Assembly (NCBI GenBank): GCA_008632985.1
Contig: QPGO01000004.1
Coordinates: forward strand, 682,001 to 746,000
Length of the DNA stretch: 64,000 bases
Direction of reading: 5' to 3'
DNA from: Psammoneis japonica
Lineage: Eukaryota
Shown here: one piece after another, positions 1-64,000 of the stretch
Layout: every line of letters starts with the position of its first letter
Position numbering within the stretch: position 1 is the stretch's first letter
Position numbers and translations under genes: made by a program
Notes under the pieces: generated by a model
Told to the model about the DNA's origin: nothing
The model's input: only the letters and a program-made list of their open reading frames with translations
The model's database searches: none

Positions 1-61
1 AAACTTCCTCCAGTTTATATTAGCTTACTTCCCAAGACTGCTCAGGCACCTGCCGCACAGC

Positions 62-1314
62 TCAGAAGAAATTAGGAATGATGCTGGGCACGGTTCTAAC
101 GTATTCGCGATAATCCGGATCTGCGCCATATTTTGAAGTCGCAAGTTCCACAGTGTTGGAGATGGTTCCTGAAGCTTGTCCATTAAATAAGGTCCACATG
201 AACCACGGCGACAAGAGCGAGTAGACCACTCTTCTGTAGCGCATGATCTTTTTCAACAAGGATGCATCTGCGGGGACTGGCTCAATCAACGCCGGTGCAT
301 TCATCACAAAAATCCCAGCCCAGAGAAGCAGATTCCCAAAGTAGTTAGGGTGTTGACTAATCGACCACAGTCCTACACCGCAGAACTAAAAAAGAAATGG
401 AAACACTGGAGTTAGACAATGATAGACGACAACTAGTAGCTACCGGTAAGTCGATTATTTTTTCACTTACCTTTTCCGGATTAGCATTTTTGAAGGCAAA
501 TTTCTGAAGGTCAGCGATTGTTTCAATCAACAGACCAGCAATGTACATGGCTAATCCGCTAAAAAGTGTTACTTTATTCCCGGGAGCTGACGACGTTGTT
601 CCAAGCGCATGGGGTAGGGAGCAAGCAATGCCCCAAATGGTAGACACAAACCAGAAGGTTGCTGTGTTTTAATCAGACAAGAGAAGGAAAGTTAACAACT
701 TGACATTCCAAAGTCGAAGTTGTGCTTTCGCTGAAAACGCAGCACTTACCAGTTCCACTAGCAGTTGAGAGCACATCCTCAAGGCGCGAATCAGGGCCTT
801 TCTGAAGAACGCGGTTAAAGAGAAATCCCGCAAGTTTGATGCCCCATAGAGCGACAGCTGCACTGGATACTTTGACACGTTTTGGTATGTCCCCACCATC
901 AAGTAACATTGGCAATGCAGCAACCGCGAAAGCACCTGTACCCAAGAGATCAAGATGAACCTGCGTGGATGACACCATGCTTATCAAAAATCCGAGGAGG
1001 TTGATACGTAAAATCACGTTGTTGTATTGCCAAAGCGATGATCTATCAAACGAAACCTTAGACATTGGAAGGCTTGAAGATGACTCGCCCCCACCACGAG
1101 GAGTCTTCGAGATTGACGACTTTACAGTGTCTAGCGATTTGCTACCGCCCGGTTTCATCAGCGGGGATCTCAGGATCCCGGTAGGATGCGAAGCTCGACC
1201 AGTCTCGACTGCAAACGCCTTGGCTACGGTCAGCGAGCAAATCAGCGAAACTAAAGCTATCACCGAACATCCAGCTCTACCAAAACAAACTCGGCGACTT
1301 CGATTTACGACCAT
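62..1314 (-). CDS. DUF1295 (steroid 5-alpha-reductase-like) membrane protein, 3 exons: ~1314-750, 661-471, 385-62; probable bipartite plastid presequence
   Basis: Spliced motifs LWGIKLAGFLFNRV..DSRL, IETIADLQKF and GLWSISQHPNYFGNLLLW. GT-AG introns at 749-662 and 470-386 keep the frame. N-terminus has a hydrophobic stretch followed by AKA-FAV. An alternative upstream ATG lies at 1410. Confidence 0.85.
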
Positions 1315-1544
1315 GATGGACAAGGCAGGATGACGCTTTTTTGAACTTACAGGCAGCTTTTCACTTGGGAAAGAGCGCAGAAGCGAAGAGTGCATACCCC
1401 ATTTTTTCATTTTTCACACAACATCAAACATCACGGATGGATCGCGCTTTCAAATACTTTTCATATTCAAGGAAGGATACGAATTAACGTTGGCATCTCT
1501 CACATTCAAATAACATTCGTAACTGGTTTTGTGCATTTAATCTA

Positions 1545-1995
1545 CGGTCAAAGTTTGTCTGTCTGTCACACCACTGGACACGTGGCAACTTTCATTGACT
1601 GCCAGTGGACAGCTGTGGATGCTGCACATGGCGGATGGTGGAGTGTGGAGGAAAAGGTTCTCAAATGTAATCTCCTGCAGAAGTGCATGTGACCTCATGC
1701 AGTGCACAAGCATTTGATGACCCTCGCTTGCAAAAAGAAGATGCCTCGCTGCTCTTTTTGAAAAAGTTTGTGCCCCCCAGCACCACCACAGCTGCCACAG
1801 AACAAGCGTGCTGCAAGGTTGCAGAGCACCAGAAACCATCACCATGCAAAAATGTTGTGTTTCTTGGGGAAGCCCCCATGAGAGAAAGTTTGCACCTCCC
1901 CAGGAATGTGAGAACACAAGAAGTGTTTGCGCAGAGGAGCACCAGGAGGAACTGTGCAGCGAAAAGAGAGTTTGAGCTTCCCCAGGAACAGCCCC
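1545..1995 (+). mobile_element. Truncated copy of a Tc1/pogo-like MITE (same family as 3328-3959)
   Basis: Starts TA|CGGTCAAAG and aligns by eye with 3328-3870 (e.g. ccactggacac..cacatgg.ggatggtggagtgtgg..ctcctgcagaag.gcatgtgacct). Right end is approximate. Confidence 0.6.
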
Positions 1996-3327
1996 CCGCA
2001 AGATGAAGTTTGGGGTGGTTGGCCAGTTGGAGTGTCCAATGGTGGAAAAATTGGTTTCCATGCAGATGACATGAAGACCCAAGGAAGGACAGCCGCTCCG
2101 ATCCATTTGAGCACTGATTTGGAACGAGCTCGATGAGCTGACTCCAGATGCGATCGCCGATGGTTCGGAGCTCCCGTCCATTGCACTGTTGGGTCTCACG
2201 CACTGTCCTGTGACAAAGCAAACCACGTGCTGCATCATGCAGCCAAGCTGCATTGATGCCATGGGGCAAAAAAGAGCAAGGTGTTGTGATTGCAACTGTC
2301 GCTTTGATGGGAAGCAAAAAATGTTCCAAACAAGAAGAGGCAACTGCCAACATCCGAGTGGGAGAGTCACAGGTGCCAACAATTGTTTGCAGCATCCAAC
2401 AACTGCATTCACTGTATGAGTCAGCTCCTCTTCTCTCTTTGGGAAAAAAATTCCATCGTTCCTTTTCTGTGTCATGCATGGTGCGTTGTCGACGTTGGAA
2501 ATCAAAATGTGTCATTTTCTGCATCTGCCATGGGAAACTGGCAGAAACAAAAATGATGCTTTTCATGCATGTGCATTCCTTAGATGCTGACAATGACATC
2601 TGCAGCAGAAACAATGAACCCAGTGATTGCAGACTCATTTGCGCAGCAGTCGTGAGTGCCCTGCTGAAAAGTCAGCAAACAGATTGCCAGTTGGTGTGTC
2701 TGAATGCTTTGTGACAGTCAACAGTGCCAAGAAATGCACAACCATCAAAATGAGCACTGTTTTGCACATTGTGGCCATTGATCTGCAAACAATCAAGTCC
2801 CGTGGCAGGAGATGCAGTGTGTTTTTTGTTGTTCTGAGCATTGCATGGGGTGCAACTTCAAAATGCCATGTCATGTGCGGTGATGACACACAGCTTCGTG
2901 TGCAAAAGCACTTGGTGATGATGATGTGTGAGCCTCAAGTGACCAGGAGGCAGGTGGGTAAATTCTCTCTGTCTGTGCATTTGGGGCATTTGTCAGCACA
3001 ATTTCAATGGATGAAAAAGATGCAGAGAGTCTGTCCAGCATTCACAATTTTTTCCGAGTGCCCCAATCCACTGATTTGCAGACTGTTTCAGTGCAATTCC
3101 TGCACAGGATTGTTCAAACAGCAGCTGTCCAGACATGCGTGTCCCCCAGAGTGCGTGCCTGCCCATGGCCCCATCATCACACAACATCACAGATGGACAG
3201 CTCTTTCAAATGATTTTCATGTGATGTTCATGCAAGAATTGGAGTGCAGTGCAAATTGACGTTGGCACCTCTCCTCAAACTTGACATTGACATTTACGCA
3301 ACTGGATTTGCAACACATGAAACAATG

Positions 3328-3959
3328 CAGTCAAAGTCTGTCTGTTTGTCTGTGCCACTGGACACTTGGCGAGCTTGTCAGCCTGACATTTTGTTGACCA
3401 CAAGTGGCTCCACCGGTGGGTGCAGCACATGGTGGATGGTGGAGTGTGGGAGAAAAAAATTTTCAAATGTGGTCTCCTGCAGAAGCGCATGTGACCTTGT
3501 GCATGTGGTGCACAGGCATTTGACAATCCTTGTGTGTGAACACCACATGATGTTGCGCTCTTCTTTTTTTAAGAGTGCAGGTGTGGGGTGCTCCTCTGAA
3601 AAGAGCTCCTGCAGCGTGCTGGCCACAAAAAGGGAGTCAACACTCCCTGGAGGTGCCCCCACAAAACACAAGCATTGCAAGTTTGCAGAGCACAGGGTGG
3701 GCAGAAACTGCTGCCAACCCACATGCAAAAATGTTGCTTGTGCCCCCACCCGGGAGGAACCCTGCTCCTCGGGAGAAACAAGTTTGTGCATCCCCCCTGC
3801 AGGAATGCAAGAACAAGAAGTGTTTGCAGAGTGCCAGGAGCACAATGAAAGAGTTTGCATCTCCCCAGTGGCTCTCACAACATGAAGTTTGCAGACCCCC
3901 CCAGAAGTTTGCAGAGAGTTGCCAGAGAGTGGCAGACACTGGACACTTGATTTTGACTG
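3328..3959. mobile_element. Tc1/mariner/pogo-like MITE, ~630 bp
   Basis: Termini CAGTCAAA...TTTGACTG with degenerate inner TIR. Flanked by TG on both sides, which fits a mutated TA target-site duplication. Confidence 0.65.
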
Positions 3960-4665
3960 TGCACAGCACCACAGATTGAACAATGTCCTCTCACCTGTCA
4001 TCTGTCTCATCCACCAGCCCTCTTTGTGCACACTTTTTACTCAAGAAATCTCCAGTGCACGATGGACAAGAAGAGGAGGCAATCTGGAGTTGGCCATTGA
4101 CACAAGTCAGGAACTGGCAACAGCAAAAACAAAAAGTGTTGTTGCAAAGGCAGGTTTTCCTTTCCAACACACTCCCTCCCAAGTTGATGTTAAAGCAGTG
4201 ACAGCCATTCCCTCCAACCTCACCTCTGACAATGCCGCCATCACTCCCTCTCTGTTTCTCCTGCAAACCAAATTCCTGTCAACCTGAGCTTCACTTTTGA
4301 TCCTCAAGCCTTTGATGAAACCCACAAAGATCCTCAACAAGCACTGCATTGTGCAGTGGTCAAAGCAAGAGATGCCATCTTGTCTCATGCCAGCACTCAG
4401 GAGCATGTGAGAGCCTGCTCAGGGGAGTCCAAGGGCTCTGCCAGGGGGGCTTGCCTGCAGGGGTGGAATGGCTTTTGCGTGTCGCCATCATCTGAGCAAC
4501 AAAGCAAGCACACTGCTGCACATGCTGACTGCATTTTGGGTGTCACCACATGCCACACGCGTGCACACGCAGCGACAGCGGCAAGAATCGCAGTGGCAGC
4601 TGTCCGTCCGTGCCACCTCCAGCCCAATCCAGGATGCAATGAACAAACCTCCATCTGACAACCCA

Positions 4666-5070
4666 CTGCAGACGCGTTCCAGCCCTACCGTAGGTGGGAC
4701 TCCGTGTGACATTGGGCCCGTAGAATTCTACGTGCGAGCTCCGTAGTACGAGAATTTAATTAATGGATATATTTATCTTCAACATCAAATAAACGCCCAA
4801 GTTTGTGGTACAATTATGCCTCTTACCACTCGACGTTTTTGCAACTTCGCCTGCCCTACGCGATTCTTAAGACATTATAGAATCGCGCTGTAACAAAAAA
4901 TGTCAAAAGTTGTTGGACGGATCGCTCAATAAGTGTACCGTAAAATGACACAAAATATCGAAAAAATCACGTAGAAATCTACGTGCGCGACATACGACGA
5001 GACTCAAAAAACTATCGATGTCACAGTTCAGTAGTACGAGGTCCCACCTAGACCTGGAACGCGTCTGCAG
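4666..5070. mobile_element. ~400 bp MITE-like element with terminal inverted repeats and an unmutated interior
   Basis: ctgcagacgcgttccag at 4666 and its reverse complement ending at 5070, plus an inner taggtgggac/gtcccaccta match. Interior is rich in TA and CG. Confidence 0.75.
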
Positions 5071-7376
5071 AAAGACACATGAAGTTAACACCAAGCATCA
5101 CACTTTTGGTGCTGGAATTGTGCTGTCCATGGTGGAACATTCAGAGATGACGACACTGCTGTCACCCATGCACAACCATCAAAGTGCGGCCTCCTTTGTT
5201 GCACCTTGTCTGTCATCAACAGGAGGAGGAGGTGGAGCCAATGGGAACAGCGCGGCTTCAACAGCTGTCATCCGAGGTGCACCGCTTCCACTGCTCTCAT
5301 CCAACACAGTGCTGCACCACTTGTTGACTGGCATGTGATCTGTGAAGGCATCCATTGCACTGGAAGATGCTCCACTTGTTTTGAAAAAACCAGAGTTTGG
5401 TCATTGGAAGGAGGACAGCCAGCATCTCTGACAGACTTTCAAGCATCGCAGCGCATCAACAAATGGGACAATGATGTTGGCTCACATTTTTCCTCAATGT
5501 CACCTTCTTGGAGCACCAACCTTGATTGACAAGCTCACTGTTGTCAATTGTGGCTTTCCCAGTTGCAAGAAAGTCAACAAACTCACTGCAAAATTTCAAG
5601 TGCAGGTTCTTGATGCCAACAAAATCAAACAGCCTGGCTGCACTTTGAGTGAGTGCTGCTGGGGCTGCAGAAGCAGAGAGACTCAGAATTGTGCCAAAGG
5701 CTGCATTGCTGTTTGACACCAAAGCAACAGTGGAAAGTGGAAAAGATGGCTGGCTCATCCAGATCTCAGCAGATTGCATCAGAGAGCAAGAAGCACAAAA
5801 AAAGAACGGTGCACAGCTGCACTGTCCAATGATGTAGAAAACAACCACCCCATCAGAAGCATCAACACGCGGGAGTTGAGAAACAAGGAATTGCTTGTGC
5901 AGTGAAGTGTGCAATTGCTTGTGGAAAAAGCAAAGTCTGTGGGCTCATCATCAGATGAAAGCATTGATGCACTGGCAGTTGTTGGAAAGAGGTTGAAACC
6001 AAAAGCTCATGCAGGAGGATGTGCTGCATTCAAAAGTTGGCCAGTGACAAAAGACATCATGCTGGTGGGCAATCCTCAAGCACTCAAGCAAGCAGTTGAT
6101 GCATCATCTGGAGGAGAGGATCCACCATCCAACTCATCTCTTCACATTTGGACACCGCAAGACAACAGCCCATTGCCTGCTGAGACAGAGACAAGACATC
6201 TCACAAATGCAAAATCAAGACCGCATCTGTCTTGGAAGCTTGCAGTGAAAATGCCAGCTGTCAGGAGGGCTGGGACAGCAACAGGGATGACAACTGGTGG
6301 CATCCAAAATGTGTGTTGTCACTTGCATCGGCTGCAAGAATGCAGCACCACATGCAGCACAGCAACAAGAGTGGACCCAGAGGTTTTGCAAAACACATCG
6401 CATGCTGGCAATGATCACACACCATGTGCTTTAGCAGCTGTGTCATTGGCGGCACTTGGACAACCATGAAAATGGAAGGGACAGCAATTGAGCTCAGCTT
6501 TCTCCTGGAATCAGCTGTTGTGGAGCTTTCAAAATCATGAAGCGCATCTGTGAGAAGCTTCTGTCCAACAAAAGCCTCTGGCATTCCACTGGATCAGAAA
6601 AGTCAACAAAGCAGCTGACATTCTTTTCTGCTGCATCTTCCCTTGCTTTCCAGTGCAATCACCAACCAACCAACATGCTGCTTCTGCATTGATCTCATTT
6701 GCCACATGGAATGTCCACAAGTGTTTGGCACTTTTTGTCCCATTGTTTTGCCTTGTTGGCATCTTTCAAATGTCACACCTGCACAAAAGGGGCTCTGTCA
6801 CCTGCAAAGCCTCAAAAACGAGCTGACACTGGTGACTCTTTGCCATCTGCATCTTCTTTTTTTCTGCCCACTTTGCCTCTTGAAGATCTCCTGCCTGTTT
6901 TGACATCTTGAGGCACTCCACAATGGCTCTTTCAACCAGTCTTTTGTGTTTTGCTTTCTGCAGAGGTGTTCTTGGGTTTGTCATCATTGCAAATTATGTC
7001 TTTGATTGGAGTTGCCTCTGGAACAATTGGGAAGGCCGCAACTGTCCAGTGGAAGCAGGTCCCAGCATCAGAGCTAAAAAGAACCTTCCACTGGGCATTG
7101 TCAACCATGACAAGAAAGAGATCACAAGGCCCCAGCTTGCTTTTGACATCATTGCAAGCATTTTTGACAAACTTGACTGCCCGTTGCCTCCAAGCAGTGG
7201 TTCAAGACAATGCCACATGAAAGGGCAAGCACATTGTGTCGCATGCACCTGCCTTTGAATGATGTTCCTGTGAAAATGTGAGGGCTCAAACTGCCGCTCC
7301 TGCTTCCACTTGGTGCATTGTGTGAGTTCTTTGGATGATGTCAGATGACAAACATGAAGCCAAGAGGTGTGACTGC

Positions 7377-7615
7377 TGACAGGATTTGAACAAGATTTTA
7401 GTTCATAACACACAATTGTGTGTGCTCTCAGTTCTGTGCAACGTGCACGATGTAGTTTGCTTTCAAGCCACTTGGCTCACAAGAATGACAACAGTGGCAC
7501 CAATGTCATGACACCAGTCTTTTGGCTCCTACAACGGCATCTGCATGGACACTCATCTGCCATTTAGACAGCAGTGAGGAGTTGTTGTTTTTCTTCCACC
7601 CACTTTTCGACGTCA
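7377..7615 (+). mobile_element. Solo LTR, copia family A
   Basis: TGACAGGATTTGAAC...TCA, homologous to the LTRs at 9691 and 17319. Flanks actgc/gctgc match 4 of 5 bases (probable TSD). Confidence 0.8.
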
Positions 7616-7929
7616 GCTGCACGCACCCTCAGCTTCTGCACTGGTTTCTCCGCACCTTCTTGCACTGATGTTGTCCTTCTCAGACAGTGTTGATTTGGCT
7701 CCAAAAAGCCCATTCTGTCCATGTTTTCCAATGGCACATCCTTGTTGCAGCATGCTGAGCAATGTTCATCAGTGGAAAACGATGAGTGTTGCGGCCTGTT
7801 GGCTTGCATGCTGGTTGTCATTCATTGTAATTTTCTGTTGTCTCAGAAAATTTTCTACACAGGTTCCAGTGCAAGTTCCACACAGATCTGCAGATGCTGC
7901 TGACGATCTGCATCTCATTTCCCCGGACC

Positions 7930-8380
7930 ACTTTTGTCCTTGCCAATTGGTCTTCAGTGCCACTTCTTTTCCTTGCCGTGCAATCAAGCACTTCACTCTT
8001 TGTGTGGTGAATGTGCTGCTTCTGTTGCAGCCCTTTTCAGCAAGAACACAAGTCATCCCATCATGCCATTTGATTGTTGTCCATTTGCTGCTGCTCCCAT
8101 TGGCTTTTCTGTGCAAGATCTGGCATTGTTTCTGCATGTTGCCACCCACCATCTACGTGTCACTTCTCCAGACTGCTTTTGTCCTTGCCAATTGGTCTTC
8201 AACCCCTCTTCTTTTCTCCACTGTGCAGTCAAGCACTTCACTCTTGTGGTGAATGCGCTGCTTCTGTTGCGGCCCTTTTCAGGAAGAACGCAAGTCATCC
8301 TGTGGTGCCATCTGATTGTCATCCATTTGCTGCTCCCATCGGCTTTTCTGTGCAAGATCCAATGCTGCTTCCACATGCAA
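7930..8380. repeat. Diverged tandem duplication, ~247 bp period
   Basis: ttttgtccttgccaattggtcttca...ggcttttctgtgcaagatc occurs at ~7931 and ~8177. Many of the differences are TG vs CA. Confidence 0.8.
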
Positions 8381-8409
8381 TGAATGTTTTCTCTGATGAC
8401 CTGCTCATC

Positions 8410-9935
8410 AACATCCACAAGGCCCTGCACGGTCTCTGCAGCTCTGGCCTCAGGTGGCATGAACGCTTTGCTGATTGTCTGCTTGCTGAGGGATTCTTCC
8501 TGTGCTGTGCCAAACCCAACATCTGGTTGCACCAGAATGGTGACCACTGTGAACATGTGGCAGTGTGTGTGGATGATTTGGCCCTTGCCATGAAAGATCC
8601 TCAGGCCTTCATTGACACTCTCACAAGAAGCACAGGTTCAAGCTCAAGGGCACTGGACCTCTAGAATTCCATCTCGGCTTCGACTTCTGTCATGACTCTG
8701 ATGGCACACTGTGCATGGCTCCTTGCAAGTGCATTGAATGCATGGTCGAGAATTGTGCGTCACTGTTTGGGGAGAAACCTCACACCAATGCACTGTCACC
8801 TTTTGGGAAGGGAGACCACCCCAAGCTCAACACCTCCAAACTGCTGGAACGTGAAGGCATCCAACACTTCCAATCCCTCATTTTTCCCTGCAATGGGCTG
8901 CAACATTGCCACAGCCATCATGTCCCTCTCCAGCTTCTGTGCCACACCTCGTCAAGGCCACTTGGATTGGGCCGAATGCATCTGTGGATTCTTGTCCAAG
9001 ATGCAACACATGGCACACTTCGAGTGTGCACCAAGGAACCCGATTGTTCAGACCTTCCCAAGCTCATGCATGACTGGGCTCAAACCATGCACGGTGATGT
9101 GAAGGGACTGATCCCTGAAGATGCACCACCCAAGCCCCTTGGCAAGTTTGTCACCACAACACACTGTGTTGACACAAACTTGCTCCATTGCATGCTCGCT
9201 GGATGATCCATCACACTGGCATCCTTCACATCCTCAACAAGTTTCCAGCTGTTTGGTTCTCCAAGAAACAGGCTGCAGTTGAGACCGCAACTTGTGGATC
9301 TGAGTTTGTCACTGCCAGGACATGTGCAGAACAGACCATTGATCTGCGCACCATGCTGCATCACCTTGGAGTCCCCATCCATGACCAATGTCACATGTTG
9401 GGGACAACAAGTTGGTTGTGGACAGTGCCACCATCCTGCACTCTAAGTTGCACACAAGCGACACACGGCCCTCTCATTTCATCGTGTGCCCAAGGCCATG
9501 CCTCTGGTTTCCTTGAGCTCCACTTTGTCGAAGGTTCCCGCAACCCCGCTGACATCCTCAGCAAACACTGGAGATGCTCCCAGGTTTGGAACCTCCTCCA
9601 TCCTCTCATGTTTTGGAACTCTGATCCTGAGGCCTTCAGTGAATCTGATTTCGAATCCATTGCTGTGGACTCCTCAAGCAAACTGGGGAGTGACAGGATT
9701 TGAACAAGATTTTAGTTTGTCACACACAATTGTGTGTGCTCTTGGTTCCGCATGTGACATGCATGATGCAGTTTGCTTTTGAGCCACTCGGCTCACAAGA
9801 ATGACAACAGCAGCACTGACATCACGAACCAGCCTTTTGGCTTCTGCAACGGCATCTGCACGGATGCTCATCTGCTGTTTAGACAGCAGCAAGGAGTTGT
9901 TGTTTTTCTTCACCCAGTCATCTTCAATTCTGTCA
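8410..9935 (+). mobile_element. 5'-truncated Ty1/copia (CoDi-like family A) remnant: RT, RNase H, PPT and 3' LTR (9691-9935)
   Basis: KALHGLCSSGLRWHE, VAVCVDD (=YVDD), KKQAAVETATCGSEF and NPADILSKHW. PPT aactggggag lies directly before the TG..CA LTR. Frameshifted. Confidence 0.9.
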
Positions 9936-11064
9936 CTTCTTGCAACAGCAGCAATGGCGTTCAGAGCTGCAAACCTGGTGAGTGCAGGCACAGGAGCACG
10001 TCAATTGACGGCGATGCACTGGGCTGTGCGCAAAACTGTTTCACCTGCCACCTCTTGTTCGAAACCCAAAATTGGTCAAATTGACATTTTGAGCACACCT
10101 TGCGGCCAAAATTGGCTGTTTTCTTTCAATCTGTTGGTGGACCCATGCAAGAAACAATCAGAAAGTCAATTTTTTGACACAGGGGATTTCCAAAAACTGA
10201 AAATGGACCTGTTCTGCTGATTTTCAAGAAAGGGTCTGCCGGCAGTTCATTTCCTTGTTGCTTTTGGTGCAAACATGCGCAACTGTCAACTGAAAATTCC
10301 ATGTTTTTGACTTTGAACAAGCACTTCCTTCTCACTCAATTTTGCCCGTGGGAGATGTTTGTTCCCCGTGCACAATTTGCACCAGAGACACAGTCGTGGT
10401 GGTCCAAGCGGTTTTGTGTCCAGCACAGCGCAGAAGACGCAAGAAGCATTGCACAGCAAAAAACCAATCGATTTTGGAAACAAAATCGGCTTTTGCACAG
10501 ATGCCAAAAAGCAGAGGACATGCCGGTTTTTTGCTTGTGCCTGCTGCAGACAGCCCCACAGTCCATTGTGAGTCTGTGTTGCACGCGTCGACCGTTTTCG
10601 CGCACGCAGCTCACGGCTCAGTTCAGTGCGAATGAGATTGGGAAGCAAGGTCGCGGATGAATTCGCGGCAAAGGAGCAGGCCCCACGCAGCTACCGGTAA
10701 GCTGCCGTAGACTGTCACACCCTGTATGCCACCGGTGCAGGTGTTCGTATTGTAGTTCCAGTTCGCGGCAAGCCGCAGTTCGAGCTTGAAAAAACATTTA
10801 TTGGACACAAGATGAAGACTTACTGTACTTCTTACTTTTAAAGCATGTGTATTTATTCTTTAATTTTGCGAACATTTATTGGATTAAAAGGCGAAGACAT
10901 ACTTACAGATGTTTGCTTCTGTTGTCGATGCATGATCCAGGCGTGAATCAACTCATCCATCTCCCGTTTCTCACTTTTTCTCTCATTATATCCCGTCTCT
11001 AACAATTGTTGCCATTTTTGTTAAATAACAATAGCATCGACAATTACAAGAGAAACCAAGGAAA

Positions 11065-12920
11065 ATGAAGTTGGCGGCAACAAACATGCTGTTCCTCCTC
11101 GCTATGACAACGACAGGACTCACTAAGGTCTTCGGAGTTGGTGAGAAGGCACTCGGTTTTCCCGAGAACGGGAAAGATCTCCCTCCACAGAAAAAGTCGG
11201 TGGTGGCACAAGGCGCGGCTATCTTGTTTTTAAAACCAGACTCGGGCGGGACATCTTCACCGAAAAACGACATCGACGGAACCCCACCTTTAAAGCAAAC
11301 ACAGAAGAATCAGCAGTGGGTGGACAACTCGATCAAGCCACAGAAAAAAGGAGAACAGGAAAGCAATCCGATCGGGAGTGCATCGAACCTAGATGGCCAG
11401 TCCGTCAAGCCTCCACGCGGTCTAGTGCAGGAGCCAACGAAGAGAGACCAGCAGCGATGCATCATCGCGCGCCCGCACAAGGTATGCGAGCACCAAAAAC
11501 ATAAACCAGAAAAGTTTAAGACATGCAAGAAGAAATGGAAGACCCGGGTAAAATTCTGCCAAGCCCGAGCCCAGCAGGAGGGGGCGAAATGCGAGAACTA
11601 TCCATTTTGTTTCGAGGCCGATTTGTGCTGTCTTTTCAGCAAGCAAGACGCTACCCAAAATCCTCGTCCGACAATGAAGCCAACGTTGACGCCAACAACA
11701 ACGCCGGCCCCCACATGCGCTTTCCCTTGCAAACATTTCTGCATCGACTCGAGTGATGACTGCTGTGGCGAAGCCGGATACTGCGAAGACACAAAGTGTT
11801 GGCTAAACCAATTCGACGAATACAGATGCATTGACTGGAACGCAACTTGTGTGTCTAGCTGCGGCGTGAGTTGTCTCGAAGCAGGCGAAGACTGCTGTGA
11901 TGATACCCATCCAGATCTATCGTGTACGAAAGGGACAAAGTGCTGGACCAATAAGCGAGGATCACTACGCTGCATCCGTCGAACGCCACCGTTTGCTCAA
12001 AGGGCCACTGGTGCTCGCCAGGCAAAACCTGCTGTGGTAACAGCTGTCTCGACAAAGGCGATACATGCTGCGATGATACGACGGGATCCTGGTGCGAAGA
12101 CAGTAAGTGCGTCAAAAACTCAAAAGGAGAGCACCGTTGCATTTCGTGGGATGCCACAGAATGTTCGCAGGATCGTTGGTGTGTGCCGTCGGAAATTTGT
12201 TGCGGATCTTCTTGCTGTCCGGAGGCCACCTCGGAATGCTGCAATGGAAATTGCATGCCCAAGGGGAGCACCTGCTGCCCGTCAGGCGATCACTGTCCCG
12301 CAGACAGGGACTGCTACAAGGGTAAGTGTTTTCCGAAAGGCGTCTCCATATGCCCCAACGACATAAGCTTTTGCAGCAATCTGGAGCAAACATGCTGCAA
12401 GAACCCCAAGACGCAGGAGCTGACGTGCTACAGTCCACGGTGTCCATTGCCCGGCGTGGCGAAGACCGTGCATGTAAAAGGAAGCGAAAATATCTTTTCT
12501 TTTGACTATCCCAAGTTTCACAAATGGTGTAACCTTCGCAAATATCGCAAGGGATGGCGCCTTGTTTGGGACACCACTTTTACCGAGAACATTCCGGACC
12601 AGTTTGAAGATTTGATTGAAGATGCATTGGAAACGGCAGCAAAGGAGTGCGTCATTACGGCAACTCTAAGGTCGGGAGCGGTCCAAGCCGCGAAATGCAT
12701 CTTGACAGTAGGAGCCGGTTGTGCCGAATGGGTGTCCGTTTTTATAATGCTCTTAAAGGAATTCGGCAAGTGCGTTGGGCCCAATATCGCGGACCAGCTC
12801 AAGAGCGACGTTTCAGATTACATTGAGACGGTGAATGATCGGCTAAAGGAAGCTATCCAAATTGAGAGCTACGAAGAGCGCAAGTCGGATATAACTTGTC
12901 ACTGGCCGTGCAGTTGCTAA
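11065..12920 (+). CDS. Secreted cysteine-rich repeat protein (~620 aa if the 1-nt frameshift at ~11977 is corrected)
   Basis: Signal-peptide-like N-terminus and a PT-rich linker. CxxxxDxCC repeats continue in the shifted frame (NATVCSKGHWCSPGKTCCGNSCLDKGDTCCDD) into ORF 12183-12920. TA and Tyr content are normal. Confidence 0.7.
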
Positions 12921-13800
12921 GGAGAAGGATGGACAGTGAGCTAGGTGAGAATTTATGAATTTCACGTGTGCAGGTAAAGGATGTAGCTTGATTGGATGAA
13001 GAAGTAGTGTAAAGATTCGTTGTCCACATATCATATGACTCTATTCATGCGTGGAGGAAGAGCCCAGATCAGCTTCTCCACCACACTGCATGCCGGTTGA
13101 AGGTGAAATAATTTCATTTGACTAAGTCATTCTAGACTTCGAAAGTGGACTGAAGTCGCACATTGGCGCCGTCGATCTAAGGTGTTGGCCCGCCAACACA
13201 CCGCACGCTTTTGTGCGAGTCGTCAGACGAGATTTGAGACTACGACTGCTGAAATACTCAGCTACTCGCTCTCTAGAGAGAGCTATGCCAGAACTAGTAG
13301 TTGGTGGGCTACGGAATGTCCTCATTGCACAAAGTGACGGGACAATAAGTAACAACCCAATGATTTGTCATTTCTCTTCACCAAAATCCACATCAGGCTC
13401 AGATATCATCTGAGTTCGAGAGAATGCATGGAGGAGCAAGGAGTAAACGCCGAAAGCCGACGGTACATACCTGGAATGACTTTTCTGCAGCAACTGTGGG
13501 CGAGCCAGGGTCCTAGCCAGACTAATCTTGGGGGTACACACACAACACACAGTGTGAGCGAAGCAGGCACCGCCGCCATTGTGGATTGTGGAGCCGCGAT
13601 GCGGCATGCGGCCCACGGCGCAGCCTCGCCGGGGAATGAGGCGCCCGCGGAGCGGAAAAAAATGCGCACAGACAACATCCAATAAAAGTACGTTGTTACT
13701 CTGCAGAACCGGCAGCACACATCTTAGGCGCTGTCAAAGCCTGGATTCATGCCTGTGCTGCCTTCTTTCTTGTTTCTAAAGTCTGACCTTGCACTTTGCA

Positions 13801-14230
13801 TCACCACTTGCATTTCCACTTTTTGTTCTTTGCTGAAAGCTGCAAAAACTTGCAAATCTTGGTGCACTTGTGAGTCCCAAAGAAGTCATTCATGCCAGAT
13901 TTTCCCTTGTCTGTTCGACCAAACACCATCCGACGACCAATGGTTGAAGCATGGTGGATGGCAGGGTCAGTCAATTCAAAGGTGGGAGGGGACATTTCAG
14001 TGTTGAAGACACCTTGGAGATCACAAACCATGACCTTTTTGTCCACGCAGCGGTGGGTGAAGTGAGCAAAAGCTTGGAGGCAATTGGAAGGGTTGGTTCC
14101 ACCCCGAGGAGAGAATCTGTTGCGTCTGCTTCTCCATTTTCTGATTCAATGTCTGAGATGTCATGCTCATCAACAAAGGCCTCATCTTCCTTGATGACAG
14201 CACCAAGACCATGGCATTGCTGCTCCTTTT
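13801..14230 (-). pseudogene. Alpha-kinase (eEF2K/MHCK-type) C-terminal domain remnant
   Basis: CLQAFAHFTHRCVDKKVMVCDLQGV...LTDPAIH...FGRTDKGKSGMNDFFGTHKCTKIC matches the alpha-kinase consensus QAFSHFTY..VxDLQGV..LTDP.IH..FG.xDxG...FF.xH.C..xC. Frameshifted, and truncated by the copia fragment. Confidence 0.8.
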
Positions 14231-14234
14231 GGAG

Positions 14235-17200
14235 CTGAAAAAGGCACACAAGTCACCCAACCCGGCTCTCAACTTACATCGCCACAACAAACCCATCACC
14301 ACTGACACTGTGTGTTCCAGCACTCCTGCCATCAACTCTGTCTGCACCAGCACACAGCTCTTTGTTGGCATGGAATCACTCATCACCGATGTGTGCAGCA
14401 ACATGATGGACAAGGAATTTGTCAACACCCTCAAGACAACATTCGCAACCGTGGTGCTCCAGCCAAACTCATCAGCAATTGTGCTCAAGTTGAGATCAGC
14501 AACAAGGTTCTTGGCATCCTGCATGCTCTCTTATCTCCAGCCAATGAAGCAAGCCCCATCAACAGCATCAGAACTTTGCTGAGCACCGCCACCAAACGTG
14601 AAGAACATGGCCAACACCATCATGGATCGCTTCGGCTCCCCGGGCCCACACCTGGCCACTTGCCCTCATGTGCATGTGCTTCTTGCTCAACCACATGGCA
14701 TCTGCCAAGCTCTGCTGGCACCTCCTGCCAAAGTGATGTCTGGCTCTGCTCTCACATCAGCCCCCTCCTCCGCTTTCAATGATGGGAACCCGTGTGCTGC
14801 CATCTGGATGACTCCAACTGGCCGTCTGAATCTCCGAGTTGTGCAGTGCTTTGTTGGCATTGCTGAACATGTGGGCCATCAAATGACCTTCAAGATTCTC
14901 TCCAATGACACTCAGAAGATTCTGCACTGGTCTGACATCTGCTCTGCCACCGGCGAACCATCAATGCACAACTTGCATCTTGGTCCTCCTGATGGGGAGT
15001 CTGCTGAAGAGATTGCCGATTCATTAGATGGGGAGGAGATCAGGATGTCCAAGATGCCAGTCTTTGACCCCAAGGACATTGTTGGATGCACCTTCCTCAT
15101 GAAACCACAAGAGGGTGGACAATGCTGCAGAGCCCACATTGTCAAAGCCCAAGGACCACAACTGGGAGATCAGTGACAACCTGGACCTCGTCAAGTTCAT
15201 TTGTTCAGTCAGCAATGATGAATGTGAGGAGATCCTTGCCTGCCATGACATCATCCATCACATGGAGCAGGAAGAAGATGACACCACCATCTGGAAATTC
15301 TGCTGCATTGTGTCACATGAAGGACCGTTGAGACCTCATGACCACTCCTGGAAGGGCTCAAGCTACAATGTCATGCTTGGATGGGAAAGTGGGGAGATCA
15401 CGTCTGAACCCCTTGCCATCATTGCCAAGGATGATCCAGTCACCTGTGCCATCTTGCACGTGAGCATGGCCTCCTTGAAACTGATGGATGGAAGAGTTTT
15501 TGCAAGATGGCTCTGCATCAGAAGAAGCTGTTCCGCATGGCCAACCAAGCCAAGCTTTGCTTGTTTTGCACTGCACCATGATGCAAGTGTGGGATGCGAA
15601 GTGCCGCAAACCAAAAGCATGCCTTGGCCCTCAACAAATGCAACAGAAACGCAAGTGGGGCGATGCAACGGACCTCAGATGACTCAAATGGACAAGTGTG
15701 AGGTCTTCCACAATTGTGGGCACTGCAAGGACTCCAATGCCCCAGCAGGACACAAGAAGATCCGGGGCACCTGGGTTGTCAATGTCAAGCATGACAGCAG
15801 GCACAAGGCACATCTTGTTGCTGATGGACATCTCACCAACACACCATCAACAGCATCTGTTCTGGTGCAGTGTCTCCATGTGATCTCCAAATGATGATCT
15901 TTCTGGCTGAACTAAATGAGCTGGAGACATGGGCAACCAACACTGGCAATGCTCACTTGGAGGCTGCGACCAAGGAGAAACTGTGCATCATTGCAGGCCC
16001 CGAATTTGGAGATCTGGAAGGACACATCCTCGTCATCCACAAAACCCTGCACGGTCTCCACAGCTCTGGCCTCAGGTGGCATGAACGCTCCCTGATTGTC
16101 TGTGAGCTGAGGGGTTCTTTCATGTGTGCCGAACCTGACATCTGGCTGTGCAGGAATGGTGATCACTGTGAATGCGTGGCAGTGTGTGTGGACAATCTGG
16201 CCTTTGCCATGAAAGATCCCCGGGCCTTCATTGACACTCTCACAAAGAAATGCAAGTTCAAGCTCAAGGGCACTGGGACCTCCAGAGTTCCACCTTGGCT
16301 GCAACTTCTGTCGTGACTCCAATGGCACACTGTGCATGGCTCCTTGCAAGCACATTGAATGCATGGTCAAGAATTGTGCATGACTGTTTGGGGAGAAACC
16401 TTGCACCAATGCACTGTCACCTCTCGAGAAGGGAGACCACCCTGAGCACAACACCTCCGAACTGCTGGAACCTGAAGGCATCCAACACTTCCAGTCCCTT
16501 GTGGTTCCCTGCAATGGGCTGCATCCCTTGGACGCATTGACGTTGCTGCAGCCATCATGTCCCTCTCCAGCTCAAGTGCTGCACCTCGTCAAGGCCACTT
16601 GGATTGAGCCAAATGCATCTGTGGATTCTTGTGCAAGATGCAACATGGTGCACTGCAAGTGCGCACTGAGGAACCTGATCATTTGGACCTTCCCAAGCCC
16701 ATGTGCAACTGGACTCAAACCATGTGCAGTGATGTGAAGGAATTGATCCCTGAAGATGCACCCAAGCCCCTTGGCAAGTTTGTCACCACTGCACACTGTG
16801 TCAACGCAAACTTGCTCCATTGCATGCTCACTGGACACTCCAACACAGCATCCTTCACATCCTCAATGAGTTTCCAGTTGATTGGCTCTCCAAGAAACAG
16901 GCTGCAGTTGAGACCACAACTTGTGGATCTGAGTTTGTCACTGCCAGGATGTGTGCAGAACAGATCATTGATCTGTGCACCACACTGCATCACCTCGGAG
17001 TCCCCACCCGTGACAAATGTTGCATGTTCAGGGACAACAAGTCAGTTGTGGACAGTGCCACCATCCCGCACTCCAAGTCACACAAGCAACACACTGCCCT
17101 CTTGTTCCATCATGCACATGGGGCAATTGCCTCCGGTTTCCTTGAGCTCCACTTTGTCAAAGGTTCCGCAACCCCGCTGACATCCTCAGCAAACACTGGG

Positions 17201-17566
17201 GATGCTCCCAGGTTTGAAACCTCCTCCTTCCTCTCATGTTTTGGAACTTCAATCCCAATGCCTTCTTTGAATTTGACCTCAAATCCATTGCTGTGGACTC
17301 CTCAAGCAAACTGGGGAGTGACAGGATTTGAACAAGATTTTAGTTTGTCACACACAATTGTGTGTGCTCTTGGTTCTGCGTGTGACGTGCATGATGCAGT
17401 TTGCTTTCAAGCCACTGGGCTCACAAGAATGACAACAGCAGCGCTGACATCATGACACCAGTCTTTTGGTCACTGCAACAGCGTTTGCATGGATGCTCAT
17501 CTGCTGTTTAGACAACAGCAAGGAGTTGTTGTTTTTCTTCCACCCAGTCATCTTCAATTTCTGTCA
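14235..17566 (+). mobile_element. 5'-truncated, heavily degenerate Ty1/copia (CoDi-like family A): integrase, RT, RNase H, PPT and 3' LTR (17319-17566)
   Basis: KSPNPALN..TDTVC..QLFVG, FVGIAEHVGHQMTFKIL, VKHDSRHKAHLVADGHLT, VAVCVDN and VETTTCGSEF. PPT ctggggag. Many frameshifts. Confidence 0.92.
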
Positions 17567-19194
17567 ACTGCTCAGAAGTGTCTCTTTCCAAATTCATGCG
17601 TGCATTGTGGAGTCAAGATGCCCAGCTGCAAGGGCAAGCAATGGCTTTGGGGAGCACCCGGCAATCTTGAAGTGCAAAACTCATGAGCTTTCTTGTTGGC
17701 TTTGGGCTCTCATTGCCTTCAATGCTCTTGGTTGATGACACTTTGACAACCACTTTGTGAAAGGCCTGAGACAGGTTCTGAAGCTCAAGACAAACCAACA
17801 AATCAACATCATCTTTGCCAACAGGAGTTTGTGTTGAAGCAATCTCTTTGCATCTTGCTCTCTTGCATCCATGACATGTGCTGTCATTGCTGAAACACAA
17901 AACTTGCCCTTTCAAGTGACCTCCTTCCGTCTGTCACAATGCACATCACATGCCCTGTGCATGTGTTGGGCGCTGAAAAGAAGATGTGTTGCGACTTTGT
18001 CGTTGTGAAAATTGTGAGCTAGTTTAGAGCAGAGAAAGTGGGATCGTGCAAACAGGGAATCTTGCCAAATCCCCATTCGTTTGCATTTGGATCGCATCAA
18101 ATCGATCGTGCGTTCGCATCATGGATCGTGCGAATCAAGCCATCACGTGCCATGCACGAGTGACGTCATCGTGTGGAATCATGCTGCCATTGTGGGCCAG
18201 ACGACGGGCCAGTGTGCTTCACACGGATGCTCTCTCAGCATCCTTCTGGAATTTCCTAAGACCTGGAGCCACGCCCTCCTGTGGTCATGCTCCCCAGGTG
18301 CGCGTTGACAATGCTGCGTTGTCACGCACAAGAGGCTCATGCACGGTCTCACCGTGTTGTCCAGCAGCGAGGCATGCTGCACACAAAACTCTTGGATGAT
18401 GAGTCAAGTGTGATCAAGATTTGGTGACACAGTGTTGCCACAGCTTCCACATCTGTCTTTTGCATGTTCTTTGGCGAGATTTTGACAATCAGATCTTGTC
18501 TGTTTTGTTCTCTCCATTTCAGGCATGCACCACATCTTGCAACAGCTGCTTTCAATGCGCTTGGTCCACACAGGCAAGACACAAATGGACTTTCAATCAA
18601 TCAACCACTGACAGTTGGAACACACAGCTTTTGCACAAGTTGCGCCCACACAGTTTGATCTTGATGACATCTTGATCCCTCAAGTTGATGCCACTGGACA
18701 AGCAGCACTCTTCAATTGGCTTGCATGTCAAACTTCCCTCCAACATTTCAAGACAGATTGATGTCATTTCAACTGAAGGCAGTGGTTTGCTTCAATGTGT
18801 TAGATGCAAAAATGCTGTCTTTGTCACACACCACTTTTCTGTGCGCAAGCACCCACCAGTGCAGCCCCTGCATGTGTTTCTGTGTGTGCTCTTGTGCAGA
18901 TGTCACCCTTTTTAGACTGCGCTTTGCTGGGTCCCCTGACACCCTTTTGGCCCCTTCTGCCATTGGTGCACCCTCATTTCACCATGATGTTGCATGATCA
19001 TGTGCAATGATTTTCAGTGGAAAACGACTGGCACTGACGCCTCATGGCTTGCATGCTTGTTGTCTCATTTGGTGATTTTTTGCAGATTTGGTGCAGTTTC
19101 TCTACACAGAATCTAGCACAAATTCTGCGTGCTTCAGAAATGTCCACCAATGATCACAATGTCTTCGATGCCATCAAGTTCCATCCATGCCTGA

Positions 19195-22100
19195 TGACAG
19201 AAATTGAAGGCAAATGGCAAGAATTCAAACAACAACTCCTCACTGCTGTCTAAATGGCAGATGAGTCTCCGCTCAGAGACCGTTGCAGGAGCCGAAAGAT
19301 GCGCAGGTCAGTGCAATCGGGCTGCTGTTGTCATTCTTGTGAGCCTTGTGGCTCGAAAGCAAACTGCATCGTGTGCGAACGCGCGGAACTAAAGCACACA
19401 AAACTGTGCGCGGCAAACTAAACAGCGCGCGACATTTTGCGCGCACCCAAATCCTGTTCAAATCCTGTCACTCCCCAGTTTGCTTGAGGAGCCACAGAAA
19501 CAGATTCGATTTCGGATGGAATGAAGTTCCAGAACATGAGGGGGCGGAGAAGGTCCCAGATTTGGGAGCAACCCCAATGCTTGCTGAGAATGTCAGCAGG
19601 GTTGTGGGAGCCTTCGATGAAGTGGAACTCAAGGCAACCAGAGGCAATTGCCTCGCGCACACGGTGGAACGACAGTGCGGTGTGTCGCTTGTGTGGCTTG
19701 GAGTGCGGGATGGTGGCACTGTCTACAACCGACTTGTTGTCACCGAACATGCAACTGACACCACGGATCGGGACGCCAAGGCAGCGCAGGGTGATGCGCA
19801 GGTCGACAATCTGCTCGACACAAGTCCTTGCGGCAACAAATTCAGACCCGCAGGTCGCAGTCTCCATGGTGGCTTGCTTCTTAGAGAACCAATCAGCCGG
19901 GAATTTGTTGAGGAAGTGGAGCATTCCCATGACAGAGCGTCCGGTGAGCATGCAATGGTGCAAGTTTGCATCGATGCAGTGGGTGGCAGTGATGAACTTG
20001 CCAAGGGGCGGTGGAGCATCCTTTGGGATCATCTCTTCTGCTTCGCCGTACACGGAATGCATCCATTCACAGGCCGGAGCAGGGAGATCCGAATGGTCGG
20101 GCTCTTCCGTGCGAACGCGGAGAGCGCCATGTCGCATCTTGGAGAGGTGCCCACAGACGCGTTTGGCACGATCCAAGTGGCCTTGACGGGGTGCAGCTCG
20201 GAAGCTAGAGAGTGACATGACGGCCGTGGTGATGTCAATTCAACCAAGGGACACTGCCCATTGGAGTGAACCAACAAGAGACTGGAGCTTGTGAATGCCA
20301 TCGGGCCCCAGCAGTTCGGAAGTGTCCAGCTGTCGATGGGTACGTCCGTGAGGTGCCCATCGGCTACGACTCGTGCCTTGTGGCGACCGTCGTGTTTCAC
20401 GTCGTACACCAGGTGCACTCGGATCTTCTTGTGTCCTGCAGGAGGAGTGGAAGACTCGAAGGGCCCGCAGTCATGGAAGACTTCGTATTCCTCGAGTTGG
20501 TCCATCTCGAGATTAGTTGCGTCTCCCCATTTGCGGTTGCCGTTGCGTTCGTCTAGTGACATGGCGTGTTTGTGGTTCCGGGGAACTTTGCATCCGCACT
20601 TGCAGCGAGGTGCAGTGTGGAAGGAGCGAAGCTTGGCTTGGTTGGCCATGCGAAATAGCTTCTTCTGGCGCCTCGCGATGGTGCGGAACCGCTTCCAGCC
20701 ATCAGTGTCGAGAAGTCCATTCTCTCGTGCATAGATGGCGCAGGTGACGGGGTCATCCTTGGCGATGATGGCAAGAGGTTCGGACGTGATCTCCCCACTT
20801 TCCCATTCAAGCATGATGTTGTAGCTTGAGCCTTTCCAGGTTGGGTCATGAGGCTTCAGAGGTCCTTTGTGTGACACGATGCGTCAAAATTTCCAAACAG
20901 CAGTGTCTTCGTCTTCTTGCTCAATGTGATTCATGATGTCGTTGCAGGCAAGGACTTCCTCGCATTCATCATTGTTGACAGAGCATGCGGACTTGGTGAG
21001 CTCGGGATTGCCGTTCACTTTCCATTCATGGTCTTCGATGGCCTTGACGATGCGAGCTCTGTGGCGTTGTCCGTCCTCTTGTGACTGCATGAGGAAGGTG
21101 CGTCCGATGATGTCTTGTGGATCAAAAACTGGCATCTTGGGTGTCCTGATCTCCCCATCAGGAGAATCGACGGGGTTGTCATCATGGCGAGATTTGATGA
21201 TGGGTTCAGGTGGCTCCCCATCAGGAGGATCAAGATGCAGGTTTCGAACGGCAGGATCGGTGGCAGCGGATCGTACGTTGGACCGGTGGAGGATCTTCTG
21301 AGTCTCGTCAGAGAGAATCTTGAAGGTCATCTGGTGGCCGACGTGCTCAGCAATGCCAACAAAGCGTCCACGCAACTCACGGGATTTGGACGGCCAATCG
21401 GAGTCATCGAGGTGGAAGTGCACGGGTTCCCACCAGTGAAAGCAAAGCAATGGGCTGATGTCCGGGGTGGAGCCAGTGAGAGTCTCGAGGGGCGTGTGCC
21501 AGTGGAGATGTGGGGACGCTGCATGGTTGAGTGTGAAGCACACGTGCATGAGCGCCAGCAGCCATGTGTGGGCAGGCGAACCGAAACAATCCATGACAGT
21601 GTTCGCCATGCACTTCACGGTCTGGTGTCGACGCTTGGCAAAGTTTTGGTGTTGCTGGTGAGGCTCACTTTGCCAGCTGGAGATGAGGAGGGCTCGTAGA
21701 ATCCCGAGCACCTTGTTGCTGATCTCAACTTGAGCACGGTCGCTAATGAGTTTGGATGGGGCACCACGCTCACGGATCTGATCCTCGAGTGTGTTGACAA
21801 ACTCTTTGTCCGTCTTGGTGCCGTGGATGTCAGTGACGGTAGACTCGGTGCCAACAAACAGTTGGGCGCTGGTGCAACCAGAGTCGACGGCCGGGGTGTC
21901 GGCACAAACGGTGTCAGTGGCGACAGGCTCGTTGCAGCGGTGCACATTAAGGGCGGGGTTGGGTGATTTGCAGGCCTTCCTAAGGTGTGTGCCGGCGGGC
22001 ATGCGGACGCACTGCGTGGTGCAGTCAAAAGTACGATGGACCGCATCGGCAGGTAGGAAGCCAAAGTGAGGCCGAAGAGACTCGAAGGGGGGGTCCTTGG

Positions 22101-24799
22101 GCTGCACAGTGCGCTCCGGGGGCGGAACGTCGTCGTCCTTGGGGTCAATCGCGTGTAGATGACACTCGTAGAACACGTCGTCGTTCGGGATGAGGTGATC
22201 ATCGAGGGCGGACGCGTGATTGGCAGACAAGGAAGTGGACATGATGGTCTCGTTGACAATGACACGATGACGGCAGTTGCCGCACTCGTCAAACAGGTTG
22301 GCAGTGGGATCGTCCTGCAGGTCAGAGATCGCGTCGCACCACTGGTCGTCATCAGTGACAGAGTGATCGAGGACGGAAGGATCCCATGTGTCATCACCAG
22401 TGAGGATGACATGGGGCAGGGTGTCCCATTCGGCGTCAGTGTGAGGTCGCATGGCAACACAAGGCAGGCCGCCCTTGATGTCAATGGGGATGACACAGCC
22501 ATCAGGAGTGGCAGTGCGTTGCAAGCCATTGGGCACCTTGACAGAGCAATCGTTGACATCCTGTTTGCACCATTCGAGCTGGCCGCAGGAATGAATGGTC
22601 TTGCCCTTGCCCGTGCATGCGCACTGATGGAGGATGGCGATGACGGGACCACGCTGGGTCTCAATGACGGCACCAGCGGCGACAATGGGGATGTCCACCA
22701 ATTGATGGTCGTCAATGCCCTGAACGTCGACTTGGCGAGAGGTGCGTGCAATGACGCGAACGTCGTCGCCAGCAATGCCGCCGTTGGCCCCACGATCGAC
22801 TAGAGCACCAGTGCGGGTGGAGCGATGAGCAGAGGCAGAGCAAATGACATTGTGGTCATTGACGCGGCGGCAAGTGCGGCCGTCAAGTTCTGTGTCATCG
22901 GCAGGAGCTGGCAGGGCAGAGGGAGCGGCGGATGGCCCCGGTCGGCCAGCGTTGGGGGCTTGGTTAGGAGACAACAGACGTTGCAGATCACCGGGTGGCA
23001 GTGGCTTGCGCTTGGTGAGGTGCGCCAGGATGGGATTGTCCGAAGTGGCATCCACATTTGGAGCGGATTCACCAGAGTCAGCAGGAGTCGTGTTGGACAA
23101 GTTGACATCACCGTCACTCCCAAGGCGTTGGTCGTGAAGGTTGGCCGTAATGGACTCATGGCAGTTGCTGGCTCGCGGGTTGCGGGGAGGCGGACGAGAA
23201 TGCTCAAGGATGATCGCCTTGGAGGAATGGGGCAACGAATCCCAAATCCGTTGGTGGTCGGGAGGGAGACGTTTTCATTGGTCACCGGTGAGGCTGGGAC
23301 CACGGGTGCAGGCAGCATTGGCCTGAAGGACATCAATGTCGCTGTCAATGTCGCAGAACACATCGTCAGACGGTTCCTCGGAGCAGACGTTGTGTGCGCA
23401 CATGGCACGTCGGGGAGCTCGAGGTGTCGTCTTGGGTTGAAACGCACTGTCGCATTGAGCCGCCGCGGAGAGGAGCAAGCCACAGTGTTGATCGCATGTG
23501 AGGCTCTTGCCACTCTGCGTGCGATGCTGATCAGCTTGGTTCTTGACAGCACGGAGTTCCTCGACAGGGTGTGCGGCATTCTCGAGCATGACGCGCTTCT
23601 GTCCTTCAGAGAAGTGGTCACTGGCCGGGATGAGTGCCTCGCACTTGCGCAACTGATCTTGCCAATGAAGGATGAACCCGTGGGTCGGACCTTTCCAAGT
23701 GCCATCACCAAGACGTGCGGTGGTGAGGTGCGTGAGCAAGGTGGAGGACTCGATGGATGCGCGGGTGGAGGCAAGCGCATGCTCAGACAAGGCGCGGTGG
23801 ACAGTCTGGGCATCAGAAGACCCCACATTTTCGCGAATGAGAGCCTTGCCCTTGTCGGTGAGAAGGATGCATTCGAAGATGGCGAACATGCACTTTTGCT
23901 GTTCAGCAAAGAGCAGTTTGTCTTCGGGGCTGGTCGGTTTGTACGACGAGTCTAGAATGCACTCGACGTCTTGGGCACGGGCTTGTGCCACAAGTGAGGT
24001 GTGCCAAGTGTGCCACTGCTTGTCGGATTTGAGAGCCGTGAAAGCGGTGGGGTCACGCTTGATGCCTCGCTTGAAGTCTCGCACCGGGTCGCGTGCCTTG
24101 GTCGGGTTGGTGACATGCGGAGGTGCGAGGGGTGAGCTGCCGACGGACACAGAAGACATGCAGTCGGGGCTGAGGCGGTGGGCAAGGAACTCGTCATGCG
24201 TGAACAATGAGGAGTCATTGGCAACGTCAAGACCTTCGTGTGCTTTGACAATGTACAGACTGACTAGAGCTGCTAACATGTTCTTATAACCGCGGGGCAA
24301 AGGGACCACATTGGTGCCGTTGTCGCACTCAAGCGAGTCGATTTGGGACGGCATGAACATGAACAGTTCTTGATGCGAGTCCGTGCCGTCTTGGGCCAAA
24401 GCCAAACGAAGAGGGCTCCCAGCACCTTGGGCAAGTGCGGTTCCAACAACGTGCTCAAAACCATCGGTTTGTTGCTGACGAGTGAGAACCATGGTAGACA
24501 AAAGTGGTGTCAGAACAAGAATCTGACAGAAATTGAAGGCAAATGGCAAGAATTCAAACAACAACTCCTTGCTGCTGTCTAAACAGCAGATGAGTCTCCG
24601 CTCAGAGACCGTCACAGGAGCCGAAAGACGTGCAAGTCGGCACAATCGGGCCACTGTTGTTGTTCTTGTGAGCCTTGTGGCTCGAAAGCAAACTGCATCG
24701 CGCGCGAACGCGCGGAACTAAAGCACACAAAACTGTGCGCGGCAAACTAAACAGCGCGCGACATTTCGCGCGCACCTAAATCCTGTTCAAATCCTGTCA
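19195..24799 (-). mobile_element. Ty1/copia (CoDi-like family A) with both LTRs (19195-19470, 24524-24799) and 5-bp TSD CCTGA; RT core deleted
   Basis: 276-bp TG..CA LTRs. CCTGA at 19190-19194 and 24800-24804. PPT at 19471-19480. Domain order gag, protease (LVDRGANGG), integrase, RT, RNase H. Confidence 0.97.
19480..24492 (-). pseudogene. gag-pol polyprotein pseudogene of the 19195-24799 element
   Basis: ATG at 24492 (MVLTRQQQ). ORFs 23275-24654, 20884-23235 and 20029-20877 share one frame, broken by TGA at 23275 and 20884. Deletion junction at ~20330. RNase H lies in ORF 19418-20218. Confidence 0.92.
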
Positions 24800-24804
24800 C
24801 CTGA

Positions 24805-27800
24805 AAGCCCCCAACAATTTCTTTTGCTCCTGCTGGCCACTCAAGTTCTTCACCTCATGTGGTGACAGCACTGTCCCTGTTGTGACACTTGCAAGTGTTT
24901 GTTTGGACAAACCATTGGCGTCACTTGACAACTGTCCATTTGCTGCACAGATTGGCATTTCCAAGCAAGATTCAGTGTCAGCTCTGCTTGTGAAAAATCT
25001 TTCTTCCAATGACCTCCTCCTCATGTCACCAAGGCTTCCCATTTCATGCCTGCTGCAAGTCCTGAACACCCCCTTTTCTGCCTGCTGGCCTGCCAAGATC
25101 AATCCTCCAAGCAGCGAGCTGCCCACTTTTGTTCTGGTGCATGCAAATGTGAAACTCAGCCGGTCTTTGTTGAAGACAAGAAGACCCATCCTCAGAAGCA
25201 AGGTTTTTGTCCCAGAGTTTGTGCTGACTTTGAATTCTCTGCTCAACATGATTGTCCTTTGCACTGGTGGTTTGGGTGCATTAAATCCTCTCTGAAAGAA
25301 AGCAATGACCTCACTCTTGTGAAATTTCTCCTTCACCTGTTGTCCCCGGTGCGCGTTGTTGCAAAGCTGTGCGTTGGCCAGTGGCTGATTGCATGAACTT
25401 CTGCCACACCCCTCACAGGGTGTGCCAGACATGTGGGTTGGCTGGTGCCAGTGTTGCTGGGCAAAGGTGCAACAGCACTTAAAATTGGGTTTGAGTTTTT
25501 TAAATCTTTGTTGCACACTCTGCAATTGACATGGTTGATGAAAAAAACAGTTGCACAAGCAAGGTCTGGCACTTGCTCCACATTTTGTTTTTGTTGGCCG
25601 GCATGACCCTGGCAAACCCCGGGATGGGCTGAAGGTGGTGTGGACAAATGGCCACTGTGGTTCTTGCTGTGTGTGGCAACACCCAGTTTTGCATTGAACA
25701 GATCCCCAAAACACTCTGTGGTGCATGCAGCCACAGCATTGTCTCTGCACATGCTGACAGGTGCACAGAAGACCAAGTGAGCATGCAACCATCTGTCTTT
25801 AGATGGGGGTTTTAGGCTGGGCAGGCACAGCCAGCACACCGCAGCAGGTGCAGTCACACCACACTGGGCTGCGCAGCAGCCAAATGTGTGCATGGCATGC
25901 CGGGGTAGATGGGGACATGGTGGAGCAATAGAGGGACTCCATTTTCATTTTTCTCTGTTGGCCCACAGAAAATCCAGCACTGGGCATGGCATTCACCACA
26001 CAGCATGTGAATTGCTGCAACTTTTTGCACCAGATGCTCTTGCACCACCACAACCACACACTCTTGTGAGAAATTTCCCATGCAGTTGGGTGCATCTTTT
26101 TTTTCTTGTTGTGATTGTTGCGCCGGACCAGAGCTCTGGAGCGGCACCCAGCAAAGAATTTGTGCAGTTGGGCCAATGTCACACTGTTGTCTTTGCAACT
26201 CCAGCAACAAAAGATGTGGAGAGAGCAGCTGCAAAGGACAATTGTGGCACCCAGGATGCAGCTGAAAAGGAAGAAGTGGTGGCAAAGGGGGCCATGACAT
26301 TTCTGAGGAGGGAAGCTCTGGACAAGCCCCGGCACACATTTGTCACCACAATGGTCTCACAGAGCTTTGATCTGGTGCAGCTCCCAAAGTCAATGACTCC
26401 TTCACATGCCTGAGCTGGAGTCAGTGTGAAAGGCACTGCAGCACTTTCTGAGCTGGCGTCCCTTGCTGAGAAAAGCCTGGCACTGTGTCCTCAGCACAGG
26501 GGAGGCATGTTGCAGCCACATCAAAGCCAAGCCAGAGCACAGATATGTGGTGGTGAGTGATGCATTGGGGTGGTTCTGAGAGATTGGTTGGTGCCACCAA
26601 AGAAGTCACTTCAAGAAGATTTTGAGAGTTGTTGCCAAAAATTTCAAAGCAACAACAAACACTTTTCTTGATCTTGTGAACGGGAAGTTCAAAGACCATC
26701 AATCTGATTCTGAAAAAAAATGTGGACATGCAGCACTGGCCTTCAAAATGTGCTGGAGATTGCAATGAGGAAGAGCAGCATGCTGCATTGTTGCCGCGGG
26801 CAGCTGGCAACTGGCACTGGACAGGAAATCATAAACTTGCAACAACCTGCAAAACATGATGACATTTTACAAGATTGCTCATTGTGCTGTGACTCTTTAA
26901 CCTGAAAGGTGAATCTGCACACCAAGCCATGCAAAAATTGTGCTTTTTGTTGATCAAGCTGTTGTCTGTTGCCACGTTTGAGTGAACTGGTCATGCAGTG
27001 CTTGAAGGTCCGGATGTTTTCAGATGCTCTTGAAACCTTGGTGCTGGTCTCAACAAGAAGCTTTCAAACTGCAGCAGCTGCAACACAAACTCCAGCTCTC
27101 TGGGAACATCATAGAATGCTTTTCAGCTGTGAAGGCAACAGCTGTGCCAACTTTTTGTGTGGAGGAATTCACAGGTTGGCACAAAAGATGAGCAATGGGA
27201 CTTTGGTGAGACCAAAAGGAAGGAGCAGTGGTTTGACATTGCTGAAAATGAAGGATGCTGCTTTGCAAATGACCAAGCAGTTGGGCAAAACATGGGGACG
27301 TGCCAACAACAAAAGCAATGGTCAATGTTTCATTGATGACAAAAATTCTTTTGTCAGTTCAGCAGCATTTGGAGTCTCTGGTTCTCTATGAAATTCTGCC
27401 AATGAACCAAAAATCATTTTCCAAGGACTTTGTCAATGCACTCAGTCCAAATCAGAGAGCTGTTTGTCAACAAATGAAGCAGGGAAAGATTGCTGGAATT
27501 TCCTTGGTTGAGAACAAAAAAGGCATCATGTGGTCTTCAGCACAGCCCTGTTGGCATCCTTGTGAAGTTTCTCCTGAGATCTGCAAAGCCTTTTTGTGCA
27601 TTGGTTGGGAAATCATCCTGACACAGTGCAGTTGCCCAGCTCAAGAGACATGACTCTCATTGAAGATGAAGATGGAAGCAAAAAATGAGTGAACAAACAG
27701 TTGCACAATGTGTCTGTGCATCAGCTCCATGACAACAAAATGTTGAAGCCTTTGGGTTCCAGTGGATTTGAATTTGCCTGTGATGCAAATGGCAAAACCT

Positions 27801-30800
27801 TCATCAACAACACCCTGTTTCACTTTTTAATTTCCAAGAACTGCAAAAAAAATGAAGAGCAGTCAATGCAGCATGTGTCAAGTCAGTGATTGCATGAGCA
27901 CACATTTTCTACAAAATGCATTGAACAGGTTTGAAGAAGGCTTTTAAACAAGGTGCAGGTGCAGCAAAAATGGTTGAAGGCTGCAAATGATCACCCTGGT
28001 TCCTTTGAGAACCATGAGTGTGAAGCTGGCAATTGGGAAAATCAAATTGGCTGCTGTCAAGAGGAGGCATTTTGCTCCAACTCCAATCACCTTCATCCCA
28101 AAGCTCAAGATGCAACTGCAACCATCATTTGCGGCAAGGTGCAAAAGGTCAGGAACATCCTTGTTGGAAATGCATTCTGGGCAAATGTAAAATTGCCCAT
28201 CCCACTGAACTCCATTGTTGGAACAGAGTGAAAGTCCCAATGCACTGCAAGTTTCGCTTCAATGGCATTTGACTGTAAAATGTTGTTCTGTGCATGGCAT
28301 GTTCTGGGAAGCATGCAATGTCTGTGAGGCAGATCCAGATGGGGATGAGGATGCAAAGGTCAAATGAAGGACCATGTTGACAAGGTTCCACAAACCAATT
28401 GGGGTCTTTGCAAAAGTGTGCTGCACTCCAAGTTTGAAGAAGCTGCACTGCCATCTTCCTCACATGGCCATTCTTGGGATCTGGGAAAAATCATTGCATG
28501 GAAATGTGTCACAAAGTGTTTGAGTCAATGCCCAACAGCATTTTTATATTTGCTGACTGCACCCTGAGTGTTTTCCATCCAGCTTGACAACCACATTCAC
28601 AGGGATCATCCTGGCAACAACCAAACCATGTCTGTTGAAAGCAGAGCTTGCAATGTGATGATTGACAATGAGGCTGAGAAAACATGCCTTGCACACCTCT
28701 CTCTGCTTCTTCCAAGCAAGCAGATGGCCACCACAACCATCGCTCAGTTGGAAAAGTTTGTCACATGGTCAAAGAGCCATGTGGATTGTGTCAAGAGTGG
28801 CTTGTGATTTAGAGTCACACAGGTGGTTGTGCCAAACAGCATCAACATGCTTTGGCACTTCACTTGTTGTTTGTGTTTGCCACAAATGCAAAGTTGTCTT
28901 TGACTGTGCCACCAGAGCACAGAGCACCTGGACACAGGAAAGGAGAGGTTGACAGAATTGGAGCCTGCATCAAATCACTCCATGTGTTGAGAAGTGCAGT
29001 CCATGGCTGTTGCAGGAGTGAGTGATGAAGACAACAAGTCAGAGCTAATGCACTTTGGCTGTGGATGATGACAATGTTGTGACACAGAGCACAGTCACTT
29101 GTGGGAATGCTTTGGAAATTCTTGCAGGGAAGAAAGTGCCAAGAAGGCACAGTTGGTGAAAGGAAACATGCTTTGAAGGAATCCCCTCAAAAGTTGAAAA
29201 AAACAGTGTGTCATCTGCAAAACCCAAATGATGTCATCTTGCTGGTGCCTTCATTGGAGTCAAGTTGCAAGGGTTGGTGCAACTGCATCAGCGACATTGT
29301 GGCATTGGTGCCATGCACCATTTTTGGTTTGAACCCCCTTTTTCCTGTTGGTTGAGTTGCCATGTGACACATCCCTTGTGCTTGTGATGGCTGCTCAGAC
29401 AAGCTCTGTGTGCTTGTGATGGCTGCTCAGACAAGCTCAGATGACCTTGGACAAATGATGTTGGCCCAACCAAGCAGCCTTGATGTGCGGCTGGTGACCA
29501 ACCTTGCAAACATCGCAAAGACATCAAGCCTCAACATGCATTGGTGCCCGCCGCCCGCCACACCACCCGTTGAGATGACATGGCACTGGTGACTGACAAA
29601 CGTTGTGTCAAATGCAGGACCAACACAAAGTTCAGGGAAGGACTTGATGATGATAATTTTAAAGAGACAGAGCACATCTTTGAATGAACAAGCAACAAAG
29701 GAACGTGAAATGTGGTTCAAGCGGGTGAAATGGGATGACCCATGTAAACACTCCATCATGCCAATGAATTCGAGAACCGGCACCACATGGAGGAAGAGAC
29801 ATTTTACATTTTAGTTGACACTCTGTGCAAGGATGCGACATCAAACTTGCAAAATCACAAAAGCCACCACAACACCAATCACCAGCATGCAGATTCCTCT
29901 CAGACAACATGAACTCAAAGTCAATCCAATCAACCCGATAAAATTTCACATTTTTTGGTTTTGATTTTGAGCAGTTGTGCATGCAACATTGTGTCTGTTT
30001 ACATTCTGATGGACCAGCAGAACTGAATCTGCTGGGGCCCAGTCTCCAAGACATGCTGTGATTTCCATTGCATCCATGCTGCCTTTTTTGGCATGAAACT
30101 CTTTGAGCTGGCAATTGAAATGCGCACGCTGCTCTTTTTTGTTTTCAATTTCTGCATTTGGGTCTTGTAGATTTTTGGAAATGTAGATTCTTGCAGTCAG
30201 GTGCGTCACACAAACCACCAGAGTAGCATCGGATTCATTGAAGTCACGCCATGCTCTGTCCTTGGATGCCTTGTTTGATGCCTTTCAAGGCTTCTTGGCA
30301 TTGCGTCATTGTTGGCACTCGATTCAGGCAATTGGTGAGCAAGAGACTCTCTGAATGATCCTTCCGGCAGTTCACCTTTCAAGAAAATGAACCAAACACA
30401 CAATTTGAGGATGCATGATGAGCCAGACATTCATTGAAGTGATGTGAAAGAGAAATTCAGACAGAACATGATGCTCACCGGTTGGTTTCTCAAAGACACC
30501 AGGAAACCAAAAACAAACTCGTGAAATGCAACAAGCAGCTGCTGTTGTCAACAAAGTCCAAGGAAGGCTTCGCCGACTCCCTGCTTGCTCCATTGTCTGG
30601 ATCTCCAAACTCTCCATGCTTCCCAGACAGTTTCCAGTTTTTGAGTGCATGCTCATGTTCCTTCACACATGACTTCAAAATATCCTCTGACTTTTTTCCC
30701 CGCAATGTCACTTGAAACTTGCCAGGGACTGATCTGACCGATCCTCTGAAAGCTCAAACAGGGTGCGACAACCTTGGTGACAGCACTGCCGTTGACACCA

Positions 30801-33800
30801 CTTGCATCACTTGTGCCAGCAATGAGCGCTTTTCGAGAAGACGTCAGACCGATGGCACCATTGTCTTCATCACCAGCCAAAGCAAGTGACTCTTCCGTGC
30901 TGAGAGTGGGTGTTGTCTTGCCGCTGGAAGGGGTGGGAATGGCATTCATGGAGCACTGCTCATGGTTGCTTGTGTGTTTTTTGATGTGAGAAACGGTTGA
31001 AGGGAGTCGCTGTCAAAGTGCCACCAGAGCATGCAGGATTGCACGTGTTGTGGGCAGTCATCACTTGCCGTGTGCCCTGCAAAGCTTTTTGCCCACAGGG
31101 GCAATTGCACACTTCGTCATCCCGGGCCCTCAAACAACTGAGAGCAAAGCTGACAAGGTGCAGTTGGTTGGTTGAATGTTTTGAGTGAAGAAATGGCAGG
31201 CAAATTGTTCTGAACAGCTGGCCCACATTGTCTTGTGAATCAGACGAGGGCTTTTGTCTGCTGCAACAGGATGAACTGCCCTGCAAAGCGCAAGAAGATG
31301 CTGTGTGGAATGGGTTTGTTCCACCTGTGGCTGTCAAGGCTGGTGAGTGGGTTTGCAATGGATCACATCCAAACCATGTTCCAAGGGCCAGAGGATGGCA
31401 CACTCCTGGAGATGCTGGGGAGCATCAAATGAGAGTGATGCTCAAGCAATTTGTGGTCACAAACACTGAGCCAAATGAACCATCATCCTCTCTGCAACTT
31501 CAAGGACATGCAACAGGAGCAAGGCACTTTGCTTCTCATTCCCCATTTGGCTGAGGATGAGCATGAAGCCACTCTTGCTGTGATCCACCAGCCTGAGTCA
31601 CTGGGTCATTCTTTTGAGGATTGTTTGGATGATGGTGATGTCAATGACAGCAAAAGTGAGGAGCCAGAGGAGCAAGAGAATGACAATGATGAGAAGGAGG
31701 AGAACAGTGGGGGGTGGACAGTGAAAGTGATGAGCCCAAGGGAACAAAACAGCAACTGGAAAACAAGCAAGTGCCACACCACAATTGTCATTCTGTGTCA
31801 TGCAACTGGATGGACCATCTGACACAAACATGCATTTTCCAAGTCACAGCTCACAAGCTTTTCTTGTGCCACCCCCCTGCTTCACTGCCTTTGGAATTTC
31901 AAAGCAGCACACAGCAACAACTCATTTTTCTTGCTCATTTGCCACACACCATTTCACCTCATGTCTCCTCATTTCCAAGACACCAACTCAACTGCTTGAC
32001 ATCACTTGCTGGCAATGCAAAACACAGTGGTTGGAATCAAAGACACACCCCATGGCATGAGGCAACACAGTGGTTCCTTGCTGAGCAGCACAAAGTTGTG
32101 CAGTCATCATGGCTGCAGGTCATCATGTCAAATTCACCACCCACCTCCAAAGAAAAGGTGCAGTCCAAACTGCCACAAACTTCATTTTGAAGTTCCTTGT
32201 TGGGAACTTTTTGGCCATCAAGCATGCTCTTTGCAAACAAGGTGCAGTTGTTGTCAGCTTCAATCTGTCTGGCAGATGTTTCAACAGGAGATGCAATGCA
32301 ATCTCTCATTTCCAAGTTGCCAACATGATTGAGAACATGGGTCAGAGACAGAAACACACAACTGCCTTTTTGTTTCCTTGCAAGAATCTCACAGGTGGGC
32401 AGCTCATTGGCAAGTCAATCTCCATTGATGATGACACATTTCCTTTTGGCAACAAGCAACAGCTGTCCTCTGGCTTCAGATCTTTCAATTCATTCCAAAC
32501 ACCTGGAAACTGTGCCTTCTTCTTGAAATTGCACTCAGCCCAATCTTGGGTCAAACAGCTCTCCAGGTGGCTGCTCTCCAGATTGCAGCCAACAAAATGA
32601 GCAGCCTTTTTTGCAGCAGGTTTGTTGGAAGAGCATCAATCATCTCCTCCTGACTCACTCTCTTGCCTTTCACAATCTGTGTTAAATTGCAAATCAAGTG
32701 CACTTTCTGCTCAATCTCTTCCAGGCCTTTTTGACCTGCATGGCCCTGACTTTGTTGGGCTCAACTTCCTTGTGCTCAGCATGTGCAATGACTTCAACAC
32801 ACCTGTTCATGGAACAGCCCCCAAATTCATTGGCGCTGTCACCAAACCACCAGCCCAAGTCTGGCTCAGCAAAGCAGCCAGTGGAGCAGAACCTGCTGAG
32901 TTGCTGCCAGGGTGTTTTTTCCGATGTTGTCCCATGAACTTGGCTCAATCCTTTTTTTTCAATTTTCAACATTGCCTAGCATTGTTGTCATGCATTTGCT
33001 TTTTCATCATTGCCAGGGTGTTTTTCCCAATGTTGTCCCATGAACTTGGCTCAATCCATTTTAAAAAAAATTGACATTGCTTGGGCGCATTGTTGTCATG
33101 CATTTGCTTGGTCTTCTCCCTTCTTTTTGGCGGCACTCATCTTTGCTCAACCAAACTGATGGTGCTCTTGGTCTTGGCTTTGTCAAGGCATGAAGGCCAT
33201 GAAGATCATTGTCATTGCTTGCTCCAGTGATGGCTTTCAACATCTCCTTCTGGCATTTGTGACACGCAACTCCCACTTTCTCCTTCTTCTCTTCTTTTTT
33301 GTCTCTGAGTTGCAAGTTTTCTGCAGCCTTGTTTGCTTCACATGGTTCATCCAAGCAACCTGATTGCATCTTGGCTTCCATCATGTGATGATGACAGTGC
33401 ATCTTTCTGCAAAACAAATGCTTCACAGTTGGGGAGCTGCCTTGCACCAACCAGCAATGTGAGCCAACAGCATCTTGAAAAATTCCTTTTTTGTGTCATC
33501 TGAGCTTTGCGCTTGCAACAATTCTCTGTTGTTTGTGACAACTTCCACCAACTTGGAGCACCCCTTTGGCACAAAGGCTTCCACAAAGAGCTGCGTCTCA
33601 CTCTAGAAAAATCTCACTGTCCTCATCAGTTGAGGGCACACACAACACATGGTTGCACCAACAACCAACAAGCAACACCTGCCTCTTTGGGGCATGGGCC
33701 AAAGGTGAAAACTTTTCTGCAACCCTGACTGCCAGAACAACATGTCTTTCATGTGCACCCCAAGTCAGTGGGAATTTTGGGAATGCAAGGACAGTTCTCC

Positions 33801-36800
33801 ATGCCATTGTCCAAATCATCACCAAGATCCTTCCTGCTGCAGCACTCACAATGAAAAACACAATCACGCTGCCATGAATGTTGGACTTCTTCTTCAACTC
33901 ACTCCATTTAATGACCAGATCACAACACAGCTTCTTGTCCACCTGCTTCCTCCAAGCACCTTCTGACATGACAAAATGATGGCTGTGCATTTCACACCAA
34001 TTCTTGATCCTGTGATGGGGCACTCTGTGTCACACACAAACTTGAGGTGCAGTCCCTTCAATGCCAAAATGTCAAATTTGTTCTTCTTTCCTCCTGACAG
34101 TGTCTTCACTCTCCAACAGCTGTCCAACATGATCTTGCCAAAAAGCAGCCATGTGGCATTTTTGTGTTGCGGCTTGACTTTTTGGGTTTGCACTTTTCCA
34201 AATCACCAATGTTGACCCAGCTTCTTTCTCCACAAATTTCAAACTTGGCAGAGCCAACGTGACTCTCAAAGTGTGGCTTTTTTGTCAAGTGGTTCATCCC
34301 AAAACTCAGCATCTCTGTGCATCACAAAGGTGTGGGTGACATGCTCTTTGCTGGAATGAGGCAATGCCAGAACAATTCTGGAGCTCATTGGAGTGCAGAT
34401 GGCTCCTTTGCACACACAGTGCAAGAGCATTGTCTCCATCATTTTCAACAAGCTTCTCTCACTCCCAGGCAGTGCTTGCAGGCTGCTTTCAAGTCTGAGT
34501 GTTGAGATGTGGCATCCACAATGTTCTCAAAACCCAACACTTCCTTGCAATGGGGCAACAGTGTCTTCTGACAATGAAGAAATGTGCCCCATTTGTTGTT
34601 CATGCCAAAAGAAATGGGTTGAACAAGTCCAATTAAAAAAGACAAATGCCGCAATTGGACAGCATGATTGTCCATTGCCCCAAGAATTGTCAAAAGTGAA
34701 AACTTTTTCAACACAATCAACAAGCAAACCAAGCACAGCATGACAAAACAGCAGCAAGATGTTTGTTCATGGTGTCTCTGGCTGATCAACATTCCTGGTG
34801 GCACCAGCACCAACAACATCAACATGTTGTTGTTCTTGTTGCCCAGACATTTTGCAATTTGTGGTTGATTCTCAGGGTGAAATTCTTCAACAAACCAGTT
34901 GGCAGCAACAATGCTGTGGAGTGTTTTTTTTGTTTGATGGATGTGAGCCCATCCACACCATTCTTGCGATGAACAAGGTGAAATTGAAGGCTGGCCTTTT
35001 TGGCTCCAGCATTTTCTTCTGTGGTCAACTTGCTCAACTGCACAAGACCTTGTGAGCATGTCTGCGGGGATTGATTGCAGTTGAGAGACATTGCTTGTGC
35101 CAAGTTTTTGAGACACCCTGCTTTGATGATGTTCATTCATTTGATCAATGAGCCTCTTGACTTGAGGGGACATGCACCTTCGACTGGCCAGAACGGCGCT
35201 GCCACCAGTGGAAGACTCTGCCACCCTTTGTCTTGTCTTTGCAGCTGCTGCAACTGGCCTGTCCATTGCAGTTGTGCTGATTGTGTGCTTGTGTTTGCGC
35301 ACAACAAATGCACTCCACAGAGGGGGCTGACATCAACTTCCACAAAATTGAAATGGATGAACATGGGCAGCCTCCAAGGCAGCTCCAGATGACAAATGCA
35401 GGACACTGAGCATCACAGCAAACAAACCAAAACAGGAATGCTGCCAGTGCCTGACTGCACACTTGTGCTTGTTTGACAACTGCACTCTAGAGAGGGGTCA
35501 ACATCAGTCACTGCAAAATTGAAATGGATGAACATGGGCAGCCTCCAAGGCAACTCCAGGTGACAAATGTAAAACACCCTGAGTGTCACAGCAATCAAAC
35601 AAATTGTTGTTCAAGATGACTTCACCTCTTGTTTGGAAGCCATTGGGGCAAACAAGAGCATGACAGAAACTCAGAACAAATGATGGAAGCAACCAAAAAA
35701 TGACACACACAGTGTCTGCGCCTCTTGCATGAGGGACACCATGCAACTTTGACAGCACAAAGTGCAAATGTGAAAATGTGAAGAGACGGGGTTGTCCACA
35801 ACAAAAGTGACTTTGTGGAGTCACCACATCATTCTCAGAAGTTTTTGTTGCACAGTGCTCTCAAGGTCCAAAACAAAACCAAATTGCTGGGCATTGTTGA
35901 TGCATGTGGTGCCAGCCACCAATCTTCTTGCTTGTCTTGGCCCTCCAGCCAATGCAAATGCAGCAGAGCTCAAAAGTGGTCCACAACTGTGTGTGCTGGC
36001 ACATGGCCCAATCTGCTTTTGTGCAGCTTCCAGAGTGCACTGTTGTGGACAATGTTGGTTGGATGCATGGTTGGGTGACAAGTGTGGGAGTCAAAGGTGT
36101 GAACAGGCCTTCTGGCCTTGCACACATGCCTCCTGTGGCCATGAGTGTGAACATGCTGGAAGCAGCTCTGCAGCAGCACACTGATCACAGTTTGAACAAT
36201 CAGCATGAGCAGGGCCTGTGCCATGTGAGGCATTTTCTTGTTTTTTGTGGTCCAGATGTTTGCCAGTTTCCAACTCTGTGAACCTGCTGTGTCAGGGTGG
36301 GCAGGGCCAGCAAGATGCAAAGTGCAGGCACTCACTGGGTTGCTGCAGCCAGGAGCTGGGCTGGCTGGCAATGTTGGTTGTGCCAGCTTGTGCACTCCTG
36401 GTCACTGCTTCCTTGGATGTGCCCTCAGAGAAAGCAGGCTGGCATCTGGTTGAGGATGCCTGTGAGGAAAGTTTGGCTGTGATGGCATGGCCCATTTTTT
36501 GAGTGGTCACTTGTTGGTGTTGATGTGCATGGCCACATGGCACCACTTGTGCTTGCACCGGGGTGACTGCCAATGTTGTTTGGAGCAATTCCTTGTTTGG
36601 TGAGTCCTGCAGCTTGGACTCTGGCATCCTTTGTGACTTTTTGGAGATGTTGGCATTTTCTGGATGACAGTGCTTGGCTCCATTGGCAGGAACAAAGAGT
36701 GGCTGTTCACTGATGACACCCATCTCATCACAAGGAGCAGTTGATGGGTGGGTCTTGGAGGAAGGGGTGGTGGTTGCAAGCACATGGTGCAGGAGGGCAC

Positions 36801-37050
36801 ACAAGCAGTTGCCATCAGCACACAGAGTGGCTCTGGTGGTGCAAAGCTCAGCAAATCAGAAATTGGTGGGTGTTTCTGCTGCAACTGCAACACATCCCAG
36901 TGGAGGTGTTGCACCCATCTTCAGGAGAAATGCTCAGATGCATTGTGTTGTGGGTGATGACATTGCATGGCTTCTGCAAATGTCATCCTTCAAATGAAGT
37001 TGTCAAACAAGATTGCAGTGATTTCATTGGCTGAGAAAGAAAACAACACG
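24805..37050. repeat. Large degenerate repeat tract depleted in both TpA and CpG; probably one or more DNA transposons, including the Sola-like core
   Basis: Near absence of TA and CG. Fragmented ORFs. Internal tandem duplications at 29377-29438, ~32905-33110 and ~35306-35583. Confidence 0.6.
28300..29440 (+). mobile_element. Degenerate Sola-like (Sola2-type) DNA transposase core
   Basis: HTGGCAKQHQ at 28816 (back-mutates to TDGCAKQYR), APGHRKGEVDRIGA at 28924 (to APGHGKGEVDGIGA) and G*VAM*HIPCACDGC at ~29350. These match the DGCxxQY / HGKxxxDGxG / CxCxxC pattern recalled for Sola2. Confidence 0.6.
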
Positions 37051-37055
37051 GTGTT

Positions 37056-40000
37056 TGTCAGTTGACCCATCATGCGATGGACAGACTGTTTGTGGGTGAT
37101 GACCAGACCCTTTTTAGACAGTCGTGCAGATCTCTCTGAGATCTGCCTCTCATTCTCTTCTGCTGGCACTCATGTTGTCACAGTCCCAGTGCTTGGGGAG
37201 TCTCTCACACTTCCATCATCATTGACCTTCAGCATTCTGTCACTGTGAAGACACGAGTGCTGGTGGAAGAAAATGAGAGGCAGATCTCAGAGAAATCTGC
37301 ACGACCATCTAAAAAGGGTCTGGTCATTGCCCACACGACAGCTCATGGTTGCTGCCAGAGCAAAAAACATGCGTCAAATTGGTTGCTCAACACAGGAGGA
37401 ACATGTTGAGCAAAGACAGTGAAGGACAGAGGCAGCACGTGGGGAGCCGTTGCAACATTGTCAAGATTGTCTGGTGCCATCATGCTTGAGATCATGTTGC
37501 CAGTGGGGTTGCAGAACAATGGCATCCTTGGGATGTCTGACAGGTTTGCCAAACATGCCAAGCTCATGAAATTGATCAAGTTGATTGAACTCTCCAGCAT
37601 GCCACTCTGGCCAAGTGGAAAGTTTCTTGAGGTGGTGGCGGGTGCAACCACCCAATGATTGCTCTTCTGGGGCAATGGCATGAGAGGAGATTGCATGGAC
37701 ATTAACAACACCATTGTCACAGTCAATGGAGACAGGAGGAGAGACCTTGTGATCAACAACATCAGAGAAATTGGTGTCTGGATGGCAAATCGCAGCAACA
37801 GCGTGTGTGTCGGCATTGGCAATTTCCAGGACATGTTCATGTTCAGGACCCGGGGCAGGTGAGAAGACATCATGTTCCACCAGGGCACATTGCAGGGCTT
37901 TAGAGTCAAGATGGCGTTCCGGTGAAAAATTCAATTTCAAAGTGTGTCTTGCCTGAGTCACAGGCCTGTCGCAGACGTTTGGTTGCATCGTCAGCAGCAA
38001 AGACTTGTTGGCCATTGACAGACACAATGCAAGCACCCTGAATCTCATTCTGTGTTGCCTTCAATGACGAGAATAATTGAGCAGCAGGAGCACCTCGTGT
38101 CATCACAGTCCTGGTGTTTGGGGAGTCTTTCACACCTCTGTCATCATTGACCTTTGGCATTCTGTCAGGTTGTGGCCTTGCGCTGTGCCACAGAACTCTG
38201 CGCCACGCTTTTTGCTTTGATTCATTTGTTTTGTGAGCTGATCAAGCAAGCCTCATTGTCTGTTCCCAAAACATTTTTTTCCTTGCTTTCCCAGCATTTT
38301 TCATGATCGTAGAAACACACCAGATTTCCACATGTGCATGACCAAAAATGCCGCCACCAAGGCCAACCATGGCATCTCCGAGCGGTGCAAACCCTCCTCT
38401 GACATCCATCACAGAGATCTGTCATAAATTCCAACAACATGACACTCTGCCGCATGTCCACACATCTTTGAACATGCTTTGTGCAGATGCCATCTGTGCC
38501 TTAGACCCCCTTTTTTAAGATCCTGAGCATGCAACACCCAAGATGAACTTTTTGGACTTGCTGGGTGCATGTCTTGTCAAAGAAGCAATCCCACCTTGTA
38601 CGGCAGACCCTGCAGACATGCAATCCATCAAGATGATCCTAGATCAAACTCCGGTTCACATTGCAGACCCCACCAGGCCTCGCGCACTTTGTTTGACTCC
38701 TGAGAGTCTCTCTTCTGTGATCAAACTCAGTCTTCTTCAACACAAGCAATGTCTCTGTGTTCTCACATCAACGCAACACATGCACTTCATTCCCAATGTG
38801 ACATCAAATTGCAGAGACTGGAATGAGTTTTCTCTCACTCCATGCAAGTTGAAGCCACCCCCTAAACCCTCGCCTTCAACAACTGCAACATCATCAACAA
38901 TTGGTGCAGATGACATTGTTGCAGCCCTCAACAAGTTTGCATTGAACCAAGCTCCGCCTGCAAGCACTGCTGGGAAGACTGCAGGAACTGCTCCTGTGTC
39001 CATTGCTTCAAAACATCTGTTCAATCCCAGTGCTCTGCCCAAGGATGTCCGTGAACAATGCAATCACAAGGAACATGGTGACATCACCTTGCAGAGCTCA
39101 CTTGCTCCACATGCGAATGGCTTTTGCCATTGTGTTGATGTGTCTGATTGCCTCATTCTCACTGATGGAACTCTTTTCATTATGATCTCGACCCCTGATC
39201 AGTTCCAAGAGCCAACTGCATGCCATGATGATTCTCCACCTGGAATTCATGCATGGCATCAAAATTTCCAATGTCGTGCCTTCGATTCTGGCTGTCATGT
39301 GCACTCTCTGTGGTGTTTCACCAAGGACCATGGTGGCAAGAAGGGTTTTACGATTGGCAATGACCCAGCTGACTGCCTGCCGCAATGCATGCACCTGCAA
39401 TGCAAGGAAGCTGAGAGCTCCCTCCACAAAATTCTCTCCCATGCCGACATGTTCCCCAAGAACAGCAAATGCCATCGGATTGTTGCTTCATGTTGCAGTG
39501 ATGGATGCAAGGCCCTCAAGCAGATTCCATGTGAGAATCATCCAGCCTTCAATGATGAAGCTGCTGGACCAGTCAATTCCTGTCCTGTGCAAGGAAATCT
39601 TACATTGAAGGACCATCACATGGTTTTCAAGCAGGATTTCTGCAGTTGCGTGCCTGCATCTTTGATGCTGACTCCAGTGTGGATGATCCTTGTGAGATGA
39701 CAATCTTTGTCAAGAACACCAAGCACTCCAAGTTCTTGTCTCGGGCTGCACGCGATGAACGCAAGTCCCCCACGATGCTCAGATTGTTGAGACTCTCTCA
39801 GATTTCCTGCATCAATCTGACAGTCCTGCTGTCTCCAATTGCACTCCCATCTGCAACCCATGCTGCAAATGGGCCGCAGCTCTGATGACACTCAATGTGG
39901 TGCCATTGGCATCAATGCTCTAGATGCTCCGGATCTCCCTCTCATTGAAGCTCCCAGCAAGGATCCGCCCAACAATGCCAGTCCCCCGGATGACACCATC

Positions 40001-43000
40001 ATCCCCAGCCATGATGCCATTGACACCTTGTGTGATGAATTGGCTGCTCTTGATGTCCCATCTGCTGATGCAGACCACATCCTCCATCATGCATGCTCTG
40101 CCTCAGTCTACAAACTCAAGACTGCTCCACAGGAAGCATCCAAGAAACCTTGTTTGGTTTGCTTGGATGACCACACCTTTTCCATGATTGTCCAGCATTG
40201 AATGATGCTGAGTGCCTCAAGGGTTTCCACATTTGCTTTTGTCAATTCTTGAAACAGGAGGTTGCTGTGCACACTGCAGCATTCCAGGGTTCCCAAGGTT
40301 TGTTGCCATCTGCTGAGCAACTTGCAGAAAATCCAACTGACTCTGTTGCCAAGTCTCAGGATTTTCAATTGGGCCATCGCAGTCAGTTTTGGATCTACGA
40401 CAATGCAGCCCACTTCCTCCCAGCCAAGACAAGACGAGTGTCAGTGGGGTGATGAAAAAGGGACTCAATGCCTCGTCATCCACCGCTGCAAAGCCTGTTT
40501 CTCCTGTGACTGCCAAGGACACCACCAACTCTTCAGACCCAATCAACCTGATCGACCCAATCAACCTGATTGACCCAATCAATGCCACCAAACTCCTGGA
40601 TGATGATCCTGTCTTGCCACTTGCAGATGACAAACCTGGCTCAGATTGTCTGGAACAGGGGAGGGAACATCATGACTTGAATGAACATGTCGAGTTCATT
40701 GTCCTCGCCTGTGACGACATGGCCATCAAAGATGGTGTTGCCATGGTCAACTTGGTTTGTGTTTCTCCAATTGCTCCATCCCAGGCTTGTGAAACCAGCT
40801 CACCTGATTTGGATCAACCTGCGTTCCAAGTCAATGCTGCAAAGTTTGCACTGCATGAACATTGTGCTCAACTGGGTGCTGGCGCTGACATTGCTTGTGC
40901 TGGTGACCGTGACCTCCTCCATCAACACCGAGAATTCACACAAGAAAACCCATGTCCATTGGCTGTCAACCCCACTCTTGGAGACAAAGCTGTCCTGGTT
41001 GGTTTTGCCCACCTGTGTGTGCCCGCAGAGAATGTCAATGGTCATGTTGAGATCCGCACATGCCACCATCCTCAGATTCAATCTACCCTGATGGATGAAT
41101 GTTTGCTGCTGCATCACAATGGTGCTCGTCGCACAGACTGCAATGTCAATTGCATCCTCAAGTTTCATGATCTTGGCACCTGCAAGTTTGCAGCATGCCA
41201 CAGATTGCACAAGAGTCAGGACATCATCATGCATGGAAAGTTGATCAATGGCAAATGCTGTGCTCACCCCCTTCTTCTCTTAGAATCTCATGATGAACTT
41301 GATGCATCAATTGAACATCTCAAGACTGCTGACCCATCATTTGCTTGGGAGTGTGGAGCAGTTTTGGCGCACATGATTGAGACACATTGTGGACACCAGC
41401 ATGATGCTCTCCATGTGGAACGCAAGTTGATTCCTTGAGTTTGCCAGGACATGCCATTTGAGAAGTGTGCTGAGAAGAACACACCCATCTAATCCCTCAA
41501 GGCTGATGCCGGGTGGTGCAGATTGGGACCTGCATTTGGAAATCCTGGTGGAGTCATGGGAGGAGCACAATCAAGAGGTCCATGGTCATGATGTGGACAC
41601 AAGGCAGTCATCTTTGAGATGACAGGCTGAGGCTGAACTCACGGCAACACACAACAAAAGACAAGAGCATCTGGCTAAAGACAGAGATGCGCTGATGGAT
41701 TCTGTAGAAGACCACCAATCCCACTCCACTTTGCAGACAATGAACTGGATTGCAATGGTTAAAGTGAGACTGAAAGACAGCCTCAAGAAAGCAAAGTGCT
41801 CTGCACTTTGCAGCACTTGCTCTGTGGCCAGTTATTTTGGTGGGATGTCACCTTCCAGTGATGCCCATTCTGGCTGATTCACGTGAGCTTCTGCTGCACT
41901 GCAAGGTGCACTGTGAGTGCGGGCCGGCGCCAGCCTGGCTGGCAAAGGAGTGACAGCATTAAAACACAGATCTGGTTTTTTTCCCTCAAGGCTGATGCTG
42001 AGCACCTTTTGTGGCATCAACGCCTTGGCCACCCCAGTGATCACCATCTCTGCCATGCTCATGAACAAGTTGAGGGTGTTCCCAAGTTTGCCCATGGCAT
42101 TTCTCTGCCAGATGCTTGCCCTGCATGCATTTGAGCCAAGCAGACCAAGGAACTGGCTGGTCTGAATGCCACTGTGACCACCACTCAACCTTGTCAAGGT
42201 CTCACTGTTGACTTTTGTTTCTCTGGTTTGCAGTCCAAGAACAAGGAACGTGCTGCGGACTGTGTTGGTTTGATTGGAGAGACTGCGTGTTGGATCACTG
42301 TCCATGATCACACTGCAAAGCACCTCCATGGTGCTGCTTGTGTTTCCAAGGCTGCCCCATTGAATTGGATTTGCCACTTTCTGGAAGAGCACTCACCAAA
42401 ATGTCCAGATGAATGTGTGTTTCTGGATCAAGGTGGCAAATTGCATCAGAATCCAGCAGTTCAGCAACTTTTCAAGGATGACCTTCATTGTGCAATTCGT
42501 CCCACTGGAAACGACTCTTCAAACCAGAGTGGCCCAGTTGAACAGAGTCACTTGACTGTTGCAAATGCCATTTGGGCCATGCTGATTGGTGCCAATCTGC
42601 CCATCAAGTTTTGGTCACATGCTTTTCACCATTGCCTCCAGATCAAGAATGCTGTGCCTTCTTGAGGGCAACCTGCTGCTCCGATTGCACTTGCAGCTGG
42701 TCAAAAGGATGACTTCAGTGCTTTTTGAACCTTTGGTTGTCGTGTTTGGGTCCGCACTTTGAATTGCCATCCAGCAAAATTCTGGACTGCATCCCGCAAG
42801 GGCATCTTTCTTGGTTGCCTGCCGGATGCCATGAAGAATGTCTTGTGGCATGATGCTGAGATGTCCCGGGTCAAGATTGCAAAGCACATCCATTTTGACG
42901 AGGGCATGATTGATTTTGATCATGGCTCTGTCCCTCCGAATGTGGTTCACTTGGAACAAACCCAGGATGGCAAGCCATTCCCTGCTGAGACCAAGGAGAC

Positions 43001-45704
43001 GCCTGTGGATGAATTCCACTTTTGTGGCAACCCTTTTGCCAAGACAATTGTGCATGCGTTGAAAGGCCCATTTGCTGATCCCAACTTTAGCCCACAATTG
43101 ACCACGGATGAATTGTGTCAACGGGTTTTTGTTTCGGACATCAAACGTGGTGCTCCTGCTGCTTGATTGTTCTCATCATTGGGCAACACGGAACAAGACT
43201 CAGGGCGCTTACATTGTGTTGGTTGATGGTCAATGAGTCTTCACTGCTGACAACACAACCAAACATCTGCAACAGCCCTGTGACTCAGGCAAGACACACT
43301 TCACAAAATTGAATTTGCACCAGAATGCCATCTTGACTCTAAAACCCTGCAACGTGCCCTGGTGGAACATGACATCTTCTCACCTGCCCCAGATCCTGAA
43401 TGTGAACATGTCCCAGAAATTGCCAATGCCGACACACACGCTGTTGCTGCGATTTGCCATCCAGGCACCAATTTCTCCAACATTGTTGATGATGAGGTCT
43501 CTCCTCCTGTCTCCATTGACTGTGACAATGGTGTCCTTAACATCCATGCAATCTCCTCTCATGCCATTGCCCCGGAAGAGCAAGCATTGGGCACTTTCAC
43601 CCACCACTGCCTCAAGAAACTTTCTGCTTGGCCAGAGTGGCATGCTGGAGAGTTTAAACAACTCTATCAATTTCACAAGCTTGGCATGTTTGGCAAACTA
43701 GTCAGATGTCCCAAGGATGCCATTGTTCTGCGACCCCACTGGCAACATGATCTCAAGCATGACAGCACCAGACAATCTTGACAATGTTGTGAGACAGCTC
43801 CCCATGTGCTGCCTCTGTCCTTCACCATCTTCACTCAACACATTCCTCCTGTGTCAAGCAACCAATTCAACGCATGTTTTTTGCTCTGGTGGCGACCATG
43901 AGCTGTCGTGTGTGCAGTGGAGATGCTCAAGATGCCCATGCGCACTCTCCCAAACCATCTCACCCTGCATTTGTGGCAATTGATGAGGCCCATGCAACTT
44001 GGCACAAGTCTCACTTGGCATTGAGCTTGACCAAAGCATGGTTCTGCCAATGCAACATGCTCTCCAAGGACACCCAGAAGCCGGCGTGCTCTGGGAGACT
44101 CACATCAACAGCATTTTGTCTGATGTGACTCCACTTTTTTGCAACACTGCCCATGGCAAGTGCGTTTGCTCTGCCACATTCAAGGGACACAAGATTCTGT
44201 TGTTGCGCCAGGTTGATGATTTTTCTGTCATGTGTCCTGATGAATCCTGCATGACCAAGATTTGTGACAAGATTGGCAAGGCATTGCAACTTCCCTTGGA
44301 AGACATGCCACCTTTCAAGCATCTTGGCCTTGTTGAGGACTTCAACAGTGTGGACATCCATCAATGTGATGACTCCATTTTGGTGTTGCAGTGCACAGTT
44401 ACATTGAATGGGTGTGCACTTCACACGGTTGGGCAAAACCGGTGGCACATGAACCCACAATGGACCACAAGGCAACACCCACACCCATTGATGCTGTTCC
44501 GGAGTTGCACAAGATGATTGGTCCTGCTGACACCAGAACATGCTGAACTCCAACAGGTGGCTGGTTTTGGATGTCGCACCTTGCTTGGTGAATTGTTGCA
44601 CGCCTGTGTTGTTTGCAGATTGGATGTTGGACAAGCAATCACTGCCCTCTCCAAGTTTTCCTCATGTCCTGCTGTGGTGCACTGTGATGCATTAAAGGGG
44701 TTGCCAAGTGTCTTCAACAAACCAAGGTTTGGGAACTCAATTGTTGGAAAAATTGATTGACCCCACCTCGACACCCTTTTGAGCGGTTGACAAGTGACCC
44801 TGCTCTCTCGTCCTTCCCCACTGCTGCCTGTCCCCATCAACTGCTTGCCTTCTTGGATGCTGCCTGTGGCGATGATCTTTGCAACAGCCACTCCATGACT
44901 GGCTGTGCATGCATGTTGGTGGGTGCCGTCATTTCCTTCTGATGCAACACTCAGTTGGTGACTGCTGCTGGCTCCACAGAAGCAGAGTTTCATGCTGCTG
45001 GCAACACTGCCAAGCATGTTCTGTGTCTTCGCCATGTCTCACACAACTGGCTTTTCTCAGGATGGCCCCACCCCATTGTGCATTGACAATGAGTCTGCCA
45101 TCAAAATCACAATCATTCATTCCTGCAGAGCGTTCGCAACACATTGACACTCGTTCTTTGTAATTCAGGAGTGGAAAGCGGCGGGCAAGATTGTCACCCA
45201 ACATGTCCCTGGCATTGTCAATCCTGGTGATGACCTCACAAGGCTCTGGGACAGGCACTGCATGCACGCCATGCATGCTGCATGAAGGGACACTGCCGTT
45301 GACATTTCATTTGTGGCGGTGCTCCTCCTTCTGCAGAATTGCCCCTTGTTGATTGATGCGTGTTGGGCTTGGACACCTCATTGTGTCCCGCTGTCTGGCT
45401 TCTTTCATCATCCCTTCTTTTTGGTTGACCTGCACTGTCTTCCATTTTTTAGACATTGCAGATCAGGGGAGGGTGTCAGTTGACCCATCATGCGATGGAC
45501 AGACTGTTTGTGGGTGATGACCAGACCCTTTTTAGATGGTCATGCAGATCTCTCTGAGATCTGCCTCTCATTGTCTTCCACCAGTGCTCGTGTCATCACA
45601 GTCCCAGTGCTTGGGGAGTCTTTCACACCTCCATCATCATTGACCTTCGGCATTCTGTCAAGTCTTTCACACCTCCATCATCATTGACCTTCGGTGTTCT
45701 GTCA
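37056..45704 (+). mobile_element. Second Ty1/copia family (B), degenerate full-length element: 187-bp LTRs at 37056-37242 and 45474-45660, rearranged 5' end
   Basis: PBS-like ggttgtggcc at 38168 and PPT aggggaggg before 45474. LWHQRLGHP..CPAC zinc finger, integrase FLDQGG, RT LLRQVDDF, RNase H STEAEF/IDNESAI/NPGDDLTK. Flanks are gtgtt and gcatt. Confidence 0.92.
41510..41981 (+). mobile_element. 5'-truncated non-LTR retrotransposon 3' end nested in copia B, with 17-bp TSD
   Basis: tccctcaaggctgatgc at 41493-41509 and 41982-41998. Insert encodes WEEHNQEVHG..NWIAM..SYF, resembling the WxxRNxxVHG C-terminus of diatom LINE ORF2. Confidence 0.7.
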
Positions 45705-46601
45705 GCATTTTGTGTGTCATGTGCCCCCCATTGACAATGCCATGGACATCTGCGAAAGTTGCAACACCACCGCTTTGCAAATTCACACCGCAGACAGAGA
45801 GGACCAACTGAGACTGTTTCAGAACAATGCTCCTTCGACGCAGATTGGAGGCCAATGAGAGACAGTGGTCTGTGCCTCCCCCCTGCATGATGAGTGGGGG
45901 GTTGTTTTCCACAGCAGTGCGCTTCTGCGATGCTGATGGCATCATAGAAGCGGCAAGCAAGTCTGCAAACACCTCCGAGCCGCAGCAAGCTCATTCCTTT
46001 CTTTCATCAACGTTGCACTGCACGTTGATGAGACGAGAGAGCGAGTTTTGCTTGCAGCCCGCGCCGCCCACCCTTAGCGGCTCTCTAGCTGGGACTCATT
46101 CTCCAGGTTCCCAGAGCAAGAGTTCTAGCTCGAGGTCTGGTGTTCGTGGCTTACGCCACAACCAACCAGAGAGCTCGATCAAGAGTGCATCAGACACTCT
46201 AGAGGAAGCAGAGTCAGAGAGTGATAGAGGGCTATCGACCCATCGATTGGAGTGTTGGACACTCTTGAAAAGATACAATTTTAATTTTAACTGTTTGGTG
46301 ATTGGCAGGAAAACTAAACGTCAAAGTCGCCAAACTGAATCGGGCGGCAATGGCATTGAAAACAAAACCGCCATGCATGGAATCGATGTGATAGCTCGTC
46401 ATTAATTCACCAGGAAAATAGCTTGGAAGGGATGAGGCACTCGATCTGAAAGATTTGTCGATCTTTTGCGCTTTGCACTCGGCGGCCCATTGTTCACGCT
46501 CATTGGTGCGGCAGAGCAATGGTGGCATCATCGTACACACTACTCGTGCTATCGTTCCTCTTTCTCGGTGATGTGTGCGTTCTGGCGCCTCAACAGACGC
46601 A

Positions 46602-47120
46602 TCACTTCTCTTTTTGCTTCTTTCTGACGGCTCCGTATTGCGGCCTTGGTTTTCGTGGTGCTATCGCCAGACTTTTTTCTTCCTTTCTTCTCCATTCCTT
46701 GAGAGAGAAGAGCGACCAGCTGCTCAAGCTCGAAGTGAGGTCATCAACGACACTGCCTTGTGCGGGATGCTCTGACCCTTTCGCTAACTGCACATATTGA
46801 AAGTGCGACTTTTCCATGTTCTCCATACTCGCTTCTCGGTGCTGGAGGGGTGTGTTGTCAGGAGAACTGCTGCATAAACCATCGAAAGAACTTTTGTGTG
46901 CTACTCCAACAAAAGATCCTGAATCAGGTGGGGAAGTGTCCATAAGACGAGGACGTTTGCTAAAACCAACTTGTGACGGTGATATAGGGCTTTCAAACGC
47001 CGAAATGTCCATCATCAAGTCAGTGTTGTTTCGTTTCTTCTCGTTGTTATTAACCTTCTCTCCCTTCCCTCCGCCGTATGAGTATGTGCTTCCATCCTCC
47101 CTCTTCTCTTGAGAACTCAT
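46602..47120 (-). CDS. Hypothetical Ser-rich low-complexity protein (possibly the first part of a longer or broken gene)
   Basis: 172-aa ORF in DNA of normal composition; no recognised domain. Confidence 0.3.
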   Translation of the reverse strand: MSSQEKREDGSTYSYGGGKGEKVNNNEKKRNNTDLMMDISAFESPISPSQVGFSKRPRLMDTSPPDSGSFVGVAHKSSFDGLCSSSPDNTPLQHREASMENMEKSHFQYVQLAKGSEHPAQGSVVDDLTSSLSSWSLFSLKEWRRKEEKSLAIAPRKPRPQYGAVRKKQKEK

Positions 47121-47409
47121 CTTGGGAATTTATGGAGGGTCACCATTGCCAATCTCGACAATGAACCACGGACGTTGTATCTGTTCTGCGGGTTGGTTTG
47201 GTGCTGCGCACTGAGTTTGTGTCATTGTGACAACATGCTCTCCACATTTTTTTTGACTCTCGATTGTTCAAAATATCCGGGTTCCATGCCGCGGGGCCGA
47301 TAAAAAAATGAGAGCGGAGAGCGGCAAAGCTAACCTTACTTCGCAGTCGGCAGTCGGCAGCACGATGACAACAGCCGAAGACAACGAGACAGCAGCTGGT
47401 CTATATGCA

Positions 47410-48330
47410 GGAAAGTTGTTAAGGAGCATTTCGAGAATCATCCTTTCCAAGCACCTTTCGAAATGAAACGGTGGCAGTCGTCGAAGGGCTCATTGGCCGA
47501 ACTCCTGCCCGGACGTTTACAAGTTTGCAAAGCAGATAATTAAAGATGGAGTCGCGGCTCTGAGTACAAAAGACGGAAATCCCGCTGTTCTTGATGAACC
47601 GATGATGATTCAAGATGGCACCAATTTTTTCACAGACACGGCAGCTGTAGATAACATGGCCACGCAAGAAGTTGGTGGCGAGGGCGATGCATGGCCGAGA
47701 AGCTAATGCTGCCAGCGATTCAAAAGAGGCTTCCGGAAATACTGAAAGAACAGCTTGGGAATGAAGGGGCAAATTTACAGGGTTATTGGGTGTCTCCCAT
47801 ATCGTCCTATGAAGTCCTTGCGCTAGGATGCGATAGCATGAGTTCGACCATTCAGTGGATCGAAGTTGCCACAAGTGCAACGTTTGAGGGGCAAGTTCCA
47901 CCATTCTCTTACCCCGACACGTCGATAGGACCAGATCTCATGTTCCTGATGTGGAACGACTCTTATACAGAGTACATTGCCTCTATTTCACACAAGCCAA
48001 ATTCAGAAAAGAACTCAATTAAATGGACGCGTTAAGAACTATCACACCATCGCTTCTGTACCATGAAAAACGTGGAAATGCCCAACAGGGGCCATCTTCT
48101 GCGACGACGAAGAATGATGAACTGAAGGCACGCTAGAGGAAGGATGAACCGAAGCTTGTTGGAGACACGCATGGCTGCGTTCGCCTCATGGTTCAATATC
48201 CTTCTGCACAGACACAAAGTGCAGACCCTGGTATTCTCGAAGACCAAATGCCAAAGGTAGACCGAGAAATCGTACGTGCAAGCGAGTGATGGCCGAAAGA
48301 GGAAACTAGGTTGGCTTGCAACGATAAGCG
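47410..48330 (+). pseudogene. Probable pseudogene of a Crinkler-type/PD-(D/E)xK nuclease-domain protein
   Basis: VLDEPMM, PFSYPDTSIGPDLMF, then (frameshifted) SQAKF..*..ALRTITPSLLY. Family assignment is from recalled motif similarity only. Confidence 0.4.
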
Positions 48331-49377
48331 AACAGAATGCCGGAAAATTGTTCAGAGGGAATGCAACAGTGGTTCTCGAGATATTGAAGAGTGCTGGGAC
48401 GAAAAAAAGAGAAGAATAGCACACGTCCTCCGCGTCGACCGAAAGATTCAAATTCATCTTTTACTTGTCAAAAGACCGGGACCTTCGAGTGTAATAATAA
48501 CCCCAGCAAGTCAAATGAATCGAACGTAATAAATACAAAAGGTCTCCCTTTGATTATTGAAATCGACAAAAGAAGCAAGAAAGCAAAATGCGTCGCTCTA
48601 GGTCTCACCTCACCAATCAAAATATAATCATGATGTTAACAAGGAGATCAACATCAATGGTGGCCTGCCCGTCTGGCTTTTTCCTTTTTATGACGCAGAA
48701 GCTTGCCGCTTTTTTTATTCCCAAAGCTTTCTCTTTTGGTTCTCCGCGATCAGTTCTCTCTCCATATGGAAATTGTTACTCAATGACACAATGAGGCAAA
48801 AGCGGTCCTGGGGTTGCCTGTTCTTGTCCTCACCAAATATTCAAGATTATCTCAATACTGTCGCTTGGCATCCTCCACCTTGTTTCGGACAGCAGATGTG
48901 TACTTAACAGCACTCAGTTGGTGCAGCACGTACTGTAAACCTTCGATCTCCTCTTCGAGTGCGAGTGAAGTTTCGCTGTCGCTTACACGGTACGGCGGGC
49001 TTGATACAATGATATCCTCCCAACGTTCTCTAGCTGGTTTTCCACCACCTTAATCACTGTCACATTGGTCACTGGTCCTAAATACTTTACCCGCTTAGAA
49101 CGCAGTCGGCAAGTCATTCTTTAAGTTGAGAAGATTCTCGTTTTTCCGTTGCTCCATTCGAACGACAAAATTCAAAAAAAGTCGTCTTCTTGTGAATCGC
49201 TTTCGCCAACCGGAGCTATAGAGAGTTAACTAGCTCTAGCTACTCTAGAAGAAATTCGCATATTGTCGAAGCGTTTATGCATTTAAAATCTTATAATGTG
49301 TCTACAGCGCACTACTTATATTCTCTCTAGAGTGGGACCAACTGTACTTCATCGCCGCGAACAGCTCGAAGTGAATT

Positions 49378-51402
49378 TCATGATTGTGTTTCTACTGGCT
49401 GCGAATCATCGGGATGGGTCGCCTCTTCCCCGACCTTGAGACGGTCCAGCAGCTCATCAGTTGGTGATTCCTCGGTTTTGGGATCGTTTTCTTTGGCCAG
49501 TTTCTTCTTCGAAAACGGGCGCCACAAGCGCTTGCCTCGCGATCGTCGCTTATCGTCCCCAGTTTTCGTGACACTATTCTCGTCAGTCATAGTGACATTC
49601 TCCTCTTCAGTCACAGACTGCGGCAAGTCAGTCTGAGTAGTGTCATCCTGAGTCGGCATCGTGTCAAATGTTTCAGAAACGACCTCCTTCTTGTCTTCGT
49701 CGTCCACCTTCTCAACGTCTCCGATTTCAGCACCTGGATGATCGGGTATCATATCTACAGCACCTTCTGCTAATGGTACATCCTGCTTGTCACTGTCTAC
49801 TGTCACCAGATTGGTGTCCACTCCGCCTGCTGGCTCCTGCTCGTCCTGGCCCTTGACCTCCGCTGAGAGTTCATCTTTCTTCGAGCGGCGATTCTTGCGC
49901 CAACCGAAACCTCTATGCTTCTTTGGCTTCGTCTCATCCGCAACTAAGGTCGTGCCATCGTCATTGCCTACAACATCTTCTGGCTCTAGTCCTTCCTCCT
50001 CGGGTTCTTGTCCTCCATCTTGTTCCTCGTCTTTCACATCACTATCGAATTTACCTTCTTCGTCTCCCTTCTCCATGTGATTCCACGCAAGTAAGGCCAA
50101 GAGACTTGGATCATTGTCGGGTGCCTCAATGAATTGCGGCTTCTCCTGTTTGACACGACCAGATCGACTATCGTCGTCAACATCCTCGACTTTTCCGTGC
50201 TTCTTGGATCCCTTCTTTTCTTTCTCATCCTTGTCGTCAGGTGGCAACACAGGTACACCATTCCACGACACGACGGAGCCTGTGTCATCAGCATCCATGG
50301 CTTCTTTCAGCTTTGAATCGGTTCGGAACTCCATAGCCTGTAGGCGCTCCAGTTCGGACTTGCTTGTGAGCTCACTGCTGACGCTTGCCTCCTCCTCCTT
50401 TTCGACAACGGTCGCAACAAAGCGTTCCACTGGCTTTTCTTCGTCACTGGCCACTGCCGACTTTTCCTTTTCTTTGCCAGCACCCTTTTTCTTTTTGAAA
50501 AATTTTCTACCAGGCGATTCAGATCGCTCGAGATCAGAGGACATGGGAACGGATTTATCAACCTTGCGTTCCATTGGAGACATCGGTCCATCGAGAATTT
50601 CATTGAGCGACGTGATGCTTAACGAGGGCTCCTCCTGAAACGTGTTGTCAAATCCAATGGTTGAAAGAGTGGCGTTATCTTGTTCATTGGTCACAATACC
50701 GGAAGTCGGTACAAATGGCTGGTCGTCGAAAAAATCATGACCGTCTGGCACGCACTCAAAAGCAGGGAGGATTTTTTCGAGATGAATACGAGCCACTTCG
50801 ACATACTTCTCCGCTTCGTCAAGCGACTTCTTGTCTTTCGCATCCTTTGGCGTCTCCTTCGCTTCGCCCTCATCTCGCCCCTCTACTTTATCTGAGATTG
50901 AGTGAGTAGGACTCTTTCTCGCTGCCATGATAGTCAGAGCTTTCTCTGCTGCAATTTCTCCCTTGTCAGTGTTCTGAGTAACGACCGTCTCCACGTCTTC
51001 ATAGGCGTCTCCTTCAAAAAGACGCCGAGATTCAACAGCACACTGAAATGCATCCTTTATCATCTGCTCTTTATGGTCGTCGTTCATTTCTCCGCTCGTT
51101 TGGCTTGCTGGATCGAGCGCAGCCTCGAGCAGCATTCGTGACTGCTTTGCTTTCTCAGCCGACCGTTGCTTCATAGACTCGTCCGGAATAAGAACAACCC
51201 GCGTCTTGGAGTGGCCAGCTACTCCTTTATCCACCCCACCGCCTTTGGTCTTTCGGAAGAACGAGCGTCGTTTAGTCTTCTTTTTCTTCTTCTTCGTCCT
51301 CTCGATTTCGTCATCGCTGCTGTTCTCCACCAAAACAGCTTCCTGTCCCACCATTTCGACCGGTTCTGTGGAAGCGCTTTCGTCCACTCCCTGATCCTCC
51401 AT
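49378..51402 (-). CDS. Acidic/Lys-rich, probably disordered 674-aa protein of unknown function
   Basis: Long uninterrupted ORF with ATG start, E/D/K-rich composition and basic clusters. Confidence 0.75.
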   Translation of the reverse strand: MEDQGVDESASTEPVEMVGQEAVLVENSSDDEIERTKKKKKKTKRRSFFRKTKGGGVDKGVAGHSKTRVVLIPDESMKQRSAEKAKQSRMLLEAALDPASQTSGEMNDDHKEQMIKDAFQCAVESRRLFEGDAYEDVETVVTQNTDKGEIAAEKALTIMAARKSPTHSISDKVEGRDEGEAKETPKDAKDKKSLDEAEKYVEVARIHLEKILPAFECVPDGHDFFDDQPFVPTSGIVTNEQDNATLSTIGFDNTFQEEPSLSITSLNEILDGPMSPMERKVDKSVPMSSDLERSESPGRKFFKKKKGAGKEKEKSAVASDEEKPVERFVATVVEKEEEASVSSELTSKSELERLQAMEFRTDSKLKEAMDADDTGSVVSWNGVPVLPPDDKDEKEKKGSKKHGKVEDVDDDSRSGRVKQEKPQFIEAPDNDPSLLALLAWNHMEKGDEEGKFDSDVKDEEQDGGQEPEEEGLEPEDVVGNDDGTTLVADETKPKKHRGFGWRKNRRSKKDELSAEVKGQDEQEPAGGVDTNLVTVDSDKQDVPLAEGAVDMIPDHPGAEIGDVEKVDDEDKKEVVSETFDTMPTQDDTTQTDLPQSVTEEENVTMTDENSVTKTGDDKRRSRGKRLWRPFSKKKLAKENDPKTEESPTDELLDRLKVGEEATHPDDSQPVETQS

Positions 51403-52197
51403 CCTCTCTTTCGCGTTTTAACACACTCGAATTTTTCAGTTGCAGCACTTAATTGTAGTTTGTGGGCTCGAATGTACGGGAGACTTTAAGGTAACAATGG
51501 AGTCAATACGTAGTAGTCGCACGAGACTGAGACTCTTTTTGGAACGATGAAAGAAGAAGGAATAGTCTGATGAAATTGAAAATGCCGAAATTGTTCCAAA
51601 TTTTGAGTTGAACCCAACGCTTGTTGAACGGCAATGAAAATAGGTAGAAAAACGGCGAGAAAGAAGAATCCACGTAAAAATTGTATGAGTGCTACGGGGG
51701 CAATGCATCTAAATAACCGGTGGAGAACGTATGGAACATTGTATGTAATATATTTCATATTATATTGTTAAGATGTCGATAAACAATTAATTTTCTAATA
51801 TACAAATTTTCTAATGCACTATAAAGTTAAGTATCCTGTTTTGTGAGACATGACGTATGTGACATACGTTGAGAAATAATGAACTATTCGTACTTGTAGT
51901 ATTTTCAATTTTATGTGAACCGGCGACGTACTGTACTTGTACCATTACACACACAACGCTACTGCATACGGTACCTACCGGCAGTCTACGTACGGGTAAG
52001 TAGGGCCCTAGAGCTATGCTGTCAGTATCTGTCGCCTTCACGTAGAAAACAGTAGAAATATACTGGATGAGTCGCAACACACTGCAGAGAGGCAATCGAA
52101 GTCAATCACTCGAACTCATCGATCGAGCGACCATAACAGAAGGTAGGGCCCTACTTTTGCTCACTTTCTCGTCCTCCTCGATCTACGTAGAATAGCG

Positions 52198-55100
52198 ATG
52201 GACCCTGCAAGCACCAGTGTATATGAAGAGAACATTGACAGTGAAGCAGTAGTCGAATTAGCAACAGGCGACGAGGAGAAAGCAAACATACCGCAGCATC
52301 TCAATTTTGAAGAGCCTGCCGCCTCAATTTCCGGTACTGATTCTACAGAAACTGCCGGTAAGACCACCTCGGGGATCAAGGACGACCTTGGCGACCCTGT
52401 TTGCACAGAAGAAGAAACGATTGCACCCCTGTCACCAGCATCACAATCTAGTGACTTGTTGAGGATGAATTGGTCTGCTACTTCATCACAAGGTAGCTCA
52501 GAGGCAAGATCACAGTTTTCTTCGATTGTTGGCGAACGGTCACACACACTGCTGTCGCTACCGATCGACTCTTTGCATTGCATTGCCTCTTTTACTACAC
52601 CTTCTGATTGGGCCTCTGTCAGCCTAACAGGACATGCAGCGCACCGAGTGGGCCGTGAAATAGTTCGCCGAGTTCGTTTGCATGGCTTTCGCTGTGCCAC
52701 AGAAGTAGTGACTGCATGGGTAAGTCATCTTTGTACATGTGACGCTGCGCTCTGACGACACTTAACTCTCTCTAACTTTTCTCTCGTACTGCTGTGCATC
52801 AGAAACTTGGGCAACACTCAGACGCTGGTGAACTGTCAGCTTTGTACACGAAGAGTGGGGTTCCCATCTATCCACATTCTTTGGGTCATGCATACCACAC
52901 GCTTGCGTGGAGGATGAGAGTGGAAACTAAGGAAATGAAAGATTTATCTTCTGAAGATCCGAGTGTAAATGAAAACGAGGCGGTCTCAGAAGCGGATTCA
53001 GCTGCAAGCGGCGGAGAAACGAGAGTTGTGCTGGACCAGTTCTTCTCAGAACGCTTCCCAGTTCAGCAGGAGAGGTTAACGGATCTGAGTGCACCCAGCC
53101 TTACCTACCTCGAAGAGAAGTGTGCATTTTGGCACTCTCATGAGAATGGTAAAGATGACGGAAATCGAAGCGGTGATGCTCAAGCGCACGGCTTTCGTAC
53201 TCCGAAAGTTCTTGTCAAGGTGCACAGGCATTTGGCGGACCAGCATCTTCGCGGAAAGCCAAAGGTGGACGACGCAAGGGGCGCTATGAAAACCCCGACT
53301 ATAAGTCTGTCTGCCGACTTTTACCACCCTCGCTTTGACAGTGGCTCTGCTATGACTGTCGCCGCTGTAGCACCCATTGATACGCACATTCAAAGTAACG
53401 CTCTGCTTGACTCACAGACGGGGCTGAATGATGTTGCAGAAAATTTACATGAAGAAGGCGAAAGAGATCTTGATTACCTTCAGCATCTTTCCGTCACTTC
53501 TGCTCTTCAGTCGATTCCCACGCCGAGTCCTACGCGTAATACTCTTTCGGACGACACCCCTACTGCCATGAAGAGAGAATCATCGCAAGCCTCGGAAAAA
53601 TCTGTTTTGTCTAATGTGCAGTTGGAGACATATAGCGCTCCGTCGTCCGGCAACCGTGGGGACGCGGAGACCAAAGATTCTGTCAGGAGAGCTTTGCAAG
53701 CACGGTTCAGTTTTTACCAGAAGCGCATGGAAGGCCTTTTGGCTATTCAAGACAACTCTGGCATTGAAGAGTGCTTGCTTGACTTCTGGGATGAATTCCT
53801 GCCTACGACGAAAGGAATCCACTTTTACGATCGCCACACCGCTGTTCCTCGCAAGCAAGGTCTAAAGGACTTCTTGAGTAAGCCCTGCCCGAAAGCCCTG
53901 GGGATTATACAATGCGAGATTGAACGCATAAAAGTCAGTTCCAAGAAAAAAGGAGTCAGCATGAAAGGCCGACTCTTCCCAACGTATGAATACCGTTTGT
54001 TCATCCGTGACCGTCGACCTGACTCGGGCGATAATTCAGATGACGAACCCGAAGCAGGGCACATGCGCCAAGACACAGTTCTTTTAATGGCAAAGAATCG
54101 TGGTCGCAATCACCCGGGAGGGAGCTCCTCCATGTATTCTTCAAAGAAGGGCGTCAACAATTACTACCTTTACGAGGCACAGCAATCTGATGTGGAGGCG
54201 CATTTTGACTCCGTCAACAATATTGATGCATCTTCTGAAAATGTTGGAAGTCGCAACGCTACACCAACTACGGACGACTCCGACCCGCCATTGCTTGGAC
54301 GTCTCCAAAGCAACTTCACAGGAACCGAATTCCAGATATTCACTCCAACAAAGGTGAAGAAGGTTCCTCCCATTTCTCGGTCTTCGAGCAATGTTGAGGC
54401 TTTATCGGATGGTGACGATCTAGATTATGACAGTGGTGTTGCTAGTGACACCCCGACGTCTCGTCGTCGTGTAAGCCTACGTCGTCGTCGTCATTCCAAT
54501 ACCAAGTCACGTGGACGTGACGAATTCAGTGAAGAGCTATCGGCGCCTCAGGATGAAAAGCCAAACCGCGACCGACGACGATCTCTTAGGAGGGCACGTT
54601 CTTTGCCTGTGATCCCATATGGAGGCAGTCGCCGCGCCATCGCAAACTCTGTTGATCCACCGGCGATACCGGAAGTTCAAGAGGTAATGGGCGAAGAAGA
54701 GAATGGCGCAATCACTTACACCGCCAATCTTCTAGGAAATCGTCCACGCATTATGGACGTATGCATTCCGAAGGTAGACCCTGATGGATGCGCCGGAACA
54801 GCTTGGCAGAAATACCTTGAGACTTGCTCTGACGATAGCGGAGATGCTTCGAGCGGCAGTCGCATGTTGCAGCTTTTTAAACAACTGCAACAACGCCAGG
54901 AAACGACAGATGGGCCCAACACGGACACTGCCGATGATGGCGAAACCGAAAACGATGACTTTGGATTGTTACCCCTGCAGAATAGGCCGCCGTGGTGGAA
55001 TGTGGAACTCGGAGCGTTCGTGCTCAATTTTGGAGGGCGGGTTAGTGTTGCTTCTGTGAAGAACTTTCAACTTTGCCACAAGAACGATCAAGACTACATC

Positions 55101-55226
55101 ATGCTGCAGTTTGGAAGGACCGAGGGTCGCCATTCCTTTACGATGGACTTTCAGCACCCTCTAACGGCAGTCCAGGCTTTTGCTATTGCGATTTCGTCGC
55201 TACAGTCCAAAATCTCGTTTGGATAG
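52198..55226 (+). CDS. Tubby-like protein with N-terminal F-box-like motif; join(52198-52719,52803-55226)
   Basis: LLSLPIDSLHCIASF (F-box-like). Tubby motifs GRLQSNFTGTEF, YTANLLGNRPRIM and PWWN..FVLNFGGRVSVASVKNFQL..QFGR..FTMDFQHPLTAVQAFAI. In-frame GT-AG intron. Confidence 0.93.
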
Positions 55227-55312
55227 ACAGTTTCTTACTACGATACAAGTGGGCATGCATAGTTTTAACAGCTTTACTTTATTGGCCCTTCTCTATGCTA
55301 CCATACGTTTCT

Positions 55313-57434
55313 TTAGAAACTGTCATTATGCACGTCCTCAAAGTAGCTTTCAAGTTGCGGTTTTAGAGTGTGCGTCACCTCCTCGGACAGCCCTTTTGCA
55401 TCACGAGGATGTGAGAACTCCTTACATTCAACAAATGAGCACAGAGGCCGAAACGCTTTATTCTCGAGCTCAACGTTAATCTTGGAATCCTTCAGACGAC
55501 TTTGATTCGTCCCGTTGTCAATGCTGATGAAGACTATTGATAACGGTGCATCTGACGCAAGCTCGAAATCTTTCTTTGCAGAAAGAAGATCGCTCTCTGA
55601 TCCTGCAGTCAGGACAAAGAGAACAGTGTACGCCATTTTATTATTTTGCCTTGCTTTTTGCTGTTCGAAATCGGTTGCGCAAAAAGGTATCGAAAAGCAA
55701 GTCAGATACTAGCTGCATTGCATACTATATGCTAACTCCAGTGGGCATGTTGCTTACCATGTTTTTTGTTGACTGCGATGCGGCCGCTCGGACGACGTCG
55801 CCATAGTGGATAATGTCGTGAGATACAAACCCTGTTCGGAACATGGTTTCGTAGCCGTCCAGCAGACCTTCGACCCCCTTTGCTCGTGCCGTGCGACCGC
55901 ACTGAAATATTCTATACGGCTTTCCATCGAACTTTGCTCCAAAACCCCACATCGGGTATTCTTGGGTTGTACTGAATCGTTGCAGAGTGTAACCAACAAC
56001 ACTCATCGCCCATTGATAGTCGTTCGATGAGCCCGGAGAACGATAGTGTGGCGTACCTGCAACTTGGTAGTCTCCTAAAAATAAATCAGATGATCGTTGA
56101 GGGAAATCTTTGCTGGGAAAGGAACAGATTATAATGATTTGCTTACCGTTCGCCGTGGAAAAGTCGATAGCGACGCACATTTCGATACTGCAAGAACCTC
56201 CACCGACGAGGCTCTCAAACGTTGGACGAGCCGAGGAACGAGCCAAAGACGCAGAGCGCTGCTGCTGTGGAGGTGGTAGAATCTGCACAGCTACAGGTTC
56301 TTCTTGTGAAACGATCGCGGGTGAGATTTCACTCTGTGAGTCAGGGAGACTCATTGTGCGGCTCTGCTTTGTCAGTTCCGCATTGACGGCAATTAGCTCT
56401 CCTCGCTTCTCCTTTCGTTTCATGTCTCTCGTTCTGGCTAATCGAAACGCGTTTTCTCTGTCGCAGTTTCCTTTTTGTGCTCTAGCTTCCAACAAGCCTC
56501 TCAGCGTCGTCTCGCAGGAACCTAGTAACGTTCGCTTCCCAAATGCATCCACATCAAGGATTGATATCTGGAGCTCACGGTCAATGTCGTTGTTGCACAA
56601 GCACTCAATGTCAATACTGTCCTCAGGCCAAAGAGGATTCAGGGTTCCATGAGAAAAAGAAGATCTGTAAACAACAGTCCATGTATTCTGCGTAACACCT
56701 TCTTGCTTTCTGCTGATTTCAAAGTAAAAGTCGGGCCTGTCAAGGTTCAGCAGGTTGAGTCTAGTATTCGTCAAGCGATAGCCCCTGAACTGAAACTGCA
56801 ACCAGGTTCGTTCAGGAATTTCGATGCTTCTCTCTATCCGGACGTGAATCTTTCCTTTCGATCCTTTTATCGGCTCTGAAATGGTAAAGTCCTTGTTGTT
56901 TAGGATGGTTTCGACGTCAAAAATGTTGCCACAGAGTTGTATGGTATTTTCCTCTGTGACTGGCACACCGCGAGGATTGTATTGCTGTTCCTCATTTCTA
57001 AGCCTCGTCGGCTTATTCAAACTGTGTTTCGGATCGTTATCAGTATGGAATATATCAACAGCGATTCGTTGTTCAGTCCCAAGGTCATGCGAAACAAAAG
57101 CTACGCAAGCCCATTCGGGGCTGGCAGAAAGGGGGATGACTTCGGTTCGTGCCAAACGATGCCGTTTGACCCCTAAGACGCTACCAACGTCGGAAACTTT
57201 TGAAACAACCGCAAAAGCATTCGGTCGCCGTTTTAAAAGCCCACGTGTAGGGAGGTTTTCAGCTTTCACCAAGAGCTGCAACTTCATCGTCGCACCTCTA
57301 CCGAATGAAGAATGTTTTTGTGGGCCATCGAACATCGAAATCGACAAGGTGCCGCGTGCCGCTACGGCTGGCTTTTTTGGCGGGGGAATTTCAGCGATGC
57401 GTGACTGGCGGGCTGATTCGTGACTCATGCACAA
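55313..57434 (-). CDS. Copine-family protein (two C2 domains plus vWA); introns 56146-56075 and 55757-55661
   Basis: MKLQLLVKAENL (alternative start 57287), RTEVI..SPEW, VYRS..TLNPLW, CVAIDFSTANG, PMWGFGAK, YTVLFVLT and PLSIVFI. Confidence 0.9.
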
Positions 57435-57674
57435 TTCGCATTCCCGACAAAACCAGTCGGACTAGTCATAATCCGATGACATGGTCGACGTCAACGGGCA
57501 GATTGCGACGGTGGTACTGAGATACTGTAAAATCTACGACCGTTGACTCTAGTAGGAAATGTACGTGGCACACCACGTGATCCCAAAAAGTGTCACCGAA
57601 ACAAAGAACAAAGCAGAATTTGTGTCGGAAGAAGAGGAATGGCGGTGGAGTGGCCAGCATCGACACTCAAAACA

Positions 57675-58373
57675 ATGACACGATCCTCCAAAAAATCCTA
57701 CCGCTCCTCTGCTAGAATAATAGTGTTGCTCACATGCGCACAGATAGTGTGTAGCTTCCACGCTCGTCTTCCTATGAGAAGCATGAGCTCAGCGTTGCGA
57801 AGCAGAACACCTGGAGACTTTGAGGGGAGCATTGGCGAGGATGGGATCGACCCCGAAGCACAGGCGCTGACGAGAGAGTTCTACCAGCAGGTTCGTCTGC
57901 GAGAAATTCAGAGGAAGAGAAGAATTGCACGTATGAATGACGGCCCGCGTCTTTCGGGGAAAGAAGCGAGAGCGCGAAATCGAGAATCCCTCGGAAACCG
58001 AGACGGGAATACGTCTTCCAGCGCCTTTACCTTTGCGGGAAATAGACCAAGTTCCGCAGGGTTCTTCTCCGGAGAGGGTGACAGTGTTTACAGTCTCCCC
58101 TCTGTGGGTTTGCAAGGTGCAAGCTCGGCTTCTCCGTCGACGCCTCACACTGTGGATAAGGAATTTCATCTGTTGGGAATAGCAGATCAGTCTTTGGTGG
58201 TTCAAGGCATTGTTGCCGCTTTCGTGATTTCTGCCTACGTTGCCGTTGGGGTGGCAGGCGATATGGCAGGCATTGAAGCCCCCAAGTCATCCGATTGGAT
58301 GTGGAGCTCGATGCCTTCCGTTGTGGAACTCAAGACCGCCCACAGCACCGCAGATACGAGCGTCATGAGTTAA
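57675..58373 (+). CDS. Hypothetical protein with a plastid-type bipartite presequence and one C-terminal transmembrane helix
   Basis: Hydrophobic stretch ending VCS-FH, a Ser/Arg-rich transit-like region, and TM segment GIVAAFVISAYVAVGVAG. Transcribed divergently from the copine gene. Confidence 0.65.
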   Translation: MTRSSKKSYRSSARIIVLLTCAQIVCSFHARLPMRSMSSALRSRTPGDFEGSIGEDGIDPEAQALTREFYQQVRLREIQRKRRIARMNDGPRLSGKEARARNRESLGNRDGNTSSSAFTFAGNRPSSAGFFSGEGDSVYSLPSVGLQGASSASPSTPHTVDKEFHLLGIADQSLVVQGIVAAFVISAYVAVGVAGDMAGIEAPKSSDWMWSSMPSVVELKTAHSTADTSVMS

Positions 58374-58906
58374 TCGACTTTCAAATTGATTCGACATCAG
58401 ACTAATGCAAAATACCAATAACGAGCACACCGAGAATCACACCGAGACCTGTACAATATAGAGACACATGCAGTACCGGCTCTACACCACACGCAGGAGA
58501 CCATAATTCATAGCTACCCTGTTTTACGTTCGGGAGGAGTCTTTAGCTCTAGTAGCCTCCTGTATCTTATCTCTGCAACTCATTCTGCTTTTCCGCTTTA
58601 TTAGAAGTCTCTGTGGTAGCTTGCAACTTGCATACAACAGTTTCAAATCCAGAGGTACCGGCTGTACTTTGGTGAGCAGAAATGTCGTGAGTCGTGAGTT
58701 TGACGGCCGGACGGACACAGCGCAGATCATTGAAGTAAGTTCGGCCGTGACTGGTGACTGATGCATCGCATTGCAACATCGCTTGGTATTCTTCGACATT
58801 CCACATCGTATTGTTGGCTAAAGCTCTACTGTAGGCTTGTCGTTCCTGGATTCGAATCCCTGTCAAAAAGGACGTTGATCGAACGGATGTGTGGACGCTA
58901 AAATAC

Positions 58907-60844
58907 ATGATGGAGCGTGTTCTGTCAAATCTTCACTCGAAGGCTTCGTCTTTTGCTCTTCGTAATTCTTCGGCTCGGTCTCGGAGTCTGATAGAGCACG
59001 GGGTTCTTCTAATTGCCGTCTGTGGATTTGGTGTCCTGATCTTATCGCACATCTCGTTTGTCTATCGGGGGGAAATAAATGCATACAAAGGTGGCAAGAT
59101 ACCACTCTCATGTTTGAGGAACATACCTAGTTTTCGAAAAGATGCCGATGTTACCCATATCATGCTGGCAGACGAATCGGATACTTCTTGTCTGTTGGTG
59201 GAAGAAGATCCGGTCGATATGTTCCTCTCTTTCTCCAAGTCTCATGGATATCTCCTTCTTTCTGAGCAAGACCGCAGTCTCCACAACATCACGACCCAAG
59301 CTATCACCGTATCCAAGAGCGATCCGAAATGCTTTGGCGAACCATTCTTGCAGACGATTGTTTTCAAAGTCATTGGTCCAGAAACAGTCGTTGTGAATTG
59401 GCTTTTAGCTCTTTACCAACAGCAAGGATTCGTTTACAACCCGCGTACAGGGAACGTCATTGACCTCAGCAGCTCGTCTTCAAACTCAAGGTTGCTGAGG
59501 CACGGGTATCATCAATTCATATTCAAATTTGGGATCATCATGACGTCTATTTTTCTATTTTTCATTACAACCACCCTCGTTTCATTCACGCTACGAGAAA
59601 CGCAGGACCGAATGCTGCTATTCACATTTCAACTTCAAGCCAGAATCCGAGCGCAGCTCCCGCACGCACAACTTATTGTCACCCACGTAGTGGAGAGCCT
59701 CGTGTTTGTCCCGGTGATGGTCGGAATGATGTTCTTTCTCATTGAATTCTATCGGGGCGACAAGTTGATGGCTTTTATGGTACTCAGTCTTGTGTGGGTC
59801 TGCGAAGTTTTCTCGGTCGTTTGGTAAGTTCGAGTGGTCTCTGTTGTCGAACCATAGTTATAACCAGCCATCGCTCATCACAACGCCACTTGTCACCCCA
59901 TCCATTAGCATGCGAACAAGCCCTGGTGTTCACTTCTTTCCGAGAGTATTCTTTCTGCTATTCACTCTTTTCCATATTTACTTCTTCTCCTGTCCGTTTG
60001 GCTTCTGCTATTCGGCACTCGCGTCGACAGCATGCTTCCTGACACATTCTATGCTGTTCTTTTGGCACCGATACGAGCTTCCGGCTGTTGCGCATGGTCT
60101 TGCGTCGATGCAGCAGCCACACATGACCAGTGCATCTCATCCTCCGCAGGCACCTCAGTACGCTACTGCTCCTGCTATCCCAGACGTCAATCGCCCCGAC
60201 CACCCAAACCACCACCCCCTTGCAATGCGACGACATGCTTCTGGCCAGTCCTTTCCATCAGTATCAAGTGCTGGACGAGGTGGTAGTGTGCGCTCAGCTT
60301 CCATTGTTTTCAATGACGGAGACGACGATGAGTCGTACATGTACTTTATGGACGGTGAGGTGAGTCGGATGATCCTTATGACAGCATGTATTTTTGCCAA
60401 ATCCTGATCTTACTTCTCCTTCACTTACTTCTCACTCAGGTGGTGATGCATCGTGACCGCCCAATCTATTCTTCAAGTGCGTCCTTGGAGCAAATAGATG
60501 CAACTTCTAATGGTGAAGCAGAAGTTGTGGACTCGGGGGTCCCTCAAGACATTCTCACTGAGGTGCGCTCAAGTGGTTCGTTCGACCATGAAACCATGGC
60601 GATTGACGTTGGTACCACTCGTCGACGTCCTTCTATTCGAAATCGACAAGAGCCATCAAATGATACCCGGACTGCAGATGCCTCAGGTAGAAATGGATTG
60701 CCTGTAGGCGATGAAGCAGATTTGACACCCAGAATAGGAACTGCCCAGCGGCGTGATCAGGTTGTCGGAGATGATGACCGGGACGATGCTTCGCGCATGC
60801 GGAATGCGCCAGTCTTCCCATTTAGAAATTCTGATTGGCGATAA
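58907..60844 (+). CDS. Membralin (TMEM259)-like protein; join(58907-59823,59909-60359,60440-60844)
   Basis: SFTLRETQDRM, HVVESLVFVPVMVGMMFFLIEF, FFPRVFFL..HIYFFS and HSMLFFWHRYELPA. GT-AG introns keep the frame. Start codon uncertain. Confidence 0.88.
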
Positions 60845-60979
60845 GACTTGCGTGTACTATAGATTGGCTATTACTCTTTTGATCCGGCGTTTCGTTGGGA
60901 ATATCAGAGCCCTTTTGCATCATCCAATGTTCGAATGTGTGGGATCTATGTTGGCGAAAGCTCACCAACACAACTAGAG

Positions 60980-62200
60980 GACACGTGTTTTTGTTCCTAA
61001 GTCCTTCAGCAACGTGAAGTTCCATTTGGCGAAAATCACCATGTGTTGACAAAGAGCAACAGAAGGCAGGGAGAGGTTAAGAGGTTGGGATAAAGGGTCT
61101 GAGTCAGGGAGAGCAGAGGGAGATGGCCAGGGAGGCTCGCGTTGAGAGTGGGCAGAAGGAAAGGAAGAGCTGAAAAGGAGGCAACGAAAGAAAAAGCTGT
61201 GACCACCCAAATGATCAATGGCAAAAGGGAGAAGAAAGATCCTGTCATTGTCAAGGGAGTCAACAATGAGAGAGCCACCAGCCAAAGCAGAAGAAAACCC
61301 CAGGAGCTTTGATCTCACACTCAAGTGGTGTGCCTCAGTCAGCACAGCAGGTGCAGAAAGAGCAGGCAGACCAAGAGGAGGACAAGAAGGACTTTGGGCA
61401 TGGTGACATCAACAGCAACACAGCATTGACAAAAAGGGGTGGAGGAAGGACGGAAATGCCAACATGAACAGGACTGCTGAAAAGGGGGGGGGGCAAGAGG
61501 GCAAGAGGTTGGCAGGCTCCTGATGAACGTCAGCTGGCAAGTGGTGCAACTTGGCAAGGGAACCCAAGGTTTGAGAAATGACAAAGACTGTGTCACAAAG
61601 ATCATTGGATGACTTGGACTTTTGTGGCTTTGTTGGCAAGAGACGGCGCCGCCCACCCCCACTTGCAGGAGGCGTCAAGGTTGGCAAGCATGGGCAGGAA
61701 GAGCCAGCTGAAAAAGCAGGAAGGAAGAGCTGGAAGGTGGAGCTTGTGCTGGACAGCAATGGTGCAGAGATTGGAAGGAAGATGGGCAGAATAAGAACAG
61801 TGGGGGAGAGAGTGGAGCGGGAGCTTGCAGCGGTGGTGGTGGTTGTGGAGAAGCGCGAAACTCAGGCATCAGAGGGAGTGTCAGCAGGGGTGTGAGTGAC
61901 AACATCTTTCTGTTAATCATGGCAGAGATGGCAAGCAAGATCAGAGAGCAGTGCCTGCTTGATGAAAGTGGACAAGGTGGCAGCAGAGGGTGCAGAGTCG
62001 GGGGGTTGAGAGTGGGGGCAAAGCAGCGGCAGAAGACAGCACATGATGGGCAGAGTTGAGAGCGGCGGCAGAGGGTTGTTCCAGGATGAAAGAGAAAGCT
62101 TGAAGCACTGGGGGAGAGAAAGTGAGTCACCGGAAGGAAGGGGGTAACTCCATGGGTGGCAAAATGGAAGGAGTGAAGAAGGGAAACAAGGAAGGAGGGG
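60980..62200 (-). mobile_element. Degenerate non-LTR retrotransposon fragment (restriction-like endonuclease end, CRE-like), TpA-depleted
   Basis: Broken motifs SCQQSHKS.SSNDLCDT (zinc knuckle-like), VAVDVT and LLPFAIDHLGG. Strong purine skew and TA loss between two normal genes. Confidence 0.5.
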
Positions 62201-62442
62201 GTGCAGTGGCGGAAGGATCAAAGACGAATCCATCCAATCAAAATCGATGACACGATCCAGATGTAGAATCCTACGGCCCATCCAAGTATGAATAAGGCAA
62301 GCGTGAAGCGCTCGAACAGAAAATACCGGCACCAGCATCATCACCATCACACACCACCCACCCACTCCTGCAAAGAGGGTGTCGAAGCCATACGGTAAGG
62401 GCCTTGGTAACGTTTGATTTTTCGGTAGGAGAAGGTGGTCGC

Positions 62443-64000
62443 ATGCATAGCGTAGGTTCTTCTCTGAAAATGAGCCAAACGAAGAATAATTCATTTGATT
62501 ACGATGAATCGCTAGTTTCGATATGCGCGTCCTCCAGCTTGGCTTCGTTTGTCGCGGATACATCGAACTCGGACACGAGCGATACGGGAAACTATGCATG
62601 CCAAAAGCTGTTGCAACAGCATGCGTCGCACTATGGAAGGCCCCTTGAAAAGAGTGATTTGCTTATAGAATACGATGGAAATGGATACCGAATTAGCTCA
62701 AGGATGCAACGCTTTGTCGCCAGCGTGGTTCTTGTTGACCGACACAATCGGAATCCCCATCAGCACAGGATTTGCCTGAATCAGTTTTCCGACCTTGAAC
62801 AAGACGACCTTCCTGTTTCCAATGGCGAAAATATTGCCGCATTTGAATCTTTGTGGAGTGATAATTTCGGCGAGGCTGAACGAAGACTTTTTGACAACCC
62901 GACAACATCTTTTGTTCGTCTGCAGGACAAGAAATCTATCGTGAATGCTGCAGCAGCAATGAAATTGCTATCGAGTGACGACATTTCAATGGATCCCGGC
63001 AATGATCTGAGTGGGGTGACAGCTAAAAATTCCGGCAAATACCCTACGCTGAGGAACGCGGACTTGGATGTAAGCGACTATTCCAAGTACACCCAAGACG
63101 TAAAGTACGATGAAGATACCGACGTGACTCCCATCAAGGATACTTTTGACAGATACCTGAACTGGGCAACTTCTGATAACCCCGACGGAGTGTCCATTGT
63201 GCACCCCGTTATGGATCAGGTAAGTCTAGATTTTATGGTGCCCCCAATTTGGGAAAATCAAATCACTCACCCTCCATGTGTGCATTCGAACGAAAGGGTA
63301 AATGCGGGAGTTGCTGGGCTTTTGCTGCTACAGGTACGCTAGAAGCGAGCGCCGCTCGCCGGGCTGCGTTCCAAGCCTTTACAGATGTAACGAAGGAACA
63401 ATCAACGCAGGACGGTGCCCAAGGTGTGAACAAGAGTGCGCTAGTTTTGGCGCAAAAGTCAGAGAAAGAAACATTGGCGGTGGCGAACTTATCCGTGCAG
63501 GAGCTTGTCGACTGTGATACCGCTGTGGACCAGGGCTGTACTGGTGGAAATCCGCTGCTAGCATTTTATTTTATTCATCGTTTTGGACTGGTAAGTATTC
63601 AGTATCATGTCTGTCATGTATTTTTCGGATCTATCATTCATTCTGCTCTTCTTTCGTTGGTAGACATCGTGGGCGAACTACCCATACATGGGGGTTCAAG
63701 GAAAGTGTCTGATACATCGAGTTGCGGAGCCAATTGCTACGGTACAATCATGGGGTATCTTAACCCCGAACCATGAAGGTGAGTTACTGTTCGGTAGCAT
63801 AATAGACCTTGCGGTTCACGACTGGGCTTAGATTACGTTCGGCTCAATGAATTGCAATTCACATTGTGATTTACGTATCTTTACAGCGAATATGGAATTG
63901 GTACTTCGATATATTGGACCGATTGCAGTGGGAATAAATGGTGCTGATCCTACCTTCCTTGCTTATGAAGGTGGTGTCTTTGACAGCGAAGACTGCAGCC
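62443..64000 (+). CDS. Papain-family (C1A) cysteine peptidase, running off the window end; introns 63220-63296, 63591-63663, 63779-63886
   Basis: DQ|GKCGSCWAF, LSVQELVDCD..GCTGG, NYPY and GPIAVGI. 5' start uncertain. Confidence 0.92.

Follow-up and report, generated by a model that had tools for sequence, protein, structure and literature searches.

Organization of the locus and extent of TA depletion

The window analyzed in this study is a single stretch of 64,000 bp from the diatom Psammoneis japonica. A two-state hidden Markov model (HMM) run on the positions of TA dinucleotides divides the window into four TA-depleted blocks, which together hold 162 TAs in 42,216 bp (42.2 kb; TA observed/expected [obs/exp] ratio of 0.04 to 0.07), and a remainder with 857 TAs in 21,784 bp (21.8 kb; ratio of 0.56 to 0.95). 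The preliminary description of this DNA had claimed that TA is near-absent in four blocks and normal elsewhere, and the HMM edges, which fall 1 to 112 bp from those that it gave, bear this out. The features of the window are as follows (ratios are obs/exp).

673-1413, minus strand: DUF1295 ORF (Pfam), 5′ end approximately 130 bp from the edge at 1544 in the repeat copy
1387-1743: repeat copy straddling edge 1544; the left part (1387-1543) retains TA and CpG; paralogue at 3148-3549
1544-4685: TA-depleted block 1, unclassified repeat DNA; 8 TAs in 3,142 bp, TA 0.04, CpG 0.29
4666-5070: unmutated MITE-like element, 405 bp, 17-bp perfect terminal inverted repeats (TIRs); 31 TAs, TA 1.0, CpG 1.56
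5087-10691: TA-depleted block 2 (HMM); 16 TAs in 5,605 bp, TA 0.04
8405-9935, plus strand: copia family 1, 3′ fragment; 88% identity to 16027-17566
10692-13777, plus strand: spared island with host gene; 110 TAs, TA 0.57, CpG 0.95
13778-46074: TA-depleted block 3 (HMM); 135 TAs in 32,297 bp, TA 0.066
13831-14243, minus strand: hypermutated vWA/alpha-kinase fragment, host-type (Alpha_kinase, E = 8e-21); 0 TAs
14238-17566, plus strand: copia family 1, truncated copy; TA 0.035, CpG 0.25
19195-24799, minus strand: copia family 1, full-length young copy; TA 0.155, CpG 0.89, GC 0.565
20887-23274, minus strand: pol open frame (protease-integrase part); 796 aa stop-to-stop, 1 Tyr
37056-45660, plus strand: copia family 2, LTRs at 37056-37242 and 45474-45660; TA 0.069
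41862-42131, plus strand: copia family 2 domain gag_pre-integrs (Pfam scan)
42729-43163, plus strand: copia family 2 domain SH3_retrovirus (Pfam scan)
43987-44514, plus strand: copia family 2 domain RVT_2 (Pfam scan)
61092-62263: TA-depleted block 4 (HMM), isolated, between genes; 3 TAs in 1,172 bp

In 1-kb bins, the TA ratio is 0.00 to 0.23 and the TG+CA ratio is 1.36 to 2.11 at positions 2001-4000, 5001-10000, 14001-46000, and 61001-62000; the TA ratio is 0.33 to 0.84 in bins wholly outside the blocks (11001-13000, 47001-61000, and 63001-64000) and intermediate (0.28 to 0.49) in bins that straddle a block edge. The edges are sharp to tens of bases; e.g., no TA occurs in 9881-10691, and the following 310 bp hold 21. 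The flanking genes are spared, as are the host gene of approximately 3 kb, which encodes a Cys-rich repeat protein with a signal peptide (ORFs 11035-12363 and 11955-12917), and the 405-bp TIR element, which sits inserted inside hypermutated DNA.

The retroelements have the characters of Ty1/copia elements of the diatom CoDi-like type, i.e., LTRs bounded by TG..CA, a 5-bp target duplication, and the pol order protease-integrase-RT. The LTRs of the young copy align at 19195-19471 and 24524-24800, and its true end is placed at 24799 because of the terminal TG...CA and the perfect 5-bp target duplication CCTGA. In tblastn, copia family 1 matches RVT_2-bearing polyproteins over 1,022 residues; among these are integrase-domain proteins of Phaeodactylum and Nitzschia. 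The pol frame with a single Tyr that had been noticed earlier was recovered on the minus strand, and all eight of the pol peptide motifs quoted at that time are present. The kinase fragment represents the C-terminal ~150 of ~720 aa, ends where the copia fragment starts, and is 70 to 79% identical to named Thalassiosirales proteins (up to 81% by local tblastn); as this fragment shows, non-retroelement DNA is mutated too. Pfam scans of 14 + 140 + 139 ORFs returned only RVT_2 (two weak matches), SH3_retrovirus, gag_pre-integrs, and Alpha_kinase in the depleted blocks, plus three sub-threshold matches (Hydrolase_4, DUF6415, and DmmA-like_C) that were read as chance. The affected elements were originally listed as two copia families, a kinase pseudogene, LINEs, and DNA transposons. 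The copia families and the kinase fragment stand, and these scans found no LINEs or DNA transposons in the depleted blocks. No similarity was found between block 4 and the rest of the window.

Ancestral state, spectrum, and timing of the mutations

The ancestral dinucleotide in the depleted blocks is TA, because conserved Tyr columns read Cys or His and an unmutated paralogue keeps TA at TG/CA sites. In copia family 1, the 16 columns with Tyr in at least 60% of 40 homologues contain 8 Cys (TGY), 6 His (CAY), 2 Phe, and no Tyr. The four conserved Tyr columns of the kinase fragment read C, H, C, and H, in agreement with the change of TAY to TGY or CAY that was deduced from the copia motifs at the outset, and none of the six Tyr columns of the copia family 2 RT ORF is retained (C, C, H, P, A, and T). 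All 120 of the copia family 1 homologues among the matches listed have 2.3 to 4.9% Tyr. In the paralogue pair 1387-1743 and 3148-3549, the 10 TAs compared in the former (9 from its unmutated left part and 1 at 1668) are replaced in the mutated copy by TG (eight), CA (one), and AA (one).

The changes per 1,000 positions in depleted DNA are -35.5 for TA, -36.1 for CG, and +78.6 for TG+CA. Losses are confined to TA and CG and gains to TG/CA, with AA, AT, and TT at ratios of 0.93 to 0.95; the TG/CA excess splits about evenly between TA loss and ordinary CpG decay. The youngest copia has a TA ratio of 0.155 and a CpG ratio of 0.89, and the older elements have ratios of 0.035 to 0.07 and 0.13 to 0.31, respectively, the latter also being the CpG range of most depleted blocks, which outlines a time course. 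CpG decay and TA loss have common edges at seven of eight boundaries, the exception being 10691, where the inner side is without CpG depletion (0.87). This co-depletion of CpG was absent from the preliminary description. Methylation of the blocks is suggested by the CpG decay together with reports on diatom transposable elements, which, in the portions of that literature available to us, describe CpG methylation via DNMT5a and the presence in some diatoms of DNMT4, whose function is not known. Neither 5mC deamination nor fungal repeat-induced point mutation (RIP), both dismissed earlier as causes of the TA loss, can account for it: the former is unable to remove TpA, and the young copia has lost most of its TA with CpG still at 0.89; the latter gives TpA excess and stop codons, whereas the TA ratio here is 0.04 to 0.07.

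The surviving TAs are biased in context, with 82 of the 162 in depleted DNA being YTAR, compared with 161 of the 857 TAs of normal DNA (Fisher p = 3e-16). Survival is lowest in ATAC/GTAT, and by 3′ neighbor the survival ratio is 0.033 for TAT, 0.07 for TAC, 0.14 for TAG, and 0.16 for TAA. In depleted DNA, TAA and TAG together number 231 versus 2,105 for TGA. The conversion of TpA to TpG or CpA creates no in-frame stop codons and leaves reading frames open; thus, the elements are disabled by mass missense (all Tyr to Cys or His) and by the loss of TA-containing signals.

The two LTRs of the young copia show 20 mismatches, all of which are transitions, comprising six TG↔CA double differences, six CpG↔TpG/CpA differences, one TA↔CA, and one other. 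Under CpG decay alone, 0.2 TG↔CA doubles would be expected, and the sites outside any TA, CG, TG, or CA differ at only 1 of 133. Since the two LTRs of one insertion differ at TG↔CA double sites, the change is at the DNA level and struck chromosomal DNA once the elements had integrated. Double differences of this kind also occur in the LTR pair of copia family 2 (five; 91% identical) and in the copia family 1 fragment pair 8405-9935 and 16027-17566 (33; 88% identity). Approximately 78% of the inferred ~16 ancestral TA sites per young-copia LTR are mutated, as a comparative estimate and not a measured rate, and TA decay is on the order of 10^2 to 10^3 times faster than change at background sites and roughly 10 times faster than CpG decay within the same elements. 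In block 3, the outcomes are 3,598 TG versus 3,473 CA (runs test z = +2); the two strands were struck independently, site by site, with symmetric, unclustered outcomes and without processive runs. Polarity, post-integration timing, and strand symmetry each fit the A:T→G:C change at TpA on both strands that had been proposed. In this diatom locus, TpA→TpG/CpA transitions have come close to saturation in the transposon-rich parts, and the data support an A:T→G:C process that is TpA-specific, acts on both strands, and is limited to transposon-rich blocks.

Authenticity, targeting, and candidate mechanism

TA and CG both read TG/CA within sharply bounded domains, as a modification-dependent miscall might produce, and an artifact of sequencing or assembly (e.g., systematic long-read miscalls at modified bases) was therefore considered. 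Against this, k-mer contigs from run X1 reproduce the depleted sequence at single-copy depth: a contig of 397 nt shows seven gap positions and no base differences, and one of 530 nt differs at a single base, with word depths of 53 to 55 over depleted-sequence contigs versus 60 to 63 over neighboring genes. Contigs of up to 315 kb in this run imply accurate reads; the run is probably from the sample behind the assembly, which makes the check non-independent. Opposite outcomes occur at identical LTR contexts, and metagenome assemblies of ENA and JGI, unrelated to this one, also contain Tyr-free copia RT fragments with C or H at Tyr positions, so that we regard an artifact as highly improbable. 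Among 150 copia RT representatives, 15 have less than 1% Tyr, and the 10 Tyr-poor representatives looked up are all from ENA or JGI metagenome contigs. The process is not general in diatoms, since only 1 of the 80 loci that represent related copia elements in metagenomes is strongly TA-poor and none of the 120 copia family 1 homologues among the matches listed is Tyr-poor.

The reading that we prefer, with a probability of roughly 60%, is that TpA in chromosomal repeats is hypermutated after integration by an enzyme, likely an adenine deaminase, in silent CpG-methylated chromatin. The agent would require a 5′ T and favor a 3′ pyrimidine; its most likely chemistry would be the deamination of adenine to hypoxanthine, which would then be copied as G; and its activity would probably be limited to silent CpG-methylated repeat chromatin, or repair would be poor there. 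An adenine deaminase is our leading guess for the enzyme. The natural target of TadA and ADAT2-ADAT3, A34, always follows U33 and, for TadA, is followed by C; this matches the T-A-Y preference observed here, a lead by sequence context only.

Regarding the target, confinement to repeats or heterochromatin had been proposed; the restriction to transposon-rich blocks holds, and RIP-like recognition of repeats would be one candidate basis for it. For the unmutated TIR element, the position of edge 1544 mid-repeat near the 5′ end of a gene, and the common edges of CpG decay, targeting by a silent, methylated chromatin domain is at least as good an explanation as homology sensing. If duplicated DNA above a length threshold were mutated regardless of chromatin state, as in RIP, the sparing of the single-copy host gene island would follow, and so might that of the 405-bp TIR element, the threshold of RIP being a few hundred bp; in addition, a single-copy contig of run X1 has its start at 46031, within 43 bp of where the block ends (46074). 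However, homology runs on from edge 1544 to 1387 within the repeat copy, and CpG decay has the same edges; we regard this mode of targeting as rather unlikely.

Regarding the chemistry, error-prone repair synthesis of the Pol-eta type recruited to methylated DNA would account for the link to methylation. The Pol eta hotspot is WA, AA included, and transversions are also produced, whereas AA/TT is unchanged in depleted DNA (ratio of 0.95) and all 20 LTR mismatches are transitions; we consider this route very unlikely. TpA is palindromic, and A→G on one strand is indistinguishable from T→C on the other, so that all of the results fit T→C at R-T-A equally with A→G at T-A-Y. The same DNA-level process could therefore act through a thymine modification (e.g., hydroxylation) that is miscopied or mis-repaired to C or, as a variant, through over-active T:G-type repair in methylated DNA, which the co-location with CpG decay would suit. 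A modified thymine is enriched at TpA in dinoflagellate DNA; on the other hand, we know of no mutagenic pathway that yields clean T→C transitions at nearly 100% of sites. Adenine deamination is also favored, without a direct test, by the authors of the Bigelowiella natans study discussed below, in the part of their text available (10.64898/2026.01.13.699255), and we judge thymine chemistry, its repair variant included, to be improbable. Editing at a stage prior to integration, either of the RNA of retroelements (ADAR-like) or of cDNA, would agree with the 5′ U preference of ADARs (as given in the accessible part of 10.64898/2026.01.13.699255) and with LTR retrotransposons making up most of the identifiable affected sequences, but it is contradicted by opposite outcomes at six sites between the LTRs of one insertion, by strand-symmetric and unclustered outcomes, by mutations in a fragment of a host kinase gene and in noncoding repeats, and by a repeat copy partly spared in situ.

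Comparison with known systems

Like fungal RIP, the process hypermutates repeated or mobile DNA by heritable transitions within sharp limits, spares nearby genes, and permanently disables the elements. RIP converts C to T, chiefly at CpA, with TpA and stop codons as products and a fall in GC, whereas here TpA is destroyed, GC is raised (young copia, 0.565), and no stop codon is introduced in frame. With ADAR and APOBEC3, it shares deaminase-type transitions with a nearest-neighbor preference aimed at selfish or viral nucleic acids. These enzymes act on RNA or single-stranded cDNA and leave strand-coordinated clusters, unlike the changes described here, which affect integrated chromosomal DNA on both strands and include non-retroelement DNA; strand-coordinated clusters common to both LTRs, the mark of ADAR/APOBEC, were not found in the young-copia LTRs or block 3. 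Deamination of 5mC at the CpG sites of diatom transposons has the same blocks and the same TG/CA products as the TpA process.

The preliminary description knew of no such system; one has, however, been reported by Mettrop et al. (bioRxiv 10.64898/2026.01.13.699255), in whose study viral DNA integrated in Bigelowiella natans undergoes TpA→TpG/CpA hypermutation. According to the portion of this preprint available, mutation accumulation (MA) lines show de novo mutations that are exclusively TpA→TpG/CpA, local to foreign DNA, and approximately 1,000 times the background rate; clustered 1-kb windows of the genome are TA-poor and TG/CA-rich; TA-poor coding sequences are enriched in RT and DDE domains; and ADAT2 homologues are cited as acting on DNA. 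The diatom signature is the same mutational signature: A:T→G:C transitions at TpA (here with CG loss alongside), both TpG and CpA outcomes, foreign or mobile DNA as the target, and a local rate that exceeds background by orders of magnitude, as a comparative estimate in our case. The two cases differ in that B. natans is a rhizarian and the present host is a stramenopile; in that the depletion in B. natans, as far as the available text describes it, is moderate (rho of 0.45 in the NCLDV region, with the virophage region not depleted) versus near saturation of whole transposon blocks here (0.04 to 0.07); and in that the evidence there consists of de novo MA-line mutations and the evidence here is comparative. 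The words “CpG,” “diatom,” and “stramenopile” do not occur in the text of 10.64898/2026.01.13.699255. The TpA signature has so far been reported only in this 2026 preprint, on an unrelated alga, and the present locus adds a stramenopile host, saturation, CpG co-depletion, the 3′ neighbor preference, and the LTR test.

TA-depleted blocks and the elements that they contain

Over the whole window of Psammoneis japonica DNA, the dinucleotide TA has an observed/expected ratio (obs/exp) of 0.25. Segmentation with two states on the TA positions separates four depleted blocks with a combined length of 42,216 bp and 162 TA (obs/exp of 0.04-0.07), versus 857 TA in the 21,784 bp outside the blocks (obs/exp of 0.56-0.95). 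The block edges are abrupt and lie 1-112 bp from those of the preliminary description, and the near-absence of TA that it reported for these regions is thereby confirmed. The blocks and the annotated features are as follows.

Features of the window

1544-4685: TA-depleted block 1 (two-state segmentation)
5087-10691: TA-depleted block 2 (two-state segmentation)
13778-46074: TA-depleted block 3, the large block (two-state segmentation)
61092-62263: TA-depleted block 4 (two-state segmentation)
4666-5070: MITE-like element of 405 bp, with 17-bp perfect terminal inverted repeats, imperfect to ~35 bp
8405-9935: fragment of copia family 1
10692-13777: spared island of 3.1 kb with the gene for a secreted Cys-rich protein
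11035-12917, plus strand: gene of the host encoding a protein with a signal peptide and repeated Cys-rich modules (frames 11035-12363 and 11955-12917)
13831-14243, minus strand: fragment of a host-type vWA/alpha-kinase gene, C-terminal ~150 of ~720 residues
14238-17566: truncated copy of copia family 1
19195-24799, minus strand: full-length young copy of copia family 1, bounded by 277-nt LTRs with TG..CA ends and flanked by a perfect target duplication of 5 bp
37056-45660: copia family 2, which has an LTR pair and weak matches to gag_pre-integrs, SH3_retrovirus, and RVT_2

Both TG and CA show a ~1.56-fold increase in the blocks, and CG is the sole dinucleotide besides TA that is strongly reduced (ratio = 0.37). 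AA/TT, AT, AC/GT, and AG/CT are flat (ratios of 0.93-1.00), and modest shifts are seen for GA/TC (0.88), GG/CC (1.12), and GC (1.19). Per 1000 positions, TA changes by -35.5, CG by -36.1, and TG plus CA by +78.6; since the losses of TA and CG are similar in size, the TG/CA excess is explained by both in approximately equal shares. The attribution of this excess to TA loss in the preliminary description thus holds for about half of it, the other half being CpG loss, which had been overlooked. The stop trinucleotides of depleted DNA are 231 TAA plus TAG versus 2105 TGA, i.e., TGA is the only common stop left in TA-free DNA, so that gene callers would over-predict there. ORFs of at least 150 aa number 15.6 per 10 kb in TA-free DNA versus 9.6 in normal DNA, and 66 such ORFs were counted on both strands of 42 kb of depleted DNA (window 1544-46074).

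Both families of Ty1/copia LTR retrotransposons match diatom copia polyproteins, those of Phaeodactylum and Nitzschia among them; three copies of family 1 lie in the window, and for family 2, a matching target duplication was sought at the ends and not found. The kinase fragment, whose identity is 70-79% to named proteins of Thalassiosira, Cyclotella, and Conticribra (up to 81% by local tblastn), ends exactly at the start of the truncated copia, and an edge of the large block (13778-13831) lies within ~50 bp of its C-terminal end. LINEs and DNA transposons had also been named among the affected elements, a claim that found no support, as a Pfam search of 293 ORFs returned neither a LINE domain nor a DNA transposase domain. 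Pfam searches on ORFs gave no classification for ~1.5-8.4 kb, 25-37 kb, and 61.1-62.3 kb, and the long ORFs of the unclassified 25-37 kb and 1.5-8.4 kb regions look like by-products of the scarcity of TAA and TAG. Short tandem duplications are present in hypermutated DNA at 7903-8334 (~245-bp units, 81-88% identity) and 35323-35577 (171-bp spacing, 83% identity). A search for tRNA genes in the window returned none.

For a Tubby-domain gene that lies outside the depleted blocks, the named best hits are all from diatoms (Fragilaria, Seminavis, Nitzschia, Mayamaea, and Ditylum; top identity of ~60%). Together with the kinase and copia matches, these hits place the host among the diatoms, probably close to the Thalassiosirales, and not with Bigelowiella. 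The Cys-rich gene spans two overlapping frames, indicating an intron or a frameshift between them; it had no match in Pfam and no usable match in the Atlas. The ends of the MITE-like element lack a clear target duplication and are ambiguous owing to a palindromic TGCA at either end.

Logan contig depth over 30-46 kb is 76-1894 in bins, all above single copy, and most gene-side bins are at ~60-80; contig depth is a rough guide, and the high values fit repeated families. Contigs of the sequencing run X1 join across 37147-38156 (skipping 952-1004 bp), 34393-45569 (11,175 bp), and 37207-45681 (~8.5 kb), and these joins suggest that copia family 2 has recombined copies or alternative arrangements at other genomic sites. 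A third LTR-like piece is located at 38107-38170.

Polarity and timing of the TA loss

An assembly artefact was considered by comparison with the run X1. X1 contains 82% of the sampled words of 40001-50000, and its contigs match depleted sequence over 397 nt with 0 base differences (7 gap positions) and over 530 nt with 1; their word depth is 53-55, versus 60-63 over the adjacent genes. The depleted sequence is therefore present in X1 contigs, of which the longest, at 315 kb, points to accurate reads. This agreement rules out assembler error but, as X1 is probably the assembly's own sample, is not independent. Another run, X2, has cover in 9 of 30 bins, most of them on the gene side; lack of cover is no evidence, and X2 was left out of the argument. 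Miscalls driven by sequence context are argued against by opposite outcomes in identical LTR contexts.

The 796-aa protease-integrase frame of copia family 1 (20887-23274, minus strand) contains a single Tyr, and the Tyr content of its homologues is 2.3-4.9% in all 120 listed. Pfam assigned no family to this frame at E <= 0.001, though 488 homologues were found by sequence search; its diatom homologues are mostly without a precomputed integrase domain as well. When conserved Tyr columns were defined as those with Tyr in at least 60% of 40 homologues, the 16 columns in family 1 read Cys (TGY) in 8, His (CAY) in 6, and Phe in 2, with no Tyr left. Conserved residues other than Tyr are retained in 77-100% of their columns, with the exception of Cys (2 of 3). 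All four conserved Tyr columns of the kinase fragment are changed, reading C, H, C, and H, and the family 2 reverse transcriptase (RT) frame keeps Tyr in none of six, three being C or H and three lying in poorly aligned ends.

DNA-level evidence comes from a block edge that falls within the repeat copy 1387-1743, which has a hypermutated paralogue at 3148-3549. The ten TAs of this copy, of which nine belong to its unmutated left part, correspond to TG (eight), CA (one), and AA (one) in the paralogue, and the CpGs of the left part align to CA or TG. The proposed replacement of Tyr by Cys or His via TAY->TGY or CAY is borne out by the family 1 columns and the kinase fragment, and the protein and DNA alignments indicate that TA is the ancestral state in the blocks.

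The two LTRs of a retrotransposon are identical at the moment of insertion. Those of the young copia mismatch at 20 positions, every one a transition, comprising 6 adjacent TG<>CA pairs, 6 CpG<>TpG/CpA changes, 1 TA<>CA change, and 1 other. From the observed single changes, CpG decay is expected to yield 0.2 TG<>CA pairs versus the 6 seen, which are what near-complete, independent conversion of TA to TG or CA in each LTR predicts. With an equal number of invisible same-direction conversions, we estimate ~16 ancestral TA per LTR, of which ~78% were converted per copy. Sites outside any TA, CG, TG, or CA dinucleotide differ at 1 of 133, and hence TA decay in the young copia is some hundreds of times faster than that of background sites; it is roughly ten times faster than CpG decay, both figures being estimates rather than measured rates. 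Further TG<>CA doubles occur in the LTR pair of family 2 (5) and between the two family 1 fragments (33).

TG (3598) and CA (3473) are strand-symmetric in the large block, where a runs test (z = +2) detected no same-strand runs of TG/CA outcomes; an impression by eye that Cys and His were clustered along the pol ORF was overturned by this region-wide test. Pre-integration editing of RNA or cDNA is ruled out by the opposite LTR outcomes, by the strand symmetry and absence of runs, and by the involvement of a host gene fragment, and the sequence pattern indicates that the hypermutation acted on chromosomal DNA after integration. The youngest element has TA and CpG values of 0.155 and 0.89, and the older elements have 0.035-0.07 and 0.13-0.31, respectively, a time course that fits a continuing process rather than a single burst. 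Polarity, the LTR test, and strand symmetry thus uphold the core of the preliminary description, i.e., that transposon DNA is subject on both strands to a TpA-specific A:T->G:C mutator, an inference to which we assign a probability of approximately 0.9.

Sequence context, spared DNA, and targeting

The survival of TA depends on its neighbours (overall chi-square of 101, df 9). The context YTAR accounts for 82 of the 162 surviving TAs versus 161 of 857 in normal DNA (Fisher p = 3e-16), and survival is lowest at ATAC/GTAT (survival ratio of 0.09). On the adenine strand, TA is lost most when the 3' neighbour is T, followed by C, G, and A, and an additive two-strand model gives, by our own arithmetic, a reasonable fit to the ten TA contexts. 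The anticodon-loop target context of tRNA adenosine deaminases resembles T-A-pyrimidine, which is the preference seen here. An adenine deaminase may be the responsible enzyme, a candidate that we hold at slightly under even odds.

The DNA spared from TA loss consists of the flanking genes, the island 10692-13777, and the element 4666-5070, which lies within hypermutated DNA and has a TA obs/exp of 1.0 and a CpG value of 1.56; recent insertion, insufficient length, or lack of silencing accounts for the sparing of this element. A single-copy X1 contig starts at 46031, 43 bp from where the large block ends on the right (46074). The mutated zone of block 1 ends on the left inside a repeat copy, ~130 bp from the 5' end of a gene, and the edges of CpG depletion and TA depletion coincide at 7 of 8 boundaries. 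CpG methylation of diatom transposons via DNMT5a has been reported, and RID-like DNMT4 enzymes of unknown function are described in some diatoms. We infer a targeting rule and a role in defence; targeting by silent methylated chromatin is favoured over pure homology sensing because of the edge inside a repeat copy, the common CpG edges, and the reported methylation of transposons.

Distribution and comparison with known systems

Among 150 representatives matching the family 2 RT frame, 15 have less than 1% Tyr, mostly with raised Cys and His (P0400, P0401, P0405, P0407, P0412, P0414, P0417, P0477, P0484, P0497, and five others). The ten that were looked up are all from ENA or JGI metagenome contigs of 689-2361 bp, and motif positions checked by eye in several have Cys or His for the usual Tyr, suggesting that environmental assemblies contain hypermutated copia fragments; this support is more independent than that of X1. 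The 80 metagenome loci related to family 1 have TA obs/exp of 0.27-1.03 (median of ~0.72), and only one, the contig L042, is strongly TA-poor (0.09-0.20 in 1-kb windows), the other low values (0.44-0.53) being in the range of ordinary DNA. As none of the 120 listed family 1 homologues is Tyr-poor either, the process is not general in diatoms.

The first 800 bp of L042 are normal, and its copia (801-3516) has a TA obs/exp of 0.12-0.19. Tyr codons account for 8 of the 11 TA in the copia frame, versus a median share of 0.26 in 60 relatives; the frame has two in-frame TGA stops, and TG (1.98) exceeds CA (1.54) on the sense strand. The pattern resembles a selective purge of non-essential TA, and L042 may reflect partial hypermutation under selection or avoidance of TA.

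No system of this kind was known to the preliminary description; a 2026 bioRxiv preprint, however, reports TpA hypermutation in Bigelowiella natans, which is the closest match to the P. japonica signature (10.64898/2026.01.13.699255). According to its text, nearly every de novo mutation in mutation accumulation lines is A->G or T->C, and all of them fall on TpA, at ~1000x background in integrated giant-virus and virophage regions; the genome has 124 clusters of TA-poor, TG/CA-rich windows, TA-poor coding sequences are enriched for RT and DDE domains, and an ADAT2 homologue is proposed as the candidate enzyme (10.64898/2026.01.13.699255). The words "CpG," "diatom," and "stramenopile" do not occur in the preprint text, supplements aside, and our literature search, with most subscription journals outside its scope, returned no paper on TpA loss in diatom transposons. 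P. japonica therefore adds a second, saturated case from a new supergroup lineage to a type of hypermutation described in one species.

With the signature present, at saturation, in another eukaryotic lineage that is distantly related to the first, a curiosity of one species becomes a candidate for a widespread route of genome defence. Hypermutated elements escape profile searches and TA-free DNA gives long false ORFs, so that gene and repeat annotation may be distorted. Transformation and CRISPR editing are reported to be feasible in diatoms, which makes the mechanism directly testable. To our knowledge, the adenine base editors used in the laboratory could be obtained only by evolving tRNA deaminases, and a natural A:T->G:C enzyme acting on chromosomal DNA would accordingly be of direct interest for biotechnology.

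We propose, as a rather doubtful but conceivable extension, that diatoms and chlorarachniophytes have in common an enzyme dedicated to the editing of adenine (or thymine) at TpA of silenced mobile elements in chromosomal DNA, guided by methylated or silent chromatin, and that some transposon lineages, such as that of L042, counter it by purging non-essential TA. Such an enzyme would be a natural DNA adenine base editor and the A-to-G counterpart of fungal repeat-induced point mutation (RIP). RIP is a functional analogue that works in the opposite direction, creating TpA and stop codons, whereas in the P. japonica blocks TAA and TAG fall and the frames stay open.

Follow-up and report, generated by a model that had tools for sequence, protein, structure and literature searches.

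Fungal RIP, in Neurospora and others, changes C to T, typically CpA to TpA, which raises TpA and lowers GC, and it requires duplication, a sexual cycle and an enzyme of the RID type. The locus described here resembles RIP in showing a transition-only, dinucleotide-specific hypermutation of repeated or mobile DNA that kills coding capacity and inflates the divergence between copies. The direction, however, is opposite: RIP makes TpA from CpA or TpG, whereas here TpA is destroyed (A:T→G:C). RIP was rejected on this ground, with observed/expected (o/e) ratios of 0.03–0.15 for TA and up to 2.0 for CA+TG in the repeats of the window (the whole stretch of 64,000 nucleotides that was analysed). Methyl-CpG deamination also gives TG and CA, and it acts in the element (six single CG changes and three Arg CGN codons) as well as in the older repeats, but it cannot remove TA.

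A system with the same direction of change is that of the rhizarian Bigelowiella natans, for which hypermutation restricted to TpA was reported in integrated DNA of giant viruses and virophages, and in which TpA→TpG/CpA hypermutation arose de novo in mutation-accumulation lines (Mettrop et al., bioRxiv 10.64898/2026.01.13.699255). As far as the main text of that preprint describes it, the likeness covers A:T→G:C transitions only, confined to TpA and giving TpG or CpA according to the strand, the restriction to DNA that is foreign or mobile, clustered 1-kb windows that in the long term have become poor in TpA and rich in CpA+TpG, and the enrichment of reverse-transcriptase domains among TpA-depleted genes. 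Against the same main text, the present case differs in lineage (a diatom-like stramenopile), in targets (LTR retrotransposons and whole repeat blocks), in a much deeper depletion (the TA ratios above vs Rho 0.45 for the B. natans NCLDV region) and in being a fossil record only, whereas de novo events were seen in B. natans. The words 'diatom', 'LTR', 'context' and 'flanking' are absent from that main text; thus, the order relative to CpG decay, the consequence for LTR dating and the resistance of YTAR sites described below are not in it.

The element is a copia-type (Ty1/copia) LTR retrotransposon, non-autonomous and with the RT core deleted. Its LTRs are 93% identical, and both start with TGACAG and end with CTGTCA, so that the ends are TG...CA and form a 6-bp terminal inverted repeat; the target-site duplication is perfect over 5 bp (Table 1). 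The original prediction was right about the pair and the duplication, with the correction that the coding strand is minus, so that its first LTR, 19195–19470, is the element's 3' LTR; the 6-nt purine run beside it, a candidate polypurine tract, supports this orientation. Integrase lies upstream of RT (RVT_2) and RNase H, since PF07727-bearing homologs are collinear over 23937–20329 and 20338–19529. Homolog residues 892–1086 of P0018 and 1026–1220 of P0004 have no counterpart in the element, and at 20330 the contigs of other family copies continue with sequence unlike this copy. Pfam analysis of the element's own four frames gave no family at 1e-3, which fits the loss of the RT core and the load of mutations, and no convincing candidate for a tRNA-complementary primer-binding site was recognised beside the 5' LTR.

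Diatom Ty1/copia retrotransposons are named 'CoDi' elements. The element shares with them the IN-before-RT order, the 5-bp duplication and the TG...CA LTRs, but this copy is without about 195 RT codons and is hypermutated. The best named protein matches were from Fistulifera solaris and Cylindrotheca closterium; since the best protein identity was only 59%, an intact form of the family is missing from the protein collection. The element very probably inserted once, into target DNA that was already an old repeat.

Table 1. Features of the element and its LTR pair, in window coordinates.
Feature	Position	Strand	Remarks
Target-site duplication, left copy, CCTGA	19190–19194		Read directly; identical to 24800–24804
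3' LTR in element orientation, 276 bp	19195–19470	-	TG...CA ends, 6-bp terminal inverted repeat
PPT-like purine run, GGGGAG on minus strand	19471–19476	-	Abuts 3' LTR; read by eye
RNase H / C-terminal part of copia polyprotein	19529–20338	-	tblastn, P0018 residues 1087–1356, 64% identity
Internal deletion junction, ~195 codons, RT core removed	20329–20338	-	Homolog residues without counterpart
N-terminal part of reverse-transcriptase region	20339–20883	-	Homolog alignment
Protease-integrase region, open frame of 796 aa	20884–23274	-	486 homologs at E<=0.001, many with PF07727
Gag-like region, to 5' LTR	23275–24523	-	Open frame; homolog P0040 alignment reaches 23937
5' LTR in element orientation, 276 bp	24524–24799	-	Pair of 19195–19470
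Target-site duplication, right copy, CCTGA	24800–24804		Identical to 19190–19194
Reciprocal site 1, columns 47–48	CA 19241–19242		TG 24570–24571; LTR alignment
Reciprocal site 2, columns 61–62	TG 19255–19256		CA 24584–24585; LTR alignment
Reciprocal site 3, columns 90–91	TG 19284–19285		CA 24613–24614; LTR alignment
Reciprocal site 4, columns 118–119	TG 19312–19313		CA 24641–24642; LTR alignment
Reciprocal site 5, columns 129–130	TG 19323–19324		CA 24652–24653; LTR alignment
Reciprocal site 6, columns 138–139	CA 19332–19333		TG 24661–24662; LTR alignment
TA kept, CTAAA context	24777–24778		Other LTR CA at 19448–19449

Composition agreed with the predicted abundance of CpG and near absence of TA, and establishes the signature: the element holds 388 CG (o/e 0.89) and 41 TA (o/e 0.15), and by dinucleotide counts CA+TG is in excess by about 305, TA falls short by about 232 and CG by about 48. 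When the window was divided into 64 one-kb bins, six were TA-low/CG-high and these were exactly the bins holding the element; 34 were TA-low/CG-low, 20 TA-high/CG-high and none TA-high/CG-low. A TA o/e below 0.25 with a CA+TG o/e of 1.3–2.0 was found in 40 of the 64. The gene region at 46–61 kb (Tub, C2/Copine and Membralin genes) kept a TA o/e of 0.33–0.78 with CG at about 1, and the old repeats in the window had a CG o/e of 0.04–0.3. Since both dinucleotides have gone from the older repeats around the element, which itself is TA-low/CG-high, the order in this genome is TpA loss, then CpG decay.

The ungapped alignment of the LTRs over 276 columns gave exactly 20 mismatches, all transitions, where about 20 had been predicted, and the predicted classes were also exact in number: six reciprocal TG/CA dinucleotides, six CG vs TG/CA (five CG/TG and one CG/CA), one TA vs CA at column 254 and one AG vs AA at column 112. 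Unchanged were 17 CG/CG and 3 TA/TA. When 20 transitions were placed at random 200,000 times, no placement reached five reciprocal TG/CA pairs, and 77% had none. The TA/CA site is a half-completed TpA change. Both LTRs are copied from one template in reverse transcription, so that differences between them post-date integration, and the perfect target-site duplication indicates a single insertion. By standard retrotransposon logic, the differences therefore arose in the chromosome and not during reverse transcription, as the original prediction held, which places them after insertion.

These data very probably record a post-insertion chromosomal process on a copia-type element that converts TpA to TpG/CpA, near complete outside YTAR and ahead of CpG decay. 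After insertion, a TpA would become TpG or CpA depending on the strand that was changed, independently in the two LTRs; where opposite strands were changed in the two LTRs, the pair would read TG vs CA (the six sites), and where the same strand was changed in both, the change would be invisible in the pair. The chemistry may be adenine deamination to inosine at 5'-TpA-3', although an attack on T would be indistinguishable by sequence because TA is self-complementary. Targeting to silenced or repeated DNA, and a defensive role, may also be supposed.

Changes made before integration, by ADAR- or APOBEC-like editing of RNA or cDNA or by reverse-transcriptase error, are hardly credible. Apart from the common template of the LTRs, which is established retroelement biology, both strands were changed within each LTR (4 TG:3 CA and 2 TG:4 CA), where a single-stranded intermediate would give one direction, and the non-transposon old repeat DNA around the element bears the same TpA signature. 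In their favour, the internal Tyr-codon losses alone give no timing relative to insertion, and animal A-to-G dsRNA editing with a 5' U preference is cited in the main text of the B. natans preprint (bioRxiv 10.64898/2026.01.13.699255).

The ancestor of the saturated sites had been predicted to be TA and not CG, which is supported by the CpG-rate model, composition, Tyr codons, older relatives and family contigs. Alternatively, the six reciprocal sites could be a fast-decaying CpG class, for example fully methylated and deaminated on opposite strands, in a family that was already poor in TA. TG/CA pairs classically come from CG→TG/CA, the LTR pair itself holds six single CpG changes, and the old repeats are CG-poor, as given above. 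In addition, CpG can also end as reciprocal TG/CA, as at column 160, which is CG, CG in the LTRs vs TG, CA, TG in the old copies. However, a single-rate CpG model was rejected (G=12.6, P=4e-4), and the ratio of single to intact sites gives a rate (p=0.15) from which 0.265 reciprocal sites were predicted, while six were seen (P(>=6)=3.8e-7); methyl-CpG decay as sole cause was rejected on both figures. With the six sites left out, the CpG classes fitted one rate (P=0.49), and the six together with the TA/CA site fitted a TA class with p=0.96. CpGs at columns 76, 87, 99 and 124 lie intact among the reciprocal sites, the one at column 87 only 2 bp from one of them. A CG origin would imply an ancestor with a CG o/e of about 1.6–1.9 and leave the TA o/e of about 0.25 without explanation, as it would the LTR deficit of 3–4 TA seen vs 15–16 expected, and an active element could not carry Cys or His at 15 of the 22 conserved Tyr positions.

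The three older relatives in the window do not polarise five of the six reciprocal sites, since they have only TG or CA there. At column 196, both young LTRs have TA where these relatives have TG, CA and CA; columns 92 and 171, TA in one old copy while both LTRs share CA or TG, are hidden same-direction sites, and the loose end of one family contig also reads TA at column 171. The proposed check against a family consensus was readable at one of the six reciprocal sites, where 46 family-copy contigs (70% of depth) read T at 24652 (column 129), which fits TA and counts against the fast CpG class; no change of the partner at 24653 was present among the 40 of 517 rows listed. At 21264/21265, T was read in 17 family contigs and G in only 11. 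A CG origin of the reciprocal sites is very improbable, and TA is retained as their ancestor.

The mismatches are unevenly spread, with none in columns 1–46, 16 in columns 47–139 and 4 in columns 140–276. This concentration of 16 of the 20 would suit a gene-conversion patch over columns 47–139 from another, independently hypermutated family copy, in which case the signature would be the same but the twin-LTR clock would fail. Copies of the family are very numerous (11,347 contig pieces matched), and some contigs carry other letters over columns 106–136. Such a patch is nevertheless rather unlikely, since the candidate TA sites are themselves concentrated in columns 47–139, the 3' half consisting of CG runs with resistant CTAAA, and since some CpG singles and the TA/CA site lie outside it (columns 178, 180, 244 and 254). 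Transversions and indels, expected from a diverged donor, were not found in the LTR pair, while older pairs have a ts:tv ratio of about 5:1. Independent TpA change in each LTR remains the preferred reading.

TpA loss was faster than CpG deamination, as predicted, in both LTR alleles and codons. In the LTR pair, 13 of 20 TA alleles were lost vs 6 of 46 CG alleles, so that decay has reached only about one in eight CpG alleles. Codon columns were scored against 57 homologs of at least 1000 aa. Conserved Tyr was kept in 4 of 22 columns, 15 having become TGY (10) or CAY (5), while Arg was kept in 40 of 45 (3 CpG-type losses vs 36 retained CGN codons) and other residues in 428 of 506. Losses were thus 15/19 for Tyr vs 3/39 for Arg CGN (Fisher P=8e-8). 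By region, Tyr was kept in 0 of 10 conserved columns of the protease-integrase frame (vs 80 homologs) and in 1 of 8 of the RNase H/C-terminal part. CpG decay is about 10–20 times slower than the TpA process in the element, which establishes the order of the two rates.

The single-rate TA model was also rejected (P=0.002), and a resistant TA class is therefore needed; this class was identified from window-wide context statistics after the LTR had been seen. YTAR made up 84 of the 165 TAs retained in hypermutated bins vs 151 of 792 in normal bins (P=4e-16). Within the LTRs, the retained TA sites were CTAA in 4 of 4 cases, with all surviving TAs in CTAAA, and no reciprocal site among the 6 would fall in YTAR (P=0.005), which shows the context effect. 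The predicted near saturation holds only for TAs outside YTAR contexts. The resulting preference, YTAR spared and RTAY most affected, is testable, and a candidate enzyme would have to reproduce it.

On balance, we lean slightly to the broader view that diatoms have a repeat-directed mutator that converts TpA to TpG/CpA on both strands of resident transposons, is resisted by YTAR, has a long-term rate at least 10–20 times that of CpG decay in the same DNA and inactivates a new insertion before decay driven by methylation counts. Together with that of Bigelowiella, it would represent a widespread genome defence of the SAR group, a mirror image of fungal RIP, and would make LTR-divergence dating invalid in such genomes. 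The signature of one rhizarian-alga preprint would then extend to retrotransposons of a diatom-like genome, and the LTR pair would be an internally timed record that TpA erasure acts on DNA already in the chromosome. The TpA process would saturate at about 0.5% background divergence, with CpG loss at about 13%; with saturation ahead of CpG loss, it cannot be a by-product of slow methyl-CpG decay.

Published insertion-age landscapes of genomes with such a process would be skewed. The original claim that LTR-divergence dating overestimates age held for this element, with a K2P of 0.078 over all sites vs a single difference over the 210 columns left when CG, TA and reciprocal sites are set aside. 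Raw divergence was 7.8%, and divergence outside the hypermutable dinucleotides was 0.48%, a value with a wide interval as it comes from a single difference; with that one difference as background, the inflation is roughly 16-fold.

The twin 276-bp LTRs of the element, a copia-type retrotransposon on the minus strand (19195-24799), were aligned as 19195-19470 (3' LTR) against 24524-24799 (5' LTR) and matched without gaps over 276 columns. Both copies start with TGACAG and finish with CTGTCA, and the element stands within a perfect duplication of CCTGA. The script count gave 20 mismatches, all transitions, which agrees exactly with the hand alignment of about 20 transitions in the original prediction, class by class. 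When 20 transitions were placed randomly on the LTR in 200,000 trials, none gave five or more reciprocal sites (TG in one LTR facing CA in the other) and 77% gave zero. Since the duplication is perfect, an origin of the pair by recombination of two elements was rejected. Both LTRs of an insertion are copied from a single template, so that, with the duplication perfect, the differences between them would have arisen in the chromosome; editing before integration is given almost no credence.

Positions of the sites, repeats and compositional classes compared in and around the element (columns are positions 1-276 of the LTR alignment; o/e, observed/expected dinucleotide frequency)
Feature	Position	Observation
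Target site duplication CCTGA	19190-19194 and 24800-24804	perfect
Adjacent double mismatch TG/CA	columns 47, 61, 90, 118, 129, 138	n=6
Single CpG changes between LTRs		CG/TG n=5, CG/CA n=1
TA/CA mismatch	column 254	n=1
AG/AA mismatch	column 112	n=1
Imperfect LTR hairpin (by eye)	columns 43-71 (19237-19265, 24566-24594)	perfect pairing of CTGCTGT with ACAGCAG in the 24524-24799 LTR
LTR-like relatives	7380-7625, 9690-9945, 17320-17570	about 75-80% identical
Direct copies, 3' end and LTR of a related copia family	8412-9935 vs 16034-17566	1.5 kb; 86% identity; 148 transitions/29 transversions; CG/CG 4, CG/x 36, TG/CA 33
Inverted pair	37325-38098 vs 43919-43145	778 bp; 87% identity; 82 transitions/14 transversions; CG/CG 6, CG/x 16, TG/CA 26
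Direct repeat pair	37056-37242 and 45474-45660	
Tandem-like direct repeats in old hypermutated DNA	7903-8334 and 35323-35577	about 245 bp and about 171 bp
TA-high/CG-high bins	genes at 46-61 kb, plus others	20/64 one-kb bins
TA-low/CG-low bins	old repeats	34/64 one-kb bins; TA o/e 0.00-0.12, CG 0.02-0.50
TA-low/CG-high bins	exactly 19001-25000, the element	6/64 one-kb bins
TA-high/CG-low bins	none	0/64 one-kb bins
Intermediate bins		4/64 one-kb bins
Near-normal island between two hypermutated related copies	10001-14000	TA o/e 0.28-0.55, CG 0.74-1.03
Open frame in the island	11035-12366	443 aa
Lone hypermutated bin in an otherwise normal gene region	61001-62000	TA o/e 0.08, CG 0.26
Tubby-domain gene neighbouring the element	52914-55226	nearest atlas cluster commonest in Bacillariophyta

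The ancestor of the six reciprocal sites could be TA or CG. In the LTR pair, 17 CpG sites are intact and 6 carry single changes, corresponding to p=0.15 per allele, from which 0.265 reciprocal sites are expected, compared with six observed (P=3.8e-7). A model with a single rate for CpG was rejected when it included these six sites (G=12.6, P=4e-4) and fitted when they were excluded (P=0.49), and a model with a single rate for TA (3 sites intact, 1 with a single change and 6 reciprocal) was likewise rejected (P=0.002). Each LTR holds 3-4 TA vs 15-16 expected and 18-22 CG vs about 18 expected. A TA ancestor brings the LTR TA o/e back to about 0.6-1.0; under a CG ancestor, CG o/e would have to be 1.6-1.9 and the TA deficit would lack an explanation. 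The rejected CpG model and the composition thus both uphold TA rather than CG as the ancestor, as had been proposed. That the six sites belong to a fast class of CpG is very unlikely on these grounds, and intact CpGs (columns 76, 87, 99 and 124) are interspersed among them. What speaks for such a class is column 160, where the young LTRs have CG and CG and the old copies TG, CA and TG, so CpG can likewise end as a reciprocal pair given enough time.

The TA ancestor was also followed in other copies. For five of the reciprocal sites, the three relatives in the window have TG or CA only, which is uninformative; around the sixth they align poorly. A TA that became a reciprocal pair can be read directly at column 196, where both young LTRs have TA and the old copies TG, CA and CA. 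Columns 92 and 171, with TA in one old copy and a CA or TG common to both young LTRs, are the expected hidden sites changed in the same direction. Contigs from a single public sample (one study; four runs, X1-X4), matched at 80% likeness, provided further family copies, with 11,347 pieces in X1; the single-site differences reported here are among the 40 listed of the 517 places differing from the element. At 24652 (column 129, CA in the 24524-24799 LTR), T is found in 46 contigs, accounting for 70% of the X1 depth and all of the X2-X4 depth, with no differing row at 24653 among the 40 of 517 places listed. Since adjacent pairs elsewhere among these places give two rows each, even at shares of 0.15-0.28, column 129 probably reads TA in most family copies. 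The comparison with the family consensus, for which CG at the six sites would have spoken against TA, is therefore consistent with TA at one of them, as far as the places listed allow this reading. A contig with a loose end at 19363 (ACTACATCGCGCG) carries TA at column 171, and also a CG in place of a TG of the 19195-19470 LTR. Among the 40 places listed, taking the family letters turns 8 single sites of the element back into CG and 5 into TA, and four adjacent pairs are reciprocal; at 21264/21265, T is found in 17 contigs and G in only 11.

The first two reciprocal sites lie within the arms of the LTR hairpin, and their combination of states in the 24524-24799 LTR is matched by two of the three older relatives, the third matching the other LTR. 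The hairpin, in which the site changes alternate Watson-Crick and G-T pairs, was rejected as an explanation since TA decay yields the same pattern.

Over the whole window, TA has an o/e of 0.25, CA and TG of about 1.5 each. By its TA-low/CG-high bin state, the element is a snapshot of the stage at which TA is gone and CG still present. Its mass balance from dinucleotide counts shows a CA+TG excess of about 305 and deficits of about 232 TA and 48 CG. The two older repeat pairs, 1.5-kb direct and 778-bp inverted, show the end state of the process. The related family of the direct pair is about 73% identical to the element; its two copies and the LTR-like piece beside them (7380-7625) are all at a late stage, TA and CG both gone. 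Within the tandem-like repeats, differences between copies are mostly TG/CA/CG alternations. The near-normal island may represent either a gene that escaped the process or an insertion of very recent date, and Pfam gave 0 families for its four frames.

The coding region was compared by codon with 57 homologs of at least 1000 aa in three frames. Conserved Tyr was kept in only 4 of 22 columns, the losses leading to Cys (TGY, 10), His (CAY, 5), Phe (2) and Trp (1). Conserved Arg was kept in 40 of 45 columns (36 CGN and 4 AGR codons), with three CpG-type losses (two from CGY to TGY, one from CGT to CAT) and two others, and other residues were kept in 428 of 506. In the 796-aa frame compared with 80 homologs, Tyr was kept in 0/10 columns and Arg in 19/22. 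A direction bias in the Tyr-codon outcomes was rejected (TGY 10 vs CAY 5, P=0.30). Along the reciprocal sites, the 19195-19470 LTR has CA, TG, TG, TG, TG and CA in order, six sites being too few for a strand-coherence test.

Codon losses were 15/19 for TA vs 3/39 for CGN (P=8e-8), a ratio of about 19 on the -ln scale, and LTR allele losses were 13/20 for TA, more with hidden sites, vs 6/46 for CG (P=5e-5). Both data sets bear out that TpA loss is faster than CpG deamination. The expected overestimate in LTR dating was also found: K2P over all columns is 0.078, and with CG, TA and reciprocal sites set aside, the remaining 210 columns show a single difference, 0.48% (95% interval 0.012-2.6%), so LTR divergence is inflated roughly 16-fold, a figure set by that one background difference. 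With the B. natans baseline rate of 3.5e-10, given in the available text of bioRxiv 10.64898/2026.01.13.699255, as a stand-in for the host rate, the pair would be, to an order of magnitude, a few million generations old. On the same stand-in, each susceptible TpA may change at a long-term rate of the order of at least 5e-7 per generation; with the susceptible class saturated, this is a lower bound. Sixteen of the 20 mismatches fall within columns 47-139, as expected of a gene-conversion patch there, an improbable event that would alter the clock reading and leave the signature unaltered.

The TA sites that survive are not a random sample. All four in the LTRs are CTAAA. Window-wide, YTAR makes up 84/165 of the retained TAs in hypermutated bins vs 151/792 in normal bins (P=4e-16), CTAA/TTAG 46/165 vs 66/792, and RTAY is depleted (14/165 vs 216/792). 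Among surviving TAs in hypermutated bins, CTAA/TTAG is enriched 3.3x, TTAA 2.6x and CTAG 1.7x, and ATAC/GTAT (0.09x) and ATAT (0.25x) are depleted. From this enrichment and depletion, the process has a flanking-base preference, sparing YTAR and preferring RTAY. In the LTRs, YTAR is found at 4/4 surviving TAs vs 0/6 reciprocal sites if these were TA (P=0.005), a test not fully independent since the class was defined after inspecting the LTR.

The process is TpA-specific, acts on two strands after insertion by transitions only, is confined to repeat DNA, depends on context and outpaces CpG decay. Mechanistically, adenine at TpA would be deaminated to inosine and then read as G. The authors of the B. 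natans preprint propose such a deamination and name an ADAT2-like candidate (bioRxiv 10.64898/2026.01.13.699255). Attack on thymine would fit the sequence equally well, since TA is self-complementary. As far as the preprint's available text goes, the signature in B. natans equals that of the element (Mettrop et al., bioRxiv 10.64898/2026.01.13.699255), and integrated virus DNA in the chlorarachniophyte mutates de novo from TpA to TpG/CpA at a rate of about 6e-7 per site. Fungal RIP, in contrast, runs in the opposite direction. The literature search gave, apart from this preprint, only fungal RIP papers and no printed diatom report, and the available parts of PMC9998398 and PMC9258296 contain nothing on TpA loss in diatoms. 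This kind of process is known from the single preprint, in whose main text 'diatom', 'LTR', 'context' and 'flanking' do not occur; the element adds the saturated reciprocal stage, the precedence of TpA loss over CpG decay, the magnitude of the bias in LTR dating and the YTAR context effect.

Regarding its identity, the long minus-strand frames of the element match copia-type polyproteins collinearly. In the 796-aa frame, residues 330-796 matched 486 proteins at E<=0.001 out of 3702 candidates, the top one with 59% identity and many with PF07727 (RVT_2). Of the 120 matches listed, those with a species name come from Fistulifera solaris and Cylindrotheca closterium; one bears the label of a Bacteroidota MAG, and MMETSP transcripts account for two. 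The Tubby-domain gene, by its nearest atlas cluster, makes a diatom host likely. Pfam gave 0 families at 1e-3 for the four long frames, and two degenerate patterns for further LTR copies gave 0 matches in metagenome, viral and genome contig collections. By eye, GGGGAG on the minus strand adjoins the LTR at 19470, in keeping with a polypurine tract and with an element on the minus strand. In tblastn, the copia polyprotein homolog P0018 aligned by residues 26-891 to 22887-20329 and by residues 1087-1356 to 20338-19529, and a second homolog, P0004, had the same gap; therefore, about 195 RT-core codons are absent from the element. Since contigs from other family copies continue with unlike letters at 20330, the segment seems to be retained there. 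Two of these contigs have loose ends at this junction, and a TG/CA alternation separates them.

Finally, some contigs link the left flank to the right one without the element, the joints skipping 5656-5829 bases, so the flank is itself a repeat with copies lacking the insertion. In one joint, from 19156 to 24804, the 37 intervening letters correspond to 19157-19194 of the window. The target site in one element-free copy is CCCAA, vs CCTGA on both sides here, again a TG/CA alternation.
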